In this document: positions 1 to 64,000 of the stretch, piece after piece
How the letters are laid out: every line of letters starts with the position of its first letter
How positions within the stretch are numbered: the stretch's first letter is position 1
NCBI GenBank assembly: GCA_963816535.1
Contig: CAWFKW010000007.1
Coordinates: forward strand, 85,675 to 149,674
DNA from: an uncultured Ignavibacteria bacterium
Lineage (GTDB): Bacteria; Bacteroidota; Ignavibacteria; Tepidaquicellales; OLB5
Reading direction: 5' to 3'
Length of the DNA: 64,000 nucleotides
Made by a program: the position numbers and the translations under genes
Notes under the pieces: model-generated
Seen by the model: the letters and a program-made list of their open reading frames with translations, nothing else
The model's database searches: none
Told to the model about the DNA's origin: nothing

Positions 1-245
1 AGAAGATTTGGGACCAGATGCCAGACCCTAAATGGTGTATTGCTATGGGCGCATGCACTTCAAGCGGCGGAATGTACAGAACATATTCTGTTGTTCAGGG
101 TATCGACCAGTTCCTGCCGGTCGATGTTTATGTTGCCGGATGCCCGCCAAGGCCGGATGCGCTTATCCAGGCTTTAATGGAAATACAGAATAAGATCGCA
201 AAGGACAAACCGAATCTGATCGAGAAGAAAACAGTTGCTTTGTAA
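1..245 (+). CDS. nuoB: NADH-quinone oxidoreductase subunit B, C-terminal part (5' end outside window)
   Basis: The frame is open from the window edge (codons from nt 3: [54 protein letters not shown]). The Cys pattern (GAC...GCPP) is typical of the NuoB/Nqo6 Fe-S subunit. A clean terminator follows. Confidence 0.93.
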
Positions 246-270
246 TATAAATTATGATTTGCTTTTAAAG

Positions 271-297
271 AGCGAACCTAACGGTTCGCTTTTTTTT
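271..297 (+). terminator. Intrinsic terminator after nuoB
   Basis: Stem agcgaacc (271-278) pairs with ggttcgct (283-290) around loop taac. A run of 7 T follows (291-297). Confidence 0.85.
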
Positions 298-605
298 ATG
301 ATCTTTTTGTTTCACGCAGAGTCCGCAGAGAACACTGAGAATTTTCCAAACCTGGTTGATTTTCATTTACCAAAAAATCTCAAACTTCGTTTCTTCTCGA
401 TTAAGCATTCTTAATATTCAGTTGTACGTAACATATTTTGAGGATTAATCTGTTTATTTTTTTAATAGCCCCGACCTTCAGGTAGGGGCAAAAAGAAACC
501 CAAAACGCGGGGCTTTAGCCCCTAAGAAAAAAAAATCCGATCTTGTTTTTCTGGCTGAAAATCCTGCAAGCGGAATAAGAAAATTCAGCGCTAAAAAAAG
601 TGATT

Positions 606-911
606 TTAGATAGGTGTATTTTTCTTTGACCTTTGCGTTGAGAGAAAATAAATTATCACAACAAATATCTCGCCCCCGAATGCAATTTTATAGCCAACCG
701 GCATAAGCCCGTCTGCCATCAGAATTACTATTGGCGCTATGATCTCAAAAAGAACAAGGGGAATTCCAAACAGCAGCATCAATGTGAAGAATGAGCCCTT
801 TGTCCGCTGGTCGTCTGTCTGTTTCATCTTTCGTGAAACAAATCTGAACCAGAAAATTGTGAACAATACCATCGTAATCCAGATTACGAGCTCTTCGATA
901 TACGCATTCAT
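606..911 (-). CDS. Hypothetical small integral membrane protein
   Basis: 101-aa ORF with about three hydrophobic helices (VIWITMVLFTIFWF; FFTLMLLFGIPLVLFEIIAPIVILM; IFVVIIYFL). No recognisable family. Confidence 0.45.
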   Translation of the reverse strand: MNAYIEELVIWITMVLFTIFWFRFVSRKMKQTDDQRTKGSFFTLMLLFGIPLVLFEIIAPIVILMADGLMPVGYKIAFGGEIFVVIIYFLSTQRSKKNTPI

Positions 912-991
912 TTTACGCGAGGAACATTCTGAATTTTAATTCGTCATTTTGCATTTTGCTATTTGATACTTCTGCAATTTTTTGATCTATA

Positions 992-1062
992 AGCTCCGTT
1001 AGGAGCGGAATATTTGTAGAAGAACATTATAAATACCATAGCTCCGGAGGAGCGGCATATGA
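992..1062. repeat. Two copies of the 'agctccgttaggagcg..atatttg' hairpin repeat (same family as 33213-33287)
   Basis: Copy 1 is agctccgttaggagcggaatatttgtaga. About 50 nt later copy 2 is agctccggaggagcggcatatg. Each has a gctcc/ggagc 5-bp hairpin. Near-identical units recur at 33213-33287. Confidence 0.8.
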
Positions 1063-1074
1063 TTCTTAAATATG

Positions 1075-2577
1075 TTATTTTTCTAATTTCTGCTGCAGAT
1101 GTTTGGGTATGTATATCTTTTCGATCAGCTCAAAAATAAATTCCGTCAGTATAGCCAGCGCCGCCGCCGGGATAGCGCCTCTTAAAATTAATCCTGTATT
1201 ATTCAATGCGAGTCCGGTTACGATAAACTCACCTAACCCCCCTGCCCCGATAAACGCAGCAAGAGTAGCTGTGCCGATATTAATTACCGCCGCTGTTTTT
1301 ACTCCTGCAAATATCGCGGGCATGGCAAGCGGCAGTTCAACGTACCTAAGTTTCTGCCACACGGATAGGCCCATACCGGTAGCAACTTTTTTAAGCAGCG
1401 GGTCGACTGTAAATAATCCTGTAGCTGTATTTCTTAGAATGGGTAATAACGCGTAAAGAAATAGAGCGGCGACTGCCGGCACAATGCCTATGCCAAAGAA
1501 CGGTATCATAAACGCCAGCAAAGCAATAGACGGAATTGTCTGCAGCAGCCCTGCCAGGTAAAGCGCCGGTTTCGAAACACCGGAATAAATATATAACGCT
1601 ATTCCAAGCGGAATGGCTATTAACATCGCCAGCGCCAAAGCTATGACCGTAATTTTTATATGTTGCAGGGTTTTCTCCAGAATGTCTGCAAACATGCCTG
1701 GATTTTCAGGTTCATTGCCTGAAGCAATGAGCTTTTTTCTTTTCAGAAATTCATTTGCAACTTCGGCGAAAGTTTTGTTGTCATAAAGGACCTCGGAATT
1801 CATCGACTGCATTTCGCTTTCATTTATAGTGGACTTCAGCTCTGATATAATATCCTTAGCTTTGCCGTCAAGTTCGGTCCTGTAGAACGCCACTGCGTAA
1901 TATTTCGGGAAGAACGATTTATCGTCTTCCAGAGTCACGAGATTATATTTCTTTATTTCCCCGTCGGTGGAGTATGCGTCGGTCAGCTCTATTTTCGTTT
2001 CATCAAGCGCCTGGTATGCAAGGCCGTGTTCAATTCCAACCGGCTTATTTTTTAATCCGTAAACGGCGGCTAAGTTGTCCCAACCGTCTTTGCGCTTAAG
2101 AAATTCATAGCTGAGCGCCATGTTTAAATCCGGATGATTCTTCAGATCGGATATTTTCTTAAGCTTATATTTATCGGCGGTCTCTTTTGTAACTACTAAG
2201 GCATACGTGTTGTTAAATCCAAACGGCTCTGAGATCTCCAGCCTAAGTTCAAATTTGAGTTTTTTGTTCAGCTCTTCGAAGGTGAGCGGCTTATCAAGCT
2301 TAAGTATTTCTTCGGTCAGCGTGCCGGTGTATTCGGGGTATATATCGATATCGCCGGCGCTGAGCGCATCAAAACAAACCTTGGTGCCGCCAAGATTGTA
2401 ATTTCGTTCAACCTTAAAACCGTTAGTCTCAAGAAGCTGAGAAATTATTTCGCTGAGTATATATCCTTCATTAAAATGTTTAGAGCCAACCTTAATAACC
2501 TGTCCCTGCGCGCATTTGTATGAAAACAATATTATCAGAGTTAACACAATATTTCTTACCAAAGCTCTGTTCATCAT
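1075..2577 (-). CDS. OpuC/OpuB-type quaternary-amine ABC transporter, fused substrate-binding domain + permease
   Basis: 500 aa with a signal peptide (MMNRALVRNIVLTLIILFSYKCAQG). The N-terminal part is an OpuAC-type binding domain (DIDIYPEYTGT, TDAYSTDGEI, DDKSFFPKYY). The C-terminal part is a multi-TM permease domain (..LLPILRNTATGL..). ATGA start/stop overlap with the upstream ATPase gene. Confidence 0.88.
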   Translation of the reverse strand: MMNRALVRNIVLTLIILFSYKCAQGQVIKVGSKHFNEGYILSEIISQLLETNGFKVERNYNLGGTKVCFDALSAGDIDIYPEYTGTLTEEILKLDKPLTFEELNKKLKFELRLEISEPFGFNNTYALVVTKETADKYKLKKISDLKNHPDLNMALSYEFLKRKDGWDNLAAVYGLKNKPVGIEHGLAYQALDETKIELTDAYSTDGEIKKYNLVTLEDDKSFFPKYYAVAFYRTELDGKAKDIISELKSTINESEMQSMNSEVLYDNKTFAEVANEFLKRKKLIASGNEPENPGMFADILEKTLQHIKITVIALALAMLIAIPLGIALYIYSGVSKPALYLAGLLQTIPSIALLAFMIPFFGIGIVPAVAALFLYALLPILRNTATGLFTVDPLLKKVATGMGLSVWQKLRYVELPLAMPAIFAGVKTAAVINIGTATLAAFIGAGGLGEFIVTGLALNNTGLILRGAIPAAALAILTEFIFELIEKIYIPKHLQQKLEK

Positions 2578-3311
2578 TCCTGCGACCTGATAAATTCTTT
2601 CACGAAATCATTTGCCGGCTCATTTAACACTTTCTCTTTTTTATCGAACTGCTGTATCCCGCCCGCTTCAATGAACATTATATTATCCGCAAGCCTCTCC
2701 GCTTCATTGAGGTCATGTGTAACCATAATTATAGTGCGCGGCTCGAACTGCTGCAGCTTCAGAACTTCTTTGTGTATCTCGCTCTTTGTCGATGGGTCAA
2801 GAGCCCCAAAAGCCTCATCCAGTAAAAATATCTGAGGGTTCAGAAGCATTGCGCGGCAGATACCCACGCGCTGCTGTTCGCCGCCCGATAGCTCGTGCGG
2901 ATATTTCTTTTTGTATAGAGGCGGCAATGATACAAAACTCATAAGCAGGTCAATCCTGAATTCAATTTCATGTTTTATCATACCCGTAATTTTACCAAGC
3001 AGCGCAATGTTATCATACACGCTCATGTGCGGGAAAAGGCCTGTGCCCTGCACAGAGTAACCTATCTTCAGTCTTATTTGATTTATCTTAGAGTAATCCA
3101 GTTTCTCGTCGTACACTATCACTTCGCCTTCGGTTGGACGGATGAGCCCGTTTATGATCTGTATAAGAGTGGATTTCCCTCCCCCGCTTTTTCCTATTAT
3201 AGCGGTTATCTCATTTTGGGCAATATCAAACGTAAGCGCGTTGAGCGCCGCTTTATTTTTGTATCTGTGCGTAACGTTTCTGAATCCGACTATGCTCAAA
3301 ACAACCCCCAT
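2574..3311 (-). CDS. ABC transporter ATP-binding protein (osmoprotectant/quaternary-amine type)
   Basis: 245 aa. Walker A GKSGGGKST, ABC signature LSGGEQQRVGICRA, Walker B IFLLDEAFGALD, H-loop VTHD. 4-nt overlap with the permease gene. Confidence 0.92.
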   Translation of the reverse strand: MGVVLSIVGFRNVTHRYKNKAALNALTFDIAQNEITAIIGKSGGGKSTLIQIINGLIRPTEGEVIVYDEKLDYSKINQIRLKIGYSVQGTGLFPHMSVYDNIALLGKITGMIKHEIEFRIDLLMSFVSLPPLYKKKYPHELSGGEQQRVGICRAMLLNPQIFLLDEAFGALDPSTKSEIHKEVLKLQQFEPRTIIMVTHDLNEAERLADNIMFIEAGGIQQFDKKEKVLNEPANDFVKEFIRSQE

Positions 3312-3390
3312 CCCCGCGAAGCTTGTCCCCGAACTAATCGGGGAGCGGGGATCTATATATTTGAAAAATTATTAAATTCGATTGCGCATA

Positions 3391-3500
3391 TTGGGGTGGG
3401 AGTTTTAATACCACCCCCTCCGCATCTCCCCCTGTTAGGGGGAGACAAAAACATTCAATTTCTAACGTCCCCTCCTGACAGGAGGGGGTAGGGGGAGGTG
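3391..3500. repeat. GC-rich hairpin repeat block (family A)
   Basis: Hairpin 1: tctccccc-tgtta-gggggaga (3425-3445). Hairpin 2: cccctcc-tgaca-ggagggg (3469-3487), followed by gtagggggaggtg. The reverse complement aligns with 17051-17086. Confidence 0.8.
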
Positions 3501-3660
3501 TGAAGTTATCAACCATCACATCCACTGTCCTCTTCAACTTAACTTCATTGGGTTTTACTATCTATATTTTTAATTTACCCTTTTGAAACTATATTATGGC
3601 AGCCGCCATTGTAGTAATTACGGCAATCTTGGAATCCTAAACTACTAATAAAATATCAAA

Positions 3661-5034
3661 ATGGAAAATCAAAACAGCGTTCTAAACATACAGGATATCG
3701 AAAGCTCTTTATCAGGCATCGCTCAGGATGAGTTCTTCGACATGTTTAAAAAAGTGCGCAGGCTTATGATAGAACTGGTTGAGCCGCTGGAGACCGAGGA
3801 TTTTGTTATACAGACTGAATGGTTTATGAGTCCCCCGCGCTGGCACATCGGCCACGTTACATGGTTCTATGACCAGCTGCTGAAAAAATTTTATAAGGAC
3901 TATAAGCCTTACAAAGACGATTTTTCATTTTATCTTAATTCATATTACCAGGCATTCGGGAAGCCGTTCAATAAATCACGGCGCGGAACCATATCTAGAC
4001 CTACCGTGAAGGAAACGCTGGACTACTGGAATTATATCAACCGGCAGGTAGCCGCGTTCTTTAAATCGACTGAGATCAGCATTACCATTCTTCGCCATTT
4101 TTTATTAGCGTACAATCACGAATGGCAGCACCAGGAACTTTTGGTTTACGACCTCCAGCATCTGCTTCAGGATAAATACAAACCAAAAAATATGAAGAAA
4201 CCGCCCGCCACAAACGGGCACGCGCATAAGAAAGAAATGATAAAGATACCGGGCGGAATTTACGAGCTTGGTTTTGACCTGATGAAATGGAAAAACTATT
4301 TTGCATACGATATAGAAATGCCGCAGCATAAAGTTTATTTAAACGATTACTATATAGACAATGCTCCAGTAACTAATGGCGACTTCCTCCAGTTCATCAA
4401 CGACGGCGGCTATACAAATTATAAATTCTGGCTTGATGAAGGATGGCAGTGGGTGAACCGCGAAGGTATTCACGCGCCCATGTACTGGGAAAAAAATGAG
4501 AACGGCAACTGGGTTAAACATGATTTCAAAGGGAAACGCTTTATAGAAAACTTTGCGAATGAGCCTGTGATAAATGTAAGCTTCTTTGAAGCGGATGCAT
4601 ACGCGCGCTGGGCAGGCAAGCGATTGCCAACCGAAGCTGAATGGGAAAAAGCCGCAAGCTGGGATGAAGATAAAGGCGTTAAACGACTTTACCCGTGGGG
4701 CGACGAAGAACCAACTGAGTTCCATGCTAATTTACTTGAGTCAAAGATATGGGCGCCGACCGATATTTTTAATTACCAGGATGGCAAGAGTTTCTACGGC
4801 TGTTACCAGATGCTGGGCGATATGTGGGAATGGACAGGCTCAGAGTTTGTTGCGTACCCCGGATTTAAATCCGGATTTGCTGAGTACAATGATAAGTGGT
4901 TCTCGAATCAGAAAGTACTGCGGGGCGGCTCCTTCGGAACGCCAAAGCTTTCGACCCGCAACACATACCGCAACTTCTTTAAAACACATGAGAGATGGCT
5001 GATAAGCGGATTTCGCTGTGCAAAAGACGCATAA
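3661..5034 (+). CDS. egtB: Ergothioneine biosynthesis sulfoxide synthase EgtB (DinB_2 + FGE-sulfatase fold)
   Basis: 457 aa. N-terminal DinB-like domain (WHIGHVTWFYD, HEWQHQELL). C-terminal FGE-sulfatase-type domain (GDMWEWTGSEF, RGGSFGTP, FRCAKD). No C-terminal methyltransferase, so EgtB-like rather than OvoA-like. egtD lies 5 kb away. Confidence 0.85.
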   Translation: MENQNSVLNIQDIESSLSGIAQDEFFDMFKKVRRLMIELVEPLETEDFVIQTEWFMSPPRWHIGHVTWFYDQLLKKFYKDYKPYKDDFSFYLNSYYQAFGKPFNKSRRGTISRPTVKETLDYWNYINRQVAAFFKSTEISITILRHFLLAYNHEWQHQELLVYDLQHLLQDKYKPKNMKKPPATNGHAHKKEMIKIPGGIYELGFDLMKWKNYFAYDIEMPQHKVYLNDYYIDNAPVTNGDFLQFINDGGYTNYKFWLDEGWQWVNREGIHAPMYWEKNENGNWVKHDFKGKRFIENFANEPVINVSFFEADAYARWAGKRLPTEAEWEKAASWDEDKGVKRLYPWGDEEPTEFHANLLESKIWAPTDIFNYQDGKSFYGCYQMLGDMWEWTGSEFVAYPGFKSGFAEYNDKWFSNQKVLRGGSFGTPKLSTRNTYRNFFKTHERWLISGFRCAKDA

Positions 5035-5064
5035 GTCAATTAATAATTACTAATAATATTTTTT

Positions 5065-5118
5065 GCACCCCTCCTTGATAAGGAGGAGTGTCCCGATGAC
5101 AATCGGGACGCGGTGGTC
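5065..5118. repeat. GC-rich hairpin repeat (family B, with inserted second hairpin)
   Basis: gcacccctccttgataaggaggag + gtcccgat-gaca-atcgggac + gcggtggtc. Shares the ccctccttgataaggagg core and the ggtggtc tail with 6459-6494. Confidence 0.8.
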
Positions 5119-5138
5119 TTAATTAGCAAACAAAAATC

Positions 5139-5417
5139 TTAATAGACTTCATCATGTTTGCCTACAGCCAATAAATGAATTACTAACTCTTCTTTTTCAT
5201 CCTGCAAAATTTCAAATATTATCCTTATATCATTTGTGACTTTTGATGACCAAATACCTTCGAATTTTCCTTTTAATTTGTGAGTTTTGAGTGTGGGGTC
5301 AAAGGGATTAATTTCGAGTTTTCTTAAAACGTTATCTATTTTCAAGCCAATAGAAGGATTACCTTTAAAAATCTTTACATAATCTCTTCCAAATTTATTG
5401 CTTTTGACTAGCTGCAT
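5139..5417 (-). CDS. Type II toxin, RelE/YafQ (ParE-RelE superfamily)
   Basis: 92 aa. Contains ..NPFDPTLKTHKLKGKFEGIWSSKVTNDIRIIF.., typical of RelE/StbE/YafQ mRNA interferases. Sits directly downstream of, and overlapping, a small basic antitoxin-like ORF. Confidence 0.8.
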   Translation of the reverse strand: MQLVKSNKFGRDYVKIFKGNPSIGLKIDNVLRKLEINPFDPTLKTHKLKGKFEGIWSSKVTNDIRIIFEILQDEKEELVIHLLAVGKHDEVY

Positions 5418-5601
5418 TTCTCAGGTGTTTAATAATAGTTTCCGCATCACCTTTTATGTAATTACCTTTTTTATACTCTTTCCTGGATTCGTTAATTTCT
5501 TTAAGAAGTTTATCTATTTTTTGCTGCTTAGTGAGTCTTTTTGTCACTGTCTTTCTTTTGGAAGATTTAATTTTTATTGGCATCTTATATAATTTATTCA
5601 A
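5395..5601 (-). CDS. Putative cognate antitoxin
   Basis: 68-aa ORF upstream of the toxin with a 23-nt overlap. Basic N-terminus and helical C-terminus. An alternative start at 5583 (MPIKIK) is possible. Family not recognised; the call rests on position. Confidence 0.6.
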   Translation of the reverse strand: MNKLYKMPIKIKSSKRKTVTKRLTKQQKIDKLLKEINESRKEYKKGNYIKGDAETIIKHLRNAASQKQ

Positions 5602-5643
5602 AATTATTGAACTTTATAGTAAAATACAATCTATAAGTATAGT

Positions 5644-6432
5644 TCAAACCAACTCTTCAATCCCGCTAATAACATAATCCGGCTTCACATCGCCGGTTAT
5701 ATCCCCTGCCGGGGAATTTTGGATTAAGATAGAATTAATTCCTACGTTCTTTGCTCCTATCACATCGCGTTTGTAGTTATCGCCAATATACACCAGTTCA
5801 TTCGGCTTCATCCCGAAATGGTTAATCGCAATTTCAAATAATTTCGAAGAAGGTTTAATCGCGCCATGGTCGGTTGAAAAAATAAGTAAGTCAAACAAAT
5901 CATATACTTCTTCCTCTTTAAGTCTTTCTTTGAAATAAATACTCTCACACCATACGTTACTTATCAAGCCAAGTTTATGAACTTTTGATAATTCATTTAA
6001 TACTTTTCGGCAATTATCCGGGACCCAGCCGCATTCGTGAGCCGCAAATGTTTTTTCAATTAAATCTTTTTCATCGGATTCAAATTCTTTAAAGTATTCA
6101 TCTGCATCTAAAAATTCTCTGACTGTCGGAAACGCATCGAAGAAATCCGGGTCCCTGCTTTTCTCAAGTAGTTTCATGTATGAGAAATAAAAAAAATCGT
6201 GCAGTTCAGAGTTGATATATTTTGTCCCGCCGAAAGATTTATAAATTTTTTCATAATCCTGTTCATCGCCATACCTGTTGCCTCCGAACATAATGGTTTT
6301 ATCCATGTCGAATAACAGAACCTCAAATTGTCTGATAAATTCTTTTGCGGACATCTTCTTATAAACAGTGTAGGTCAAAGATATATCTTTGACCTGAAAA
6401 TTACTTTGCAGAAAATGTTCTCTTATACTCAA
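5644..6432 (-). CDS. HAD-superfamily hydrolase
   Basis: 262 aa. Motif I LLFDMDKTI (DxDxT). Motif IV region YIGDNYKRDVIGAKNVG. Confidence 0.8.
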   Translation of the reverse strand: MSIREHFLQSNFQVKDISLTYTVYKKMSAKEFIRQFEVLLFDMDKTIMFGGNRYGDEQDYEKIYKSFGGTKYINSELHDFFYFSYMKLLEKSRDPDFFDAFPTVREFLDADEYFKEFESDEKDLIEKTFAAHECGWVPDNCRKVLNELSKVHKLGLISNVWCESIYFKERLKEEEVYDLFDLLIFSTDHGAIKPSSKLFEIAINHFGMKPNELVYIGDNYKRDVIGAKNVGINSILIQNSPAGDITGDVKPDYVISGIEELV

Positions 6433-6458
6433 AGCAGACCTCCCCGCTCTAACGAGTT

Positions 6459-6494
6459 CCCCCTCCTTGATAAGGAGGGGGCCAGGGGGTGGTC
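6459..6494. repeat. GC-rich hairpin repeat (family B)
   Basis: ccccctcctt-gat-aaggaggggg followed by ccagggggtggtc. Its reverse complement aligns with 22280-22316 (gaccacccctaacccccttcttataaaaggaggtggg). Confidence 0.85.
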
Positions 6495-6506
6495 AAATAG
6501 AAATAT

Positions 6507-8360
6507 TTATTTTGTCAATATCATTTTCTTAGATTCCTTAAAATCACCTGCAATTAACTGGTAAAAATAAATTCCGCTTGCATATTTCGATGCCTTCCAG
6601 TCTGCTTCATACGTTCCCGGAGTTAGCTTTTCATTTACCAAAGTCTCGACTTCTCTGCCAAGTATGTCAAAAATTACCAGTCTCACGATTGCCGTCTGAC
6701 GTTTCATGTCAGCAGGCACAGAGAATCTTATTTTTGTAGATGGGTTAAACGGATTCGGATAGTTTTGCGATAATGCAAATGTTTTCGGAATTTCTGAAGA
6801 AATATTTTTTATTCCTATCGGAGCCCTGCCGTATTCAACATTTAACGTCCATTGCTCCAGGGTTCCCGATGACGTTCCGTTATTATAAACATCAAGGATC
6901 CAGTTTCCCGACGGATCCATGTTGTTAAAACTGCTAAGCGGTTTATATGGCATATATTCACCGGTGAACTGGGCATTTCCGTAATTAACTGAATACGGCC
7001 CTGAGTCATCAAGCAATGTGTTTCTGAAATTAGCGCCGCTGCCGCCGGCATGGTATATCAGGGTATCGTTTACTGACTGATGGATCAGGTAAAATTCAAG
7101 GTCGGCGTCGTTCGGATAGGTTACACTGTCAATCGATACGGTTACATTGTACACATAATAAGAAGTGACATCGCGGGGACGGAAATATGTTGTATCATAA
7201 TTATGACCATGGAACATATTTTTATGAAGAAACGCTTCAACGCTTCGTCCGGTCCATACCGTTGTGTCTTCCTCTGTCCATTGTGTTATGTGATTTGCGT
7301 TGATGCCGCCTGCAGATGTAAAATCGCCGCCTGCATATAGATCGTAATAAATTGAGGTTGAGTCAACCGGATCAAGCAGCCCATGCCCTTCACATGAGAG
7401 GGCATAAACGGCATTCCCGGTATCAATTCCGCTTCCCATCGGGCTCCATGAATTGCCGTCCCATCTTGCAATCCTGTTAAGACTCTGTGAACCAGAATGT
7501 AAGAAACTGCCGCCTGCGACAAGCCTGTTTCTGTAAACAGCAAAAGCATATACAATGTTATCTAAACCGCTTGCAACCGCCGACCATGTTGTTCCATTCC
7601 ATCTTGCAATATGGCTTGCGCTGACGCCGCCGGCAATAGTAAATGTACCGCCCGCAATCAGATCGCCGTTGTAAAGAGCTAATGCATGAACATTACTGTT
7701 AACCCCTGTACCCAACGGCGACCAAGAAGCGCCGTCCCATTTTGCTATGAAGTTACAGCTAACCCCGCCCGCAGCGGTAAAATTACCTGCCGCAATTATA
7801 TTACCGTTGTAAGTGCATACCGCGTAAACAGCGCCGTTAGTTCCGTTTCCCAACGCTGACCATGTGCTTGTGGCTCCATCCCACTTTCCGATATTATTGA
7901 GCCTGATCCCAAAACGTACGCTGTCGAATAATCCTCCTGCATACAATTTACCCTGTGTATCATAACATAAGGCGTTAACCTGTCCGCTCAATCCGTTGCC
8001 AAGCTTGCTCCACGCCCCGCTTCCGTAACCGGCGGCAATATATTTAATAGATGTATCTCCGGAGCCTCCGTAAGTGAATGCGCCTCCAATACGAAACGCG
8101 CCCACAGTCATTGCGGTCACTTTGTTTCCTGCGCCTCCGTTTGTCGGAGACCAGGCAGAATTATTAAATGAAGCTATGTAGTGCGCAACAACGTTACCGG
8201 CCGTTGTAAAATCACCGCCTGCATAAATTTCTCCGTGATAACCATATGAACTTAACGAATATACAGGGCCATTTACGCCAAGACCCAACGGCTCCCAGTT
8301 TTGAGAATAAGATGTCACAGATAAAAAAATTGTTATGCAGGAAATTATAATATTTTTCAT
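6507..8360 (-). CDS. T9SS cargo protein: beta-propeller-type repeats + P-domain-like module + T9SS C-terminal sorting domain
   Basis: 617 aa with a signal peptide ([20 protein letters not shown]). About 8-9 copies of a ~48-aa repeat (W.G..WS.LG.G.N..V.AL..YNG.LIAGG.FT.AGG). P-domain-like block ([13 protein letters not shown]...[24 protein letters not shown]). [20 protein letters not shown]...GIYFYQL...KKMILTK. SD aaaggaga. Confidence 0.88.
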
Positions 8361-8658
8361 TGGATTCTCCTTTGATCAAATACCGGCAAATACGGCAGTA
8401 AAACGGGCATCCCCAGAAAAATGCAGAGGCGCATACTGCCGCATACCGGCTTATAAATTTTTGATGAATTGTATTCAGGTGTGTTTGGAATGCCCGTTTC
8501 CATTCTTCCTCCGAATTGTTTACTTAGGCAAAAATAAATTTTATTTAGCTCTCAACGCAAAGAAAAAATAGTATAAATGTAACTCAACTTTCCAGAATAA
8601 TTAGTTATTTTCATAAAATTTTACTATTTTTCTGTATAATTTGTAACTTAGTTTAAGC

Positions 8659-10101
8659 ATGAAAAACACAAAATTAATTCGTCTTCTGAAATCATTCGAT
8701 AAAAATGAATTCACTGATCTCAGAAGTTTTGTAAAATCTCCTTTCTTTAATAAAAGGCATAAGGTAACTGAGTTACTTGAAGCCCTTTGCAAATATTACC
8801 CCTCATTCAAAGTATCTGAAATTCCAAAAGAAAAAATTTTCGCAGCCGTTTATAGGAACGCAAAGTATAGTGATGAATTAATGCGGAACCTTATTTCACA
8901 CCTGTATAAACTTGCAGAAGAATATCTTGAACAAAAAGGATTCAGAGATGACTTCATTAACAGGAAAAGATATTTACTTAAGGAGCTAACGCAAAGGGAC
9001 CAGTTCAAACTGTTTGAAAAAAATTTAAAGATAACTAACGACTATCTTAGCCGGAACAAAATACTGGACAGCGAATATTTTCTTAAACATTATTTCATCG
9101 AGCTTGAAGTAATACACTTTCTTAACAGGAGTAAAAGCGCTCCGTTCCTTGTAAATGATAACGCGCAGAAGATCGCCGATAACCTGCTTCATTTTTTCCT
9201 GATCGCAATGATGGGAATAAATTCATACATGATAAACCAGTCGAAGAATGCTTTTGATTATGATTTCAAAATGTCATTTCTCTCAAAGATACTTGAGCAT
9301 ATAGAAGAGAAAGGCTATGAGCACATGCCTCACATATTGATGCACTACAACAGTATAAAATTATTAATGACCGGGGAAGAGCGCTATTTTTACGGGTTAA
9401 GAAATGTTCTGTTCAATCAAAGAAATGAATTCGGCGCCGTTGATATCTATAATATCTACGTCTTTCTCAACAGTTATTGCTACCGGCGTTACACCGCGGG
9501 GGATATTGAGTTTGCACGGCTCGGGCTTGAGCTGTATAAGAATATGTTTGAAAACAACGCTCACGCTACCCAGGGATATGCACACCATATACTTTTCAAG
9601 AACGTTGTCACCTGCGCGCTGAGCGTTAATAAAACTGCATGGACGGAATACTTTATCGAAAAGTATAAAGACGAACTGCAGGCAGAACACAGGGAGAGCT
9701 CTTATAACCTGTGCAACGCATTTTTGAAATTCCACCTTGGTAATTATAGAGGCGCGCTCACGTGCCTATCTAAAATTACGATGGAAGATATCACTTACAA
9801 AATTGACGCTAAGGCGCTGACCGCAAAGATCTATTACTGCACTAATGCGCATGAATCTCTCCTGTCGCATTTTGATTCATACAGGCATTTTCTGAAAACT
9901 AACCATATGATACCCGCCAGGCTTAAGGAGACTCATTTGGGCTTCGTAAATTATATGTCGCGTTTTGTTAACTTGAAAGATAAGAATGATGAAGCGGCGT
10001 TAGAGGTTCTTTCAGCTGAAATTTCTAAAGCGCCCTATTTTGTTCATAAGTTCTGGCTGCATGATGAAGTAAAAAAACATGCCTGCAATAATGCAGCTTA
10101 A
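8659..10101 (+). CDS. Hypothetical all-helical cytoplasmic protein, paralog family member P1
   Basis: 480 aa with no signal peptide or TM segment. Clear homology to the ORFs at 14093 and 26652. Shared blocks: N-terminal LIRLLKSFDKNEF..FVKSPFFNK, ..KYYPSF, central WTEYFIEKYK, C-terminal FDSYRHFLKTN. Confidence 0.8.
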   Translation: MKNTKLIRLLKSFDKNEFTDLRSFVKSPFFNKRHKVTELLEALCKYYPSFKVSEIPKEKIFAAVYRNAKYSDELMRNLISHLYKLAEEYLEQKGFRDDFINRKRYLLKELTQRDQFKLFEKNLKITNDYLSRNKILDSEYFLKHYFIELEVIHFLNRSKSAPFLVNDNAQKIADNLLHFFLIAMMGINSYMINQSKNAFDYDFKMSFLSKILEHIEEKGYEHMPHILMHYNSIKLLMTGEERYFYGLRNVLFNQRNEFGAVDIYNIYVFLNSYCYRRYTAGDIEFARLGLELYKNMFENNAHATQGYAHHILFKNVVTCALSVNKTAWTEYFIEKYKDELQAEHRESSYNLCNAFLKFHLGNYRGALTCLSKITMEDITYKIDAKALTAKIYYCTNAHESLLSHFDSYRHFLKTNHMIPARLKETHLGFVNYMSRFVNLKDKNDEAALEVLSAEISKAPYFVHKFWLHDEVKKHACNNAA

Positions 10102-11126
10102 TTATTTTTCCCCATCAGGCACAGCGCAAAATAATTTTTGCTGTCAGTCCATTTGTTCAGAACTTTTAAGCCTGCATTGTTAGCTATGTCGTTTATCATT
10201 TGTCCGGTGAATTTGTAAGAGTTCTCGGTATGGATAGTTTCTCCTTTGTAGAAATGAATTTTTTCTTTTATCCCATGGATGCATACGGCTTGTTCGACAG
10301 TCGAAACCAAATGCATTTCCATCCTGCTCTCGGCGCGGTTAAAATAAGCGCGGTGGCGGAATTTTCTGAGGTCAAACTCGCCCCCGAGCTCGTTATTAAT
10401 ACGCTGCAAATGGTTTATGTTGAACATCGCCGTAACTCCCGCCGCGTCATCGTAAGCGGCATTCAGAACAGCCTCATCTTTCACAAGGTCAAAGCCGATT
10501 AGAAAAGTATCGTCTCCCCTCATTATTCTCCCGATGCGCATAACCAGGGCCATAGCATCGGTAAGGTCAAAGTTGCCAATGCTTGAGCCAAGGAACACTA
10601 TCATCTTAGGAAGCGCTGTAATTGAATCCGCAACTTTCAAACCTTCTTCATATTCTGAAAGAACGCCCTTTACGGCCAGCCTGTCAAAATCTTCTATGAG
10701 CGACTCGGAGCTGGGAATGATTATGTCTGAAACATCGATAGGTATATAAGTGAGTCCGCCGTTATTTGAAATGAATGAATTTATTATGTAGCGGGTCTTG
10801 ATGGAAGTTCCTGCGCCAAGCTCTAATATAACACTCTTGCCGTTGTTAATCTTATAGATTTCGCTTGAATGATGTTTTAGTATTTCAGCTTCGGTGCGTG
10901 TTACATAATACTCGGGCGTCTCGCAGATCTTCTCAAACAGCGCCGAACCGGCAGCGTCATAAAAATATTTCGGCAGAAGAAATTTATTGAGAGCCAGCAG
11001 CCCTACTTTAACGTCTTCAGCGAAAGTATTTTTCCTGATACCGCTGTTAACATAGTAGAGCGAGAACCTTGAGCTGATCTCGCGAAGTTCAACTTCAAAT
11101 ATGCTATTTTTATCAGGATTTTCCAA
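10098..11126 (-). CDS. egtD: L-histidine N-alpha-methyltransferase EgtD
   Basis: 342 aa. Contains EYYVTRTEAEIL, ILELGAGTSIKTR (SAM-binding G-x-G), YIPIDVS, FLGSSIGNF, FLIGFDLVKD, AYDDAAGVTAMFNINHL and ETIHTENSYKF. All are hallmark EgtD blocks. Confidence 0.88.
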   Translation of the reverse strand: MENPDKNSIFEVELREISSRFSLYYVNSGIRKNTFAEDVKVGLLALNKFLLPKYFYDAAGSALFEKICETPEYYVTRTEAEILKHHSSEIYKINNGKSVILELGAGTSIKTRYIINSFISNNGGLTYIPIDVSDIIIPSSESLIEDFDRLAVKGVLSEYEEGLKVADSITALPKMIVFLGSSIGNFDLTDAMALVMRIGRIMRGDDTFLIGFDLVKDEAVLNAAYDDAAGVTAMFNINHLQRINNELGGEFDLRKFRHRAYFNRAESRMEMHLVSTVEQAVCIHGIKEKIHFYKGETIHTENSYKFTGQMINDIANNAGLKVLNKWTDSKNYFALCLMGKNN

Positions 11127-11277
11127 TTTTGAAGTAATTTTGTTTGGGCGAAGCTAAATTTAGCAATAATTTCAGGCAGTTCCAAATTTATATTTATAAC
11201 GGATGGACTAAAGCAAATACCCCACTTTCGCATAAAAAGTTCCGGCGCAATTTTATTATTTTTCTATTGGGGCTCTT

Positions 11278-11991
11278 TCACAGCGTATTCAGCTGCTGTG
11301 CTTCATAAACTTTTATTGCCGAGCCTTTTGCCAGTGTAACGTTATACGGTTTTTGAGAATCAATGGATTTCCAGTGATTGCCGTACACCTCGCCGAAATC
11401 AAAATTTGTTTTAAAATCAGTTACCGGGTATATTTCCCAGATCGGATGCTCGACCCTGTATACAAGAGTCTCTCCCGAGCGTGTTGTTCCAAATCCCCAC
11501 TCATGTTCTTTAAAGAAATGTTCCGCCGAATTTTCCGGCGGCATGAAAGATTTATTTTCAGCCTGAACTTTTATTGAGTATTCCTTTGAATCGACTTCAA
11601 TCGTATGAGACAGCAAGATCTTTTCATCGAACGCAATTTCATTCTTCATATTAATCTTCCTGTAATTCTCGTTGAAGAAAATATTTGCTCCCAGAACGGT
11701 AAGATAGTTCGGGACAAACTCGCGTATGAAAACAACTCCTCTTTGTTCTTTGTACTTAACATAGAAACGAAGATTTATTTCAGGGAAGTTAACGTTAAAA
11801 GGAACGTGAATTCCTTTAACTTTGGTATCTGCAAAATCAAATGCCACCAGGCTGATAAACGCAGCGCCGCCGATTGTATCAGGCTGAAATCCTTCGGGCA
11901 GATACGGCTGAAGCGCCTCCGGCTCAACCCGGTAAGAAGCCAAAAGGAGATTCTCCCACTTTGCAGTCAAAAATATTTTTTTATCGCTCAT
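11278..11991 (-). CDS. DUF2071 (YqjF-like) family protein
   Basis: 237 aa. The N-terminus FLTAKWENLLLASYRVEPEALQPYLPEGF...GAAFISLVAFDF is the typical DUF2071 opening. 4-nt overlap with the upstream PAP2 gene. Confidence 0.7.
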   Translation of the reverse strand: MSDKKIFLTAKWENLLLASYRVEPEALQPYLPEGFQPDTIGGAAFISLVAFDFADTKVKGIHVPFNVNFPEINLRFYVKYKEQRGVVFIREFVPNYLTVLGANIFFNENYRKINMKNEIAFDEKILLSHTIEVDSKEYSIKVQAENKSFMPPENSAEHFFKEHEWGFGTTRSGETLVYRVEHPIWEIYPVTDFKTNFDFGEVYGNHWKSIDSQKPYNVTLAKGSAIKVYEAQQLNTL

Positions 11992-12698
11992 TGGGCGGCG
12001 GTCCCTTCGGGGAGAGATTTTCTTAACGACACAAGTACAAATGTTATGAGCAGGGCGTTAATAGCGCCGGCAACCACGTCAGATGGCCAGTGCTGGTTAT
12101 GATAGATTCTGCTCAGGCATGTTATTACTGCGAGCGCGTAGTAAAAAGACTTGAGGTAGATATTCTTAGTTGATGATGCAAGCGCGGCTGAGAGCGCGAA
12201 CGACACCGCTGCATGCCCGGAAAGAAAAGAGAACATATCGTTGTTATCCCAGTTCCATCCGCTGAATGCGAAGTCGCCGTGATTGGTATAAGGCCTCCAC
12301 CTGCCGAACAGAGATTTAAACAACAGTGTGACAAATCCAGAGTAGATGTAAGCCTCGCCCACCAGCAGCCCGGTTTCGCGCATTTTATTTTGTGAAAATA
12401 ACAACCCGCCAAAATACAACGCGATGAATAAGTACAAGGTCAGCGCGCCGTTGCCATACCACCTGCCAAAATCAAATACTTCAGATATCAGGCCGCCCTT
12501 CCAACTAAGGATAAAATCTCTGATCGCATTGTCCAGGTAAAATGCCGATAAGATAATAAAGATGCATACCAGCGAGAGCTGCCAGCGGCTGACCATTTTA
12601 TTTAGCGCCGCCGGATAGACTTTTTTAAAGTCGATCCAAAGCTGCATTAAGTCATTTTTAACAAGTGTGCCCAAAAGTTTGTTCGATAATTCGATCAA
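11988..12698 (-). CDS. PAP2-family membrane phosphatase
   Basis: 236 aa, multi-TM. Acid-phosphatase motifs KSLFGRWRP ... LSGHA ... SRIYHNQHWPSD. Confidence 0.88.
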   Translation of the reverse strand: MIELSNKLLGTLVKNDLMQLWIDFKKVYPAALNKMVSRWQLSLVCIFIILSAFYLDNAIRDFILSWKGGLISEVFDFGRWYGNGALTLYLFIALYFGGLLFSQNKMRETGLLVGEAYIYSGFVTLLFKSLFGRWRPYTNHGDFAFSGWNWDNNDMFSFLSGHAAVSFALSAALASSTKNIYLKSFYYALAVITCLSRIYHNQHWPSDVVAGAINALLITFVLVSLRKSLPEGTAAQ

Positions 12699-12761
12699 TC
12701 AGTCATTGAGCAAAAATAGATATTATTTTAATGAATGTTAATGAAAATTGAGGTCTGCTGA

Positions 12762-12808
12762 TCTTAAATAAGAAAAGGCGCATAACTAATTTCTAAGCGA
12801 TGCGCCTT
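12762..12808 (-). terminator. Intrinsic terminator after the OMP gene
   Basis: aaggcgcat (12775-12783) pairs with atgcgcctt (12800-12808). A T-rich tail follows on the minus strand. Confidence 0.7.
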
Positions 12809-12839
12809 AACGTCAAAAGACTAGGAGGAAGAATATTTT

Positions 12840-13463
12840 TTATAGGTGGAACCAGGCCCCGGCTGTGATTTGAAGTCCAGTTGTTTTAAATGTCTGCGTA
12901 GTAGCGTTCTTTAAAATATTTGATAGCCCGAATGCGTAACCAAACTGACCATACAGGTCTATTTTAGGAGCTATTTTAAAACCAACTCCTCCGCCAATCA
13001 AAAGATTAAAGTCAGTGCCGCTGATACTGCTGCTGATGTCGGTTGAAGTTCCATTTCCACCCTGCGGAGTATCATCAGCGTTTGCTGACATGTTAATTCC
13101 AAGAATCGGACCTGCAATTAAGAATGGCTTAACTTCTGTCAAAGGAAACGTCACTTTCAACAAAACCGGAATTTCAAAATAATTAAGCTTATCTGTAACA
13201 GTCCCGCCGGCCCCGTCATTTCCTGATGCGCCTTTCATAACAAATCTTAATCCTGGCTGTATGGAAATATAATGGCCAAACCCTACATCGAGGTCTGCCC
13301 CAAATATCATACCCGTCCTGGTAGATGTTGAAATATCAGGCGTTGTTGTAAAATTAGCGATGTTAATGCCAACTTCTGGTCCTATAGCTAACTTTACCTG
13401 TGAATAAGAGGCAGTGGTTAACAAGACACCCAGAATTAGAACAAGAAAGATTTTGAATTTCAT
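12840..13463 (-). CDS. Outer-membrane beta-barrel protein (small porin-like)
   Basis: 207 aa with a signal peptide (MKFKIFLVLILGVLLTTASYSQ). Alternating amphipathic beta-strands. Aromatic C-terminal strand ..ITAGAWFHL. SD aaaggaga. Confidence 0.8.
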   Translation of the reverse strand: MKFKIFLVLILGVLLTTASYSQVKLAIGPEVGINIANFTTTPDISTSTRTGMIFGADLDVGFGHYISIQPGLRFVMKGASGNDGAGGTVTDKLNYFEIPVLLKVTFPLTEVKPFLIAGPILGINMSANADDTPQGGNGTSTDISSSISGTDFNLLIGGGVGFKIAPKIDLYGQFGYAFGLSNILKNATTQTFKTTGLQITAGAWFHL

Positions 13464-14092
13464 TTTTTCTCCTTTAGTTTGAAATTATTAATTTAATAAA
13501 TTATGGAACTGTATAACTTGATGTGGCGCTGTATGAAGCGCCTCCGCTATCAACTGTACCTGCATAATAAAATTTCGACTGCTGCCCCGAAGTAACGCCG
13601 ATCTATTCGCTTATCTTGTACGCTGTATCTTTGCTGAATGCGTAATTAGAATTCTGATTTTTATAGTTGTGTCAGATAATAAGGATGAAAAACAGATGAC
13701 CCTTTTACGCAAGATACTCTCTTTTTCATTAAAATTAAATAGTCTAGTTAAATTATTATTAATTATACAATTTTGATTTTATAGTCCGCAAATCTAAATA
13801 AAAATACCCCCAAAGCTTCAAAATTCAGAATTACGTATGGCGATACGATGCTTCTTTATCCCGGAAGTCATTGGGGGTACAACTTTCAAATCTGTGAAAC
13901 ATCACTATCGCCATATTGGGTACAAACATAAGGAAAGCTTCTGAGGAAGTGCAAAGAAAAATAAACGGCAAGTTAGAGAAAAACCGTTTACAGATCATCA
14001 GGATATTTGGGAAAAAACATTTATTTCTGTGGTTTTTTCAAGTTTTATTGTTATTTTGGATCAATCAAATTAGAACATTTTGTAGTATTCAT

Positions 14093-15559
14093 ATGCAGAA
14101 TTTTAAATTAATTGAGCTTTTGAAGACTCTTGATAAGAAGGAAATTCGCCGCCTGGGCGAATTTGTGGAATCGCCGTATTTCAATAAAAATGAAAATGTT
14201 ATGAGGTTGTTCGGGGCTCTTTCAAAATACCACCCGGGGTTTGAGAACAGGAACCTCACAATTGAAAAGCTGTTTAAGAAACTTTTTCCCCGGGATAAAT
14301 ATGATTACCACAAAATAAACAACGTTATATCCGATCTGTACAAGCTTTCGGAAAGGTTCTTTTCCATTCAGAATTTCGAAGAGAAAATGGAATCCGGAGA
14401 CACAGCCGTCCTGAAGACGCTGACCGATAAAAAGCTGCATGGAATTTTCAAACAAAAATTCAAACAGCTTGAAGAAATAAACGAAAGCGCTGAATTCAAG
14501 GATGAAATGTACTGGTTCAATAAATACAGGCTGATGGCCGAGCGCCGCATAAATCTTTTCGATATCGCGCCCAACACACAGCTTGAGCTTATGCAGGAAG
14601 AATTTAACAGGTTTCTGAAATATACCCTGATAAAACTCCTCCGGTTTTACTCGACGATGATACATGAGGTAAGGCAAAACAACGTCGTTTACACTTTAAG
14701 GATGTTCGAAGAAGCTCTGGAGTTCCTCGAAAAAAATGAACGGGAAAACGGAGGCTTTAAGGAACCGCCGATACTTTCTGTGTATAAGAACAGCATCTAC
14801 CTGGCCCTCAGGGAAGAAAGAAAATATTACGATGAGCTTGCAGCCCTGAAGAACAAATACTTTAATGAGTTCACGCCTCTTGACCGGAAATTTATTTTCA
14901 CACACCTTTTCGGTTTCATAGCTCATAAACTTATGACCGAGGGCGACTATTCATATTACATCGAAGCGTTTGAACACCATAAAGAAACGCTTGAACGGGG
15001 CATACAGGACGAGAGCGACATATCATATTTCGATTTTGTGAATTATGTAAAATCGGCATGCTCTGTCGGCGAGTTTGACTGGGCGCGGCAGTTCATAGAA
15101 AAATATAAGCACGTTCTGCCGGAAGAAGAAAAGAACAACACATTGAATTTCAGCTACGGGACCATCGAACAGAAATCAGGCAACGCGGAAAAGGCGCTGG
15201 GGTTCTACGCCAAAACTAATTTCTCAAACTTTATCATGAAGGAACAGGTGAAGATATTACAGTGCAGGCTGCTCTATGAACTGGGAATGGATGAGCAAGC
15301 TCTTGCCGCCATAGATTCGTTCAGGCATTATCTTCAAAGGGAAAAGCTGATAACTGACGACCATCGCGGGTTATTCTACCTCTTCCTGAAATACCTGACA
15401 CAGATGATAAAAGTCCGGGAATCGCGCTCAAGCTCTGAATACGATTTTATGGTTGAAAAGCTCCGCAAAGACGTGACTGAGATGAAGATGAATATTTTCG
15501 GCGTGAGGTTATGGGAGCTGGAACAGATAGACAAACTAAACAAACCTGGATCTAAATAA
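14093..15559 (+). CDS. Hypothetical all-helical cytoplasmic protein, paralog family member P2
   Basis: The ORF track starts at 13916. The ATG at 14093 (MQNFKLIELLKTLDKKEIRRLGEFVESPYFNK) aligns with the N-termini of P1 and P3 and gives 488 aa. Shared blocks: GEFDWARQFIEKYK, IDSFRHYLQ. Confidence 0.8.
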   Translation: MQNFKLIELLKTLDKKEIRRLGEFVESPYFNKNENVMRLFGALSKYHPGFENRNLTIEKLFKKLFPRDKYDYHKINNVISDLYKLSERFFSIQNFEEKMESGDTAVLKTLTDKKLHGIFKQKFKQLEEINESAEFKDEMYWFNKYRLMAERRINLFDIAPNTQLELMQEEFNRFLKYTLIKLLRFYSTMIHEVRQNNVVYTLRMFEEALEFLEKNERENGGFKEPPILSVYKNSIYLALREERKYYDELAALKNKYFNEFTPLDRKFIFTHLFGFIAHKLMTEGDYSYYIEAFEHHKETLERGIQDESDISYFDFVNYVKSACSVGEFDWARQFIEKYKHVLPEEEKNNTLNFSYGTIEQKSGNAEKALGFYAKTNFSNFIMKEQVKILQCRLLYELGMDEQALAAIDSFRHYLQREKLITDDHRGLFYLFLKYLTQMIKVRESRSSSEYDFMVEKLRKDVTEMKMNIFGVRLWELEQIDKLNKPGSK

Positions 15560-16088
15560 AAAACTTCTCGGCCAGGGCCCACGCGGCAAGCGTCATGCCG
15601 TCAAATATTTCATTCGATCTTATTTTTGCCTGCAGCTCGCTTACAGTTAGCTCAACCGGCTCAAACTCCTCATGGTCGTCTTTGGAAAACTCGGCAGACG
15701 GCCTTAGGTTCCTAGCTATGAAAACATGGCATATCTCGTCTGTAACGCCTATGTAAGGATTAAACGAACCAACCTTCTCAAAATCTCCGTCCATACCAAC
15801 CTCTTCGATAAGCTCTTTACGCGAAACCTCTTCGGGCGTCTGCCCTTCTTTTATTCCGCCGCCCGGGAAACCAATACTCTCGCGCCTGCTCAGGTACCTG
15901 AACTGATTGACCATGAGAATTCTACCGCCGGCTAAAACCGGGACCGTAAATGCCGAACCGGCTGTATGGCAGATATGATAGTCGCCTTCCCTTCCGTCTT
16001 CGACCATATACCTGTCAACAATGTAAGTCCACCAGGGATTTTTGAGCTTGATGGCGCTTGTTAAAGTCTTCCAGTGTTTTAAAGCCAT
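15552..16088 (-). CDS. NUDIX hydrolase
   Basis: 178 aa. Nudix box GGGIKEGQTPEEVSRKELIEEVG. Confidence 0.88.
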   Translation of the reverse strand: MALKHWKTLTSAIKLKNPWWTYIVDRYMVEDGREGDYHICHTAGSAFTVPVLAGGRILMVNQFRYLSRRESIGFPGGGIKEGQTPEEVSRKELIEEVGMDGDFEKVGSFNPYIGVTDEICHVFIARNLRPSAEFSKDDHEEFEPVELTVSELQAKIRSNEIFDGMTLAAWALAEKFFI

Positions 16089-16091
16089 ATC

Positions 16092-16463
16092 CTAATTCTT
16101 AGTTCCATTTCCGCCGGCTCCCAGCTTTTTTAGCTGTTCAATTTCTTTATTCAGGAAGAAGCTGAGAAGGATTCGTATCACCACTATCCCGCCAAGCTCT
16201 ATAAGCTCTTCTGTGGTTGGTTTTAAAATAGTCTGGATAATATCGGCGGCGATAAGGAACTCAAGCCCGAACAAAATGTAATAGCCGAAATCATGCCTGA
16301 TAATATCAAGCGCAGAAATGTCAAACTTTTTTGAAAGCCGCTTAAACTCTGCCCTGATGAAATGAATTACAGCAAGCAAGGCGCCATATATCATTATGGC
16401 AAAGCTTATATCTTCCAGGGCATGCGCAATGTAAAGAATGTATTCGTAAAAATAATCAACCAT
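16092..16463 (-). CDS. Small integral membrane protein (DUF1622-like)
   Basis: 123 aa with 3-4 TM helices. The family call is from memory of similar ~120-aa membrane proteins and is tentative. Confidence 0.55.
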   Translation of the reverse strand: MVDYFYEYILYIAHALEDISFAIMIYGALLAVIHFIRAEFKRLSKKFDISALDIIRHDFGYYILFGLEFLIAADIIQTILKPTTEELIELGGIVVIRILLSFFLNKEIEQLKKLGAGGNGTKN

Positions 16464-16473
16464 ATTTGTTCAG

Positions 16474-16905
16474 CTACTTAATTGTATCTCCGATCACGGT
16501 AACCATTATCTTCCGCCTGCCGCCGTTATTGCGGTGCTCGCACAGGTAGATGCCCTGCCACGTGCCAAGGTTAAGCCTGCCGTCTGTAACAGGCGCAGTA
16601 ACCGACGCGCCGATGATAGATGACTTAATATGCGAGGTCATGTCATCGCTGCCTTCGAGAGTGTGAAGATAATAGCTGGCCGATTCAGGGACCATCTTGT
16701 TAAAATGAGTTTCCATATCGGCTCTTACGTCGGGGTCGGCATTCTCATTTATCGTAAGCGAAGCCGACGTATGTTTAATAAAAAAGTGTGCCAGCCCCGC
16801 CCTGAAAAGCTTTAGTTCGGGAATTTCCTTTTGCAGCTCGTTAGTCACAAGGTGGAAACCCCTCTTCTTTGGCGAGAGTATTATTTCTTTTTGAACTACT
16901 TTCAA
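16474..16905 (-). CDS. YjbQ/UPF0047 family protein (secondary thiamine-phosphate synthase-like)
   Basis: 143 aa. Contains KRGFHLVT..., HTSASLTINENADPDVRADME, GTWQGIYLCEHR. TTG start overlapping the stop of a small upstream ORF. Confidence 0.85.
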   Translation of the reverse strand: MKVVQKEIILSPKKRGFHLVTNELQKEIPELKLFRAGLAHFFIKHTSASLTINENADPDVRADMETHFNKMVPESASYYLHTLEGSDDMTSHIKSSIIGASVTAPVTDGRLNLGTWQGIYLCEHRNNGGRRKIMVTVIGDTIK

Positions 16906-17042
16906 GCTTCTTCTTTTTTGTTCACCCGGTCTTCAAGTTTCTTTGCCTTAACATCATCCATCGATGTCTTAACTATCATGAACATATATAATCCAAAAAG
17001 AAGAACGCCGATCACGCAAATTACTACTAGCGCTACATCCAT
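16902..17042 (-). CDS. Possible 46-aa single-TM peptide
   Basis: Below the ORF-track size cutoff. MDVALVVICVIGVLLFGLYMFMIVKTSMDDVKAKKLEDRVNKKEEA. Its TGA overlaps the TTG start of yjbQ (cTTGA), which suggests translational coupling. Confidence 0.35.
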   Translation of the reverse strand: MDVALVVICVIGVLLFGLYMFMIVKTSMDDVKAKKLEDRVNKKEEA

Positions 17043-17050
17043 TATTTTTT

Positions 17051-17215
17051 ACCTCTCCCCCTACCCCCTCTCCACATAGAGAGGGGAAATAATCTATTTC
17101 AAAAATTCAGAAATCGCTTTGTTAATCTATGCCTCACCCCCGGCCCCTCTCCACATAGAGAAAGGGGGTACATGGGGTTAGAAAAAAGCTATTTCAAGTT
17201 CCGTTCACTTGTGCA
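17051..17215. repeat. Tandem duplication (~80-nt unit x2) containing family-A GC-rich hairpins
   Basis: Unit 1 begins acctctccccctaccccctctccacatagagagggg (17051-17086). Unit 2 begins gcctcacccccggcccctctccacatagagaaaggggg (17131-17168). Both are followed by ..ctatttcaa.. tails. Confidence 0.8.
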
Positions 17216-17871
17216 AATCTTTTGGTTAATTGGATAAAAGATGAAAATTGCCTTACTATAAAATAATGAAGTTATAAGAAATTTAACAGTGAATAAAAAT
17301 ATAACCCCGGTTTGCAGCCTGCGGGGCTAAAATGCAAATCGGCCCTCTCCTGGTGAAAGGGGAAATGAAATGCAACTATAAACCTGACCGTGTGAGTCTT
17401 AAGGGCGGGTTTTAGTTTTACGATATTTGTTCTTAGGTTTTGTTTTCCGCTTTTTGTCTTTTTTTCTGCTTTTCGGATTTCGTCTTTTTTTACAGAATAA
17501 AATTTGTCCCATGGGACAATAATTGATTTTCAACCAGTTAGACGAATTTACGTCTCGACATCGGTTTGGCCAACCAAGTGTGCGGCAGGGAGAACCTTCA
17601 GGGTGACGCCTCTCTCCCCACCCGGAGCTTTTTGATTTGTTGCCGGAAACCCCTTTGAAACCTGCTGGAGCAATAATAATACATTTGCACAACCACTGCA
17701 ATCCTAAAATTTATACATATGTTTAGAGCAAGGTTTGGCACGAAAGTTGTTTACAGCAGTAAAAAGTTTATAAAGTTATAAGGTTCGTAAAGTTAAACAG
17801 TCAATAAAGTTAAAACTTTCTACTTTATAGACTTTCTGCTTTATGAACTGTTCTTTCTGCTTTCTGCCTTT

Positions 17872-18276
17872 TCACTTTTCACTTTTGCCTTTTTTCATCG
17901 CTTCTTTTACCATCTTCTCAAGGACTTTCAGGTCAATATCTTCAATCCGGTTGATGTATATGCAGCCCTTGCCTGTTTTGGATTTTTTAGGGTCTTTAAA
18001 CAGCTTTTCGGAATGCGCTACGCCGTACAAAACCAGGTTTTGTTTGCGGGGCGAGAATCCTGCATAAAACCAATTGAGTTCCCTACCGTTTGGGTACGTC
18101 AGTTTATAATCGCCGAAGCCTATAATGGCGTTTCCCCACATTTTAGGCTCATGTTTTGTGGCGTTGGTCATTATATCAAGCAAAACAAGCGCGTCATCTT
18201 TTCTTTTTTTGTCATTTACAGAATTAATGAATTTCAGAACGTTTGAGTCAGTTTTTTGTGTTTTGAGTTGAGGCAT
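17872..18276 (-). CDS. DUF1801 (YdhG-like) domain protein
   Basis: 134 aa. Contains ..VLKFINSVNDKKRKDDALVLLDIM...PKMWGNAIIGFGDY...FSPRKQNLVLY.., typical DUF1801. Confidence 0.75.
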   Translation of the reverse strand: MPQLKTQKTDSNVLKFINSVNDKKRKDDALVLLDIMTNATKHEPKMWGNAIIGFGDYKLTYPNGRELNWFYAGFSPRKQNLVLYGVAHSEKLFKDPKKSKTGKGCIYINRIEDIDLKVLEKMVKEAMKKGKSEK

Positions 18277-18515
18277 TGGTTATTAGTTTATTGGTTGATT
18301 TAGTTAAATAGTCAATAAAGATAATAAAAAATCAGGGAAAAGAAAAGCAGACACTGATTTGACCGATTGACGCGGATCGAACCCGCCAAAACAATTCATA
18401 AAAAAGGTATTATTATATCAGTCGTAGCAAGTCTTGGATGGCAGCTTCACTCCCCATCTATGAGTCCACGGCTCGTTAAGTCATAAACTATTAACAAGGA
18501 AAAAGAGTGGATTTA

Positions 18516-19055
18516 TTAATGCAGATCCTTTGGATTATGCTCTTTCAGAAAGTTTTCAAGAACCATTTTTTTTACATTAGCCGGTGTTTGTCCGATATTA
18601 CATTCGTCAAATTCCGGAGAGGTAGCTCCTATCAGGCCGCCGACCATTGCAGATACGCCGCCTACCAATATGCCGGAGATCAGTCCGGCTGCCCAGGGCG
18701 ATGACATAAAATTGTGGCTTGGGCTGTCGCCGCTTCCGGCAAAGACGCCGGCAATAAAGCCGATGACAAATCCGCCGCTGGCTCCAATAATTAATCCCTG
18801 CTGACTCAGTGTTCCGGATTTTATGCGGATGAGCTTGAGGTCGTTTAAAGAAAAAAGCTCCGTGTATTCAAAAGAAGATACTGCAACCGTATCGTTTTTG
18901 ATCGAGATCCTGTTTGCACCCGGGAACAGGTATGTTTCTTCCGCCGCCATTTTGCTTTGTATTTCAACATCATCAATAACATATACCGAATCAGTTTGAG
19001 CGCAAAGTTCAAAGCATCCGCAAAAAAGCGCAACGAGGATAAACTTAATTTTCAT
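18516..19055 (-). CDS. Secreted/lipoprotein-like protein with C-terminal glycine-zipper segments (paralog 1)
   Basis: 179 aa with a signal peptide (MKIKFILVALFCGCFELCAQ). Gly-zipper stretches GLIIGASGGFVIGFIAGVFAGSG and AAGLISGILVGGVSAMVGGLIG. Homologous to 19142-19678. Confidence 0.7.
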   Translation of the reverse strand: MKIKFILVALFCGCFELCAQTDSVYVIDDVEIQSKMAAEETYLFPGANRISIKNDTVAVSSFEYTELFSLNDLKLIRIKSGTLSQQGLIIGASGGFVIGFIAGVFAGSGDSPSHNFMSSPWAAGLISGILVGGVSAMVGGLIGATSPEFDECNIGQTPANVKKMVLENFLKEHNPKDLH

Positions 19056-19141
19056 CAGCCAGTTCGATAATTCTCAGCAAAAACAGCAATGGTCCCGCAA
19101 GGCGGGATTTTTAGTCAATTACAGAAGAATCGCCTGAGAGC

Positions 19142-19678
19142 CTATTGCTCGATGCTGTGTTTCTTAATGAAACCGATGAGCGCATCTCTTTTGGAATTTT
19201 CAGGGATCTTACCGATCCCGGCATCTTTAAAAACAGGCGCTCCTTCGCCAATCAATCCGCCCACTACGGCGCAGACGCCGCCGATAATGACGCCGCCCAG
19301 CAAGCCGACTCCCCATTTTGTCGATGTCAGGCCATCGCCACCGTTATCGCCTCCGCTGGAGATCATCCCGCTTATAAATCCTAAAAGGAATCCGCCAACG
19401 CCGCCTATAATCACTCCCTGTTTTCCATGAGAGCTGGTTTGAACGCGTACATCCCGAAGGTCGCCCAATGAGAATTCACGGCTTTCGAATGAGTTAGATA
19501 TCATCAGGGAATTTGAAGTAACCGTCACGTTATTCATTCCGCTAAATGAATAAATATTGTTTGGTTTCAGGGTTGTTTGGATGTCAACATCATCTGTCAG
19601 AAATGTTGAATCGGTTTGTGCTATTGCATCAATGGAACAGCACAGCAAAACAATAAGGATGAATTTCATTTTCATCAT
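19142..19678 (-). CDS. Secreted/lipoprotein-like protein with C-terminal glycine-zipper segments (paralog 2)
   Basis: 178 aa. Same architecture (QTDS..DDV.IQ.. N-terminal domain; GVIIGGVGGFLLGFISGMISSGG; GLLGGVIIGGVCAVVGGLIG). Confidence 0.7.
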   Translation of the reverse strand: MMKMKFILIVLLCCSIDAIAQTDSTFLTDDVDIQTTLKPNNIYSFSGMNNVTVTSNSLMISNSFESREFSLGDLRDVRVQTSSHGKQGVIIGGVGGFLLGFISGMISSGGDNGGDGLTSTKWGVGLLGGVIIGGVCAVVGGLIGEGAPVFKDAGIGKIPENSKRDALIGFIKKHSIEQ

Positions 19679-19694
19679 GAATATTCAGTGTAAA

Positions 19695-19743
19695 ATTAAC
19701 AAAAAAGGGAAATAGCTTCACAATGATGTGAAGCATAATTCCC
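19695..19743 (-). terminator. Strong intrinsic terminator-like hairpin
   Basis: On the minus strand: gggaattatgcttcaca-tcat-tgtgaagctatttccc followed by TTTTTTG. Plus-strand hairpin at 19707-19743, A-run at 19701-19706. Confidence 0.7.
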
Positions 19744-20014
19744 TTTGGTTACACAAATATAATTAAATATTTAGAAAAAGGGAGAAAAAAAATACCGTGA
19801 TTACGTTAATTGGGATAATTGGTTAAATAGTAAAAAAAAATTCACAAGGCACGAAGACACAAAGTGGCGATTAATAAAATACGGCATCTATCGTCCCATT
19901 AGAGCAGCAATTTCGTAGGGCTGAAATTTATCCTCTATTAAAATTTAAATTATTAGATTCCCGATCCCGCCTAACAAAACGGCGGGCAGGCGAGTCGGGA
20001 ATGACAAGCAAAAC

Positions 20015-20048
20015 AACCTGTAACTTGTAACCTGTAACTTGTAACCTG
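20015..20048. repeat. 14-nt tandem repeat (aacctgtaacttgt x ~2.4)
   Basis: Read directly from the sequence. Adjacent to a cccgcc...ggcggg / gggaatgac hairpin at ~19962-20005. Confidence 0.85.
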
Positions 20049-20135
20049 CGACTGGTTTCATCATTTAATCCGCAATCGACATTCCGCAATCCGAAATCGA
20101 GAGATTGCTTCGTCGCTGGCGCTCCCCGCAAATTG

Positions 20136-22082
20136 TTACTCTTCGTCTTCGCGCAAATGCTCAAGCGTTGAAAAATCTTCAAGCGTGGTTGTATCTCCGG
20201 TGACTTTTCCCTGCGTTGCTATTTCACGAAGCAGGCGCCGCATAATTTTGCCGCTGCGGGTTTTTGGCAAAGCTTCTGTAAAGCGAATTTCATCGGGCCT
20301 GGCCAGAGAGCCTATTTGTTTCACAACCCATTCTTTCAGTTCTGAGTTAAGCTCATCGCTCGGTTTGTATTTGCTTTCAAGCGTTACAAAAGCAAATATC
20401 GCGCTGCCTTTCAGGTCGTCGGGCCTGCCGACCACAGCGCTTTCGGCGACTTTCGGGTGCGCGACCAGCGCCGATTCAACTTCCGCGGTCCCGATCCTGT
20501 GTCCGCTTACATTAATAACATCATCAACTCTTCCCATTATCCAGAAGTACCCGTCTTTATCGCGCCGCGCGCCGTCGCCCGTGAAGTACACGCCTTTGAA
20601 CTCGCTCCAGTACTGCTTCTTGTAGCGTTCATCATCGCCCCAGATAGTTCTCAGCATTGCGGGCCACGGATGCTTGCAAACAAAATAGCCGCCTTCGTTT
20701 ACTTTAGCTTTATGCCCTTCTTTTGAAACCACTTCCATCTGGATGCCGAAGAACGGAAGCGTAGCGGTTCCCGGTTTTGTCGGCGTAGCGCCGGGCAGCG
20801 GCGTAACCATGATTGCTCCGGTTTCGGTCTGCCACCAGGTATCAACTATCGGGCATTTACCTTTGCCGATAACTTTATAATACCACATCCACGCTTCGGG
20901 ATTAATGGGTTCGCCCACCGTTCCAAGAAGCCTGAGCGAATCTAATTTATGCCGAAGCGGCCATTCCTCCCCCCACTTAATGAATGCGCGTATAGCCGTA
21001 GGCGCAGTGTAGAAAATATTTACTTTGTACTTATCTATGATTTCCCAGAACCTGTCGGGATTCGGAAAATTCGGGGCGCCTTCGTACATTAAAGTAGTGG
21101 CGCCGTTTTGAAGCGGCCCGTAAATAACATACGAGTGACCGGTCACCCATCCCGCATCGGCTGTGCACCAGTAAACGTCTTCATCTTTCAGGTCAAAAAC
21201 GTATTTTGTAGTGATGTAAGTCATAACCGAATAGCCGCCGGTTGTATGCAAAATTCCTTTTGGCTTACCGGTTGTGCCGCTGGTGTAGAGTATGTAAAGC
21301 GGGTGCTCCGAATCCAGCTGCTCGGCCGGGCAAACATCATCAACGCCCTGCATCAATTCATGATACCAGTGGTCGCGTCCGTAATGCATCTGTATTTCCT
21401 GCCCGGTGCGCTGAACAACAATAACATTTTCAATTGTAGGACAATTGGGCATGGCCTCATCAACGTTTGCTTTCAGATTAATTATTGTTCCCCTGCGGTA
21501 ACAACCGTCTGAGGTGATAACCATCTTCGCTTCGGCGTCGTTAATTCTGTCAACCAGCGCAGAGGCGGAGAATCCGCCGAACACTATAGAATGCACAGCG
21601 CCAATTCTGGTACAGGCGAGCATCGCAACGGCAATTTCAGGAATCATCGGCATGTAGATGCAGACCCTGTCGCCTTTCATGATTCCCATTTTCTTCAGCG
21701 CGTTCGAGAATTTACAGACCTGGCGGAAGAGTTCCTGGTAGGTCCAGGTAGCGGTTTCACCGTTTTCTCCTTCCCAGATAATTGCGGCTTTATTTCTGCG
21801 CCATGATGAAATGTGCCTATCGAGGCAGTTATAGCTCATGTTTATTTTGCCGCCGACAAACCACTTAGAGTGCGGGGCTTTCCAATCGAGAACCTTTTTC
21901 CATCTCCTGAACCAGTAAAGCTCTTCGGCAATTTTAGCCCAGAATTTTTCGGGATGTTTAATTGACTCCGCGTACATTTTTTTGTACTGGGCCATAGATT
22001 TAATATGCGCTCGCGCGGAAAACGGCGCCTTTGGCTTGAAAACTCTTTTTTCTCTTTCTAATGAAGTTATACGTTGGTCCAT
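20136..22082 (-). CDS. acs: Acetyl-CoA synthetase (acetate-CoA ligase, AMP-forming)
   Basis: 648 aa. AMP-binding signature [11 protein letters not shown] and full-length similarity to Acs (..WWQTETG.., ..[13 protein letters not shown].., ..[12 protein letters not shown]..). Confidence 0.96.
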
Positions 22083-22209
22083 AAAATATTCAGTAATAGT
22101 TTAATTGAAGTGAAAGTAAGCAATAATACGGGGTTTTTGTAAAAGTTTCCAGAGATTAGCAGATTATTGAGACTTGGTTTTAGCCAAGCCGAAATCCCGC
22201 TTGCGGGAT

Positions 22210-22254
22210 CAGATTGAAGATTATCAGATTGAAGATTATTAGATTGAAGATTAA
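22210..22254. repeat. 15-nt tandem repeat (cagattgaagattat x3)
   Basis: Copies at 22210-22224, 22225-22239 and 22240-22254 (third copy tagattgaagattaa). Preceded by the hairpin atcccgc-ttgc-gggat. Confidence 0.9.
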
Positions 22255-22279
22255 GGAGATGGGTCTATACTAAAACTCA

Positions 22280-22316
22280 GACCACCCCTAACCCCCTTCT
22301 TATAAAAGGAGGTGGG
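22280..22316. repeat. GC-rich hairpin repeat (family B, opposite orientation)
   Basis: gaccacccctaacccccttcttataaaaggaggtggg aligns with the reverse complement of 6459-6494. Confidence 0.8.
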
Positions 22317-22391
22317 AACAATTTCTAAACTATTTTTTATTTTTGTTTCAATTCGTAGCACGAACTTAAAGTCGTGCCACGAAGCTTGTAA

Positions 22392-23246
22392 TTATTTATC
22401 GCCGGCTTTTTTAATTGGGTCCACGGTTTGATCTATGCAATTGCTTCCGAATTCTTTTTTGGACCACTCGGACCTTACAGTTAAGCAAAGGTGATAATCA
22501 CCTGGCGGAAACACACCGCTTGCAAGTATCGAGTCTCTTTTTTGTTCCATTTTGAAACGGTTCCAGACAGAATGTTTCCAGGTTGATGACACGTCCTGCG
22601 TTTCACCCGGTTTAATGCTGAACGCGCGGGAGCAAGCTTCGAGCATAGTTTCGCCATCATAAGTCAGAATGATATACACTTCGACAATTTGTTTAAACTT
22701 TGATTTATTAGTAATCGTAGAATTCCACAGGTCATCAAGCGCTAATTGTCCTTTTGGCGGCTGTTTGGCTTTAATTTCCAGGACGGCATCATTCTCGTAA
22801 TTATCGACTGTGTGATTGACGCATGTATTCCCAAGCGGATTATTAAAATCCGGCTGGTTCTTTGTATTTGCCGCATACGCCGTCATGCAGATCTTATAAT
22901 CGCCGATCAGGAAATCATTTTCGCGTATTATCATGCCTTCTTTAATATTGCTGTACCAGCCTTTCAGCGGCGGCTCTTCGAATTTTAGATCAATGTCGAT
23001 CGATTCACCGGAAGCAATTGAATAATTTTTAGTCGAGCTTTTATATAACAATGTATCGTTATATGTTACGTCTAATGTAAAGCAAACATTTTGATTGTCC
23101 TTACCTTTGTTTACCGCGTCAAACTTCCATAGGTCGTTTCCGTTAAGCGTTCCTTTTGGAAAATCTTTAAATTTGATCTCGATCTGCGAATATGATACTG
23201 CAGCAAACATTACAAACAATAAAAGAAATGATAATACTTTTTTCAT
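22392..23246 (-). CDS. Secreted hypothetical protein with an internal two-domain duplication
   Basis: 284 aa with a signal peptide. Two ~130-aa homologous halves: EIKFKDFPKGTLNGNDLW...SIASGESIDI...GDYKICMTA...GNTCVNHTVD and EIKAKQPPKGQLALDDLW...SIKPGETQDV...GDYHLCLTV...GSNCIDQTVD. Confidence 0.7.
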   Translation of the reverse strand: MKKVLSFLLLFVMFAAVSYSQIEIKFKDFPKGTLNGNDLWKFDAVNKGKDNQNVCFTLDVTYNDTLLYKSSTKNYSIASGESIDIDLKFEEPPLKGWYSNIKEGMIIRENDFLIGDYKICMTAYAANTKNQPDFNNPLGNTCVNHTVDNYENDAVLEIKAKQPPKGQLALDDLWNSTITNKSKFKQIVEVYIILTYDGETMLEACSRAFSIKPGETQDVSSTWKHSVWNRFKMEQKRDSILASGVFPPGDYHLCLTVRSEWSKKEFGSNCIDQTVDPIKKAGDK

Positions 23247-23325
23247 GACAATTGCCGGTTAGTTAGATTACGAATTTTTAGAATCTGTAAACATAACGCC
23301 TTTTTGCAAGAAATTCAATAACTTA

Positions 23326-23363
23326 CAATAAAAAACCTGCCTCCGTAATGTCAGAAGCAGGTT
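23326..23363 (-). terminator. Intrinsic terminator after the 23423-24136 gene
   Basis: aacctgc (23334-23340) pairs with gcaggtt (23357-23363). A T-run follows on the minus strand (plus-strand A-run 23331-23335). Confidence 0.6.
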
Positions 23364-23422
23364 AACAATTATTATGATTTTTAATCGAATATATTCATCC
23401 GGAGCTGTACAAAATTGAACAT

Positions 23423-24136
23423 CTAGTAATCCCGATAAATATAATCAGAAAGCCGTTCCGGCTGCGGTCCGCCGTTATAATACCATTTAGCGCTCGCGTT
23501 AGGCTCGGTGTTTGATTCAGAAATTTTGGTTGGCTGTCCTCCATAGACATCGGTATAGAGAATGACCACTTTGTTCCAGCATGCCAGTCCGTTGACCGAG
23601 GCATTTACCGTATCGTGAATCAATGAACCGCATACACTTGTACCGTTCAGTGTAAATGCTACAGTAGAATAAACAAAAGCATCGACAAATTCGCCTGCTG
23701 CATACCCGTTTGTATCGTAATTACTTCTAAGCAGCGCTCCTATCTGCGTATTAGTACTGTCATAAACTTCAAAAAAGGCGACGGCTAGTTTTGCGCCTGC
23801 GGGATAGGTGATAGTGGGATGGCAAGTCGTATCAACGACAGGAGTCAGCAAGCCTCCGGCAGGAGGGGTGGTAAGATTTATGGAAAAGGCTCCCGTTGAA
23901 TTGATCGTGCCGGTATCAACAACATACCTGTTCGTATGCGAGTAGTCATAAACGGCAAGATACAAATATACTTTACCAGTATGCGTCCAGTTAAAGATCT
24001 GGCCGCTCAGGCTTGTCACACAACTGCCGCCGCTGTTAGTAGTGGTAGTGTTTGTGGTGGTGTCACTGTTGCAGGAATATACAATAACTAACGCAACAAG
24101 CGCCACTAAAGCCGCAAAATGAATGGTTGTCTTCAT
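23423..24136 (-). CDS. Hypothetical lipoprotein
   Basis: 237 aa. Signal peptide plus lipobox-like ..LVIVYSCNSD. Thr/Asn-rich linker. No recognised family. Confidence 0.65.
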   Translation of the reverse strand: MKTTIHFAALVALVALVIVYSCNSDTTTNTTTTNSGGSCVTSLSGQIFNWTHTGKVYLYLAVYDYSHTNRYVVDTGTINSTGAFSINLTTPPAGGLLTPVVDTTCHPTITYPAGAKLAVAFFEVYDSTNTQIGALLRSNYDTNGYAAGEFVDAFVYSTVAFTLNGTSVCGSLIHDTVNASVNGLACWNKVVILYTDVYGGQPTKISESNTEPNASAKWYYNGGPQPERLSDYIYRDY

Positions 24137-24297
24137 TTTATTCCTTTGTTTAATTGATAAAAAACTGCTTATTGACTTAGCGCAAATTTAACACATTTAA
24201 ATTTTACAAACATTTCTGAATTGAAACAGTTTAGAAGCTGACCTCTTTATAATATCTCCACCTTATTAGTAAGGGGGAGACGAAAAAGAGCTTTCCC

Positions 24298-26286
24298 CTA
24301 TTTAATAAGCATCATTTTCCTCGTTTGAACGTAACCATCAGTACGCATAGTATAAAAATAAACGCCCGATGGATAATCAGCCGCGTTCCATTGGATCTCA
24401 TACGAGCCCTGCTGTAGCTGCGAATTTACAAGTTCCGCAACTTTCTTTCCGGTAATGTCATAGACTGTAACTTTTACAAAACCGGTCTTAACTACCTGCA
24501 AACCAATTTTAGTTGAAGGATTAAACGGATTAGGATAATTTTGCTTCAAACTAAAACCACCAGGAACATCCTGCGATATATTCCTGACTGAAACCAAAGT
24601 TGAAGTAAGATCTAATGTCAGAGTCCATGCATTCAAAGTTCCGGTGTGTCCCGTGGTTCTGTCATATACTTTCAGTATCCATGCGCCTGAGGGATCGAAG
24701 TTAATAAACTGTGAGAGCGGTTTGGTTGGCCTGAAATTTCCAGTAAATGGAGGCGCTCCGTTTGAAATTAAAGTTAATGATGAATCACTTAGAGCTGTGC
24801 CAATAAAATTAGCCCCGCTTCCGCCAAGCTGATATATTAATGTATCTGTATTGGTAAAATGTAATAATGATATTTCAAGGTCTCCGTCATTTGGATAAAT
24901 AATTGTATCAATTGAAACATTAACGTACGAAACATAATAAGAAGATAGATCGCTGCCGGCGACTGTTATTGTATCCAGCGTACTTTGGTTTCCCTGAATT
25001 ATTCCATTCAAATTACTGTGAGAGTTTACTAAAATATAATTCGAGGGTACAAAGACCCAGACCGCCCCGGCATTTGTATTATCGGCGACCCCGCCATCTA
25101 AAACGGTAACCCCGTCTGACGAAATAGCAACAGATGTGCCCTGCCCCGAAAATCCGATTGCGCCTGTGCCGGCAAGTTTTGAACCAAACTGCGACCAAAC
25201 GTTGCCGCTGCGGGTAAAAGACCAGATTGCGCCTGCTCCGCTATTATCTGCAGGGCCGCCGGCAACAAAAGTATTGCCGTCTGAAGAAATTGATACTGAA
25301 AGACCTAACTGGGGAGAACCATTCGCTCCGGCTCCGGTAAGTTTGGGACCCTGTTGATACCACAGACTGCCGCTCCGGGTAAATACCCAGACAGCCCCTG
25401 CATTATTATTATCATGGAAGGCGCCGACTATTGTTGTATTTCCATCAGAAGATGTTGCGACTGAAATCCCCTGCCCTGACATTCCACTACCTCCTTCGCC
25501 AACAAGCCTTGAGCCCTGCTGTTCCCATGCGCCGGACGTTCTGGTGAATACCCAAACCGCTCCTGTCTGGTTATTGTCATATGGTCCGCCTTCTATAGCG
25601 GTATTCCCGTTTGCAGAAATTGCAACCGAACTTCCCTGAGAAGCGCTTCCAACAGCTCCTGTTCCAATAAGCTTAGAACCCTGTTGAGTCCATACTCCCC
25701 CATTTCTGACAAATATCCAAACCGCCCCGGTGTTAGATTGATCATAAGAACCGCCTTCAATAATTGTATTACCATCAGAAGATATAGCAACAGAATATCC
25801 CTGCTGTGAATTAATTCCGCCGGTGCCTGCATGCTTTGTACCCTGTTGAGTCCACACGCCCGCAGATCGGGTAAAGATCCATATTGCTCCCAGGTATCCG
25901 TTATCTCCAATCCCACCTTCTACAACTGTATTTCCGTCAGAAGATATAGCAACCGAGTAACCCTGGTAGCCAGTTCCAACAACTCCAGTTCCAACAAGTT
26001 TAGCGCCTTGCTGAGTCCAGACGCCGCCGCTTCGTGTGTAAATCCAGATGGCTCCGGCAAATCCATTATCGCCAAAGCCGCCAACGACAGCGGTATTGCC
26101 GTCTGCTGAAATTGCAACTGAGTTGCCTTGATCAGTATTCCCTATTCCTTCGGAACCAACCAGTTTAGGACCCTGCTGAATAAATTGTGCATAAAGTAAG
26201 TTTGGGATAAAGATTCCGGCTAAGAGCAAGATAACCAATAATTTTTCTTTACCCGATAAAAATCGGGAGTTGTTGTTGTTTGCCAT
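24298..26286 (-). CDS. T9SS cargo protein: FG-GAP-like repeats + P-domain-like module + T9SS C-terminal sorting domain
   Basis: 662 aa. About 8-9 copies of a ~52-aa repeat (GAVW(I/V)FTRSGG.WTQQG.KL.GTGA.G...QG.SVAISSDGNT...GG..DN...). P-domain-like block (YPNDGDLEISLLH...GAWILKVYDRTTGHTGTLNAWTLTL) homologous to that of 6507-8360. [18 protein letters not shown]...GVYFYTM...RKMMLIK. Confidence 0.88.
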   Translation of the reverse strand: MANNNNSRFLSGKEKLLVILLLAGIFIPNLLYAQFIQQGPKLVGSEGIGNTDQGNSVAISADGNTAVVGGFGDNGFAGAIWIYTRSGGVWTQQGAKLVGTGVVGTGYQGYSVAISSDGNTVVEGGIGDNGYLGAIWIFTRSAGVWTQQGTKHAGTGGINSQQGYSVAISSDGNTIIEGGSYDQSNTGAVWIFVRNGGVWTQQGSKLIGTGAVGSASQGSSVAISANGNTAIEGGPYDNNQTGAVWVFTRTSGAWEQQGSRLVGEGGSGMSGQGISVATSSDGNTTIVGAFHDNNNAGAVWVFTRSGSLWYQQGPKLTGAGANGSPQLGLSVSISSDGNTFVAGGPADNSGAGAIWSFTRSGNVWSQFGSKLAGTGAIGFSGQGTSVAISSDGVTVLDGGVADNTNAGAVWVFVPSNYILVNSHSNLNGIIQGNQSTLDTITVAGSDLSSYYVSYVNVSIDTIIYPNDGDLEISLLHFTNTDTLIYQLGGSGANFIGTALSDSSLTLISNGAPPFTGNFRPTKPLSQFINFDPSGAWILKVYDRTTGHTGTLNAWTLTLDLTSTLVSVRNISQDVPGGFSLKQNYPNPFNPSTKIGLQVVKTGFVKVTVYDITGKKVAELVNSQLQQGSYEIQWNAADYPSGVYFYTMRTDGYVQTRKMMLIK

Positions 26287-26651
26287 TATGAAATTCTCCT
26301 TTGGTTTATTTTTTTAAAACTTCAAATTACGTTCTTAAGCAGAAAGTAATTGCGTTTCTAACAGGCTTTAAACTCCCATCCGTCACGTAAAAACCGGTAT
26401 AGGAGTTTTGCCTGCCCACTGTGAGATGGGAATTAAAATAGAAAAGTCAGTTACGAAGGTTTTTTCTCACAGTGTCTTTTAACGTGACGTAAAATACAGT
26501 TTGCAACCAACTCAATCCAAAGAAACTTTTAAAAGGTTGTCGGAAAAAGTCATTGATTGTGTAGCTGGTAAATGACCCTAAATAATTACGTTTTGAAGTA
26601 TTTTCTTAAAAAAGAACAACTTAAATTATCGGAAAATAAACGGCATGTTAA

Positions 26652-28112
26652 ATGTATAATTCCCGGTTAGTGGAGCTTTTAAAAACTCTCTCGGTTTATG
26701 AGCTGAATCGATTTGAGAAATTTGTTGCGTCGCCTTTTTTCAACATGAATGAAGAAATAACCGCTTTATTCAGGATCCTGAAAAAGTACAGTCCTAACTA
26801 CGAACATAAAAACATATCGAAGGAGAAAGTTTTTAAGGCGATTTTTCCGGAACAAAAATATAACGATAAAAAACTAAGGTACCTTTCTTCCGGAGCGCTG
26901 AAGCTTGCAGTCGAATTCCTTGGGGAGTTAAATTACAGGCAGGACATATTCGGAACAAATATCTATTCCATCAAAGAATTAATTGAAAGAAAACAAATAA
27001 GGATCGCGGAAAAAAAAATTGCCGAAGCCGGGAAAAATCTGACCCCGACAAATTATCCCAACGAAGTATACTATTATAACAAACACTTGCTTAAAAGCCA
27101 GAGTAACTATCTGGCCCTTACTCAGAATAAGACCCTGAAACCTGATGATCTGGTGCAAGAGGGGGAAAACATTATTCTCTTACTATTCGTTGTTCTTATG
27201 CAAACGACTTATAACTTATCAATTATGGAGAACACTTATAATCTCAACAACCCGAATAATATTATTACCGACTTTCTCTCGTCTATTAATATCGACGAGT
27301 TTATACAAAAAGCATCATTATCGAAACAAAGCGCTACCAGGATATACGAGCTTTATCACAATATGATGCAGCTTAAACGGGAACCGCTGAAAGACGAGCC
27401 ATTTAAGAAACTAAAAGCTTCTTTGGAATATTACCTGGGCATACTGAACAAACAGGACCAGTATAATTTATTTATGGCTCTTGAATCATTTTGCGCGTAC
27501 CGGATATTAAAGGGGGGTTCGAACTTCAAAAAAGAAAAATTTGAGCTTTTAAAACAATCGCTCCGCTATAATATACTCTCTCCTTCTCAAAGCGGATTTT
27601 TCCCAACCGCTGATTTCAGGAATTTTGTTATAGAAGGCGTTGATGCAGGAGAGTTTGACTGGGCAGAAGAATTCGTTAAAAATTATATTCACAAGGTTGA
27701 TGCAAAACAAAAAGAAAATATATTGAATCTTAGTTATGCGACTATAAATTTCGGAAAGAAAAAATACGACATTGCAATTGATAATCTTTCACGGATAACG
27801 GCCGGCAATGTTTTTTTCAAGTATGACATTAAGAGCTTTATGCTGAAAATTTATTATGAAATGAACCTTATAGAACCTGCATATGAACTGATTGATACTT
27901 ACAGGCATTTTCTGAAAACAAATACATCCCTCTCGAAAAGAAGGAAAGATTCGGTTTTGAACTTCATAAGATTCACAAACCTGTTAATAAAAATTAAAAA
28001 CGGGGATAATTCAGTTAGTTACGATCAGTTAAAAAAAGATATTGCCGAAACAGGGTGGATAACGAACAAAGAATGGCTGCTTGAAAAGCTGGATGAGGCA
28101 TTTAAGCGGTGA
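26652..28112 (+). CDS. Hypothetical all-helical cytoplasmic protein, paralog family member P3
   Basis: 486 aa. Contains MYNSRLVELLKTLSVYELNRFEKFVASPFFNM, KKYSPNY, GEFDWAEEFVKNY and IDTYRHFLKTN. Homologous to P1 and P2. Confidence 0.8.
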   Translation: MYNSRLVELLKTLSVYELNRFEKFVASPFFNMNEEITALFRILKKYSPNYEHKNISKEKVFKAIFPEQKYNDKKLRYLSSGALKLAVEFLGELNYRQDIFGTNIYSIKELIERKQIRIAEKKIAEAGKNLTPTNYPNEVYYYNKHLLKSQSNYLALTQNKTLKPDDLVQEGENIILLLFVVLMQTTYNLSIMENTYNLNNPNNIITDFLSSINIDEFIQKASLSKQSATRIYELYHNMMQLKREPLKDEPFKKLKASLEYYLGILNKQDQYNLFMALESFCAYRILKGGSNFKKEKFELLKQSLRYNILSPSQSGFFPTADFRNFVIEGVDAGEFDWAEEFVKNYIHKVDAKQKENILNLSYATINFGKKKYDIAIDNLSRITAGNVFFKYDIKSFMLKIYYEMNLIEPAYELIDTYRHFLKTNTSLSKRRKDSVLNFIRFTNLLIKIKNGDNSVSYDQLKKDIAETGWITNKEWLLEKLDEAFKR

Positions 28113-28123
28113 ATGCGCCATAT

Positions 28124-28345
28124 TTATTTTGTCAGAACCATTTTTTTTGCTTCGTAAAAGTTTTCAGCAGACAACATGTACAAATATATTCCGCTGAAAT
28201 ATTTTGTTCCCTAAAAATCAGCTTCGTATGTTCCGGGCGCCAAAGGCTGATTTATGAGCGTTGTCATTTCACGGCCAAGTAAATCGTAAATTGCCAGATT
28301 TACTCCCTTTCCACCTGATTGCTGCGGGATATCGAACCGGATCTT
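28124..28345 (-). pseudogene. Orphan remnant of a T9SS C-terminal sorting domain
   Basis: The minus-strand translation is KIRFDIPQQSGGKGVNLAIYDLLGREMTTLINQPLAPGTYEADF*GTKYFSGIYLYMLSAENFYEAKKMVLTK*. It is bounded upstream by a stop, has an internal TAG where the intact CTDs here have W, and has no N-terminal body. Confidence 0.8.
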
Positions 28346-28464
28346 TTAATGAAAGGCTAAGCTTCAATCTTTCGTTTAGGTTATGGGAATGCCATTATTT
28401 CCGGAACTAATAAGCAAAAATTAAGTAAGTTTAATATAATTGATTATTATTTACTTTTGAGAAT

Positions 28465-30618
28465 ATGACTTTTTTAAATCCTGCAATACTTTGGGGCCTG
28501 CTTGCTGTATCGGTTCCTGTCATAATACACATATTCAACTTAAAAAGAACAAAAAAAATTGAGTTCTCAACCCTCATGTTCCTTAAGGAAATCCAGCAGT
28601 CAAAATACCGCAGAGTTAAGCTTAAACAGCTGCTCATACTTCTTTGCAGAATTGCATTTATAATATTTGCCGTGCTGGCTTTTTCACGTCCGTTTGAAAA
28701 GGGATATTTATTCTCAGGCAACAGTAAAGTACGAAACTCGGTATTGATGATCCTTGACGATTCCTTCAGTATGCTGAACCGCGAAGCGCAGAACAGCGAT
28801 TTTGAAATAGCAAAGAACAAACTTATCGAAACGCTTAAGATCTTCGACGAAAACGATGAAATTTATTTTTCGACTGTATCAGATATCTCCCGGCCGAACA
28901 GGACTTTTATTTTCACCGATATTAGCGCGCTAAAAGACACTATAAGGAATGCAAAAATCTCGGATGTAACAAGAGACGTGTATTCGACAATTTACTTTGC
29001 AAACAGGATACTTGAATCATCCTCAAATCCGGATAAAGAAATATTTCTTTTTACAGACGGCCAGAAGAGCTTTATTAATAACAATTCCACCGTCGTATCG
29101 CCGGTGAAAATACCGGAATTGACCAGGCTGAATATTATTCTCAGCGGGTACCGCAAGGGAGCAAATCTCTCGATCGATACGGTCAACGTGGTCTCAAAAA
29201 TATTCGAAAAGAATAAAGCGGTTAAGATAAAATGTACGGTTTCAAACCACAATACATTCAACGTATCTAACAAGAGCGTGATCATTAACGCCGGCCCTAA
29301 AAAATTCAACGATGAAAAAGTAATTGATATACCGGCAAACTCGTCTGTTGACGTAGAATTTTCATTTATCCCGGGCGCCAGCGGATTTGTAAACGGCTCG
29401 GTCGAACTGGCCGAAAAAGAAATCGCCGACGACGAGATACCAAACGATAACAGGCAATACTTTGCGTTCTATGTGCCCGGGAAAATAAAAACTCTGATGG
29501 CATGCGGATCAGAATCGGACCTTGCGTATATAAAACTGGCTCTTGCTTCATCGGAAGAAATGATGAAAGATTCATCAGGCTCAAAACCTGACTTTTACGA
29601 TATCGACCAGCTTATCGGCGGCGACCTTTCAAAAAAAGATCTCAGCGCATATAACTGCGTCATATTAGTCAATAAGGCGTCATTCACTGCGGAGGAGGCT
29701 TTAAAGCTGAAAGAATATCTTTACAACGGGGGCGGAATAGTGATATACCCGGGGCCTAACTCAAATATTGACGACTATAATAACGCGCTTTTCAAAGAGC
29801 TTGACATGCCGTATATAAATTCCCGGTTAACGCCGGCGGAAAATAACGGAACATATAAATTCGATGATGTGGATATCAGCCATCCGATATTTGACGGCAT
29901 CTTCACGCAAAAGACCGGCGCCAAAGAGAATATATTAAAAGATTCGCCTGAAATTAAATCAGGATTTGATATTTTAACCGGCGCAGCCTCAGAGCCAATA
30001 ATTACTTTAAGCGGCAACAAAAATTTCCTTGTGGAGTATTCGAGGGGTAAAGGAAAAGCTCTTTTGTTCGCGGTTCCGCCGGATATGTCAGCTTCAAATT
30101 ATCCCTCCAAGTCAATTTTCTCGCCCGTTACTGTACGCAGCATTCTGTACATTTCGCCGGTAAATCCGATCAAGCCTGCCATTACAGGGAAAGATTACTT
30201 TCTGGATTTTTCAGGGTTTGGGAAACTTGATACGGCGGCTGTTAACATAAGTTCTCTGCCGGGCGATAAGCCTGTGGGACAGATAAAGCTTAGCGACAAA
30301 AATGACCTCGTGAACCTGAAGTACTTTCTTAATTCAAACTCGAATTATAAGCTGTCCCGGAAGTCGAATGTTCTTTTTGAGCTGCCGTCTAACTTTAATA
30401 AGAATGAGAGCCTGCTGGATAAGTTTACCGCCAAAGAGATTACCGGAATTGTTAAATCGCAGCTGGAGCATGATGTAAATGTCGTTTCGCCTGAAAGCGC
30501 GTTAACAGCCTCAATACTTGAGCTCAGGACCGGCAAGGATATGTGGCAGTGGGCGCTTGTAATAGCACTGCTGTTTTTGGCGGCGGAATTTTTTATCGCC
30601 AGATCGATCAAGTCTTAA
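28465..30618 (+). CDS. BatA-domain (aerotolerance-operon-type N-terminal double-TM) protein
   Basis: 717 aa. The N-terminus MTFLNPAILWGLLAVSVPVIIHIFNLKR matches the BatA N-terminal double-transmembrane domain. Large extracytoplasmic region and a C-terminal TM helix (WALVIALLFLAAEFFIA). Confidence 0.75.
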   Translation: MTFLNPAILWGLLAVSVPVIIHIFNLKRTKKIEFSTLMFLKEIQQSKYRRVKLKQLLILLCRIAFIIFAVLAFSRPFEKGYLFSGNSKVRNSVLMILDDSFSMLNREAQNSDFEIAKNKLIETLKIFDENDEIYFSTVSDISRPNRTFIFTDISALKDTIRNAKISDVTRDVYSTIYFANRILESSSNPDKEIFLFTDGQKSFINNNSTVVSPVKIPELTRLNIILSGYRKGANLSIDTVNVVSKIFEKNKAVKIKCTVSNHNTFNVSNKSVIINAGPKKFNDEKVIDIPANSSVDVEFSFIPGASGFVNGSVELAEKEIADDEIPNDNRQYFAFYVPGKIKTLMACGSESDLAYIKLALASSEEMMKDSSGSKPDFYDIDQLIGGDLSKKDLSAYNCVILVNKASFTAEEALKLKEYLYNGGGIVIYPGPNSNIDDYNNALFKELDMPYINSRLTPAENNGTYKFDDVDISHPIFDGIFTQKTGAKENILKDSPEIKSGFDILTGAASEPIITLSGNKNFLVEYSRGKGKALLFAVPPDMSASNYPSKSIFSPVTVRSILYISPVNPIKPAITGKDYFLDFSGFGKLDTAAVNISSLPGDKPVGQIKLSDKNDLVNLKYFLNSNSNYKLSRKSNVLFELPSNFNKNESLLDKFTAKEITGIVKSQLEHDVNVVSPESALTASILELRTGKDMWQWALVIALLFLAAEFFIARSIKS

Positions 30619-30962
30619 TTATTGAATCATTCTGCACACTATTGCTTCAAAACAGAAAACACGCCATCAAATCATAGTTATTAAAGAGTTTATAAATGAA
30701 AATGCGATTCTGATTTGGACGAAAAGACACAGCAATTTTCTTCACTATCTATGCATTTAGCATCAGGCGCAGCAAACTATGAAACTCAATAAGCTTGAAG
30801 CATATCAAGAATCTTCACCTATCGATAGTGAAAAAGGCACAGACTAACAAGGAAGACAAATTATCAAATTTTCTATTTCTAATTCGTATTTTTTTAACTA
30901 TATTTAAATCCTTATAAATAAAGCGATTAACAGAAATTTTAACTTACCAGGAGATACTCAAA

Positions 30963-31826
30963 ATGAGAATGTTCTTAAAAATGGCGGCGGTGTTGTTATT
31001 TGCAGTTTCAGCTACATTATATATAAACGGATGCACCAGCGCTGAGCAAACTACCGCTAAGCTTGCTTTCCAGCAGGGAGATTACGCTAAGGCGGAAAAG
31101 GAATTTGAAATTGAAGTTATACAGAATCCGGCAAACGAAGAAGCCTGGTACTACCTGGGCGCTTCAAGAATTATGCTGAAAAAATACCCTGCAGCCGACT
31201 CGGCTTTCCAGCGTTACAGAAAACTCGGAAAGAACTCATACTCAGGCGAGATACTCGAAGCATGGACAAGCCGCTATAACACCGGGGCGGATAAGTTCGA
31301 AGCAGGGCAAAAGACAAAAGACACCGACGTTAAACTGAAGGATTTCCAGGATGCTATAGACGAATTCGAAGTATGCAAGATCATTCTTCCTGACAGCACG
31401 GTAGTGGACAAAATCATAAAAAGCATTGAGTCAAAGATGGCCGCGTTCACAGTTAACCCGATGATAGATAAAGGCGTCGCTTACGACTCGCTTGGCCAAT
31501 ATGAAGAAGCTTTAGGCCAGTATAACCAGGCTCTTCAAAAAGTGGATAAGGGCTCGGATATGTATGATGTAATTGCATATGACATAGCCGTATCAAATCT
31601 TAAATGGGGCGAAAAGCTGAGAAACGCAAATTCAGAAGACGCTGCTTATAAGGAAAAATATAAGGCGGCAATGCCTTATCTTGAGGATCTGACAAATTCA
31701 AAAGACGTTAAAACAAAAATAACGGCTTACGATCTGCTGGTGCAGGTATATGCTAATCTAGGTATGAACGATAAAGCTCTTGAGGCGATGAAAATAAGAG
31801 ACCAGCTAAAAGCCGAAAACAAATAA
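30963..31826 (+). CDS. TPR-like repeat lipoprotein
   Basis: 287 aa. Signal peptide plus lipobox (LYINGC). Helical repeats with the A..Y..A pattern (e.g. AWYYLGASRIMLKKYPAADSAFQRY). TAATG overlap with sppA. Confidence 0.7.
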   Translation: MRMFLKMAAVLLFAVSATLYINGCTSAEQTTAKLAFQQGDYAKAEKEFEIEVIQNPANEEAWYYLGASRIMLKKYPAADSAFQRYRKLGKNSYSGEILEAWTSRYNTGADKFEAGQKTKDTDVKLKDFQDAIDEFEVCKIILPDSTVVDKIIKSIESKMAAFTVNPMIDKGVAYDSLGQYEEALGQYNQALQKVDKGSDMYDVIAYDIAVSNLKWGEKLRNANSEDAAYKEKYKAAMPYLEDLTNSKDVKTKITAYDLLVQVYANLGMNDKALEAMKIRDQLKAENK

Positions 31827-32761
31827 TGGCGGACGCTATGGCACAGAAGACCGGTTCATCAGGAACCAAATGGTTTTGGGGAATTTTCCTCAGCCTTGTT
31901 TTTTTGGGGTTGGTTTTTCTGGGTGTTTGTTTCCTTGTTCTCACAACGGCGCTAAAGCTTGATAGAGGCGTTTATACTTCATCCGGCTCAGGCGACAAGA
32001 TAGCGATAGTTGAAATAAACGACGTTATCATATCCTCCGAAAAGACCGTAGAAGAGATAAAAAAATTCAGGGAAGATAAGTCTATAAAGGCTATTATCAT
32101 CCGGATGAACACTCCGGGCGGCGGCGTTGCTGCTTCCCAGGAAATATACGATGAAGTGCGAAAGACGCGCGAGAGCGGTAAGATTATAGTTGTTTCGATG
32201 GGCTCGATAGCGGCAAGCGGCGGTTATTACATTTCGATGGGGGCTAATTTAATAGTCGCTAATCCCGGCACATTGACCGGAAGCATCGGAGTAATCGCAG
32301 AATTTATCAGCATTAAGGACCTTGCAGAAAAGCTTGGAATAAATCAAACCGTTATAAAAAGCGGCGAGCTAAAAGATGCGGGCAATCCTTTTCGCGATAT
32401 GAATGAAAAGGACAAAGCATATTTCCAGGATGTGGTGGATAACAGTTTCGGGCAGTTCCTTGACGTGGTTGCGAAGGAAAGAAAAATTAACAAAGACACG
32501 TTGATGCAATATGCCAACGGCAGGGTTTTCACCGGGCTGCAGGCGCAGAAGATAGGGCTGATAGATTCTCTCGGCACATTTGAGGATGCTGTGAGAATAA
32601 CGGCCAGGCTTGCAGGAATAGAAGGCGAACCGCGCCTTGTGAGAGAAAGAAAGAAGTTTTCGTTCTTCCAGTCGCTGCTTGGCGGTACGGTGGAAGATGT
32701 AACTGCAATAAAGCAGAAGCTTTTTGAAGAGCCGATCTTGCAGTACAAGTTCACTCCGTAA
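31826..32761 (+). CDS. sppA: Signal peptide peptidase SppA (36K type)
   Basis: 311 aa. N-terminal TM anchor. ClpP/crotonase-fold motifs NTPGGGVAASQEIY, SMGSIAASGGYYIS, GSIGV. Confidence 0.9.
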   Translation: MADAMAQKTGSSGTKWFWGIFLSLVFLGLVFLGVCFLVLTTALKLDRGVYTSSGSGDKIAIVEINDVIISSEKTVEEIKKFREDKSIKAIIIRMNTPGGGVAASQEIYDEVRKTRESGKIIVVSMGSIAASGGYYISMGANLIVANPGTLTGSIGVIAEFISIKDLAEKLGINQTVIKSGELKDAGNPFRDMNEKDKAYFQDVVDNSFGQFLDVVAKERKINKDTLMQYANGRVFTGLQAQKIGLIDSLGTFEDAVRITARLAGIEGEPRLVRERKKFSFFQSLLGGTVEDVTAIKQKLFEEPILQYKFTP

Positions 32762-32841
32762 AAGGGCGGAGGATCTGAGTTTATACGCTGAGAGAATTCA
32801 TCATCCAAGAGGTATTATTACCAATTAACAAAACATAAGGT

Positions 32842-33129
32842 ATGACCAGAGCAGATATAGCAAACAAGATTGCTACAGCTACAGGCTTGAGCAAAGTCGA
32901 AACAGAAACAGTAGTAGAGGGTTTCATACTGTGCGTAATTGACGCGCTAAAACAGGGAGAAAGCATCGAGATAAGGGGTTTCGGAACGTTTAAGGTGAAG
33001 GAACGCAAGCCAAGGATCGCGCGCAACCCGAAAACAGGAGCCAAAGTGGAGCTGGGCAAGAGGTTTGTACCAATGTTTAAGGTATCAAAGGAATTCAAGA
33101 AGACTGTTAATGACAGCTTGGTTAAGTAA
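32842..33129 (+). CDS. HU/IHF-family DNA-binding protein
   Basis: 95 aa. Contains ..IEIRGFGTFKVKERKPRIARNPKTGAKVEL..RFVPMFK.., the classical HU/IHF arm. Confidence 0.93.
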   Translation: MTRADIANKIATATGLSKVETETVVEGFILCVIDALKQGESIEIRGFGTFKVKERKPRIARNPKTGAKVELGKRFVPMFKVSKEFKKTVNDSLVK

Positions 33130-33133
33130 ATAA

Positions 33134-33190
33134 CAGAAGGCAGAAAGCACAATGCAGAAGGCAGAAAGCTGAAGGCAAAAAAGCAGACAG
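33134..33190. repeat. Word-stutter repeat (cagaaggcagaaagc x2 plus degenerate copies)
   Basis: Copies at 33134-33148 and 33155-33169. The related word ggcagaaagcagaaag occurs in inverse orientation at ~17850-17875. Confidence 0.8.
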
Positions 33191-33212
33191 CATAACAAAT
33201 TTACAACTATCT

Positions 33213-33287
33213 TAGCTCCGTTAGGAGCGACATATTTACAGGAAGATTTAAGAAGAAACAGTAGCTCTGTTAGGAGCGACATAATAG
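33213..33287. repeat. Two copies of the 'agctccgttaggagcgacata' hairpin repeat
   Basis: tagctccgttaggagcgacatatttacagg at 33213-33242 and tagctctgttaggagcgacataatag at 33262-33287. Same family as 992-1062. Confidence 0.85.
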
Positions 33288-33347
33288 ATTCCCGCCTTCG
33301 CGGGGATTTTAGAACAAAATTAATAATCTAAAATTTAAAGGAGAGAA

Positions 33348-33443
33348 ATGCCGAGCGGAAAAAAGAGAAAACGCCATAAAATGGCAACCCACAAGAGGAA
33401 GAAAAGACTGAGAAAGAATCGTCACAAAAAAAGAATAAGGTAG
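33348..33443 (+). CDS. bS22-type small basic ribosomal protein (31 aa)
   Basis: Not in the ORF track because it is under 60 aa. The ATG at 33348 is preceded by aaaggagag. Translation: MPSGKKRKRHKMATHKRKKRLRKNRHKKRIR*. From memory this matches the Bacteroidota/Actinobacteria bS22 peptide (..KKRKRHKMA.HKRKKRLR..). Confidence 0.75.
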   Translation: MPSGKKRKRHKMATHKRKKRLRKNRHKKRIR

Positions 33444-33662
33444 ATTAAGTTAAATGGTTAATTGAGTTAACTAAGTTAATTAGGTTAATTAAAACAAAAA
33501 TATCTTTCCAACAATTTTGAGTAATTTTGAAGTTGAAAATCCCGTGATATTGTTCGCAACAAATCATTAACCGGGTTTTCAACTTCTCATATTATAGGAA
33601 TAGCGTCACAGCCGAAAATAATTAATCTTATTTCAGGAACACTATTAAGAGATTAATAAAAA

Positions 33663-34055
33663 ATGAATGATGATTTTCCAAAACTAGAAGACTTAGAAAC
33701 CTGGAAACGGTGCACGGATCTAAGGAACAGGATCAGGAAGTTTACCAAAACCTTACCTTCAGAAGAAAAATTTCGACTTACAGATCAAATATTAAGAGCG
33801 TCACGTTCGATCACAAACAATATTGCCGAAGGCTACGGTCGTTTTCATTACCAGGAGAACATTCAATTCTTAAGGCAAAGCAGGGGTTCTTTGTATGAAT
33901 GCATAGACCATTTGCATGTATCACTTGATGAAAATTATTTAACTCAGGAAGGTTTTGATTCGCTCTACAGAGATTGCCTTGACTGCCTGAAATTAATAAA
34001 TGGGTATATAAAATATTTAATCAACCGAAAGACAAAAGAGCTGCATTCAAAGTAA
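33663..34055 (+). CDS. Four-helix-bundle protein (23S rRNA intervening-sequence protein family)
   Basis: 130 aa. Contains ..QILRASRSITNNIAEGYGRFHYQENIQFLRQSRGSLYE.., the family signature. Confidence 0.88.
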   Translation: MNDDFPKLEDLETWKRCTDLRNRIRKFTKTLPSEEKFRLTDQILRASRSITNNIAEGYGRFHYQENIQFLRQSRGSLYECIDHLHVSLDENYLTQEGFDSLYRDCLDCLKLINGYIKYLINRKTKELHSK

Positions 34056-34110
34056 ACCGCTCAGCCCAGAGTAACCTATTTAACCTAATTAACTTATTTA
34101 ACTTAATTAA

Positions 34111-35583
34111 CTAACGCCTGACTTGATAGTTCGGCGCTTCCTTCGTCACCATAACATCATGAGGATGAGATTCTTTCAATCCCGCGTTTGTTATCTCGAT
34201 GAACTTGGCATTTGCCTGCAGCTTGGCAATTGTCTCGCAGCCGCAATAGCCCATGGCTGATTTAAGTCCGCCCACCATTTGATATATCACATCCGCCAGA
34301 GGCCCTTTATAAGGCACCCTGCCCTCGATGCCCTCGGGCACAAGCTTGGATAGCTCCTCTTCAGGATCCTGGAAGTACCTGTCGCCGCTTCCGGCTTTCA
34401 TGGCTTCAAGCGAGCCCATGCCGCGGTACATTTTAAAGCTGCGTCCCTCGTAAAGGACCTTCTCGCCCGGTGATTCTTCCGTGCCGGCAAGCAAGCCGCC
34501 TATCATAACGCTATCAGCGCCCGCCGCAATCGCTTTGGGTATATCTCCTGTTTGCTTTATACCGCCATCGGAAATAATTGGTATATTATATTTTCTTGCC
34601 GCCTCGACCGCATTGAACACAGCCGTGATCTGCGGCATTCCAACGCCTGCAACAATACGCGTTGTGCAAATTGAACCTGCGCCAATCCCGACTTTCACCG
34701 CATCAACTCCCGCCTTAATAAGCTCCAGCGTGCCTTCGGCGGTTGCTACGTTTCCGGCGATCAGCTCAATATCAAATTTCTTTTTGATGAGCTTCACCAT
34801 TTCGATTACGCCTTGTGAGTGTCCGTGCGCGGTATCAACCACTATCACATCAACGCTTGCTTTAACAAGGGCTTTCACCCTGTCGAGCGTATCGTGAGTC
34901 ACGCCTACTCCCGCGCCGCATAACAGTCTGCCGTAGCTATCTTTAGCCGCCAGCGGGTGCTTTTTACGTTTAATAATATCTTTAAACGTAATCAGCCCTT
35001 TTATCTTTCCGTTTTTATCCACTACCGGAAGCTTTTCGACCTTGTACTTTTGCAGGATTTTTTCCGCCTGCAGTAGCGTTGTGCCCACGGGGGCAGTGAT
35101 GAGGTTTTCCGTGGTCATGAGCTTTTGCACTTTGATCTTTGGATTCGGCTCAAATCGCAGGTCGCGGTTGGTTAAGATGCCAATCAGCTCGTTTTTATCA
35201 TTCACTATCGGGAAACCGGAGATCTGGTAGCGTTCCATCAGCCGGTTAGCCTCGCCTACGGTTTGGTCGGCTTTAAGCGTGATGGGGTCCTGTATCATTC
35301 CGCTCTCGCTGCGTTTTACGCGGTCGACTTCCGACGCCTGTTTTTCTATCGACATATTTTTATGCAGTATGCCGATGCCGCCCTCGCGCGCCATAGCTAT
35401 AGCAAGCTCAGATTCCGTGACGGTATCCATAGCGGCCGATAGAATAGGAATGTTGAGATTAATGTTGCGTGTTAGACGTGTGGAAACATTTACGTCCCTT
35501 GGTAAGACCTTTGATTTTGCCGGGACCAGCAAAATATCATCAAAGGTTATTGCTTTTTCGATGATTTTACTTTTATGTGCCAT
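34111..35583 (-). CDS. guaB: IMP dehydrogenase
   Basis: 490 aa. Catalytic loop [14 protein letters not shown] pair, and ..[17 protein letters not shown].., ..YRGMGS... Confidence 0.97.
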
Positions 35584-35742
35584 AGCAAATATAGCAAAAA
35601 AGTTTTTAATTTAAAAATACCAAGAAAGAGTAGGGTAAAAAACTTTGCCACTAAGACACAAAAACACAAAGAAAATATTAAATAACAAATAGTAAATAAT
35701 AAAAGAAAATTAACCGCAAAGTTGGAAGAAGCGGAAACCCGT

Positions 35743-36378
35743 TTAACCGACTACTGGTTGACTAGAGTTTTCTTTCTTGTAACTCTTTTTTTTCTGCTTA
35801 ATAAATTTATTAATATTATGTAGCCGTGAAAAATCATAAAGAAGTGATTTTCTCATTTTGATATGAAATTCTGTTAAATAATGGAAATGATTAACTCCTT
35901 TTTCGTTTAATTTTGTGTCGGTTAGGGAATAATCAACATTTTTAATAAGAAAATTAGCAAATTCTCTTATATTCTGGACTATGTCTTCATTTAACCATGT
36001 TATTTTTTCCTGTATCTCAATGAGTTCATTTATGAAATTCTTAAATTTTTCAGCAGATTCGTACATTCGATAAAATTTATATTCACCTTGTCCACGGTAT
36101 AGATATGTTCTAAAATGATTCAAAAACTTATCTAGTGTGTTATATGAATCAAGCCTTTTGTTGTATAAAGCCTTATAATATTCATCTATATAAGTTTTTC
36201 TGTGTAAAAACCATGATAGAAATAACGAGAAAACTGAAGAAAATGTAATTGCAATAATAATAAGTACATTTGTGTCAACTAATTTAAAACCATACCAAAA
36301 ACCATGTTGTGTGTTTAATACTTTGATACTATCTATAAGTATATAGTTCGCTTGGATCAATGAATCTTGATTAATCAT
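35743..36378 (-). CDS. Hypothetical membrane-anchored protein, partner of the PHP-ATPase
   Basis: 211 aa. One N-terminal TM helix (VLIIIAITFSSVFSLFLSWFL), then a helical K/N/Y-rich soluble domain. Starts 4 nt after the stop of the 1020-aa gene. Very AT-rich. No recognisable family. Confidence 0.65.
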   Translation of the reverse strand: MINQDSLIQANYILIDSIKVLNTQHGFWYGFKLVDTNVLIIIAITFSSVFSLFLSWFLHRKTYIDEYYKALYNKRLDSYNTLDKFLNHFRTYLYRGQGEYKFYRMYESAEKFKNFINELIEIQEKITWLNEDIVQNIREFANFLIKNVDYSLTDTKLNEKGVNHFHYLTEFHIKMRKSLLYDFSRLHNINKFIKQKKKSYKKENSSQPVVG

Positions 36379-36382
36379 ATAT

Positions 36383-39300
36383 TTAGATTATGTTGTATTT
36401 GTCTTTTCTATTTCTAAAAGCCGGCTCTGTTCCTTCCAATATATCCAACGCCTTTTGTCTAATATCAAAAAATTCTATGCTACCTGATTCATAACTGACT
36501 ACATTTTTGTTATCCTTATCCATTTTTGCATGAATTATTTGTTCGGAATCGCAAACTATTGCTAAATTTGGATTATGTGTTACTATAATGATTTGTCTTT
36601 TAGTTTTAGCCTTTTTTATGAACGGTACTAATTTTTGAAAAACTGTTTCATTATCCAGATTTTCTTCTGGTTGGTCAATAATAATAGGTCTTAAGTCAAC
36701 ATCAATTAACAAATAGAATATTAACAGAAGAGTTCCTCTCTCACCGGGAGAAAGATTTTCTATTCTTCCACCAGCATATGTAATGTCAAATGATGTATCT
36801 AAATAATCAAAAGAATATAAATAATTATAGAGACGCGATCTAGAGACACTCCTCAACTGAGTATCAAGATCTACAGTTGTACTGTTGTCTTTTCCATCCG
36901 AATGATTGTTGTTCAACAATTCAATAAGTGTATCTGGCAAGCTAAGCAAACTATTTATATCGTCCTTGTCTATCTGCTTGATAACTTCATTGAATATTTC
37001 TCTGCCTTCCTCAACTCCGTAAAAAGTACCACGTCTATTTTGATTAATCAAATCAAGAAATTTGTCATCAAAATTAAACGGGAATTTCAACTTAGAATCA
37101 AAAGCAATAAATTCCATAGAACCCAGCCCAAATTCTTTCGCTTGCCCTTCAGCATATACTTTCGCGTGGTGATACATACTCGGTAAAAGATCCTTCTTTT
37201 TTATTTTCAGCTTTAAAATTTCCGAAGCACAAATTTTTCTATTTTCTTTAAATGTCTTTAAGGTATTTGGTACAACTTCATTAATTCTAAAAAGCTTAGC
37301 TTTTAGGTATTCTATTGTGTCTGGTGTATTATCATCGCCAAGTATATCCTTTTTCTTTTTTTCCCAATTTTTCAAATCTTCAATATATCTTTGGAATTCT
37401 CTATCTTTACTACTCAAAGTATCCGAAATCCTCTTGATTTCAATTTCAATTTTGGATAATTCACTGACAATTCCTTCCCTTTCGGTTTTGGTAATATTTA
37501 TGTTCTTTGTCAACTGTTCATCAATTGAGTCCAAATCAGCAAGATCTATGCTTAGATTTATTAATTTGTTAATATCGATTTTGTATTTTTCTGTTATATA
37601 GTTATCATGTAACTCTTTTCTAATATCTTCATAATTCCTTCCAAAAGACTCTAACTTTCCCTTCGTTAACTCTATTTGTTGCTTATCCTTTATAAGTTCA
37701 TCTAGATTTAATTGTAACTTATCAAGATCTTCCTTAAGCGTTCTCTCTTTTGCTTGAAATGATATCAACTCTTTTTTTGAATCTGAATCTGAGTCAGCCG
37801 TCTCTTCCGGTTTTTCCACTTCTTTTGGTTTATACTCTTCGATTGTTTTTAAGAATCTTTCTTTATCATCATGCTTATTCTTAATTTTTGTTACATTTTC
37901 CTCTTTTAATTCAACTTCATACCCCTCAATAGATTGATTAATCTCTTCAAGTCTACTTTTTTCTTGCATTAGATCACTATCGATTACCTTTGTCCTTATC
38001 TTCAATAGTTCCAATAAACTATCAGTACTTTGTTGCTCCTCTCTAGGAATGTGTGAAAAAATAACTCTGTCAATTTCACTTTGTAAGCGAGAAACATTTA
38101 AATCCTCGCAAAGCTCTTGGACAAATGATTGCGAAAGGTAAACAACTTTTGAATTGTCAACCTGTATATGCTCAGGTTTGGGAAACTCCTTTTCATTTTC
38201 AAATCCATCATAAAATCGAATCTGAGCTGCATATTTTTCTGATTCTGATAACTGTAAAAACTTTTCGGATTTTAAGAATGAGAATTGTTTTTTATCTACA
38301 TTAGCATTACCTGACATTCCTATAATGTCCGCTAAAGCACTCTTGCCGCTTCCTTTATTACCAATGATTGAAACAAGATCAATATTAATAGGAATTTCAT
38401 CAACATCATCGAACCATTCATTTTCTTTTTGTTTTGTAATCACTTTTATTTGGGTTATGAATTTATCCTTATTTTCTTCAACTATTTTCAATTTCGGAGG
38501 ATTTTCTCCGATGAAAACTCTGCTAGCAGGCTCATGAATTATCTGCTTCAGTCCTTCGAAGGTTGGGTCGGCTTTTATCCATGTTATTCTACTTCCAGGG
38601 AATTTACCATAATCATCTATTTTGTGCGCATCACTCCCTGAAAAAACAGGTTTTGCTTTACCGCCAATAGTTTTTAAAAAATTATTGAAATATTTCTCGT
38701 TCTTAGTGTTTTTTATTCCAAGAAATAGGTCTACGTTATCCGGAGTTCTTGATTCGAAAATATGAGCTTTTTGCATAAAGTAATTATCATGTAAAGGATG
38801 TTCTTCCCAATTCAATTTTTCCAATCCATCACTAGTATCATAAGGCAACGCAATTATACATTTTCCCTCCGATATATTTATCAGTGCATCATTCAGTGAA
38901 GCAATGGTAATAACAGCAGTCTTTTGACCGAGATTGAGTAAATCTTCATCGCTTAAAAACTCGGGGTCTTTAAATCCGTGCTTTGCAGCTTTGCTTTTAT
39001 CAAAACTTTTTGCTACGCTTATGAATGCCTCATTCGAGATTATTTTATCTGCTGAAAAAATCTTAAGGGAGTTTTTAAAGTCACTCAAATTTTGAGCCGT
39101 TAGTTCATCAGATAATATGGCGTGAATATTCAATCTAAAATCTGTTGGTGCTTCAATTCTAAGTTCAATTCCTGGTAGAATTGTTTTTGTACATGATATA
39201 TCAGGATTATCATTCAGAAAACTTCGTAAACCTAAATAGCCATCAAATGTCCAGTAATCCATAATCGCGAATACACTGACATCAGAAGAATTGATTTTCT

Positions 39301-39445
39301 CGACGATTCTTTTGTATGCGTCGTTTATCTCTTGGTCAGTCATTTCTGAAAAAGTTATTCCGTCATTCCAATGAAATGACGCTGGCGTATGAATGTGCAA
39401 ATCCCATTTCCGCCATTCTGAACCTCTTGGATATTTTGAAATCAT
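36383..39445 (-). CDS. PHP-domain phosphoesterase fused to a Rad50/SMC-like ABC ATPase with coiled-coil insert (Ppl/PplA-like defence-type protein)
   Basis: 1020 aa. PHP motifs WDLHIHTPAS (res 14-23), GIELR (92-96), NIHAI (106-110), SGSDAHK (269-275). Walker A GNKGSGKS (362-369; nt 38339-38362). E/K-rich coiled coil at ~480-760. ABC signature LSPGERG (898-904), Walker B IIIDQPEENLD (921-931), H-loop VTHNPN. Confidence 0.85.
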   Translation of the reverse strand: MISKYPRGSEWRKWDLHIHTPASFHWNDGITFSEMTDQEINDAYKRIVEKINSSDVSVFAIMDYWTFDGYLGLRSFLNDNPDISCTKTILPGIELRIEAPTDFRLNIHAILSDELTAQNLSDFKNSLKIFSADKIISNEAFISVAKSFDKSKAAKHGFKDPEFLSDEDLLNLGQKTAVITIASLNDALINISEGKCIIALPYDTSDGLEKLNWEEHPLHDNYFMQKAHIFESRTPDNVDLFLGIKNTKNEKYFNNFLKTIGGKAKPVFSGSDAHKIDDYGKFPGSRITWIKADPTFEGLKQIIHEPASRVFIGENPPKLKIVEENKDKFITQIKVITKQKENEWFDDVDEIPINIDLVSIIGNKGSGKSALADIIGMSGNANVDKKQFSFLKSEKFLQLSESEKYAAQIRFYDGFENEKEFPKPEHIQVDNSKVVYLSQSFVQELCEDLNVSRLQSEIDRVIFSHIPREEQQSTDSLLELLKIRTKVIDSDLMQEKSRLEEINQSIEGYEVELKEENVTKIKNKHDDKERFLKTIEEYKPKEVEKPEETADSDSDSKKELISFQAKERTLKEDLDKLQLNLDELIKDKQQIELTKGKLESFGRNYEDIRKELHDNYITEKYKIDINKLINLSIDLADLDSIDEQLTKNINITKTEREGIVSELSKIEIEIKRISDTLSSKDREFQRYIEDLKNWEKKKKDILGDDNTPDTIEYLKAKLFRINEVVPNTLKTFKENRKICASEILKLKIKKKDLLPSMYHHAKVYAEGQAKEFGLGSMEFIAFDSKLKFPFNFDDKFLDLINQNRRGTFYGVEEGREIFNEVIKQIDKDDINSLLSLPDTLIELLNNNHSDGKDNSTTVDLDTQLRSVSRSRLYNYLYSFDYLDTSFDITYAGGRIENLSPGERGTLLLIFYLLIDVDLRPIIIDQPEENLDNETVFQKLVPFIKKAKTKRQIIIVTHNPNLAIVCDSEQIIHAKMDKDNKNVVSYESGSIEFFDIRQKALDILEGTEPAFRNRKDKYNII

Positions 39446-39476
39446 AAATTTTGAATTTTATAGTTTTTGTTAAATC

Positions 39477-39515
39477 AAAAAAGGGGACCAAGGCGTAAAA
39501 CCGCCTTGTATCCCC
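39477..39515 (-). terminator. Intrinsic terminator between the DUF559 gene and the PHP-ATPase gene
   Basis: On the minus strand: ggggatacaaggcggttttacgccttggtcccc followed by TTTTTTGATTT. Plus-strand hairpin at 39483-39515, A-run at 39477-39482. Confidence 0.7.
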
Positions 39516-39720
39516 TATCACAAACATAAAAGTAACTTTTTACAAAAACAATGATTTATTGGGATTGCGGGCAGCGAACCCCCATCTCAAATCATTTTAT
39601 TTTCAGAATATTCTATGTATGTAAGCTATTGTGAATGCAAGCCTTTAGTCCCCCCTAAGGGGGGATTGGATTTTTCAAACAAAATTCATCTTCTCTATGA
39701 ACTATATGCAATCTTTAAAA

Positions 39721-40104
39721 TTATCTTTCACGGGGGTTCTGCTTTTTATCCGCTATTTCTTTTTTAATTTTTTCAAGAACATTATACATATCTTCGTACA
39801 CCATTTCATTTGTAAAACGTAAGAATGATATTCCCAAATTCTCTATTTCAGATTGTCTGCGTTTGTCATATTCTATTTCTTCGTCTGATAAATGAGTCGC
39901 TCCATCTATCTCAATGGCAAGTCTTTGCTCAGGAGCAAAAAAATCAACCACAAATGGACCCACGCCATATTGTCTTAGAAATCTTTGACCAAGTAATTTC
40001 TTATTCTTTAACTGAAGCCATATAAGGACTTCCGCTTTTGTCATGTTGTTTCTTAGCTTTCTTCTTTTCTCTTTCTCGGTCGCTTTGTTATATATTGCTG
40101 TCAT
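39721..40104 (-). CDS. DUF559 endonuclease-domain protein (Vsr/restriction-endonuclease-like fold)
   Basis: 127 aa. Contains ..LRNNMTKAEVLIWLQLKNKKLLGQRFLRQYGVGPFVVDFFAPEQRLAIEIDGATH.., typical DUF559. Confidence 0.85.
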   Translation of the reverse strand: MTAIYNKATEKEKRRKLRNNMTKAEVLIWLQLKNKKLLGQRFLRQYGVGPFVVDFFAPEQRLAIEIDGATHLSDEEIEYDKRRQSEIENLGISFLRFTNEMVYEDMYNVLEKIKKEIADKKQNPRER

Positions 40105-40124
40105 ACAGATCTGCGATTCTCAAT

Positions 40125-40736
40125 TTAATACGTTACAAAAGTTCCGACCATATCATAATAGTCCTGCAGGAGCGCGCGCCTGTCATAAGCTCTTACAGTA
40201 CCCGGGTCATAGACGCCTAAATTCGTACTGTGGATAAACAGCCTGATCCCGATACAATAAGCTCCTGATGAAACTGCATAAACAGTTTCATAGTAGTAGT
40301 TGCCGGCAGCCGCTTCATCACGTTCAGCAACAGTATATGCGACGCCGCCTGCCGTTGTGCCGGGTATTTCAGTTATTGACGTCCCGCTTTCCAGAAAATT
40401 TTTAGCGCTGGAGCCTGTGGGAAGCCACTCTACGCTTATATATGAATCGTCTATAAGGTTTGTGCCGGTGGTAAAGGCCGCAGGAACCTCAAAAGAAACC
40501 CCGGGTATTGATCCCGATGTCAAAAAAGTATAAGTATATGATGTGTTTTTAGTATAAGAGCTCATGTACTTAATTGAAAATCCAATCGCGCTGTTTTTAT
40601 ACTTCTTCCATACGGCGTTAATATTCGTAACGTTAGCGATTGATTTCCCGCTGTAACCCGTTGTGAGATCACCTGAGCAGAATGTAAGAGCCGGCATGAA
40701 AACAATTAAAGCAAATAAAAATAATGTTTTTTTCAT
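40125..40736 (-). CDS. Hypothetical lipoprotein
   Basis: The ORF track starts at 40784. The ATG at 40736 gives MKKTLFLFALIVFMPALTFCSG (signal peptide plus lipobox). No recognised family. Confidence 0.65.
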   Translation of the reverse strand: MKKTLFLFALIVFMPALTFCSGDLTTGYSGKSIANVTNINAVWKKYKNSAIGFSIKYMSSYTKNTSYTYTFLTSGSIPGVSFEVPAAFTTGTNLIDDSYISVEWLPTGSSAKNFLESGTSITEIPGTTAGGVAYTVAERDEAAAGNYYYETVYAVSSGAYCIGIRLFIHSTNLGVYDPGTVRAYDRRALLQDYYDMVGTFVTY

Positions 40737-40983
40737 ATTTTTTATTCTGGTTTTTATATTATTAAATACTGAAACTCTTAACAAACCCGGTTATCCGATA
40801 TAAAAATAGGGGCATCAGTCTTAATTACTTATTAAAACTATTTGCCCCTGGGCAATAATAAAATATTCTTTTAACAAATTCAATGATTTATTGGGAAAAC
40901 ATGACCAGCCCTCAGCAAGGCTTCTGCCTGATGGCGTGTCTTTCATGGCAGGGATTGTTGTTTATTATGATGGTTTTTTTGTA

Positions 40984-41398
40984 CGACCCCTATAGGGGTC
41001 GAATGTCTGTAGATGAAAATTTTCTATAAACGTACGACTCCAAAGGAGTCGAACAGCCCGAACTCCTAAAAGGGCGGTTGGGAATTCTATTATAGAACAA
41101 ACCATTATAGAAAATTAATTTTTGGCGAGAGAATATTTTCAATGGGGGTTTATCTTTTATAGGCGCCGAATATTGGAGTCCCAAACTGTCCGCCGCGGCG
41201 GATTGGGACTCAGGATAGAAAGATATGTCAAAGGCATGCCTTTGACCTACAAGACTTATAGCTATTTTTTCTTTGTGCCTTGGTGTCTTAGTGGCGGGAA
41301 TTCTTATAGGGCAAAGCAAATCATTCAATTTATTATTCAAAGTCTGGATTCCCGCCGGAGTTTATCCCGCACTTGATGCGGGGCGGGAATGACAGCAG
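40984..41398. repeat. Non-coding cluster of perfect palindromes/hairpins
   Basis: Elements: cgacccc-tata-ggggtcg (40984-41001); cgactcc-aaa-ggagtcg (41035-41051); gagtcccaa...ttgggactc with inner ccgccgcggcgg (41176-41211); gtcaaaggcatgcctttgac (41227-41246); ctttgtgccttggtgtcttagtggcg (41271-41296); attcccgcc...ggcgggaat (41348-41389). Confidence 0.85.
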
Positions 41399-41399
41399 G

Positions 41400-42296
41400 T
41401 TAACTACAGTCAGGTTCTTCGCAGCCGCCGTCTTTTCTTTCTGTTTCAAGAGTTATGTGACTGATATTTAAATGTTCAAGTTCGTGTTTCAATTTATCTT
41501 TTATCGCGCTTTCCTCTTTAATATCTATTTCGTTACCCAGTACTAAATGCGCGGTCAACGCATTTTCTGTCGTGCTCAGCGCCCATACATGGATATGGTG
41601 AATTTCTTCAATGCCCGAAACCTTTGACGCGCAGTCGGTTACATCTTTCATGTTTATGCCGCGCGGCACTCCGTCAAGCGTAAGCCGGAGGCTCTCCCTC
41701 AAAAGCTTCCATGTGCCAAAGAGAATAACTATCGCTATGGCAATGCTCAGAAGCGGGTCAACCCAATACAGCTTAGTATAGAAAATAATAATTCCGCCGG
41801 CAACCAGTCCGAGCGATACAACCGCGTCTGACATAAGATGGAGGTAAGCGCTTTTGATGTTAATATCGCGCTCTTTATCCTTAAGAAACATTAAGGCGGT
41901 AACGCCATTAATGATAATTCCAATAGCCGCAACAATAGCTATCACTCCGCCCGGGAGCGGCTCGGGCTGAAACAAGCGATGGAACGCTTCAAAGCTGATT
42001 GCGCCAATAGAAACAAGCAGCACTACTGCATTTAAAAGCGCTACAAGTATTGTTGTTTTCCTGTAGCCGTAAGTATATTTTTTGTTTGGTTTAACGCTCA
42101 GCAATCTGAAAGCAACAAGTGAAAGAGCAAGACTTGCAACGTCGGCAAGATTGTGGCCCGCATCGGAGAGCAGAGAGAGCGAGTTAATATAAAACCCGGC
42201 AATTATTTCTATTAGAACAAATAAAACATTAAGCGTAATCCCTATAATAAATGCGCGGTCAATGTTCTGTTTATTTGCGTGGTTATGGTCGTGCAA
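41400..42296 (-). CDS. Cation diffusion facilitator (CzcD/ZitB-type) metal efflux transporter
   Basis: 298 aa with six TM helices. Metal-site motifs LLSDAGHNLAD and HLMSDA. C-terminal cytoplasmic domain with HHIHVW. Confidence 0.92.
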   Translation of the reverse strand: MHDHNHANKQNIDRAFIIGITLNVLFVLIEIIAGFYINSLSLLSDAGHNLADVASLALSLVAFRLLSVKPNKKYTYGYRKTTILVALLNAVVLLVSIGAISFEAFHRLFQPEPLPGGVIAIVAAIGIIINGVTALMFLKDKERDINIKSAYLHLMSDAVVSLGLVAGGIIIFYTKLYWVDPLLSIAIAIVILFGTWKLLRESLRLTLDGVPRGINMKDVTDCASKVSGIEEIHHIHVWALSTTENALTAHLVLGNEIDIKEESAIKDKLKHELEHLNISHITLETERKDGGCEEPDCS

Positions 42297-42450
42297 GCTT
42301 ATTACGGGAGCCTTTCTTTAATCGTCATTATTTCGGATTCGTGTTTCATTATACAAATATAAGGAATACTGTTTGATGGATTTCAGGAATAAATAAGGAG
42401 CGTTTTTTGCGGCTCGTTCGGGGAACGAGCCCTACCGAAGCAATAAAGGG

Positions 42451-42957
42451 TTACTTCCCTTTCTTCCATGTTCTTGCCATGAAGCGGCCTCCGGCGCCGG
42501 AGAGATGATGTATTGCACGCGCGGCATTGCGCCGGCGCGCCTCATCTGATTTAAGCGCTGCGAAATATCTTAGTATTTCCTTTTGACGGCTGGGCGTTAA
42601 CTCTTTCCATGCCGATTTCGCTTTCGGAGTTTTGTTTAATTGTTTACCGAACCATATTGGAATTGGGTGCATTGGTCCGTTACGGTATGCTGAATCAAAT
42701 TCGACCTCAACTTTTACTTTATCGTTAACCTTTGTGCCGGATGCTTTGCGCACAACTCCGGCCAGGTAAAGATAGTAACTTCCGTCGCCGACGGGCATCA
42801 TATTGATACGCCATGCATTTTCCGGTTTTCCGTTTACGCGAACAAGAACGGGCATTGGTTTACGCCAGCCGGATTTTATTTTTGCGGCCCTGGTTTTGCT
42901 TACCAGAACAAACGGATTAACGTCGCGTATTTTTATCTCTGCGTTAAATTTTATCAT
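42451..42957 (-). CDS. DUF1905 + YdeI/OmpD-associated family protein
   Basis: 168 aa. The N-terminus MIKFNAEIKI...GWRKPMPVLVRVNG is DUF1905-like. The C-terminus ..LTPSRQKEILRYFAALKSDEARRRN.. is YdeI-like. Confidence 0.75.
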   Translation of the reverse strand: MIKFNAEIKIRDVNPFVLVSKTRAAKIKSGWRKPMPVLVRVNGKPENAWRINMMPVGDGSYYLYLAGVVRKASGTKVNDKVKVEVEFDSAYRNGPMHPIPIWFGKQLNKTPKAKSAWKELTPSRQKEILRYFAALKSDEARRRNAARAIHHLSGAGGRFMARTWKKGK

Positions 42958-43227
42958 GGATAGCGCTATGATAATAAAAAAATATTCATATTAAAAAGAT
43001 TTAATAAGCGGCGGGAATCAATTTAAATCCCCCACATTCGTCATAGACATGTCATTGACCAGCACCCGCAGTTGTCAGGCCCGTCTGAGCCGGGTAAACA
43101 TGCCTGACAACTGCAAAGTGAGGTATGACATTTGCAGAAGTAAAATCACCCAATCTCACTGTTTTGTTGTTTAAAGTTAAGCTATCTTGAACGTGTTGGA
43201 ATTATACAAAATATCAGCGGGATTATT

Positions 43228-43569
43228 ATGATATACAAAAAGGCATCTATCAGCTCCAATTCAATCAAAAGAGAATTATTGCTGGGTTTTGATTTTATTG
43301 AGAAATATATACGGCAGAAAAAATCAGCGGCTCCTATAATTTCTTTACACTGCAAATATGAAATCAATGATATTTGGGAAAAAACTGTCACATTTTACCT
43401 TGTCTCTAATGACACGGCAGATGTGAGCCAGTTCATAGAGAAATGGAAATTTGAAAAAGTGAGCGCTCTGCCTCCGTCTCTTGTGCATATTCTGGGTAAT
43501 TACGGGGCCAAAGTAAAAGAAATTGACAGGTCGAAATTTGAAAATAATTTTTTCAAAACGCCGGCATAA
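43228..43569 (+). CDS. Hypothetical protein
   Basis: 113-aa ORF in an otherwise empty 830-nt gap. No recognisable motif or clear SD. Confidence 0.4.
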   Translation: MIYKKASISSNSIKRELLLGFDFIEKYIRQKKSAAPIISLHCKYEINDIWEKTVTFYLVSNDTADVSQFIEKWKFEKVSALPPSLVHILGNYGAKVKEIDRSKFENNFFKTPA

Positions 43570-43789
43570 ATATATTCTTTAGCGCTCAGGATCAGAACTC
43601 ACTTCAGGCTTCTTTGATCTATTCAAGAAATTATTCTTACAACTCTAACGCCAGCTGTACTTATGAATTCAATTTTAAGTAATTGCATTTATTTATATTT
43701 TTGAAAATATAAAAACGGATATTCTCACTTCGCACTGCAGCCGGAAGGCGCATCGCGAAAATTCAGCAATTTCCCAAATCAAGAAATAG

Positions 43790-45121
43790 ATGGATGCTTA
43801 CCTGATACACCGGATACAATTTTCGTTTACAGTGATGTTTCACTATATATTCCCACAGCTTACTATGGGGCTCGCGGCGCTTATTGTTGTCCTGAAAATA
43901 TTGGCTGTACGAAAACATGACGAGCATTATAATAAAGCCGCAAGGTTCTGGGCCAAAATATTCGCTTTGAATTTTGCGATCGGGGTTGTGACAGGAATTC
44001 CCATGGAGTTTCAGTTCGGCACAAACTGGGCGAAGTTCTCGGCGTTTTCAGGCGGAGTTATCGGACAAACCCTGGCAATGGAAGGCATGTTCGCTTTCTT
44101 CCTTGAATCGGCATTTCTTGGGTTGTTTCTCTTCGGTGAGAAAAAAATAGGGCCAAAGTGGCACCTTGTTTCGGCGTTCCTGGTGTTCATAGGTTCATGG
44201 ATATCAGGTTTCTTCATAATCGCAACAAATGCATGGATGCAGCTTCCGGTCGGTTTCAACCGTGCGGCAGACGGAACATTTCAGCTGGCAAATTTCGGCG
44301 AGCTGATGACAAATCCCTGGCTCTTCTGGCAATATGTGCATAACATGAGCGGAGCAGTTGTGACAGCATCATTTGTTATGGCGTCGCTTGGAGCATATTA
44401 CATGCTTTCGAACAAGCATACCGATTACGCAAAGACATTTTTGAAGCTCGGGATAATTTCAGGTGTAATTGTTTCGATATTCCAGGCGTTTCCAAGCGGT
44501 GACGGACAGGGAAAGAACGTCGCGCTTTACCAGCCGACGACTCTATCTGCAATGGAAGGACTTTTCGAAACCGAGCATGGCGCTTCGCTTGTAATTTTAG
44601 GGCAGCCCGATATAGAAAAACTTACGCTTGATAACCCGATAAAAATCCCGAATCTGCTCAGCTTTCTTACATATAGCAGATGGAAAGCAGAAGTGAAAGG
44701 ATTAAAAGAATACCCGCGCGACAGGTGGCCGGATAATATTCCCCTGCTCTATTATAGCTATCATATAATGGTTGGATTGGGAACAATATTTATCGGAATC
44801 ATGCTTATAGGCGCTTTTCTTTTGTGGCGTAAAAAACTTTTTACAGCCAGATGGTTTATGTGGATATTACTGTTAAGCTTTCCTTTCCCGTATATAGCCA
44901 ACACCGCCGGATGGATGACCGCAGAGCTTGGAAGGCAGCCGTGGCTGATATATGGGTTGCTAAGAACTTCTGAAGGAATGTCAACAAACGTCAGCTCCGG
45001 TAATGCGCTCTTCACATTGCTCGGGTTTGCAGGAATATATTTGCTTCTGGGGATATTGTTTATTGTGCTTGTGATAAAAGAAATTAATCACGGTCCGGAT
45101 AATGGAAAGGAGCATGCTTAA
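43790..45121 (+). CDS. cydA: Cytochrome bd-type quinol oxidase subunit I
   Basis: 443 aa. Contains ..QFSFTVMFHYIFPQLTMGL.., ..GVVTGIPMEFQFGTNW.., ..ELGRQPWLIYGLLRT... Short Q-loop type. Confidence 0.95.
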   Translation: MDAYLIHRIQFSFTVMFHYIFPQLTMGLAALIVVLKILAVRKHDEHYNKAARFWAKIFALNFAIGVVTGIPMEFQFGTNWAKFSAFSGGVIGQTLAMEGMFAFFLESAFLGLFLFGEKKIGPKWHLVSAFLVFIGSWISGFFIIATNAWMQLPVGFNRAADGTFQLANFGELMTNPWLFWQYVHNMSGAVVTASFVMASLGAYYMLSNKHTDYAKTFLKLGIISGVIVSIFQAFPSGDGQGKNVALYQPTTLSAMEGLFETEHGASLVILGQPDIEKLTLDNPIKIPNLLSFLTYSRWKAEVKGLKEYPRDRWPDNIPLLYYSYHIMVGLGTIFIGIMLIGAFLLWRKKLFTARWFMWILLLSFPFPYIANTAGWMTAELGRQPWLIYGLLRTSEGMSTNVSSGNALFTLLGFAGIYLLLGILFIVLVIKEINHGPDNGKEHA

Positions 45122-46162
45122 ATGGGAACATTCTGGTTTGCTGCGCTTGCTTTTATGATAGCTATGTACGTTGTGCTGGATGGATTTGACCTTGGCGCTG
45201 GAATAATTTTTCTTAAAGCGGCTAAGACCGATGAAGAGAGAAGAACGGTATTGAACGCTATCGGGCCGGTGTGGGACGGCAATGAAGTATGGCTGATCGC
45301 ATCAGGCGGAACGCTTTTCTTTGCGTTTCCCCAATTATACGCATCAAGCTTCAGCGGATTTTACCTGCCGCTTACAATAGTTCTGTGGCTGCTGATCGGA
45401 AGAGCCCTGGGCATCGAGTTAAGGAAACACGTTGATAATTCATTGTGGAAATCATTTTGGGACGTCGTGTTTTCAGCTTCAAGTATTCTGCTTGTTGTTA
45501 TATTCGGCGCAGCGCTGGGGAATATCATCCGCGGAGTACCTATCCATGAAAGCGGATATTTCTTCGAAGCGCTTTGGACAACATTTACCGTCGTTCCTGA
45601 GGCCGGAATATTGGATTGGTTCACAATTCTTATGGCGGCGCTGGCTGTATTTACGCTCATTGCTCACGGCGCAAATTTCATCGCGCTAAAAACCGAAAAT
45701 GAATTGCAGGCAAGAGCAAGAAAAATTTCAAGTTCCGCCAATTGGGGCGCCCTGATGTTCTCAGTTGCCGCCTTTGTTTCAATAACAATGATAAGAGCTG
45801 AGGCTTTTGGCAACTTTACAAGAAATTTCTGGGGACATATATTTCCGCTTCTGGGAATATTGGGGCTTGCGGGAATGATATATTTCAGACTGGAGAATAG
45901 CGATCTAAAGGCTTTTCTTTCGTCGTCTGTTTTCATTGCAGGAATGCTTGCTACGACCGCATTCGGGCTCTACCCCACATTGCTTGCTTCTTCAATTAAG
46001 CCTGAATACAGCTTGACGATACAAAACTCAAAAGCGGGAGATTACGGATTAGGCATAGGAATGATCTGGTGGTTCATAGGATTTGCGCTTGCATTATGCT
46101 ACTTTGCGTATATGTTTTATATTTTTAAAGGGAAAGTGAAACCAGACGCAGAGGGGTATTGA
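45122..46162 (+). CDS. cydB: Cytochrome bd-type quinol oxidase subunit II
   Basis: 346 aa. Begins immediately after the cydA stop. Contains ..YVVLDGFDLGAGI.., ..IGPVWDGNEVWLI... Confidence 0.93.
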   Translation: MGTFWFAALAFMIAMYVVLDGFDLGAGIIFLKAAKTDEERRTVLNAIGPVWDGNEVWLIASGGTLFFAFPQLYASSFSGFYLPLTIVLWLLIGRALGIELRKHVDNSLWKSFWDVVFSASSILLVVIFGAALGNIIRGVPIHESGYFFEALWTTFTVVPEAGILDWFTILMAALAVFTLIAHGANFIALKTENELQARARKISSSANWGALMFSVAAFVSITMIRAEAFGNFTRNFWGHIFPLLGILGLAGMIYFRLENSDLKAFLSSSVFIAGMLATTAFGLYPTLLASSIKPEYSLTIQNSKAGDYGLGIGMIWWFIGFALALCYFAYMFYIFKGKVKPDAEGY

Positions 46163-46164
46163 CA

Positions 46165-46196
46165 AATAAAATAAAAGGGCGTTCTTTCGAACGCCC
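46165..46196 (-). terminator. Intrinsic terminator after secA (convergent with cydB)
   Basis: gggcgttc (46177-46184) pairs with gaacgccc (46189-46196). A T-rich tail follows on the minus strand. Confidence 0.75.
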
Positions 46197-46231
46197 ATAC
46201 ATCTCACCTAAAAATCCCGGAACAAAGCTTT

Positions 46232-49200
46232 TTATTTTTCGAATTTCCCGTGGCAGTTCTTATATTTTTTGCCGCTGCCGCATGGACATGGGTCGTTACG
46301 GCCGATCTTTGGTCCAACCTTAATCGGAATTTTTTTCGTTTCAGTCGGATCCTGATTCTGCATATTATCCGATTGTTCAGGGCTCATCTTGAATCCTGCG
46401 CCGGTAGCAGATGCTTTTGTTGTCTGCAATCTCTGCATAGCAAGAGGCCTCTGTCTTGGCTGTAACTGCGCCGGTTGCTGCTCGCCCTGAACAGTAAATT
46501 TGAATACAAAATTAATTACATCCTTGCTTATTTCTTCAAGCATCTGGACAAACAGCTCGAATCCATCGCGTTTGTACTCGATCAATGGATCTTTTTGGCC
46601 ATAAGCGCGGAAGTTAATTCCCTCTTTAAGGTCATCCATTTCCCTTAGATGTTCTTTCCATTTATCATCAATTACAGTCAGCATTGCAAAGCGTTCTATC
46701 TGCGCAATCAGTTCGGGACCGTATTTATCTTCTTTGCGTTTATAACTTTCTTCGATCAGTCCCATTATATGGTCCTCAAGCCCTTTTTCACCGAGCTTCT
46801 GGAATTGTTCCGGCGTTACGTCCATAAGCACAAGGAAGGTTCTCTGGACCTCATCTCTGAGCCCGTCAATATCAGCTTCCTCGAAATACTTCACAGAGAT
46901 CTTGCTTACATGGTTACGCGCCATATCAAAGATCTCGTCTTTGATACGCTCGCCCATAAGGGCCTGGCGGCGGCGGTCATATATAACTTCGCGCTGCTGG
47001 TTCATAACGTTATCGTACTCAAGCAGCCTTTTACGTATACCGAAGTTATTTTCTTCAACTTTCTTCTGAGCGCGTTCAACCGAGTTTGTTATCATCGAGT
47101 GTTCAATTGCTTCGCCCTCGCCCATTTTTAACCGCTCCATAACGCGCGAAATCCTTTCGCTTCCAAATAGCCGCATCAAATCGTCCTCAAGCGAGAGGAA
47201 GAACTTTGATGAACCGGGGTCGCCCTGCCTACCGGCGCGTCCCCTCAGCTGCCTGTCTATCCTTCGCGCTTCATGGCGTTCTGTGCCCACTATATGCAGA
47301 CCGCCGATATCCGCAATACCGGGACCAAGCTTGATATCTGTGCCTCGACCCGCCATGTTAGTTGCGATTGTAATAGAGCCCTTGAGACCCGCGTTTGCTA
47401 TGATCTGAGCCTCGCGCTGGTGCTGCTTCGCGTTCAGAACTTCATGCGGGATACCCTTTCTCTTCAGCATTCTGGAAATTGTTTCTGAGACATCAACAGA
47501 GGTTGTTCCCACAAGAACCGGGCGCCCGATCTTCCGCATATTATCTATCTCATCTATCACTGCGTTGTATTTTTCGCGTTTTGTTTTGTAGATAACGTCG
47601 TTCTGGTCGTTTCGTACACATTCTTTATTTGTCGGAATAACGACAACGTCAAGCTTATATATATCCAGAAATTCGCCCGCCTCTGTTTCCGCGGTGCCGG
47701 TCATACCTGCAAGCTTTTTATAAAGCCTGAAGTAATTTTGTAAAGTGATAGTCGCGAGAGTTTGCGTATCTTTTTCAACGTGAACGCCTTCTTTGGCTTC
47801 AATTGCCTGGTGGAGGCCTTCGGAGTATCTTCTGCCCGGCAAAACGCGTCCGGTGAATTCGTCGACGATCATTACCTTGTTATCCTGGATTACATACTCG
47901 ACGTCATTTTCGTAAAGCGCGTAAGCTCTTAACAGCTGCTGAATTGTATGAAGGCTGTCGCTGCGTTTTGAATAAAGTTCAGCGAGCTCGTCCTTCTTCT
48001 TCTGCCTGTCTTCGGGAGTGAGAGTTTCATCGTTTTCAAGCTTGGCGACTTCCGAACCCATATCCGGCAGGATAAAGAAATCTTTATCTTCATTTCCGGC
48101 GGTTAAGAAATCCCTTCCTTTGTCGGTAAGGTCGATCGTATGGTTTTTTTCGTCTATAGCGAAATAAAGCTCATCATCAATCTCATGCATCCTGCTTCCG
48201 TTATCGCGGAGGTATTCTATTTCAGTATGCTGCATGAGAGTTTTATTTGAGGGCTCCGAAAAAAGTTTCGCCAGCCTTTTATTTTTCGGGAAACCTCTGT
48301 ATGACCTTAGTACGCAAACTCCAGCGTACGCAATCTCATCCTTTTTTGCTTCGCTGCCCTTATTTATTATCGCCTCCGCCTCTCCAACCATCTTAGCAAC
48401 CAGGTTTTTCTGCGCGTCAACAATGCGTTTAACCCGCGGATTCATTTCATCAAACTTATGCTCGCTCAGCTCAACCGGCCCTGAAATGATAAGAGGAGTC
48501 CTTGCTTCGTCAATTAAGACTGAGTCGACTTCATCCACAATAGCGTAATTGTGTCCGCGCTGAACCATGTAATTCTTATCGACCACCATGTTATCTCTAA
48601 GGTAATCGAACCCGAATTCATTATTTGTGCCGTAAGTTATATCGCTGTTATAGGCGTCGCGGCGCTTATCGTTATCCATGTCGTTAATAATACACCCAAC
48701 CCTGAGCCCATGGAATTTAAATATTTCACCCATCCACTCGCTGTCGCGTTTGGCAAGGTAATCGTTAACCGTAATTACATGGACGCCTTTCCCGGTCAGC
48801 GCATTCAAATACATAGGCAGGGTTCCGACCAGTGTCTTGCCTTCGCCTGTAGCCATTTCGGCTATTTTCCCCTGGTGCAATACTATACCGCCAATCAGCT
48901 GCACATCAAATGGAATCATCTCCCACTTTATTTTTGTCCCTGCGGCGGTCCACTCCGTTCCGTAAAGCCTGCGGCACGTGTCTTTCACTACGGCAAACGC
49001 TTCAGGCAATATTTCCCATAACATTTCCTCTTCAGTATCATGAAGTTCTTTATCCACATCTTCCAGCTCGGCGTAAAGATCCTGTCTTTCCTGGTGCGTC
49101 ATTTCGTTCTTAAGCTTTTCGGAAAGCTCTGCAATCTTATCTTCAAACTCCCGGGTCCTCTCCTTAATCATGTCTTTGAAACCCTGGGTCTTCTGACGCA

Positions 49201-49324
49201 GTTCATCATCAGAAAGAGACTTATATTCCTCATAATACCCGTTAATTTCATCAATTATGGGCAGGAGTTCCTTAACGTCCTTTTCGTGCTTTGACGGGAA
49301 TAATTTTGTAATAAATTTAAACAT
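46232..49324 (-). CDS. secA: Preprotein translocase ATPase SecA
   Basis: 1030 aa. DEAD motor motifs (MATGEGKTL, VDEVDSVLIDEARTPLIISG, TNMAGRGTDI) and a C-terminal zinc finger CPCGSGKKYKNCHG. Confidence 0.98.
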   Translation of the reverse strand: MFKFITKLFPSKHEKDVKELLPIIDEINGYYEEYKSLSDDELRQKTQGFKDMIKERTREFEDKIAELSEKLKNEMTHQERQDLYAELEDVDKELHDTEEEMLWEILPEAFAVVKDTCRRLYGTEWTAAGTKIKWEMIPFDVQLIGGIVLHQGKIAEMATGEGKTLVGTLPMYLNALTGKGVHVITVNDYLAKRDSEWMGEIFKFHGLRVGCIINDMDNDKRRDAYNSDITYGTNNEFGFDYLRDNMVVDKNYMVQRGHNYAIVDEVDSVLIDEARTPLIISGPVELSEHKFDEMNPRVKRIVDAQKNLVAKMVGEAEAIINKGSEAKKDEIAYAGVCVLRSYRGFPKNKRLAKLFSEPSNKTLMQHTEIEYLRDNGSRMHEIDDELYFAIDEKNHTIDLTDKGRDFLTAGNEDKDFFILPDMGSEVAKLENDETLTPEDRQKKKDELAELYSKRSDSLHTIQQLLRAYALYENDVEYVIQDNKVMIVDEFTGRVLPGRRYSEGLHQAIEAKEGVHVEKDTQTLATITLQNYFRLYKKLAGMTGTAETEAGEFLDIYKLDVVVIPTNKECVRNDQNDVIYKTKREKYNAVIDEIDNMRKIGRPVLVGTTSVDVSETISRMLKRKGIPHEVLNAKQHQREAQIIANAGLKGSITIATNMAGRGTDIKLGPGIADIGGLHIVGTERHEARRIDRQLRGRAGRQGDPGSSKFFLSLEDDLMRLFGSERISRVMERLKMGEGEAIEHSMITNSVERAQKKVEENNFGIRKRLLEYDNVMNQQREVIYDRRRQALMGERIKDEIFDMARNHVSKISVKYFEEADIDGLRDEVQRTFLVLMDVTPEQFQKLGEKGLEDHIMGLIEESYKRKEDKYGPELIAQIERFAMLTVIDDKWKEHLREMDDLKEGINFRAYGQKDPLIEYKRDGFELFVQMLEEISKDVINFVFKFTVQGEQQPAQLQPRQRPLAMQRLQTTKASATGAGFKMSPEQSDNMQNQDPTETKKIPIKVGPKIGRNDPCPCGSGKKYKNCHGKFEK

Positions 49325-49419
49325 TATATGACTTTAAACTCTAATTTTCTGTAAACTTATAAAATAACGATTTGTTTTTCAGGTAACAATTCAAAAAAAG
49401 ATAAATGCGTTAAACTACC

Positions 49420-49460
49420 GCAAAAAATAAAATAACTGTAACGGCCATAAAAGCCGTTAC
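49420..49460 (-). terminator. Intrinsic terminator overlapping the stop codon of the thioredoxin-like gene
   Basis: gtaacggc (49438-49445) pairs with gccgttac (49453-49460). A T-rich tail follows on the minus strand. Confidence 0.6.
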
Positions 49461-50005
49461 CTTTTCCATTTAATGCTGCAGCCCATAGACGGAATTATAT
49501 CGAAGTCGATTTCTTTACCGGCAAGCAAAAGGTCAATCGCCATTCTTAACTCTTTTCGGTTTACTTTAGTTTCATCTTTCCAGTTGTCGTCAATTCTGCC
49601 CCTGTACCTGAGTATCCTATTTTCATCGTACAGATAAATATCAGGAGTACAAACCGCTTCATAAGCTTTGGCAGTTTCCTGCGTTTCGTCGAACAGGAAC
49701 GGGAATATGTATCCCTCCTGTTTAGCCCTTATAGCCATGTTATCAAAAGAATCCTCCGGATAAGTCTGCGGATCGTTAGAACTTATTCCAATCAGCGCAA
49801 ACGAACTTCTGGAATAGTCTTTTGCGATCTCATTTATCCTTTGCTGCACCGCCACAACATACGGACAGTGATTGCACATAAATATTATGCAGAGAGTTTT
49901 TTTATCCTTAAATGAACCAAGCGAATAGATGTTTCCGTCCACGCCTTTTAATTCAAAAGACGGCGCTTTTGTTCCTATTTTTAAATCCTCAGGCGATACT
50001 GCCAT
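49457..50005 (-). CDS. Thioredoxin-fold protein (AhpC/TSA-redoxin family)
   Basis: 182 aa. Contains ..APSFELKGVDGN.., ..IIFMCNHCPYV.. (CxxC). Confidence 0.85.
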   Translation of the reverse strand: MAVSPEDLKIGTKAPSFELKGVDGNIYSLGSFKDKKTLCIIFMCNHCPYVVAVQQRINEIAKDYSRSSFALIGISSNDPQTYPEDSFDNMAIRAKQEGYIFPFLFDETQETAKAYEAVCTPDIYLYDENRILRYRGRIDDNWKDETKVNRKELRMAIDLLLAGKEIDFDIIPSMGCSIKWKR

Positions 50006-50096
50006 AATAGTTCAATTATCAACAAACAATTAACAATTATCAGTTAAGAAAATAAGTATTTTAAAAAAAAATCAAAAAAGATTTTCGTCTACGACT

Positions 50097-50723
50097 TCAA
50101 TACGGACTGACATTTGCATGCAAAATATCCTGCAATGCCTTTTCAAACCCGGGGTGATCATTCAAATCATATTGAATCGTTTTGATTCCGATTCTCCGGG
50201 CTCCCTCGCAGTTCTCCTTTAAGTCGTCGATAAAGATACATTCTACAGGGTTTGTTCTAAACAAGTCCATTGCTTTTATGTAGATTTCAGGTTCAGGCTT
50301 GAGAGCCTTAAGCTTATAAGACAAGGCAAAGTCACTCAGCAAATTTATATAATCGTAATTCTCTCTAATATACTCAAAGTGCAGCGGGCTTGTATTCGAA
50401 AGTAAAAACAGATCATATTTTCCTTCCTTTGCAAGGCTCCTCACCAGCGCGCTCATTGGTTTAATTTCGGAGAACATATCGTTGAATGCATCGGCAAAAG
50501 CGCTGCCGCTCATTTTCAGTCCAAGCTCTCTTGCGCATTTTTCAACGAACTCAGTTGTGGAGATCCTGCCTGCTTCGTAGCCGATATTTCTGTAGTTCCC
50601 GCCCATGAAGAAGCCGTTATACATGCGCTCTTCAACTCCGTCGGCCTCAAGCTTGTTTCTGAATTTAGCATAATCAACGTTTACCAAAACATGCCCAAGA
50701 TCGAAAATAATGTTCCTGATCAC
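50097..50723 (-). CDS. HAD-superfamily hydrolase
   Basis: 208 aa. Motif I IIFDLGHVLV, and ..FIDDLKENCEGARRIGI... Confidence 0.8.
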   Translation of the reverse strand: MIRNIIFDLGHVLVNVDYAKFRNKLEADGVEERMYNGFFMGGNYRNIGYEAGRISTTEFVEKCARELGLKMSGSAFADAFNDMFSEIKPMSALVRSLAKEGKYDLFLLSNTSPLHFEYIRENYDYINLLSDFALSYKLKALKPEPEIYIKAMDLFRTNPVECIFIDDLKENCEGARRIGIKTIQYDLNDHPGFEKALQDILHANVSPY

Positions 50724-51224
50724 TTATAAGGAATTCTCCAGTCTGAGCATTTTCCTTTTAAGGCCCACGCCTCCGCCAAAACCGCCTATGCTGTTCTTCG
50801 CAAGAACTCTGTGGCAGGGAATAACTATCGGCACGGGATTTTTGCCGCAAGCTGAACCGGCCGCCCGGGCTGCATTCTTATTCCCGGCGCGCTTAGCCAG
50901 ATCGGAATAAGAAATAGTCTTGCCGTACTTAACTTTGGATATTTCAATCCAGACCCTTGTCTGAAAACCCGAGCCCTTTAGGAACACTTTCATATCAAAT
51001 TCTTTTCTCTTGCCGGCGAAATATTCCCGGATCTGTTTTATTTCACCAGAGAGCTTCGATTTAGACTTTTTCACATCATCATTAAGATAACTCTTTAGCG
51101 CCTTAACAAATTTCTTTTCATCATTTGAGAATTCAACGCTGCACACTCCCTTTTCATTTTTGGCGATTAGGAAGGTTCTCTTCAATTCAGGGATCTTCAG
51201 TTCATGATAATAAACCATTGCCAT
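50724..51224 (-). CDS. ogt: Methylated-DNA-protein-cysteine methyltransferase
   Basis: 166 aa. Active site IPCHRVL, and ..TRVWIEISKVKYGKTISYSDLA... Confidence 0.92.
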   Translation of the reverse strand: MAMVYYHELKIPELKRTFLIAKNEKGVCSVEFSNDEKKFVKALKSYLNDDVKKSKSKLSGEIKQIREYFAGKRKEFDMKVFLKGSGFQTRVWIEISKVKYGKTISYSDLAKRAGNKNAARAAGSACGKNPVPIVIPCHRVLAKNSIGGFGGGVGLKRKMLRLENSL

Positions 51225-51344
51225 TTCCTTTCAAAACAACAAAAATTATGAAAATCAAACCACTCTCAAAGAATTATGCAAATTACAATAATTAATACAT
51301 GAGGCATACTAATTTAGCGAATATTGTTTTTATCTATAATACAT

Positions 51345-51375
51345 AAAAAAAATCCACTTCAAACTGAAGTGGATT
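51345..51375 (-). terminator. Intrinsic terminator after the 51399-53042 gene
   Basis: aatccacttc (51351-51360) pairs with gaagtggatt (51366-51375). A run of 8 T follows on the minus strand. Confidence 0.85.
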
Positions 51376-51398
51376 TCTTACTTAATAATTCATTCGCC

Positions 51399-53042
51399 CT
51401 ATTTTACGAGTATCATTTTCTTCGTTTCCACATAGTTGTTTGCAATAAGCTTATAAAAATATATCCCGCTTGCATATCCCGAAGCATCCCATGTAACCCT
51501 GTACTGCCCGGCTTTCACATCCTGGTTAACCAGGGTTGTAACTTCCTGTCCAAGCTCGTTGAAAACAGCGACCTTCACGAACGACTCCTTAGGTATATCA
51601 AACCTGACGGTAGTCGCCGGATTAAACGGATTGGGATAGTTTTGAGATAATGCGTAGCTTTGAGGAAGCTGCGTTGAAATTTGCTGTATTGCATTGATGT
51701 TCGAATATCTCACGGTGTACATAACCGTTGAAACAGGCGGGTTATTGGCGCTGACAGAACCCGTTACATAAACGTGGTCGGCATCTACAAAAGCCACGCC
51801 TGCGCAATAATCATTTCCGTTTGCAGAACCATTTTCCCTTGCTCTCCATGATTCAACTCCGTTGGCGCGGTACTTAATTGTAAGATAGTCTGTTCCGTTA
51901 GTTCCCGAACTTGTCCCTGCAACATAAACAGAATTTGTATCGCCAACAACTATGGAGTTCGGGAAATCATCCCCGGCATCAGTAGTACGCGCAACCCACT
52001 GCTGTTGCAGGCTTGAATTATATTTTATTGTCGCATAATCATAATTCGTCGCGCCGCCCTGGCTGTAACCGGTCACATACACGTTGTTGCTTGCGTCAAT
52101 TGTCATTGCGGTCATGTATTCAAAACTGCTTACGTAATTATAAGACGCGAATCCTACGCTATCTCCATTCGAATTGTATTCAATTACGGCATAGTCCTGT
52201 CCAGTGCCGCTCAAAGTACTATACCCGCCAACGTAGACATTGCTTGCAGTATTATCAAGTACAAGCCCCACTGCAACATCATTTGAATTTGCGCTTCCGT
52301 TATATCTTCTTGCCCACTGGAGTACGCCTGCGCTGTTAATCTTTATTGTAAGGTAATCAGATGTTGGAACCGCTCCTCCTTCGCCGGTCACATAAACATT
52401 GCCGGAAGCATCAACTTTAACAGCGTGGGCCTCATCAAAGGTCGTTGAAACTCCGCCTATGTAAACATAAGGCCATCCCGAAGGAGTGTTGCCCGAGGCG
52501 TCATATTTGAGAATCGTAAACTTCTGTCCCTGGCCGGACACATCGCTTCTGCCGGCCGAGTAAACATTGCCCGAATTATCGACAGTAATAGCTATACCAT
52601 AATCGCCTCCGTTGTTAGAGCCGTTATATCTTCTGACCCACGAAGTATCGCCTGTGGACCCGTTATACTTTATAGTAATAATATCTCTAGTTGGATTAAA
52701 AGTCCAGCCAGTGACATAAACGGAATTGTTGTCGCATGTGATAGCCAACGGGCGGTCTGATGATGGGCCGACCAATTTTTTCACCCACAGAGTATCGCCA
52801 GTCGCGGGATTGTATTTTATAGTAACTATGTCCTCAGCTGTGGAAGCGCCTCTTGTCCAGCCGGTAACAAAAACGTCGCCGTTAGAGTTTGCGCATAATG
52901 ATACCGCTGAATCCTGAACGTTGCCCGAGCCGTTGTATATTTTGCTCCAATAAGAAAATGGAACCTGCGCATTTAACCGCGAGAATCCAAAAATCAGAAA
53001 CAAAAGCAAAACCAAAAATAGTCTAAAGTAATTGTTTTTCAT
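51399..53042 (-). CDS. T9SS cargo protein with SBBP-type beta-propeller repeats
   Basis: 547 aa. Repeats ..D.A.A(I/V).VD..GNVYVTG.S.......DY.TIKYN..G...W..RYNG.. and [20 protein letters not shown]...GIYFYKL...KKMILVK. Confidence 0.88.
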   Translation of the reverse strand: MKNNYFRLFLVLLLFLIFGFSRLNAQVPFSYWSKIYNGSGNVQDSAVSLCANSNGDVFVTGWTRGASTAEDIVTIKYNPATGDTLWVKKLVGPSSDRPLAITCDNNSVYVTGWTFNPTRDIITIKYNGSTGDTSWVRRYNGSNNGGDYGIAITVDNSGNVYSAGRSDVSGQGQKFTILKYDASGNTPSGWPYVYIGGVSTTFDEAHAVKVDASGNVYVTGEGGAVPTSDYLTIKINSAGVLQWARRYNGSANSNDVAVGLVLDNTASNVYVGGYSTLSGTGQDYAVIEYNSNGDSVGFASYNYVSSFEYMTAMTIDASNNVYVTGYSQGGATNYDYATIKYNSSLQQQWVARTTDAGDDFPNSIVVGDTNSVYVAGTSSGTNGTDYLTIKYRANGVESWRARENGSANGNDYCAGVAFVDADHVYVTGSVSANNPPVSTVMYTVRYSNINAIQQISTQLPQSYALSQNYPNPFNPATTVRFDIPKESFVKVAVFNELGQEVTTLVNQDVKAGQYRVTWDASGYASGIYFYKLIANNYVETKKMILVK

Positions 53043-53215
53043 CTGAATAAATGAAGTTTATTTTTTGTAAGCTTATCAATTTGAACTATGCTAAGTTAGC
53101 CCTCAGTTGGTAGTTAAACAATACCGAAATAACGGTATCTGTAGCCCTAAAACAATCTTATTATTTGACTTGCAAAAATAAGTTTAGTTACAATTCAGTT
53201 GTAGCCTGCCGCCTA

Positions 53216-53245
53216 CTAAAAAAGGGGACTTCCGAAGAAGCCCCC
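53216..53245 (-). terminator. Intrinsic terminator after the 53280-54917 gene
   Basis: ggggacttc (53223-53231) pairs with gaagcccc (53236-53243) with one bulge. A T-run follows on the minus strand. Confidence 0.7.
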
Positions 53246-53279
53246 TTTATACATTTTTGTTGATTTTGTTCTAAATTTC

Positions 53280-54917
53280 CTATTTTACCAAGACCATTCT
53301 TTTAGTGTCAGTAAAGCCATTTGCCCGGATATTGCAGAAGTAAATTCCGCTTGATAATCCTGATGCATCCAATGTAAATCCATACGAACCGGGGCTCAGA
53401 TATCCGTTATATGGGCTCATTACTTCTTTCCCCTGCATGTTGTATATTTTCACTGATACGCTTGAAGAAACAGGCAGATCGAATTTTATTATTGTCGACG
53501 GATTAAACGGATTCGGGTAATTCTGCCACAACCTGAATTTTTCAGGAATCTGATTCGAAACAGGTTGAATTCCAACTAACGCATCATATTTTATGGTGGC
53601 AAAATCAAATCCTGTTGTCACTCCCATGCTCCTGCCGGTTACAAAAACATTGCCTGAATGGTCAACCGCGACCGCAGTCGCATAATCTTCGGAGCTTGCC
53701 GGCCCGTTATATGATCTCATCCAATTCATGTGACCGTCAGGATTATAACTGATGGTCACGTAGTCGTTTGAATTTGAAGGCAAAATGCTTGAATAACTTG
53801 AACCCGAAACGTAAACATTTCCGACATCATCCAAACATATCGAACGCGGAACATCAGTCGCATTGCCCGGGCCCGAATAATTTTCAACCCACTGCAGAGC
53901 GCCGTTTGTATTGTATTTAACGGTTGCGTAACTCGAATCTCCGGCTCCGACTCCTGAAGAAGAACCGGTAACATAAACATCGCCTGCCTGCGTTACCGCC
54001 ATGGCATTTGCAAAATCACCATGATTTGATCCGCTGTTATATCTCTGTACCCACTGCTGAACTCCGGCGCTATTATATTTCAAAGTCGCAAAATCAACGC
54101 CGGTAGCTCCGCCATCGCTTTCACCAGTGACATAGACATTTCCTGCACCATCTAATTTTATTGCAGTCGCAATATCTCCTCCAGAAGAACCTTGATAATA
54201 ATTTACCCAATGAAGAACGCCGTCGGTACCATAATTAATTGAAACATATTCTAAGCTGTTTGTAACTATGCACTCGCCAGTGACATAGACATTTCCGGAT
54301 GGATCCAACGCCATTGAATATGCTGCATCATTTCCGTTAGCTGCGCCATTGAATCTTTGCACCCACTGCTGCCCGCCGTCTGAATCATATTTGATAACTA
54401 CTATGTCCTGGTTTGTTCCCACGCCAACGCTCGAGCCTGCCACATAAACATTTCCCGCATTATCTACAGCAATGCATCGTCCTTCATCAGCAAGGTGCGC
54501 TGGCCCGTCATAACTGACTGTCCATAACGGCACACCTGAAGAGCTATATTTTATCGTAGTAATGTCTGAGCTGGTTGCCCCACCATCGCATCTCCCGGTT
54601 ACGTAGATATTCCCGCTTGCATCGGATGCAATAGCATAGGAATAATCTCCGCCATGATTCGGTCCGTCATAAGTTCGGCTCCAAATCAGGTTGCCTGTGT
54701 TATCATATTTTACCGTGGTCATGTCTTTGCTTGTGCCGATATTTGTAGAGTATCCGGTCACAATAACATTTCCTGAAGGGTCAAGTGTCAACGCATAACA
54801 ATAATCATAGGAGTTTGAAGTCCCGTTAAACCTTGTTACCCATTGCTGTGAAACAGTTTGTGAAAATACCTGAATTGAAAGAAGCAGGAAAAAAAGAACG
54901 AAAGTTAAAGCTTTCAT
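53280..54917 (-). CDS. T9SS cargo protein with SBBP-type beta-propeller repeats (tandem paralog)
   Basis: 545 aa. Same repeat architecture as 51399-53042. [19 protein letters not shown]...GIYFCNI...KRMVLVK. Confidence 0.88.
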   Translation of the reverse strand: MKALTFVLFFLLLSIQVFSQTVSQQWVTRFNGTSNSYDYCYALTLDPSGNVIVTGYSTNIGTSKDMTTVKYDNTGNLIWSRTYDGPNHGGDYSYAIASDASGNIYVTGRCDGGATSSDITTIKYSSSGVPLWTVSYDGPAHLADEGRCIAVDNAGNVYVAGSSVGVGTNQDIVVIKYDSDGGQQWVQRFNGAANGNDAAYSMALDPSGNVYVTGECIVTNSLEYVSINYGTDGVLHWVNYYQGSSGGDIATAIKLDGAGNVYVTGESDGGATGVDFATLKYNSAGVQQWVQRYNSGSNHGDFANAMAVTQAGDVYVTGSSSGVGAGDSSYATVKYNTNGALQWVENYSGPGNATDVPRSICLDDVGNVYVSGSSYSSILPSNSNDYVTISYNPDGHMNWMRSYNGPASSEDYATAVAVDHSGNVFVTGRSMGVTTGFDFATIKYDALVGIQPVSNQIPEKFRLWQNYPNPFNPSTIIKFDLPVSSSVSVKIYNMQGKEVMSPYNGYLSPGSYGFTLDASGLSSGIYFCNIRANGFTDTKRMVLVK

Positions 54918-55182
54918 AAAGACCCCCTTTATGATGCCTTACAAAGGCATAAATATAAATTGTTGAAAAATTTCTTTTTTTGGTCCCAAAGTGAAGTACT
55001 GAGTTTGATTAACAGAATCAACTAGTAGTTTCAGCCATCCTCTGTATTCAACTTAACCTATTTAGGATATGCTTGCAATAGCGTTTTCAGTGAAATGTGA
55101 AGCACATAGATTATATTTTTCTTTCTTTCCAACGAAAAAACAGCTAAATTTGTTGTACTTTAAAAGTTCATTCGTTCAAATC

Positions 55183-56958
55183 ATGAAAAGAGTATTTCTA
55201 ATTATTTCCGCGTTTTCTCCCATCATTTTCATTTCCGTATCTCTGATTTTGCCGGCAAAAAATCAAAATACCCTCGAAGAAAGCTCACATCAAATGCGGA
55301 ATCAAATTATCTTTCAGCAAGAAATTACGCCTAAAATACAGCAAAAAATACATTCTATGACCTTGAGGGAAAAAATTGCTCAAATGGTAGTATCGAGTGT
55401 TATACCTGATAATCTCAGCGAAAATTCATCAGACTTCAGGAAGTTCAGTAAACTCTGCACTGAAACTAAGATTGGCGGATTTATTTTTTTTAAAGGAAGC
55501 GCTTCAGATTATGCAAGAATATCAAACGAACTTCAGCGATTATCTGAAACCCCTCTGTTAATTTCGGCTGACTTTGAAAGAGGCACCGGCATGCGCGTCA
55601 CCGACGGAGTTCTTTTTCCGAACAACATGGCTATAGGAGCAACCCGGAATTATGAACTGGCATATAAAATGGGCTTTGAGATCGCACGCGAATCCAGGAC
55701 GCTCGGTATCGAACAGGACTATGCCCCCGTATGCGACGTTAACAATAACCCCGGGAACCCCATTATCAATGTCAGGTCTTTCGGCGAAGACCCGGAACTT
55801 GTTTCAGGAATGTCTGAGAATGAGATAAAGGGCTTACAGGACGGGAAAGTGATAGCGACAGCTAAACATTTCCCCGGACACGGCGATACAGACATTGATT
55901 CACATAAAGACCTTCCTGTTTTGAATTTTGATATGGACCGCCTGAACAGAATTGAGCTTGTCCCGTTTAGGAATGCAATAAGCAAAAATGTGATGTCAGT
56001 TATGATAGCGCACTTATGGTTCCCTGAACTGGAATCATCCGAGCACATCCCCGCTTCTCTCTCGGGAAATATTGTTAACGGCCTGCTGATAGATAAGCTT
56101 GGCTTTAACGGCCTTGTTGTAACAGACGCGCTTAATATGAAAGGAATTACAAAGTACTTTTCTACATCAGAAGTAGCTTTGATGTGCGTTAACGCAGGTA
56201 TTGACCTGATTTTAATGCCAATGGACGAGGAAACAACTATAAATGCGATTGAAGAAGCTGTGAGAAGCGGAAGCATAAGCGAAGAAAGAATAAATAAGTC
56301 GGTCGAGAAAATTCTGAAGGCAAAAGAGTGGGCCGGCCTTTTTGAAAATAAAACTGTGAAGGAAGAAGATGTTTATAAATTCATTCATACTGAAGGAGCT
56401 GAAGAACTTAGCCGGCAAATTGCCGATCAATCAGTAACCCTTGTTAAAGATGATAACAACATTATTCCTATCAAAGGCCATGTAAGCAAGACGCTTGTGA
56501 TAAACCTAAGCGACGGATCGGACAACATTAATTCCGGATATTTTTCGGCCGGGGCGTCGAGCACATTCAACGGTGCGGATGTGATAAATATCAATTCCGA
56601 TAAAATAAGCGACGCTGAAAGCTCAGAAATATCCTCAGCCGTGGATTATGATCTGGTCTTGATCGGTATATTTGCAAAGGTCAAATACGGAACAGGGAAA
56701 ATTTCAATCCCCTCTTCGCAAATCGACTTATTGAATTCCGTAACCTCAAAGAACAGGAATACTGTCGTTATCTCATTCGGCAATCCTTATCTGCTGAAAG
56801 ATTTTCAGGGGATACCGAATTATATATGCGCTTACGGCGACGCAGATGTTTCAATAGATGCAGTTCTAAAGGCGCTTTCCGGAAAGATAAAAATAAACGG
56901 CAAGCTGCCGGTTACAATAAGCGATGCCTATCCGTACGGGACAGGCATAAGCAGATAG
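55183..56958 (+). CDS. Glycoside hydrolase family 3 protein (beta-N-acetylhexosaminidase/NagZ-like with C-terminal domain)
   Basis: The ORF track starts at 55069. The ATG at 55183 gives a signal-anchor MKRVFLIISAFSPIIFISV. GH3 motifs KHFPGHGDTDIDSH and GLVVTDALNM. Confidence 0.88.
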   Translation: MKRVFLIISAFSPIIFISVSLILPAKNQNTLEESSHQMRNQIIFQQEITPKIQQKIHSMTLREKIAQMVVSSVIPDNLSENSSDFRKFSKLCTETKIGGFIFFKGSASDYARISNELQRLSETPLLISADFERGTGMRVTDGVLFPNNMAIGATRNYELAYKMGFEIARESRTLGIEQDYAPVCDVNNNPGNPIINVRSFGEDPELVSGMSENEIKGLQDGKVIATAKHFPGHGDTDIDSHKDLPVLNFDMDRLNRIELVPFRNAISKNVMSVMIAHLWFPELESSEHIPASLSGNIVNGLLIDKLGFNGLVVTDALNMKGITKYFSTSEVALMCVNAGIDLILMPMDEETTINAIEEAVRSGSISEERINKSVEKILKAKEWAGLFENKTVKEEDVYKFIHTEGAEELSRQIADQSVTLVKDDNNIIPIKGHVSKTLVINLSDGSDNINSGYFSAGASSTFNGADVININSDKISDAESSEISSAVDYDLVLIGIFAKVKYGTGKISIPSSQIDLLNSVTSKNRNTVVISFGNPYLLKDFQGIPNYICAYGDADVSIDAVLKALSGKIKINGKLPVTISDAYPYGTGISR

Positions 56959-57059
56959 ACAGCCTAAAAACGGACCTTTGGTGATTGTCATTGCAGAAGA
57001 TTTCTGATATATTTGTACTCGGGAAAATCACAAAATAAACAACACGAAAGGACATCCAA

Positions 57060-57767
57060 ATGAATTTTGATTACAGGAAAATATTGACAAAGAAACGGAC
57101 AATTACTGTTTATGTCTCTGTTTTTGTCTTATTCGCTTTGTATTTATCGGGGTGCGTAAATTACGATCAAAAAACTACCTTAAAGGCAGACGGATCTGGT
57201 TCGATGTCGATCCATTACTGGACCAAAATGAGCAATCTATCGATGGGCACGTCGCTTGGGAAATTTGAATTCAACGAGCTCAAAGCAAAAGACAACTACG
57301 TTAGCGCCAACACAACGGTTAAGAGCATAAAAGTTGAAGACAGGCCGAGTGAAGACAGCACAAAACATGTAATGGTCGAACTTGATTTTAAGGACATTAA
57401 CAAATTACCCGACGCTAAAGGGTTCACTGAGGTCAGGCCCTCGTGGAAAGAAGTTGCAGACGGTATGGAACTGAAGTATACATTACTTAAAGACTCGGCC
57501 GCTGCAAATAATATGGGCGCAAGCGATTACAAAGTCACATACAGCTTCGAAATGCCCAGCGAAATTGTGTCCACAAACGGCAAAAAGGACGGGCAGAAGG
57601 TATCGTGGGAATATAAAGTATCCGACCTCGGGAAAGATATCGATATGACCTGCGTTGTAAAAAAACCAAAGGGAAAGCTGTGCGGATTATTTGGCATAGT
57701 TTTGGGAACGGCAGTTATTGGGTTTGCCTTTTCCATACAGAAGAAAGCGAAAGGACCGGGGGTTTAA
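57060..57767 (+). CDS. Hypothetical lipoprotein with C-terminal TM anchor
   Basis: 235 aa. Lipobox-like LYLSGC. C-terminal helix LCGLFGIVLGTAVIGFAFSI. Confidence 0.6.
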   Translation: MNFDYRKILTKKRTITVYVSVFVLFALYLSGCVNYDQKTTLKADGSGSMSIHYWTKMSNLSMGTSLGKFEFNELKAKDNYVSANTTVKSIKVEDRPSEDSTKHVMVELDFKDINKLPDAKGFTEVRPSWKEVADGMELKYTLLKDSAAANNMGASDYKVTYSFEMPSEIVSTNGKKDGQKVSWEYKVSDLGKDIDMTCVVKKPKGKLCGLFGIVLGTAVIGFAFSIQKKAKGPGV

Positions 57768-57789
57768 AAAAGCAATAAATTTTAAGCTG

Positions 57790-57828
57790 AAAAAGGCTCT
57801 CCGTATTGATGCACTGAGAGCCTTTTTA
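57790..57828. terminator. Bidirectional intrinsic terminator between convergent genes
   Basis: AAAAA-ggctctc...gagagcc-TTTTT. Stem 57794-57801 pairs with 57816-57823. Confidence 0.8.
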
Positions 57829-57867
57829 ACATTGTAGGATGAACAGACTATTATTTTTGCAAAGAGC

Positions 57868-58986
57868 TCAGGCGCTTTTAAATTTTATCAGCGCTTCTGC
57901 GCCCGGATTGTTCCTGTATTCGACTTCTCCGTTCAGCTGTCTTGTCAAAGTATCGACAAGCATTATTCCAAGCGAATTTTTTGATTTTTGACTGAAGAAA
58001 CTATCAGGGAAACCGACTCCGTTATCCTTTACATATAAAGAGTAATCTCCGGATTTATTAACTATCTTAATGTGGACTTCAGGTTTCATCGAATCGTCGA
58101 ATCCGTGTTTGAAACTATTCGATACAAGCTCCGTTATAATAAGCGAACATGGTATGGCCATATCCACACCCAGCTTAATGTTATCCGATTCAATTTTGAA
58201 TTTAACCAGCCGTGTCCGCCCGCTGTATGCGTCAACCAGGCTGACAACAAGCTTTTTAATATAGTCGCCAAAATCAATATTGGCAAGGTCATCTGACATG
58301 TATAAACTCTCATGGATCATCGACATCGAGCGTACTCTGTTTTCAGATTCCAGTAAAATATCTCTCAGATTTTGGTCTTTAATAACGCCCTGCTGGAGCC
58401 TGAGCAGGCTAGAAATTATCTGGAAGTTGTTTTTCACCCTGTGATGAATTTCTTTGATCAGAACTTCTTTATCTTTCAGGGCCCTGGCAAGGTCTTCGTT
58501 AGCGTTCTTTTTATCGGTTATGTCATCATCAAGTTCCATTGTTATGTCCGAATCTTTTCCGCGCCCTCTCACAAGGCAGGTGTTGTACCACCTGTACTCA
58601 TCGCTCAAAACGCTTTTCATTCTCACTTCCCTGCTGAAAAAATGTCCTTTTTTAAGTTCATCCTTGATCATTTTCGTATTCTTAAGACAATAATCATAAT
58701 CATCAGGATGGACCAGAAAATGTTTTTCATTTCTGATAGCCTCGCGCAGCTTTAGGATATTGCCGGACGGAACCCCTACAGATTTATAGTAAGCCGGATT
58801 GGCATAAATGATTGCGCCCTTTTTCCAGATCGAAACGTTTGTTGGAATTGATTCAAGAAGGTTCCAAATGAGGCTATCGGGAACCTGGGGAAGGAATCCC
58901 CCGAATTCGTTTATAACATTTATCCCTGACATTTCGTCACGGAATAAAAACTGTATTTCAAAAGGGTTTTGTGTATTATTTTTCAT
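57868..58986 (-). CDS. PAS-domain sensor histidine kinase (HisKA_2/HWE-like H-box)
   Basis: 372 aa. H-box EIHHRVKNNFQIISSLLRLQ. HATPase_c motifs ELVSNSFKHGF, DNGVGFP, GIMLV. No receiver or response-regulator gene is adjacent. Confidence 0.88.
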   Translation of the reverse strand: MKNNTQNPFEIQFLFRDEMSGINVINEFGGFLPQVPDSLIWNLLESIPTNVSIWKKGAIIYANPAYYKSVGVPSGNILKLREAIRNEKHFLVHPDDYDYCLKNTKMIKDELKKGHFFSREVRMKSVLSDEYRWYNTCLVRGRGKDSDITMELDDDITDKKNANEDLARALKDKEVLIKEIHHRVKNNFQIISSLLRLQQGVIKDQNLRDILLESENRVRSMSMIHESLYMSDDLANIDFGDYIKKLVVSLVDAYSGRTRLVKFKIESDNIKLGVDMAIPCSLIITELVSNSFKHGFDDSMKPEVHIKIVNKSGDYSLYVKDNGVGFPDSFFSQKSKNSLGIMLVDTLTRQLNGEVEYRNNPGAEALIKFKSA

Positions 58987-59302
58987 AATGCACCTTTTAA
59001 GTTCGATACAATATAATCAATCATAAAGTGATAAACTTCACGTAAAACGGTGAAAAATCACCATTTACATTAGTTCATTATTCACAGCATTTTGTAAACG
59101 AAATTATGCAGTATTTTGAAAATTTTTCCTAACGGCTCTTAATAATACTGGCGCAGAGTATCTAACTATTAAATTTCATTGAGACTTAAATCACTTATCG
59201 GTATATTTGTTAATTAATTTGCAATTTCAAAACACAAATGACGGTTTGCATTTGCATTAGCGCTTAAAAATAAACCGGTATTTGACACAACTTCTCTAAG
59301 AT

Positions 59303-60523
59303 TTGCATTCAAAACTCAAAATATTACTTTTTTCACTGTTGGCGTTTCATGTATCGTTTTCACAAGGAAAAAAGTATGACTTCTCTTCCGTAGATAAAAT
59401 TATTGATGCTGCTATCGCAGCTCATGACTTCCCTTCAGCAGAGCTGGTCGTAGGAAATGCAACTGAAATACTATACCAGAATGCGTACGGCAGGCTCACC
59501 TACGATGACGACGCTAAGCCCACAACGATGAAAACAATCTACGATCTTGCATCCGTTACGAAAGTGATCGCTTCTACGTCCGCCATTATGAGGCTATACG
59601 AAGACGGCAAACTTGACCTTGACGCTCCCGTCGCAAAATATATTCCTGAATTTGCGGTAAACGGGAAAGGCGACATAACGGTCACTAACCTGCTTCTTCA
59701 TAATTCGGGACTAACGGCATGGACTCCGTTCTACCAGACTATGTCCACAGCGCAGGAAGTGAAAAACGCAGTGTTCAACTGTACAAAGGAATATCCTACC
59801 GGCACCCGGACATTGTACAGCGATTATAATGCTTTTTTGCTAGGAGAGATCGTTGAGAGGATCGGCGGCGAGAAACTTGATAAGTTCTGCAAAGAAAATA
59901 TCTTTGACCCGCTTGGAATGACGGACACCGATTTTTTAATTCCGCTATCTGAAGACTACAGGATAGCGCCGACGGAATATGATACATACTGGCGCAACGA
60001 GCTCCTTATCGGTTACGTGCATGATGAGATGGCGGCTTTGCTTGAGGGAGTATCAGGTAACGCGGGGTTGTTTTCAACGGCGCCTGACCTGTACAAGTTT
60101 ATGCAAATGATGCTCAACAGGGGCAGGTATCCGGACCTGAGAAAGATGTCAAAAACGGTAACCTACGATACAATGTACAAAGAACAGACCGTTGACATGT
60201 TCACTACTAAAGTCACGGGGCTGGGTTATGAAAACACAAGGGCGCTTGGGTGGGAAACAAAGCCCGAACCTACAAAATATCCGCCGCTTTGCGGCGATAA
60301 ATTTTCTACAAACAGTTTTGGACACACAGGCTATACTGGAACCAGCGTATGGTGTGATAAAGACAAAAACCTGATTGTGATCTTTCTTACAAACAGGGTT
60401 TATCCCAAACGCGGCAATGAAGAGATAAGGTATGTAAGACCAAAGGTCCATGGCGAACGTATGCAGGATACTGGGCTATTGATTTTGAAACAACATATAA
60501 TTAATCATAATTTATACAAATAA
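59303..60523 (+). CDS. Serine hydrolase, beta-lactamase/PBP4* family
   Basis: 406 aa with a TTG start and a signal peptide. SxxK motif ASVTK, YxN motif YSDYN, and a KTG-like GHTG. Confidence 0.85.
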   Translation: MHSKLKILLFSLLAFHVSFSQGKKYDFSSVDKIIDAAIAAHDFPSAELVVGNATEILYQNAYGRLTYDDDAKPTTMKTIYDLASVTKVIASTSAIMRLYEDGKLDLDAPVAKYIPEFAVNGKGDITVTNLLLHNSGLTAWTPFYQTMSTAQEVKNAVFNCTKEYPTGTRTLYSDYNAFLLGEIVERIGGEKLDKFCKENIFDPLGMTDTDFLIPLSEDYRIAPTEYDTYWRNELLIGYVHDEMAALLEGVSGNAGLFSTAPDLYKFMQMMLNRGRYPDLRKMSKTVTYDTMYKEQTVDMFTTKVTGLGYENTRALGWETKPEPTKYPPLCGDKFSTNSFGHTGYTGTSVWCDKDKNLIVIFLTNRVYPKRGNEEIRYVRPKVHGERMQDTGLLILKQHIINHNLYK

Positions 60524-60538
60524 TACTGTTAAAAGCAT

Positions 60539-62085
60539 ATGAAGGCATTTAAGAACGAACCGCTGACCGATTTTTCGAATAGAAGAACGCTGCGAAATTT
60601 AAACTGGCTTTGGATAAAGTGCAGTCAGAATTAAACAGAGAATATCCTGTCATAATCGGCGGCGAGAGAAAATATTTACAGAAGATAAAATAAATTCTCT
60701 TAACCCGTCTAACATAAACGAGACTGTTGGAAAGGTTTCAAAAGCGACCCCTGAAATGGCAGAGAGGGCCGTCCTTACGGCTAATGAAATTTTTGAATCA
60801 TGGAAAAGGGTTTCGGAAAAAAAGAGAGCAAATTTTCTTTTGAAAGCGGCGAAACTGATGAGGAAAAGAAAGTTTGAATTTGCGGCATGGATGGTTTATG
60901 AAGTCGGCAAGAATTGGGCAGAAGCGGACGGCGACGTTGCAGAGGCTATCGACTTCATGGAATTTTACGCAAGGGAAGCTCTAAGATATTCCAAAGGCCG
61001 CAAACTGGTTAAGGTAAAGGGCGAGGATAACTACCAGGAATATATACCGCTCGGCGTCGGCATAGTTATTCCTCCGTGGAACTTCCCGCTGGCTATTATG
61101 TGGTATGGCTCCAGCTTCATTTGTAAGCGGAAACACAGTTGTACTTAAGCCCTCCAGCGATTCTCCTGTAATTGCCTATAAATTCATGGAACTTCTTGAA
61201 GAGATCGGTCTTCCCGCCGGCGTTGTGAATTTCCTGCCGGGCTCGGGCGGACTTATCGGCGACATATTAACTGAGCACCCGCTAACAAGATACGTATCGT
61301 TCACAGGCTCAAAAGAAGTTGGATTAAGATAACAAGCTTAGGCAAAATACAGGCCCGGACAGAAATGGATTAAACGCGTTGTTGCCGAAATGGGAGGGAA
61401 AAGTTATAGTAATTAATAATGAACTAAAGTCGATTGAGGAAGCTGCCTCAGGCGTTATCGCATCCGCATTTGGATTCCAGGGGCAAAAATGCTCAGCGTG
61501 TTCAAGGGTAATAGTCTCGGAGAAAATATATGATAATTTCTTAGACCTGCTTGTGGATAAGGCGTCATCGCTGAAGATCGGGGAAACAAAAGACAATCCG
61601 AACATGGGGCCCGTTGTAAACGCCCGCGCCCGGGAGAGCATTTTGAACTACGTCAGAAAAGCGGTTGAAGAAGGCGGACAAGTTGTTTTTGGAGGCAAAA
61701 ATCAGAAGGGAACGGGTATTATATCAAGCCGACGATCATCGCCGACGTGAAACCAATGGATACAATATCACAGCAGGAAATCTTCGGGCCGGTTCTTGCC
61801 GTCATTAAGGCTAACGATTTTGAAGAAGGTTTGCAGATAGCCAACAACACTGAATACGGACTAACAGGTTCGGCATATTCAAAGAACAAAAAGAAACTGA
61901 AGAAAGCGGCAAAGGAGTTCTTTGTCGGGAACCTGTACCTTAACCGAAAATGCACAGGGCGACTGTTTGCGGTCCAGCCTTTTGGCGGGTTCAATATGAG
62001 CGGCACGTGTTCAAAGGCGGGCGGGTTCGATTACCTGCTCCTCTTCATGCAAACAAAAGTGGTTGCAGAGAAAATATACAAATAA
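60539..62085 (+). pseudogene. pruA: L-glutamate gamma-semialdehyde (1-pyrroline-5-carboxylate) dehydrogenase, multiply frameshifted
   Basis: Aldehyde-dehydrogenase sequence can be read only by hopping frames: MKAFKNEPLTDFSN | KNAAKFKLALDKVQSELNREYPVIIGGE | EDKINSLNPSNINETVGKV...[10 protein letters not shown] | [17 protein letters not shown]...GSKEVGLR | ...PGQKWIKRVVAEMGGK | VIVINNELKS...FGFQGQKCSACSR... | [11 protein letters not shown]...[12 protein letters not shown]. At least 5 and probably 7 single-nucleotide indels. Confidence 0.85.
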
Positions 62086-62120
62086 TTGCCGGACTGCATT
62101 AGCTGCCGGATGATACAGTG

Positions 62121-63330
62121 ATGGATAAAGATTACGATGTTGTTATAGGAGGAGCCGCTGGGATGAGTGGGCCTTGCTACAGGATTTATGATCCTTCAAA
62201 AAAGGCCAAAGACACGCCTGCTGATACTGGATAAAGAAAACGGAGTGGCACGGCACCAGACGGGCCATAACAGCGGAGTAATTCATTCGGGAATTTATTA
62301 TAAACCAGGAAGCCTGAAAGCAAAAAATTGCATAACGGGCTATAAACGGCTCATAGAGTTCTGCAAAAAGAAAATGTGCCGTTTGAAATATGCGGCAAAG
62401 TTATTGTTGCAACGTCGGAAAGGAATTCGCGGGGCTTGACGCGCTCTACGAAAAAGGAATCGCTAACGGACTGGACAGGATAAGAAAGATCGGAAAAGAA
62501 GAACTGAAAGAAATTGAACCGTACGCAAACGGTATGAGGGCGATACACGTGCCCTATACAGGTATTGTTGATTACAAAGTTGTGAGCGGAAAGTTAGCTT
62601 CATTGATAACAGCCGCTGGGGGCGAATTGAAATTTGATGAAAAGATAAGGAAGATCAGGACGTCATCGGCAGGAATCTGCATCGAAACCTACGGAAGTTC
62701 TTTTTCGGCAAAAAATTTTATTAATTGCTGCGGACTTCAGTCTGATGAGGTGGCAAAAATCAGGCGGGAGACAGTCTCGGCACGCGAATAATCCCGTTCA
62801 GAGGAGAGTATTACACTATCAGGAAAGAAAAAAGATACCTCCTTAAGAATCTCATTTACCCGGTTCCGGATCCTGCATTCCCGTTCCTTGGCGTTCATTT
62901 TACGAGAATGCTGGACGGAGAAGCTGAAGCGGGCCCTAACGCCGTTCTGGCTTTCAAAAAAGAGGGCTATTCGAAAACGAGCTTTAGTATCGGCGATACA
63001 TATAAAACGTTCACATGGGGCGGGTTTTACAGAATCGCGGGAAAATATATGAGCACGGGGCTTGGCGAATTCTACCGCTCGTTCAGGAAAAAAGCTTTTG
63101 TAAAAGCGCTGCAAAGACTTATGCCTGAGATAACCGCGGAAGACCTTATACCCGGCGGTTCCGGAGTGAGGGCGCAGGCAATTGATAATAACGGCAGGGC
63201 GGTTGATAATTTCATAATCAGCGAAAAGGGAAACATCGTAAACGTGCTTAACGCGCCTTCGCCTGCGGCAACTTCATCGCTTTCGATCGGAGATACAATT
63301 TCAGAAAAAATAATTAACAGGCTTAATTAG
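62121..63330 (+). pseudogene. lhgO: L-2-hydroxyglutarate oxidase (FAD-dependent), multiply frameshifted
   Basis: MDKDYDVVIGG.. | [44 protein letters not shown].. | ..VATSEKEF..IEPYANGMRAIHVPYTGIVDY.. | IIPFRGEYYTIRK...GVHFTRMLDGEAEAGPNAVLAF...NAPSPAATSSL. Three frame changes (near 62150, 62390 and 62780). Confidence 0.8.
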
Positions 63331-63361
63331 CCGGTTTTCTTTAAATTTAATAATCTAAAAG

Positions 63362-64000
63362 ATGAGCATCAAATGGTTAGCCAGCATAACTTTAATTTCG
63401 CTTCTTATCATCTACGGATGCGGAAAAAAATCAGGACAGGAAACTACTAAGACCGATGAAAACAAGCAGAACACTCAGCAGACCGAGAAAGTAAACCAGG
63501 ATTCCATCAATAAGCAGCAGGAAGCGGATAAACAGCAGAAAATAAAAGAAGCGATGGAAGAAGAAAGAATTGTCAACGACACTCTGGGCCAATGGGCAAC
63601 AAGCGCTGATGTAAGCTCTACTTACGGCGACAAGAAAGCGACCGATAAAACAAACGGCCCATACACAAAATTCCAGCTTCTGGGAAAGCCGGATGTTGAG
63701 CGCTATGCAGACGATTCAAGAGCATGGGCGCCGAAGGAAGCCGATAAGGGAATAGAATGGGTGCAGGTTGGGTTTGATAAACCGGTAAATGCAACTGAAG
63801 TAAGAGTCAGGAAAATATTCAGCCGGGCGCTATCATCAAGATAGAGCTTATCGATACCGACGGGAAAAGCCATACTGTTTGGGAAGGGCCTGATAAAACA
63901 AAGTACGAACCGGAAAAAATTCAGTATCTTATCGCCAAATTTGATAAGACCGCATATAAAACCAAGAGCGTGAAAATCACGCTGGCAACAAATGCAGTTC
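63362..64000 (+). pseudogene. Lipoprotein of unknown function, one frameshift, 3' end outside window
   Basis: MSIKWLASITLISLLIIYGC (lipobox). The frame breaks near 63805-63812. Coding clearly continues in the next frame (ENIQPGAIIKIELIDTDGKSHTVWEGPDKTKYEPEKIQYLIAKFDK...) to the window edge. Confidence 0.7.

Follow-up and report, generated by a model that had tools for sequence, protein, structure and literature searches.

A large unannotated family of TPR-like proteins encoded back to back with T9SS cargo and other surface-protein genes: candidate locus-specific regulators

Introduction

What does a cytoplasmic helical protein do for the exported protein encoded beside it? The question is raised by a window of 64,000 nucleotides from an uncultured Ignavibacteria bacterium (contig CAWFKW010000007.1), in which three paralogous genes, here called P1, P2 and P3, each lie divergent from a gene for an exported protein. 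A first-pass annotation, made from the letters alone, had seen in these pairs a repeated two-gene module and proposed that P could be a dedicated regulator, chaperone or sorting factor for its neighbor. The control of individual T9SS cargo genes has been little described, and the regulators characterized so far, namely the PorXY-SigP cascade, target the secretion machinery as far as we know.

Results

P1, P2 and P3 are members of a very large family without annotation

The three plus-strand genes encode full-length homologs, as had been claimed, with pairwise BLASTP identities of 27-28% (E 6e-42 to 1e-50), and a family HMM scan found no other members in the window (Table 1). For P2, a longer TTG-start ORF from 13916 was set aside. 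The shared blocks quoted in the first-pass annotation coincide with the most conserved columns of the family, which are E17, S27-P28, N31, P48, W337, F341, YYE401-403, D415, H419, W475 and K479.

P1-P3 are part of a very large unannotated family of ~480-aa cytoplasmic proteins. A profile search gave 11,939 family clusters at 50% identity, and lengths were ~460-520 aa in all of the best 150 of these 11,939. The architecture is constant, domain fusions being absent, and the members looked up in RefSeq are named "hypothetical protein". As the earlier reading had conceded, the family could not be placed: P1-P3 match no Pfam, NCBIfam or PADLOC family and their PHROG matches are noise. No P relative was found in IMG/VR viral contigs, and an anti-phage defense or phage family was rejected since PADLOC, PHROG and IMG/VR all gave no support. 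Carriers found here, at loci sampled via two peptide patterns, are Ignavibacteria and Bacteroidota only. P3 has an ortholog in locus L008 (88% amino acid and 86% nucleotide identity). Paralogs cluster in five loci (L017, L034, L053, L063 and L079), several MAGs are represented twice, and three members lie within 20 kb here.

Table 1 Features of the three modules in the window
Feature	Position	Strand	Basis and remarks
P1	8659..10101	+	480 aa; ORF and translation; family HMM E 1e-145; source gene calls agree
P2	14093..15559	+	488 aa; family HMM match; start 14093 is the source gene call
P3	26652..28112	+	486 aa; AlphaFold model pLDDT 87, all-helical; L008 ortholog
P1 partner, T9SS cargo	6507..8360	-	Pfam Rax2/DUF5122 propeller, Por_Secre_tail 8.3e-8 (type A CTD); P_proprotein E 0.019
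P2 partner, small outer-membrane beta-barrel, 207 aa	12840..13463	-	Pfam OMP_b-brl_2 at 2.6e-19
P3 partner, T9SS cargo	24298..26286	-	Pfam FG-GAP, P_proprotein, Por_Secre_tail 1.4e-10 (type A CTD)
Decayed T9SS CTD, in-frame stop	28127..28303	-	tblastn match to a CTD (41% identity, 59 aa); translation; convergent with P3
Predicted promoter of partner 1, TTTCTTTG-N21-TATTTTTG	8530..8565	-	reverse complement CAAAGAAA 101 nt upstream of P1 ATG
Predicted promoter upstream of partner 2, TTTCTTTG-N21-TATGTTTG	13924..13959	-	motif match
Predicted promoter of partner 3, TTTCTTTG-N21-TATTTTAC	26490..26525	-	motif match; conserved in L008
Crossing inverted repeats, 8390-8400/8434-8444 and 8401-8413/8487-8499	8390..8499	-	in predicted ~160-nt partner 1 leader
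Crossing inverted repeats, 13805-13813/13871-13879 and 13836-13845/13906-13915	13805..13915	-	start of predicted ~450-nt leftward leader
Inverted repeats, 26417-26426/26465-26474, 26370-26379/26399-26408 and 26381-26393/26477-26489	26367..26489	-	start of predicted ~195-nt partner 3 leader

P is modeled as a TPR-like solenoid with a basic N-domain

The AlphaFold model is an all-alpha TPR-like solenoid plus a five-helix N-domain. Its best Foldseek matches in the PDB were TPR proteins, with E no better than 4e-3 and TM of at most 0.37; the helical, TPR-like character suggested earlier for the cytoplasmic protein agrees with this model. Other top matches were the RNA-binding solenoids Rrp5 HAT repeats, IFIT5 and designed PPR (E 0.01-0.07), and NprR and Rap structures were also listed (E 0.06-0.1, TM 0.35 or less). 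No confident homology to a housekeeping enzyme emerged, Foldseek of the model having found no enzyme fold. A single repeat (residues 342-381) matched consensus TPR proteins at E 6.8e-6 with a 150-sequence profile, and Pfam TPR_1, TPR_2 and ARM_TT21 gave sub-threshold matches only, in 4-7 of 28 members.

P1-P3 lack an N-terminal signal-like segment. The earlier statement that they have neither signal peptide nor TM helix stands for the former, and for the latter in P1 and P2; P3 has a hydrophobic helix at residues 174-192 (KD 1.95) that is not conserved in the other two. Conservation is highest in the N-domain, whose net charge averages +4.9 and is above zero in 93% of members; the C-terminal tail is also basic. 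Modeled separately (pLDDT 86), the N-domain had no PDB match by Foldseek (best E 3) and no profile match, and Pfam scans of the window proteins and 28 members detected no HTH families.

P genes lie divergent from exported-protein genes

In the window, the outer-membrane beta-barrel beside P2 and the decayed CTD after P3 were both as first described. The P1 and P3 neighbors had been called P-domain T9SS cargo: the CTD is present in both, which the P2 partner lacks, and the P-domain is clear in the P3 partner and weak in that of P1. The C-terminal halves of the P1 and P3 partners are homologous (39% identity, E 8e-67), and both genes of module 1 have their paralogs in module 3. The window and L008 are syntenic across the partner, the intergenic region and P, up to the P3 stop codon. 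Over this unit the P3 partner retains 70% nucleotide identity to its ortholog, and its passenger domain 62%, versus 86% for P3 itself.

The module recurs well beyond the window. We assembled 80 family genes with an upstream neighbor from Ignavibacteria and Bacteroidota, at loci picked by two peptide patterns, using a crude ORF caller and a CTD HMM built for this analysis, with which Pfam agrees on the 54 partners checked. The upstream neighbor was divergent in 71 of 80 (89%) versus a 26% background (binomial p 1e-31). Downstream genes of the same 80 were oriented 40:40, indicating that P is a stand-alone transcription unit. Nearly all divergent partners of at least 150 aa were exported (58/59 versus 124/323 background genes, p 3e-20), which is the preferential adjacency that the first-pass annotation had predicted. 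A T9SS CTD was found on 43/80 upstream neighbors versus 48/453 background genes (11%; odds ratio 9.8, p 6e-17). The C-terminal Por_Secre_tail of T9SS type A cargo occurs in the P1 and P3 partners and in 40 of the 54 partners elsewhere, and CHU_C in 2 of the 54 (the sets may overlap). Bacteroidota show a strong T9SS link (37/49 adjacent), Ignavibacteria-like loci a weaker one (6/31 adjacent, or 12/31 within two genes). Non-cargo partners include the window's outer-membrane protein and, in L010 and L015, DUF1059 or other small proteins, and some small partners have no signal peptide; mostly, partners are repeat-rich proteins of 600-1500 aa. The divergent spacer has a median of 194 nt, many being 74-150 nt. 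In one subgroup a conserved small ORF beside P looks RHH-like and not peptide-like.

A predicted leftward promoter and leader lie between the two genes

The motif CAAAGAAA occurs strand-specifically in 15/70 P-upstream regions versus 7/284 controls (p 4e-7), usually 100-135 nt from the P ATG, while its distance to the partner varies. We predict that it is the -33 box of a leftward promoter TTTG-N21-TAnnTTTG, from which the putative promoter and TSS positions follow. The composite pattern TTTCTTTG-N21-TAnnTTTG occurs 5 times in the window versus 0.11 expected, and the copies upstream of P1 and P2 are perfect consensus. One subgroup has a further conserved block at about -40 to -70 of this promoter. 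SD sites precede 0/25 P genes, 7/17 partners, where they are often strong, and 42/234 other genes; their absence from P genes suggests low P abundance.

Perfect inverted repeats upstream of P1-P3 had been noted earlier, and they are present: 160-290 nt from each P ATG lie perfect 10-nt repeats and 11-13-nt repeats with one mismatch. As a hallmark of the family they did not hold up, strong inverted repeats being unenriched in family intergenic regions versus controls. The best repeat was equaled in 1, 6 and 1 of 100 dinucleotide shuffles (P1, P2 and P3), so taken singly each barely exceeds chance. Folding is better on the minus strand, that of the partner mRNA (z -2.2, -2.8 and -4.3, the last for partner 3). 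Comparison of the partner 3 leader with L008 showed one hairpin with a compensatory change and one long-range pair broken. No match to an Rfam family was obtained, and a search for close orthologs for a covariation test found none. The window repeats are better read as structure in the predicted 5' leaders of the partner mRNAs, just downstream of the leftward promoter.

Discussion

Among regulator, chaperone and sorting factor, the indirect evidence favors the regulator. The recurrence of the same pairing in ~80 other genome loci points to a dedicated surface-protein-gene regulator, and we put at roughly 45% the probability that P regulates the divergent gene in a locus-specific manner. We counted for this reading the 71/80 divergence, the exported partners, the CAAAGAAA motif, the basic conserved N-domain, the fixed architecture, the 0/25 SD sites, the L008 synteny ending at the P3 stop and the subgroup block at -40 to -70. 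Moreover, the partners are not always T9SS cargo, so gene control fits better than handling of one protein class. Counted against it was that P has no DNA-binding domain recognizable by Pfam, Foldseek or profile search. An activator also seems unnecessary upstream of P1 and P2, since the leftward promoters there are already perfect consensus, and recognition of the shared CAAAGAAA block by all paralogs would leave no specificity for the locus.

The unit would consist of the P gene, the back-to-back promoter region and any exported-protein gene to the left, mostly T9SS cargo, with P acting on the divergent gene locus by locus. The basic five-helix N-domain may bind nucleic acid, its likely target being a conserved block of ~30 bp that lies immediately upstream of the leftward -33 box and also overlaps P's own promoter. 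The TPR-like solenoid could serve signal or partner binding, or oligomerization. In a variant suggested by the near-consensus leftward promoters of the window and the long structured leaders that follow them, P would exert control after initiation, on leader RNA.

Three other roles for P were weighed. As a helical-repeat RNA-binding protein, like the PPR, IFIT and HAT-repeat proteins, it would bind the partner 5' leader and control antitermination, stability or translation. The consensus-strength promoters, the predicted leaders of 160-450 nt opening with crossing, mutually exclusive helices, the better folding of all three partner strands, the compensatory change in one L008 hairpin and the basic N-domain and C-terminal tail fit such a role, as do the HAT, IFIT5 and PPR matches; these, however, are generic solenoids (TM 0.37 or less). 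Given that strong inverted repeats are unenriched across the family, that a median spacer of 194 nt, with many of 74-150 nt, leaves no space for long leaders, and that Rfam and the ortholog search gave nothing, we consider this role unlikely.

Slightly less likely still is a role for P, by analogy with T3SS class II chaperones, as a TPR chaperone or targeting factor in the cytoplasm that keeps a large, beta-rich partner pre-protein Sec-competent. The TPR-like fold, one P per exported partner of mostly 600-1500 aa and repeat-rich, and the paralogy of modules 1 and 3 in both genes would suit this. But in 89% of cases P is divergent from its partner instead of being co-transcribed with it; P genes are devoid of SD sites, which their partners often have in strong form, and this speaks against matched stoichiometry; partners include the 207-aa outer-membrane protein and small proteins that have no signal peptide; P changes far more slowly than the partner passenger domain (86% versus 62% nucleotide identity); and T9SS cargo is exported across the inner membrane through the general Sec pathway. 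Least probable to us is that the adjacency is without function for the partner and that P serves another pathway, as a scaffold or housekeeping protein, with a bidirectional promoter that is by chance a favored landing site or driver for surface-protein genes. The fixed unit of P plus promoter block, the varying left-hand gene and the lack of any known domain in P are compatible with this, yet many diverged paralogs per genome would be unexpected for a housekeeping scaffold and the partner class is extremely biased (58/59 exported).

The P family is among the larger protein families without any annotation, standing one-to-one with cargo or surface-protein genes. Saprospiraceae and Ignavibacteria occur in abundance in wastewater, in soil and on marine particles, and if P is a regulator it would offer a handle on surface-protein expression, possibly switching, in both, a new nucleic-acid-binding fold, and an annotation rule for thousands of "hypothetical proteins". 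A regulator family of this size, with >10,000 sequence clusters, would then amount to a major unrecognized layer of cell-surface regulation in these phyla. Two culturable species carry the family: Neolewinella persica, where strain DSM 23188 has WP_020567115.1, and N. agarilytica.

Several known systems resemble P in part. PorP/SprF-like T9SS partners of Bacteroidota are likewise cargo-specific genes beside each cargo gene, but form beta-barrels in the outer membrane and are co-transcribed with type B CTD cargo, from a downstream position, whereas P is cytoplasmic, all-alpha and divergent, mostly from type A CTDs; with no signal peptide and an entirely helical model, P was rejected as such a partner. 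T3SS TPR class II chaperones (LcrH/SycD, IpgC) are cytoplasmic TPR proteins encoded beside a secreted protein. They are, however, ~160-aa proteins with three TPRs, co-transcribed with cargo, in contrast to the ~480-aa, divergent P without SD sites and its Sec-routed partner; members of 460-520 aa and the divergence exclude P from this class. LysR-type regulators share with P divergence from the target across back-to-back promoters and many paralogs, each with its own neighbor. Their HTH_1 winged helix and periplasmic-binding-protein-like effector domain are both absent from the all-helical, TPR-like P, which has no HTH_1 or LysR_substrate match in Pfam or NCBIfam; the divergent arrangement (71/80) is shared, and on domain content this assignment was rejected too. 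The RNPP regulators of Firmicutes (Rap, NprR, PlcR and PrgX/Rgg) are cytoplasmic, have a small helical N-domain followed by a TPR-type solenoid and often control secreted-protein genes, as P adjoins exported-protein genes. The likeness is no better than to any TPR protein (TM 0.35 or less), the phyla differ, no gene for a signaling peptide was noticed next to P, and P was rejected as an RNPP regulator as Pfam gave no XRE-type HTH in the window proteins and 28 members and the N-domain is without PDB match. UpxY/UpxZ of Bacteroides capsule loci, like the proposed P, are paralogous locus-specific surface regulators with long 5' leaders; UpxY is NusG-like, the first gene of the operon under its control, and is unrelated to P in structure and sequence. 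Set beside these systems, P may tentatively, and a little less probably than the regulatory role itself, represent an undescribed class of one-component regulators, in which a new nucleic-acid-binding N-domain joined to a TPR-like sensor body would control T9SS cargo and other surface genes gene by gene in Saprospiria/Chitinophagales and Ignavibacteria.

Three paralogs and their partner genes in the window

P1, P2 and P3, the three paralogs of an unannotated protein of about 480 residues, are homologous along their full length, as the first-pass annotation had stated (27-28% identity; BLASTP E values of 6e-42, 6e-50 and 1e-50). The sequence blocks picked out there fall on the columns that are best conserved across the family as a whole. 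The claim that signal peptides are lacking also held, in that none of the three has an N-terminal signal-like segment. P3 contains a single hydrophobic helix, at 174-192, without a conserved counterpart in P1 or P2.

Each paralog is indeed divergent from a minus-strand gene for an exported protein (the partner). Two partners are T9SS cargo proteins, which carry the C-terminal sorting domain (CTD), and one is an outer-membrane protein (OMP). Both cargo genes had been credited with a P-domain; this stands for the P3 partner, and in the P1 partner the domain was detected weakly. The C-terminal halves of these two cargo proteins are homologous (39% identity, E 8e-67). The P3 partner gene has internal DNA repeats of 64-67% identity. 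The decayed CTD fragment reported next to P3 is a relic with an in-frame stop at 28127-28303(-), convergent with P3.

Coordinates of family genes, partner genes and the small ORF of the three-gene variant (L numbers denote loci of family members in other genomes)
Feature	Location	Strand	Description
P1 ORF	8659-10101	+	480 aa; gene calling in the source record yields this product too
P2 ORF	14093-15559	+	488 aa; gene calling in the source record yields this product too
P3 ORF	26652-28112	+	
P1 partner	6507-8360	-	beta-propeller + Por_Secre_tail CTD (Pfam)
P2 partner	12840-13463	-	OMP_b-brl_2 barrel (Pfam)
P3 partner	24298-26286	-	FG-GAP, P-domain, Por_Secre_tail (Pfam)
Small ORF	L001:5608-5862	-	
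Small ORF	L021:5602-5889	-	
Small ORF	L044:5487-5699	-	
Small ORF	L095:5586-5855	-	
Small ORF	L027:5571-5813	-	
Small ORF	L024:1123-1347	-	

A family HMM run over the window found no member beyond P1-P3, and the genes between the modules (a module being P, the intergenic region and the partner) are ordinary housekeeping genes. The genes for a HAD hydrolase, the cargo and P1 are enclosed by two ergothioneine-pathway genes, an EgtB-like gene (FGE-sulfatase + DinB_2; 3661-5034(+)) on one side of module 1 and an EgtD-like gene (Methyltransf_33; 10098-11126(-)) on the other. A tblastn search with the CTD of the L008 cargo (L008 being the locus of a P3 ortholog) located more T9SS-CTD proteins at about 51402-51692(-) and at 53280-54917(-), with no family member adjacent. 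Positions 36001-40000 have a GC content of 0.30-0.34 versus about 0.41 elsewhere, and both GC and AT skew are strongly negative there.

A large family of helical proteins

Searches against Pfam, NCBIfam, PADLOC and PHROGs did not assign P1-P3 to a family and yielded only sub-threshold TPR- or ARM-like matches. A profile of 12 sequences searched against 1.84 billion cluster representatives retrieved 11,939 proteins at E <=1e-3 and 6,499 at E <=1e-30. The architecture is fixed, since the best 150 matches are all full-length (459-523 aa); a search with the N-terminal domain for domain fusions returned short fragments and no new architecture. A scan of GTDB (one genome per species) gave 79 loci, all from Ignavibacteria or Bacteroidota, the latter chiefly Saprospiraceae, Lewinellaceae and Chitinophagales plus one Flavobacteriaceae MAG. 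Two cultured carriers, Neolewinella persica DSM 23188 and N. agarilytica DSM 24740, were among them, and RefSeq labels both proteins 'hypothetical protein'. Viral contigs gave no relative, and two metagenome scans gave no close P1 orthologs and only distant relatives of P3. Several loci (L017, L034, L044, L053, L063, L067, L079, L090 and L095) contain two or three members of the family in a stretch of about 13 kb. Split family genes among them suggest frameshifts or pseudogenes, and such multi-member loci suggest that modules are duplicated locally and decay.

The AlphaFold2 model of P3 is entirely helical (pLDDT 87, pTM 0.76). Against the PDB, Foldseek matched it to generic TPR, ARM, HAT or PPR solenoids (best E 4e-3, TM <=0.37), and neither the full model nor the N-domain gave a specific fold or an enzyme fold. 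At the sequence level a PDB profile recognized one TPR unit (342-381) and no other. A five-helix N-domain is set off by a low-confidence linker near residues 94-104; modelled alone (pLDDT 86), it had no PDB match (best Foldseek E 3) and no profile match. No other part of the protein is as well conserved as this domain. It is basic, with a mean net charge of +4.9, and among 150 members 93% have a positively charged N-domain. The central region is neutral to acidic, and basic character returns in the C-terminal tail. Aromatic residues and prolines predominate among the near-invariant positions (S27-P28, P48, W337, F341, F438, W475), a pattern that looks structural rather than catalytic.

Family genes are divergently paired with genes for exported proteins

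ORFs were called in 86 non-redundant loci, giving 86 complete family genes, 80 of which have an upstream neighbor. That neighbor is divergent in 71/80 cases versus 26% for genes in the same loci (binomial p 1e-31), and the nine non-divergent cases are mostly ORFs of <100 aa that are probably spurious. Downstream neighbors are evenly split, 40 convergent and 40 co-directional. The family gene therefore forms a transcription unit of its own, with a promoter region in common with the left-hand (upstream) gene. Using a CTD HMM built in this analysis, we found a CTD in 43/80 left-hand genes, 12/80 downstream neighbors and 48/453 other genes of the same loci (left-hand enrichment: odds ratio 9.8, p 6e-17). 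Pfam assignments for 54 partners agree (Por_Secre_tail 40, CHU_C 2, DUF7619 22, DUF11 18, with further dockerin, cohesin, SBBP and SprB repeat domains). When exported was defined as having a CTD or, by a simple heuristic, a signal peptide, 58/59 divergent partners with a length of 150 aa or more were exported versus 124/323 background genes (p 3e-20). The CTD link is strongest in Bacteroidota, where a CTD gene is adjacent in 37/49 cases; in Ignavibacteria-like loci it is weaker (6/31 adjacent, 12/31 within two genes). Independent gene calls from the source databases give the same picture. Exceptions are small partners in which the heuristic saw no signal peptide, a DUF1059 protein in L010 and unknown proteins in L015.

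In one subgroup (up to 5/6 loci) a small ORF lies between the family gene and a 343-aa CTD cargo gene, on the cargo strand. Its conserved core is KTSKGYRLKNSTHxLIERIQ...SKDTVISRAVKLYY. The next gene is larger in L021 and L095, where a CTD was not detected, and encodes 340 aa in L044. The product is probably a strand-helix-helix protein resembling ribbon-helix-helix (RHH) DNA-binding proteins, the Pfam support for which is PSK_trans_fac at E 0.018 and nothing else. Most of these loci have two or three GTGCAC palindromes at the predicted leftward transcription start.

Comparison of the window with L008 gave nucleotide identities of 86% for the P3 coding sequence and 88% for the intergenic region, versus 70% for the partner gene (L008:401-2410(-)), in which the passenger is at about 62% and the CTD at about 80%. 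Sequence change is therefore much quicker in the surface protein than in P. The similarity ends exactly at the P3 stop codon, yet runs on past the partner.

Promoter region, inverted repeats and translation signals

Comparison of k-mers showed the strand-specific 8-mer CAAAGAAA to be present in 15/70 regions upstream of family genes versus 7/284 control intergenic regions, for which both strands were scored (p 4e-7). All three window regions contain it (8558, 13952 and 26518), and it usually lies 100-135 nt from the family gene ATG, its distance to the partner start being variable. Read on the partner strand, the motif TTTCTTTG is followed after 21 nt by TATTTTTG (P1), TATGTTTG (P2) or TATTTTAC (P3). 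Promoters of Bacteroides and Flavobacterium have -33 TTTG and -7 TAnnTTTG elements, and the TTTCTTTG-N21 composite, a predicted leftward promoter, matches this Bacteroidota-type pattern. The window has five composites versus 0.11 expected, among them the three sites upstream of P1-P3. The other two matches (TTTCTTTG-N20-22-TAnnTTW), at 621-655(+) and 5925-5959(+), have no family gene nearby; that at 621-655 has GCGTTGAGAG in common with the P1 upstream promoter and falls in the 3'-terminal part of an ORF for a small membrane protein (606-911(-)). A fourth module at 621-655 or at about 57 kb was rejected, as there is no family ORF at either place and the matches fall in coding sequence.

Neolewinella-group loci have two directly repeated copies of the 10-mer TGTTGAA(A/C)AA, at about -114 and -12 relative to the family gene ATG in L046, L051 and L071 and at -111 and -10 in L086. 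One copy is directly upstream of the start codon, and in three loci with 80-83-nt spacers the other falls within the first codons of the partner. The 10-mer is single-copy in L053, L079 and L084.

The promoter assignment predicts leftward transcription starts near 8523, 13917 and 26483, with partner leaders of about 160, 450 and 195 nt in modules 1, 2 and 3, and therefore places the inverted repeats early in the leaders of the partner mRNAs. The minus strand folds better in two of the regions (z -2.2 and -4.3 versus -0.9 and -2.6 for the plus strand), and in the third both strands give z -2.8. The inverted-repeat pairs cross, implying alternative structures. In L008 one leader hairpin is kept via a compensatory change, and a long-range repeat pair overlapping the -7 box is broken. 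The strand folding, the crossing pairs and the L008 comparison are consistent with the repeats lying within leaders. The best repeat per region was equaled in 1, 6 and 1 of 100 shuffles, each region alone being marginally non-random. The repeats that the first-pass annotation described are present upstream of P1-P3; across the family, strong repeats are no more frequent upstream of family genes than in other intergenic regions. We rejected a family-wide structured element, as the best-repeat z-scores of family regions fall below those of 174 control regions; spacers between family gene and partner have a median of 194 nt and a minimum of 74, and many are too short for such leaders. Rfam gave no match in the whole window at the gathering threshold and only chance miRNA-like matches to the three repeat regions in E-value mode. 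An invertible promoter (phase variation) was rejected as well, since the promoter is not flanked by the GC-rich repeats and only inconsistently by short AT-rich ones, P is no recombinase, and the L008 locus runs collinear with the window.

A strong Shine-Dalgarno (SD) sequence, AAAGGAGAA, precedes the start codon of all three window partners (8361-8380, 13464-13485 and 26287-26305), and P1, P2 and P3 are all without one. Among Ignavibacteria-like loci an SD motif was found in 0/25 family genes versus 7/17 divergent partners (p 7e-4) and 42/234 other genes (p 0.02), a contrast that suggests P is synthesized at a lower rate than its partner.

Discussion

A family of more than 10,000 clusters stands without a name, annotation or literature; our literature search found nothing relevant on these proteins or on their divergent arrangement. 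We propose, with a probability of roughly 0.45, that P is a dedicated, cis-linked regulator of its left-hand gene that would act at the DNA level. This proposal is based on the fixed unit of family gene and bidirectional promoter, a partner class that is strongly biased and not exclusive, the stand-alone gene without an SD, the many diverged paralogs each with its own neighbor, and the conserved basic N-domain. Control could instead lie at the RNA level, with P a putative binder of the partner leader RNA. The window promoters are of consensus strength and the leaders structured, as that would have it, and we hold it to be an outside chance.

That P serves its partner as a chaperone or targeting factor is improbable, and less likely than regulation: P is divergent from the partner, the two differ in SD, some partners are small or are not T9SS proteins, and the partner passenger domain diverges much faster. 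Coincidental adjacency is slightly more improbable still, and part of the probability goes to none of these readings. The two-gene module proposed by the first-pass annotation is backed by statistics from 80 further loci.

Divergent pairing of a regulator with its target is a well-known kind of arrangement. As a DNA-level regulator, P would resemble LysR-type pairs in the logic of its arrangement with the partner and RNPP regulators in layout, a small N-domain followed by a TPR body. It falls outside both families because their defining DNA-binding domains are absent from P.

Follow-up and report, generated by a model that had tools for sequence, protein, structure and literature searches.

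A TrlF-family PHP–ATPase gene and a gene for an undescribed membrane protein on an AT-rich accessory cassette in Ignavibacteria

The window, i.e., the whole 64-kb stretch of Ignavibacteria chromosome analysed here, carries an AT-rich cassette which is accessory, mobile and horizontally acquired. The largest gene of this cassette encodes a protein of 1020 aa which, on the evidence of its full-length profile match, belongs to the already catalogued TrlF family. The most plausible explanation, held with moderate confidence, is that TrlF constitutes a solo, single-gene nuclease defence on an acquired cassette and lies beside an unrelated mobile gene encoding a membrane protein of 211 aa. The features of the locus are listed in Table 1.

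Table 1. Genes, protein segments and regulatory elements of the AT-rich cassette, with window coordinates.
Feature	Position	Strand	Evidence
AT-rich accessory block, ~4.5 kb (DUF559, TrlF and 211-aa genes)	35590..40110	.	GC edges, synteny
DUF559 gene (Vsr-like endonuclease fold)	39721..40104	-	Pfam DUF559, E 3.4e-27
Intrinsic terminator, hairpin + U6, ending ~25 nt before the TrlF ATG	39471..39516	-	Folding energy
TrlF-family gene, 1020 aa	36383..39445	-	ORF list; full-length match to NCBIfam NF045780
PHP domain, residues ~8-325 (predicted ligands D15/H17/H19, E94, D272/H274)	38471..39424	-	Fold, alignment
ATPase head N-lobe, residues ~330-476 (Walker A G362-S369, Q-loop Q439)	38018..38458	-	Alignment, PDB profile
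Antiparallel coiled-coil arm, residues ~477-775, without CxxC zinc hook	37121..38017	-	Model helices
ATPase head C-lobe, residues ~776-1020 (LSPGERG 898-904, Walker B 921-928, H-loop H957)	36386..37120	-	Alignment
211-aa gene, N-terminally anchored single-pass membrane protein	35743..36378	-	ORF, family HMM
TM helix of the 211-aa protein, residues ~36-58	36205..36273	-	Kyte-Doolittle

An acquired AT-rich cassette

The AT-rich block is located between guaB on one flank and a lipoprotein-like gene on the other. Its edges are sharp, with a GC content of 0.26–0.36 inside as opposed to 0.44–0.51 outside. Among the individual genes, GC content amounts to 0.26 (211-aa gene), 0.32 (TrlF) and 0.34 (DUF559) within the block, compared with 0.50 for guaB and 0.41–0.44 for the other neighbours, and GC3 is 0.27 in TrlF vs. 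0.55 in guaB. In related Ignavibacteria, the syntenic guaB site lacks the cassette (loci L120–L125; GuaB 88–89% identical), and it is due to this absence and to the low GC content that the cassette is regarded as accessory. A preliminary description of the locus had considered both genes to be far more AT-rich than their surroundings and foreign in origin, and both points are corroborated by these data. An independent assembly of the same organism carries an identical copy of the cassette. Searches for a tRNA, an integrase or direct repeats that might delimit the block were negative, as was an Rfam search.

The two open reading frames of 1020 and 211 codons are real and arranged as previously described, on the minus strand and separated by 4 nt ("ATAT") between the TAA stop of TrlF (36383–36385) and the ATG of the 211-aa gene (36378). 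At the composition of the small gene, an open frame of 211 codons would arise by chance with a probability of 4.6e-9. The terminator which had been proposed to insulate TrlF from the upstream DUF559 gene likewise exists and combines the U6 run with a hairpin of −24.8 kcal/mol (z = −5.08), for which 0 of 200 shuffled sequences folded as well. A simple terminator scan had missed this element and pointed to a G6/C6 palindrome, which is not significant as minus-strand RNA (z = −0.57). No terminator was detected between TrlF and the 211-aa gene or after the latter, and the two are, by adjacency, probably co-transcribed here. The lack of Shine-Dalgarno sequences reported for both genes is true but not distinctive: only 4 of the window's 22 long ORFs are preceded by an SD-like core, as is normal for members of this lineage.

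Architecture and family of the large protein

The large protein had been proposed to combine a PHP domain with a split ABC ATPase whose halves are separated by a coiled coil, a layout that is supported by sequence motifs, an AlphaFold2 model (pLDDT 88.9) and Foldseek comparisons. The motifs assigned to the PHP domain, DLHIH (residues 15–19), GIELR (92–96), NIHAI (106–110) and SGSDAHK (269–275), and those of the ATPase, GNKGSGKS (362–369), LSPGERG (898–904) and IIIDQPEE (921–928), were all recovered at the positions given before; VTH is present as well, at residues 955–957 rather than 957–959. An alignment of 42 family members revealed D15, H17, H19, D63, E94, D272, H274, K368, Q439, S899, G901, D924 and H957 to be invariant, while the position of H108 is occupied by His in 26 and by Gln in 14 of these members. 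The coiled-coil segment comprises 299 aa, 42% of them charged, and forms long helices in the model (residues 486–537, 554–613, 636–702 and 711–771).

Structural comparison of the ATPase head revealed matches to the heads of SMC, JetC, Rad50, MukB and LmuB (E 1e-8 to 1e-4), with 5xei as the best match (E 1.4e-8) along with 7zr1, 9qxx, 7nyw and 9hqu, and Rad50 and SMC heads were also matched by the ATPase part in a sequence-based PDB profile search. The N-terminal domain matched the PHP domain of RNase AM (7ug9; E 1.3e-4, probability 1.0, target TM-score 0.59) by fold alone, whereas sequence searches of the PDB returned nothing for the PHP region. In the model, the predicted PHP domain is joined to an ABC head of Rad50/SMC type that bears a coiled coil of ~300 aa. 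In Pfam, the PHP family PF02811 named in the preliminary description gave no match at E ≤ 0.1, and SMC_N remained just below threshold (33.1 bits vs. 40). Because a Pfam PHP match is lacking and one third of the family carries Gln in place of the canonical H108, the chemistry of the TrlF N-terminal domain could differ from that of classical PHP nucleases.

The assignment to TrlF is based on the NCBIfam equivalog model NF045780 ("TrlF family AAA-like ATPase"), which matches residues 7–1018 with profile positions 1–944 of 944 and scores 590.7 bits (cutoff 350). A Ppl-like system had been one of two previous proposals. Membership in Ppl does not hold, since the protein scores 102.2 bits with the Ppl model NF042955 (cutoff 1000), which covers C-terminal stretches only, and the PADLOC Ppl model PDLC02208 (87 bits) is confined to residues 583–1015. 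The resemblance itself stands: BLASTP aligns residues 8–396 with residues 4–326 of E. coli Ppl (WP_021514893.1; 24% identity, E 7e-11), and the C-lobe is the most Ppl-like part (32% identity, E 9e-18, hhalign probability 99.8%). By these alignments, the protein is a collinear distant homologue, or sister, of the anti-phage protein Ppl. The defence role suggested earlier is supported as a probable one.

The small membrane protein and its relation to TrlF

The 211-aa protein contains, as described before, a single TM helix, the sole place where Kyte-Doolittle windows of 19 residues exceed 1.6. A basic HRK...KKR stretch follows this helix and suggests, by the positive-inside rule, that the C-terminal domain is cytoplasmic. 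A word-index search retrieved the protein itself only; the resulting orphan status was overturned by an exhaustive HMMER search which identified 167 representative homologues. Conserved in this family are a YKxEYYKKxIxKRL motif, W128, G161 and DLxxLHxIxKF. No significant match was obtained in Pfam, NCBIfam, PHROGs or PADLOC, where CARF_TM (E 0.0056) was the only match, or in a PDB profile search (E 0.069), and Foldseek searches with the model (pLDDT 90.7) returned generic helical bundles only (best E 0.85 in PDB and 0.14 in BFVD). Neither sequence nor fold matched known Abi, Sie or defence membrane effectors. The protein belongs to a family of membrane proteins with an N-terminal anchor that is unannotated and undescribed.

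In 13 viral contigs, members of the family lie between late regulator and terminase genes, and other neighbours include a Type IIG R-M gene, an AlbA_2–NB-ARC gene, AbiTii, HicA and NYN; searches of cultured phage genomes and of plasmids retrieved no relatives. The 211-aa gene therefore looks, by its genomic neighbours, like an independent mobile accessory gene residing in prophage accessory slots and beside defence genes. Our best guess for the role of its product is phage exclusion or abortive infection at the membrane, and the gene may reasonably be counted among the candidates for new phage-exclusion genes.

Given the arrangement of the locus, the preliminary description had regarded the 211-aa protein as a tightly coupled partner of the large protein. 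A true two-gene system of this kind, in which TrlF would sense or cut foreign nucleic acid and the 211-aa protein would serve as its effector, anchor or regulator, the two having become paired within the lineage, could draw on the shared strand and close spacing with no terminator in between, the strong terminator upstream of TrlF with none after the 211-aa gene, the extreme AT-richness common to both, the recurrence of the pair in the second assembly, and the defence-flavoured, modular neighbourhoods of both families. To test the pairing, 82 TrlF loci and 35 loci of the 211-aa family were translated in six frames and searched with HMMs of the two families. A relative of the 211-aa protein was found in 0/82 TrlF loci and a TrlF gene in 0/35 loci of the 211-aa family, an outcome which the preliminary description had itself named as refuting. 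The nearest TrlF relatives (L081 and L001) are among the loci devoid of the pairing, the four closest relatives of the 211-aa protein adjoin other genes, and the 211-aa family thrives alone in phage genomes. By this homology-based survey, a conserved pairing is lacking and the 211-aa gene does not appear to be a dedicated partner, and we consider the two-gene system unlikely. Since the two genes are probably co-transcribed, a functional pairing limited to this lineage could nevertheless operate here. The 211-aa family might, for instance, consist of widespread stand-alone phage-exclusion or Abi genes residing in prophage accessory slots and defence islands, one of which has been recruited as the membrane partner of a solo TrlF to give a lineage-specific two-gene system; this is an equally slender prospect or, if anything, a slightly thinner one.

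Proposed function and comparison with known systems

More than 6,500 TrlF relatives were identified, with a patchy distribution across phyla and frequent occurrence on conjugative plasmids, on many of which the name "TrlF family AAA-like ATPase" has been given by PGAP. The window cassette is in this respect a routine addition to a family already named by the NCBI annotation pipeline. Approximately 30 of 80 TrlF loci (~40% of the sampled members) correspond to operons of the type SNF2(DrmD-like)–TrlF–AbiU/AIPR–Type III Mod(–Res), and the remainder are solo cargo amid integrases, transposases, toxins, Fic, PIN, Mrr and Type I R-M genes. The DUF559 label occurs in 0/82 TrlF loci. The closest homologue of the window TrlF (52% identity) is followed by Type III Mod and Res, whereas the window copy stands alone, without the methyltransferase and helicase partners of this nearest relative, and the 64 kb were searched for traces of methyltransferase, helicase or AIPR genes without result. 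As these partners are missing, the solo TrlF poses the question of how a Ppl-like nuclease without a methyltransferase would distinguish self from non-self.

For a TrlF acting alone, we infer nuclease substrate, trigger and defence phenotype as follows. Two copies would dimerise via ATP-sandwiched heads, the heads and coiled coils would recognise foreign DNA ends or structures, and the PHP domain might then degrade the foreign DNA exonucleolytically. Nucleotide binding may gate the nuclease, as reported for Ppl, and in this way a single gene would protect its host against the DNA of phages or plasmids.

An alternative role is suggested by the Photorhabdus temperature restriction locus, by analogy with which TrlF could belong to a growth-arrest or toxin-like module triggered by stress. 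The operon trlR-trlF-trlG restricts growth at 36 C, and deletion lifts while complementation restores the restriction; the suppressor mutations selected, however, all lie in trlG and none in trlF, and the founding study gave TrlF itself no function (PMC7554251). The usual neighbours of TrlF are R-M and Abi genes, and an auto-active defence system would also cause growth arrest upon induction. The TRL layout with adjacent TrlG (AlbA_2 + HATPase_c_4) and a small TrlR is not found here, since TrlF is surrounded by DUF559, the gene of the 211-aa TM protein and guaB, and neither a TrlG nor a TrlR gene is present in the window. A growth-arrest role is accordingly improbable, more so than either form of two-gene system. 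The window protein shares with Photorhabdus laumondii TrlF the layout of PHP domain, ABC ATPase and coiled coil as well as the invariant residues, and differs in its missing partners and in host phylum (Ignavibacteria). A housekeeping role in DNA repair, in which the large protein would be functionally analogous to SbcCD/RecN and AT-rich by chance, is very improbable and is rejected on synteny, composition and distribution: a nuclease-type domain fused to a Rad50/SMC-like head and coiled coil would fit such a role, as would the housekeeping genes on both flanks, but the gene is missing at the same site in close relatives, departs from guaB in GC3, is patchy across phyla and often plasmid-borne, and elsewhere neighbours R-M and Abi genes, integrases and transposases.

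The proposed solo TrlF defence can be compared with Ppl, described as an NTP-inhibited 3′-5′ ssDNA exonuclease with phage protection (reviewed in PMC12904381). Both are single polypeptides with an N-terminal PHP domain and a C-terminal NTPase, collinear in both modules; both carry a variant SPGE/SPGQ signature motif and occur on mobile DNA. In contrast to Ppl, the window TrlF is 125 aa longer and its coiled coil is unalignable, and the multi-gene R-M-like operons that harbour ~40% of the wider TrlF family have not been described for Ppl. Type III R-M and DISARM-like operons (DrmD-type SNF2, Mod, Res, AbiU/AIPR) provide the usual genomic partners of TrlF relatives, although none of their genes lies within the window, and the SNF2–TrlF–AbiU/AIPR–Mod–Res operons are worth studying as a candidate composite system of restriction.

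With SbcCD and Mre11-Rad50, the window TrlF shares a Rad50-type ATP-gated head, coiled coils and a predicted metal-dependent phosphoesterase, making it a predicted one-chain analogue, and Rad50 heads rank among its top matches by both sequence profile and fold. Unlike in these complexes, the predicted nuclease is a PHP domain in cis rather than a separate Mre11/SbcD subunit of calcineurin fold, the zinc hook is absent and the gene is accessory, not core. Structural matches to the head and coiled coil are likewise provided by Lamassu LmuB, Wadjet JetC and PARIS AriA, which share the defence context, whereas their effectors are separate subunits with no fused PHP domain.

The large protein and its relation to Ppl

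The 1020-aa protein belongs to the TrlF family and is probably a nuclease-ATPase that stands alone and, like Ppl, provides defence from a single gene, next to an unrelated, mobile membrane-protein gene. It matches the NCBIfam equivalog NF045780 (“TrlF family AAA-like ATPase”) end to end at 590.7 bits against a cutoff of 350 and, judged by this match, is one more member of an already named family, whose relatives at E <= 1e-10 number more than 6,500 across many phyla. The third sister NCBIfam model, Spaf_1101, gives 128 bits against a cutoff of 475. The PADLOC Ppl HMM covers only the C-terminal half, at 87 bits, and Pfam returns a sub-threshold SMC_N match and no PHP domain.

The motifs listed in the preliminary description lie at the residues given there, except for VTH, which occupies 955–957 rather than 957–959. 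In alignments of 36–42 diverse TrlF members, the PHP ligands D15, H17, H19, E94, D272 and H274 are invariant, as are the ATPase residues K368 (Walker A), Q439 (Q-loop), S899 and G901 (signature), D924 (Walker B) and H957 (H-loop). Walker B E927 is kept in 41 of 42 members, and position 108 is His or Gln. The AlphaFold2 model (pLDDT 88.9) comprises an alpha/beta domain at the N-terminus, a split ABC head and long antiparallel helices spanning about 300 residues. Foldseek searches of the PDB retrieved heads of SMC, JetC, Rad50, MukB and Lamassu LmuB (E 1.4e-8 to 1e-4, probability 1.0) and, for the N-terminal domain, the PHP domain of RNase AM (7ug9; E 1.3e-4, probability 1.0, target TM-score 0.59). 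Because of these matches, the proposed architecture of a PHP domain, a split ABC ATPase and a coiled coil is confirmed at the fold level.

The suggestion that the system is Ppl-like was borne out in architecture and collinear homology, but the protein is not Ppl itself: against the Ppl model NF042955 it reaches 102 bits, where the cutoff is 1000. BLASTP against WP_021514893.1, encoded on an E. coli IncF plasmid (PGAP name “anti-phage protein Ppl”), aligns two collinear blocks: PHP plus Walker A (8–396 in TrlF, 4–326 in Ppl; 24% identity, E 7e-11) and the ATPase C-lobe (881–1016 and 756–892; 32% identity, E 9e-18), the C-lobe also being recovered by hhalign at 99.8% probability. The coiled coil is unalignable, and Ppl is 125 residues shorter. 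On these collinear blocks, TrlF and Ppl are sister families sharing one architecture. Ppl of E. coli is a single-gene 3'-5' ssDNA exonuclease, inhibited by NTPs bound to its PHP and NTPase domains and activated by nucleotide depletion plus 3'-OH ends (review PMC12904381). The substrate, trigger and phenotype of the window TrlF are inferred; it would work in a Ppl-like way though it is not a Ppl. Its Rad50/SMC-like part would undergo ATP-dependent head dimerisation and recognise DNA ends or structure, its PHP domain would degrade DNA, and the small gene would be co-transcribed with it by accident of insertion.

Features of the window and of the loci compared (L-numbers, contigs fetched for comparison)
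Feature	Position	Strand	Remarks
Large ORF, 1020 aa	36383-39445	-	TrlF-family gene
Small ORF, 211 aa	35743-36378	-	one-TM protein gene
AT-rich block: DUF559, TrlF, small gene	~35,590 to 40,110		edges sharp
Terminator U-run to TrlF ATG	39446-39470	-	~25 nt
C6-TTA-G6 palindrome	39649-39664		perfect; DUF559-TrlF spacer
guaB-cydA interval	35583-43790		
“23S rRNA-intervening sequence protein”, 130 aa	33663-34055	+	PF05635, E 2.6e-33; between guaB and HU gene
SNF2-TrlF operon loci	L018, L026, L030-L035, L041-L054, L058, L059, L063, L071, L074		e.g. L045:3083-10768, from Nitrosomonas europaea ATCC 25978
Patescibacteria-group TrlF homologue	L027:6001-9126		
Single-cell Patescibacteria TrlF gene	L057:6001-9068		
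Small-family slot in phage contigs	L085:6963-10736, L092:7524-11181, L084:7974-10726		slot the same in all
Type IIG R-M enzyme and small-family gene	L109:1659-8579, L097:1783-7804		
208-aa ORF and small-protein relative P0126	L117:821-2024		

The small membrane protein

Both reading frames lie at the positions first reported, on the minus strand, with 4 nt between the stop of the large ORF and the ATG of the small one. Chance does not account for the small ORF, since a stop-free run of 211 codons has p ~5e-9 in the local composition and was reached in none of 2000 shuffles. The preliminary description took its product for a tightly coupled partner of the ATPase, a claim that failed. HMMs of both families were run on six-frame translations, alongside single-sequence versions of the comparison. 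No TrlF gene was found in the 35 small-family loci (13 uncultivated viral and 17 metagenome contigs, together with five loci of the closest relatives), and no small-family gene in the 82 TrlF loci (80 loci in species-representative genomes and two contigs carrying the closest homologue). By the refutation test that the preliminary description itself set, a conserved two-gene system is therefore not supported. A functional pair of TrlF and the small protein specific to this lineage is unlikely.

A word-index search with the small protein returned only itself, while an exhaustive HMMER search of 1.84 billion representatives yielded 167 relatives, all 150–230 aa long, of which 22 reach E <= 1e-10. 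The family shares an N-terminal TM helix (residues ~36–58 in the window protein, its single hydrophobic helix), a YKxEYYKKxIxKRL motif directly after it, W128, G161 and a C-terminal DLxxLHxIxKF motif. Owing to the basic stretch after the helix, the C-terminal domain (residues ~59–211) is predicted to be cytoplasmic. In the AlphaFold2 model (pLDDT 90.7) a long helix runs on from the membrane into a beta-hairpin and a helical bundle, for which no significant structural neighbour was found in the PDB or BFVD, nor any sequence match in Pfam, NCBIfam, PHROGs, PADLOC or the PDB. The family, unannotated so far, constitutes a side lead.

As an accessory gene, the small gene is mobile in its own right. 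In uncultivated viral contigs it occupies an accessory-gene position between the gene for a late transcriptional regulator (phrog_36) and those for the two terminase subunits, small and large; no relatives were found in cultured phage genomes or plasmids. Twice a small-family gene follows a 1250-aa Type IIG R-M enzyme (1250–1277 aa in L109 and L097; DUF7149-DUF7814-Eco57I-TaqI_C). One of these contigs, L109, also encodes an 807-aa AlbA_2 plus NB-ARC (Avs-like) protein and is thus a compact defence island. Other neighbours are AbiTii, HicA with a PycTM gene nearby, and an NYN nuclease, other loci having unrelated neighbours. The neighbourhoods of the small gene hint at a role in defence or exclusion. 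Upstream of the relative P0126, and overlapping it, lies an ORF of similar length (208 aa) that the family HMM does not recognise.

Genomic company of TrlF genes

About 30 of the TrlF loci make up a single derived clade, mostly of Proteobacteria, in which the end of a DrmD-type SNF2 helicase gene runs 15 nt into TrlF and TrlF is followed by AbiU/AIPR (~595 aa) and/or Type III Mod, often with Type III Res. This operon has the look of a composite restriction/abortive system, as yet unnamed, with TrlF at its core, and is a side lead of the survey. The closest homologue of the window TrlF (52% identity) has Type III Mod and Res downstream, and two Motilimonas loci have the order Mod-Res-TrlF. The other 40 non-redundant loci contain 139 flanking genes from 114 Pfam families, most commonly phage integrase, N6_N4 methyltransferase, ResIII, Fic, Type I R-M subunits, transposases, PIN and Mrr. 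Plasmids carry annotated TrlF genes too, and of the plasmid records that a joint TrlF and Ppl query matched, most are conjugative. Such company marks TrlF genes as defence-island cargo. The window TrlF itself lies in the basal, partner-less part of the family tree, and no methyltransferase, helicase or AIPR remnant was found within the 64-kb window.

The family takes its name from the temperature restriction locus trlR-trlF-trlG of Photorhabdus laumondii, whose TrlF carried a histidinol phosphatase annotation and was assigned no phenotype, all suppressor mutations falling in trlG (PMC7554251). That the window gene is a stress-triggered growth-arrest module of this TRL type is quite improbable.

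The Patescibacteria-group TrlF homologue in L027 contains 41 in-frame TGA codons, with TAA and TAG both absent, and since several fall at family-conserved glycines (e.g., FPGIELR, WTFDGY), they point to genetic code 25 (UGA = Gly). A frameshift near codon 199 breaks the TrlF gene in L057, from a single Patescibacteria cell, into two ORFs (199 and 870 aa); this is either a pseudogene or a sequencing error.

The islet beside guaB

As first noted, both genes are AT-rich against their surroundings (GC 0.26 for the small and 0.32 for the large gene, versus 0.50 for guaB and 0.41–0.44 for other neighbours); the upstream DUF559 gene has 0.34. The reported terminator, a strong intrinsic one, is present on the transcribed strand ~25 nt 5' of the large-gene ATG (-24.8 kcal/mol, z = -5.1, then U6). 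Between its U-run and the ATG no convincing promoter could be identified, and the TrlF transcript may be leaderless, start within the terminator region or rely on read-through. The absence of SD sequences is real but genome-wide rather than particular to the two genes, an SD-like core occurring in 4 of the 22 long ORFs of the window; the host is an Ignavibacteria bacterium, and weak SD use is usual in this lineage. A scan took the palindrome in the DUF559-TrlF spacer for a plus-strand terminator, but its fold as minus-strand RNA lacks significance (z = -0.57), and it could be a bidirectional element or a repeat.

An identical arrangement occurs in an independent assembly. In Ignavibacteria relatives (GuaB 88–89% identical) the order guaB-HU-S49 peptidase-TPR-BatA is kept as in the window, and upstream of guaB these relatives carry either a sigma-70-like gene with cydAB or a SIMPL gene; the three islet genes are all missing there. 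The cassette is thus accessory DNA in a variable guaB-cydA interval. A housekeeping repair enzyme is a highly improbable identity for the large protein. No tRNA, integrase, flanking repeat or Rfam element was found at the islet. Besides the islet, the interval includes genes for a lipoprotein-like protein, a CDF transporter and a DUF1905 protein; at 8.2 kb versus ~1.7 kb in relatives (L120–L122), it appears to be a variable hotspot. The 130-aa PF05635 gene is absent from the position between guaB and HU in all related Ignavibacteria contigs examined (L120–L125) and is therefore a second small insertion beside the islet.
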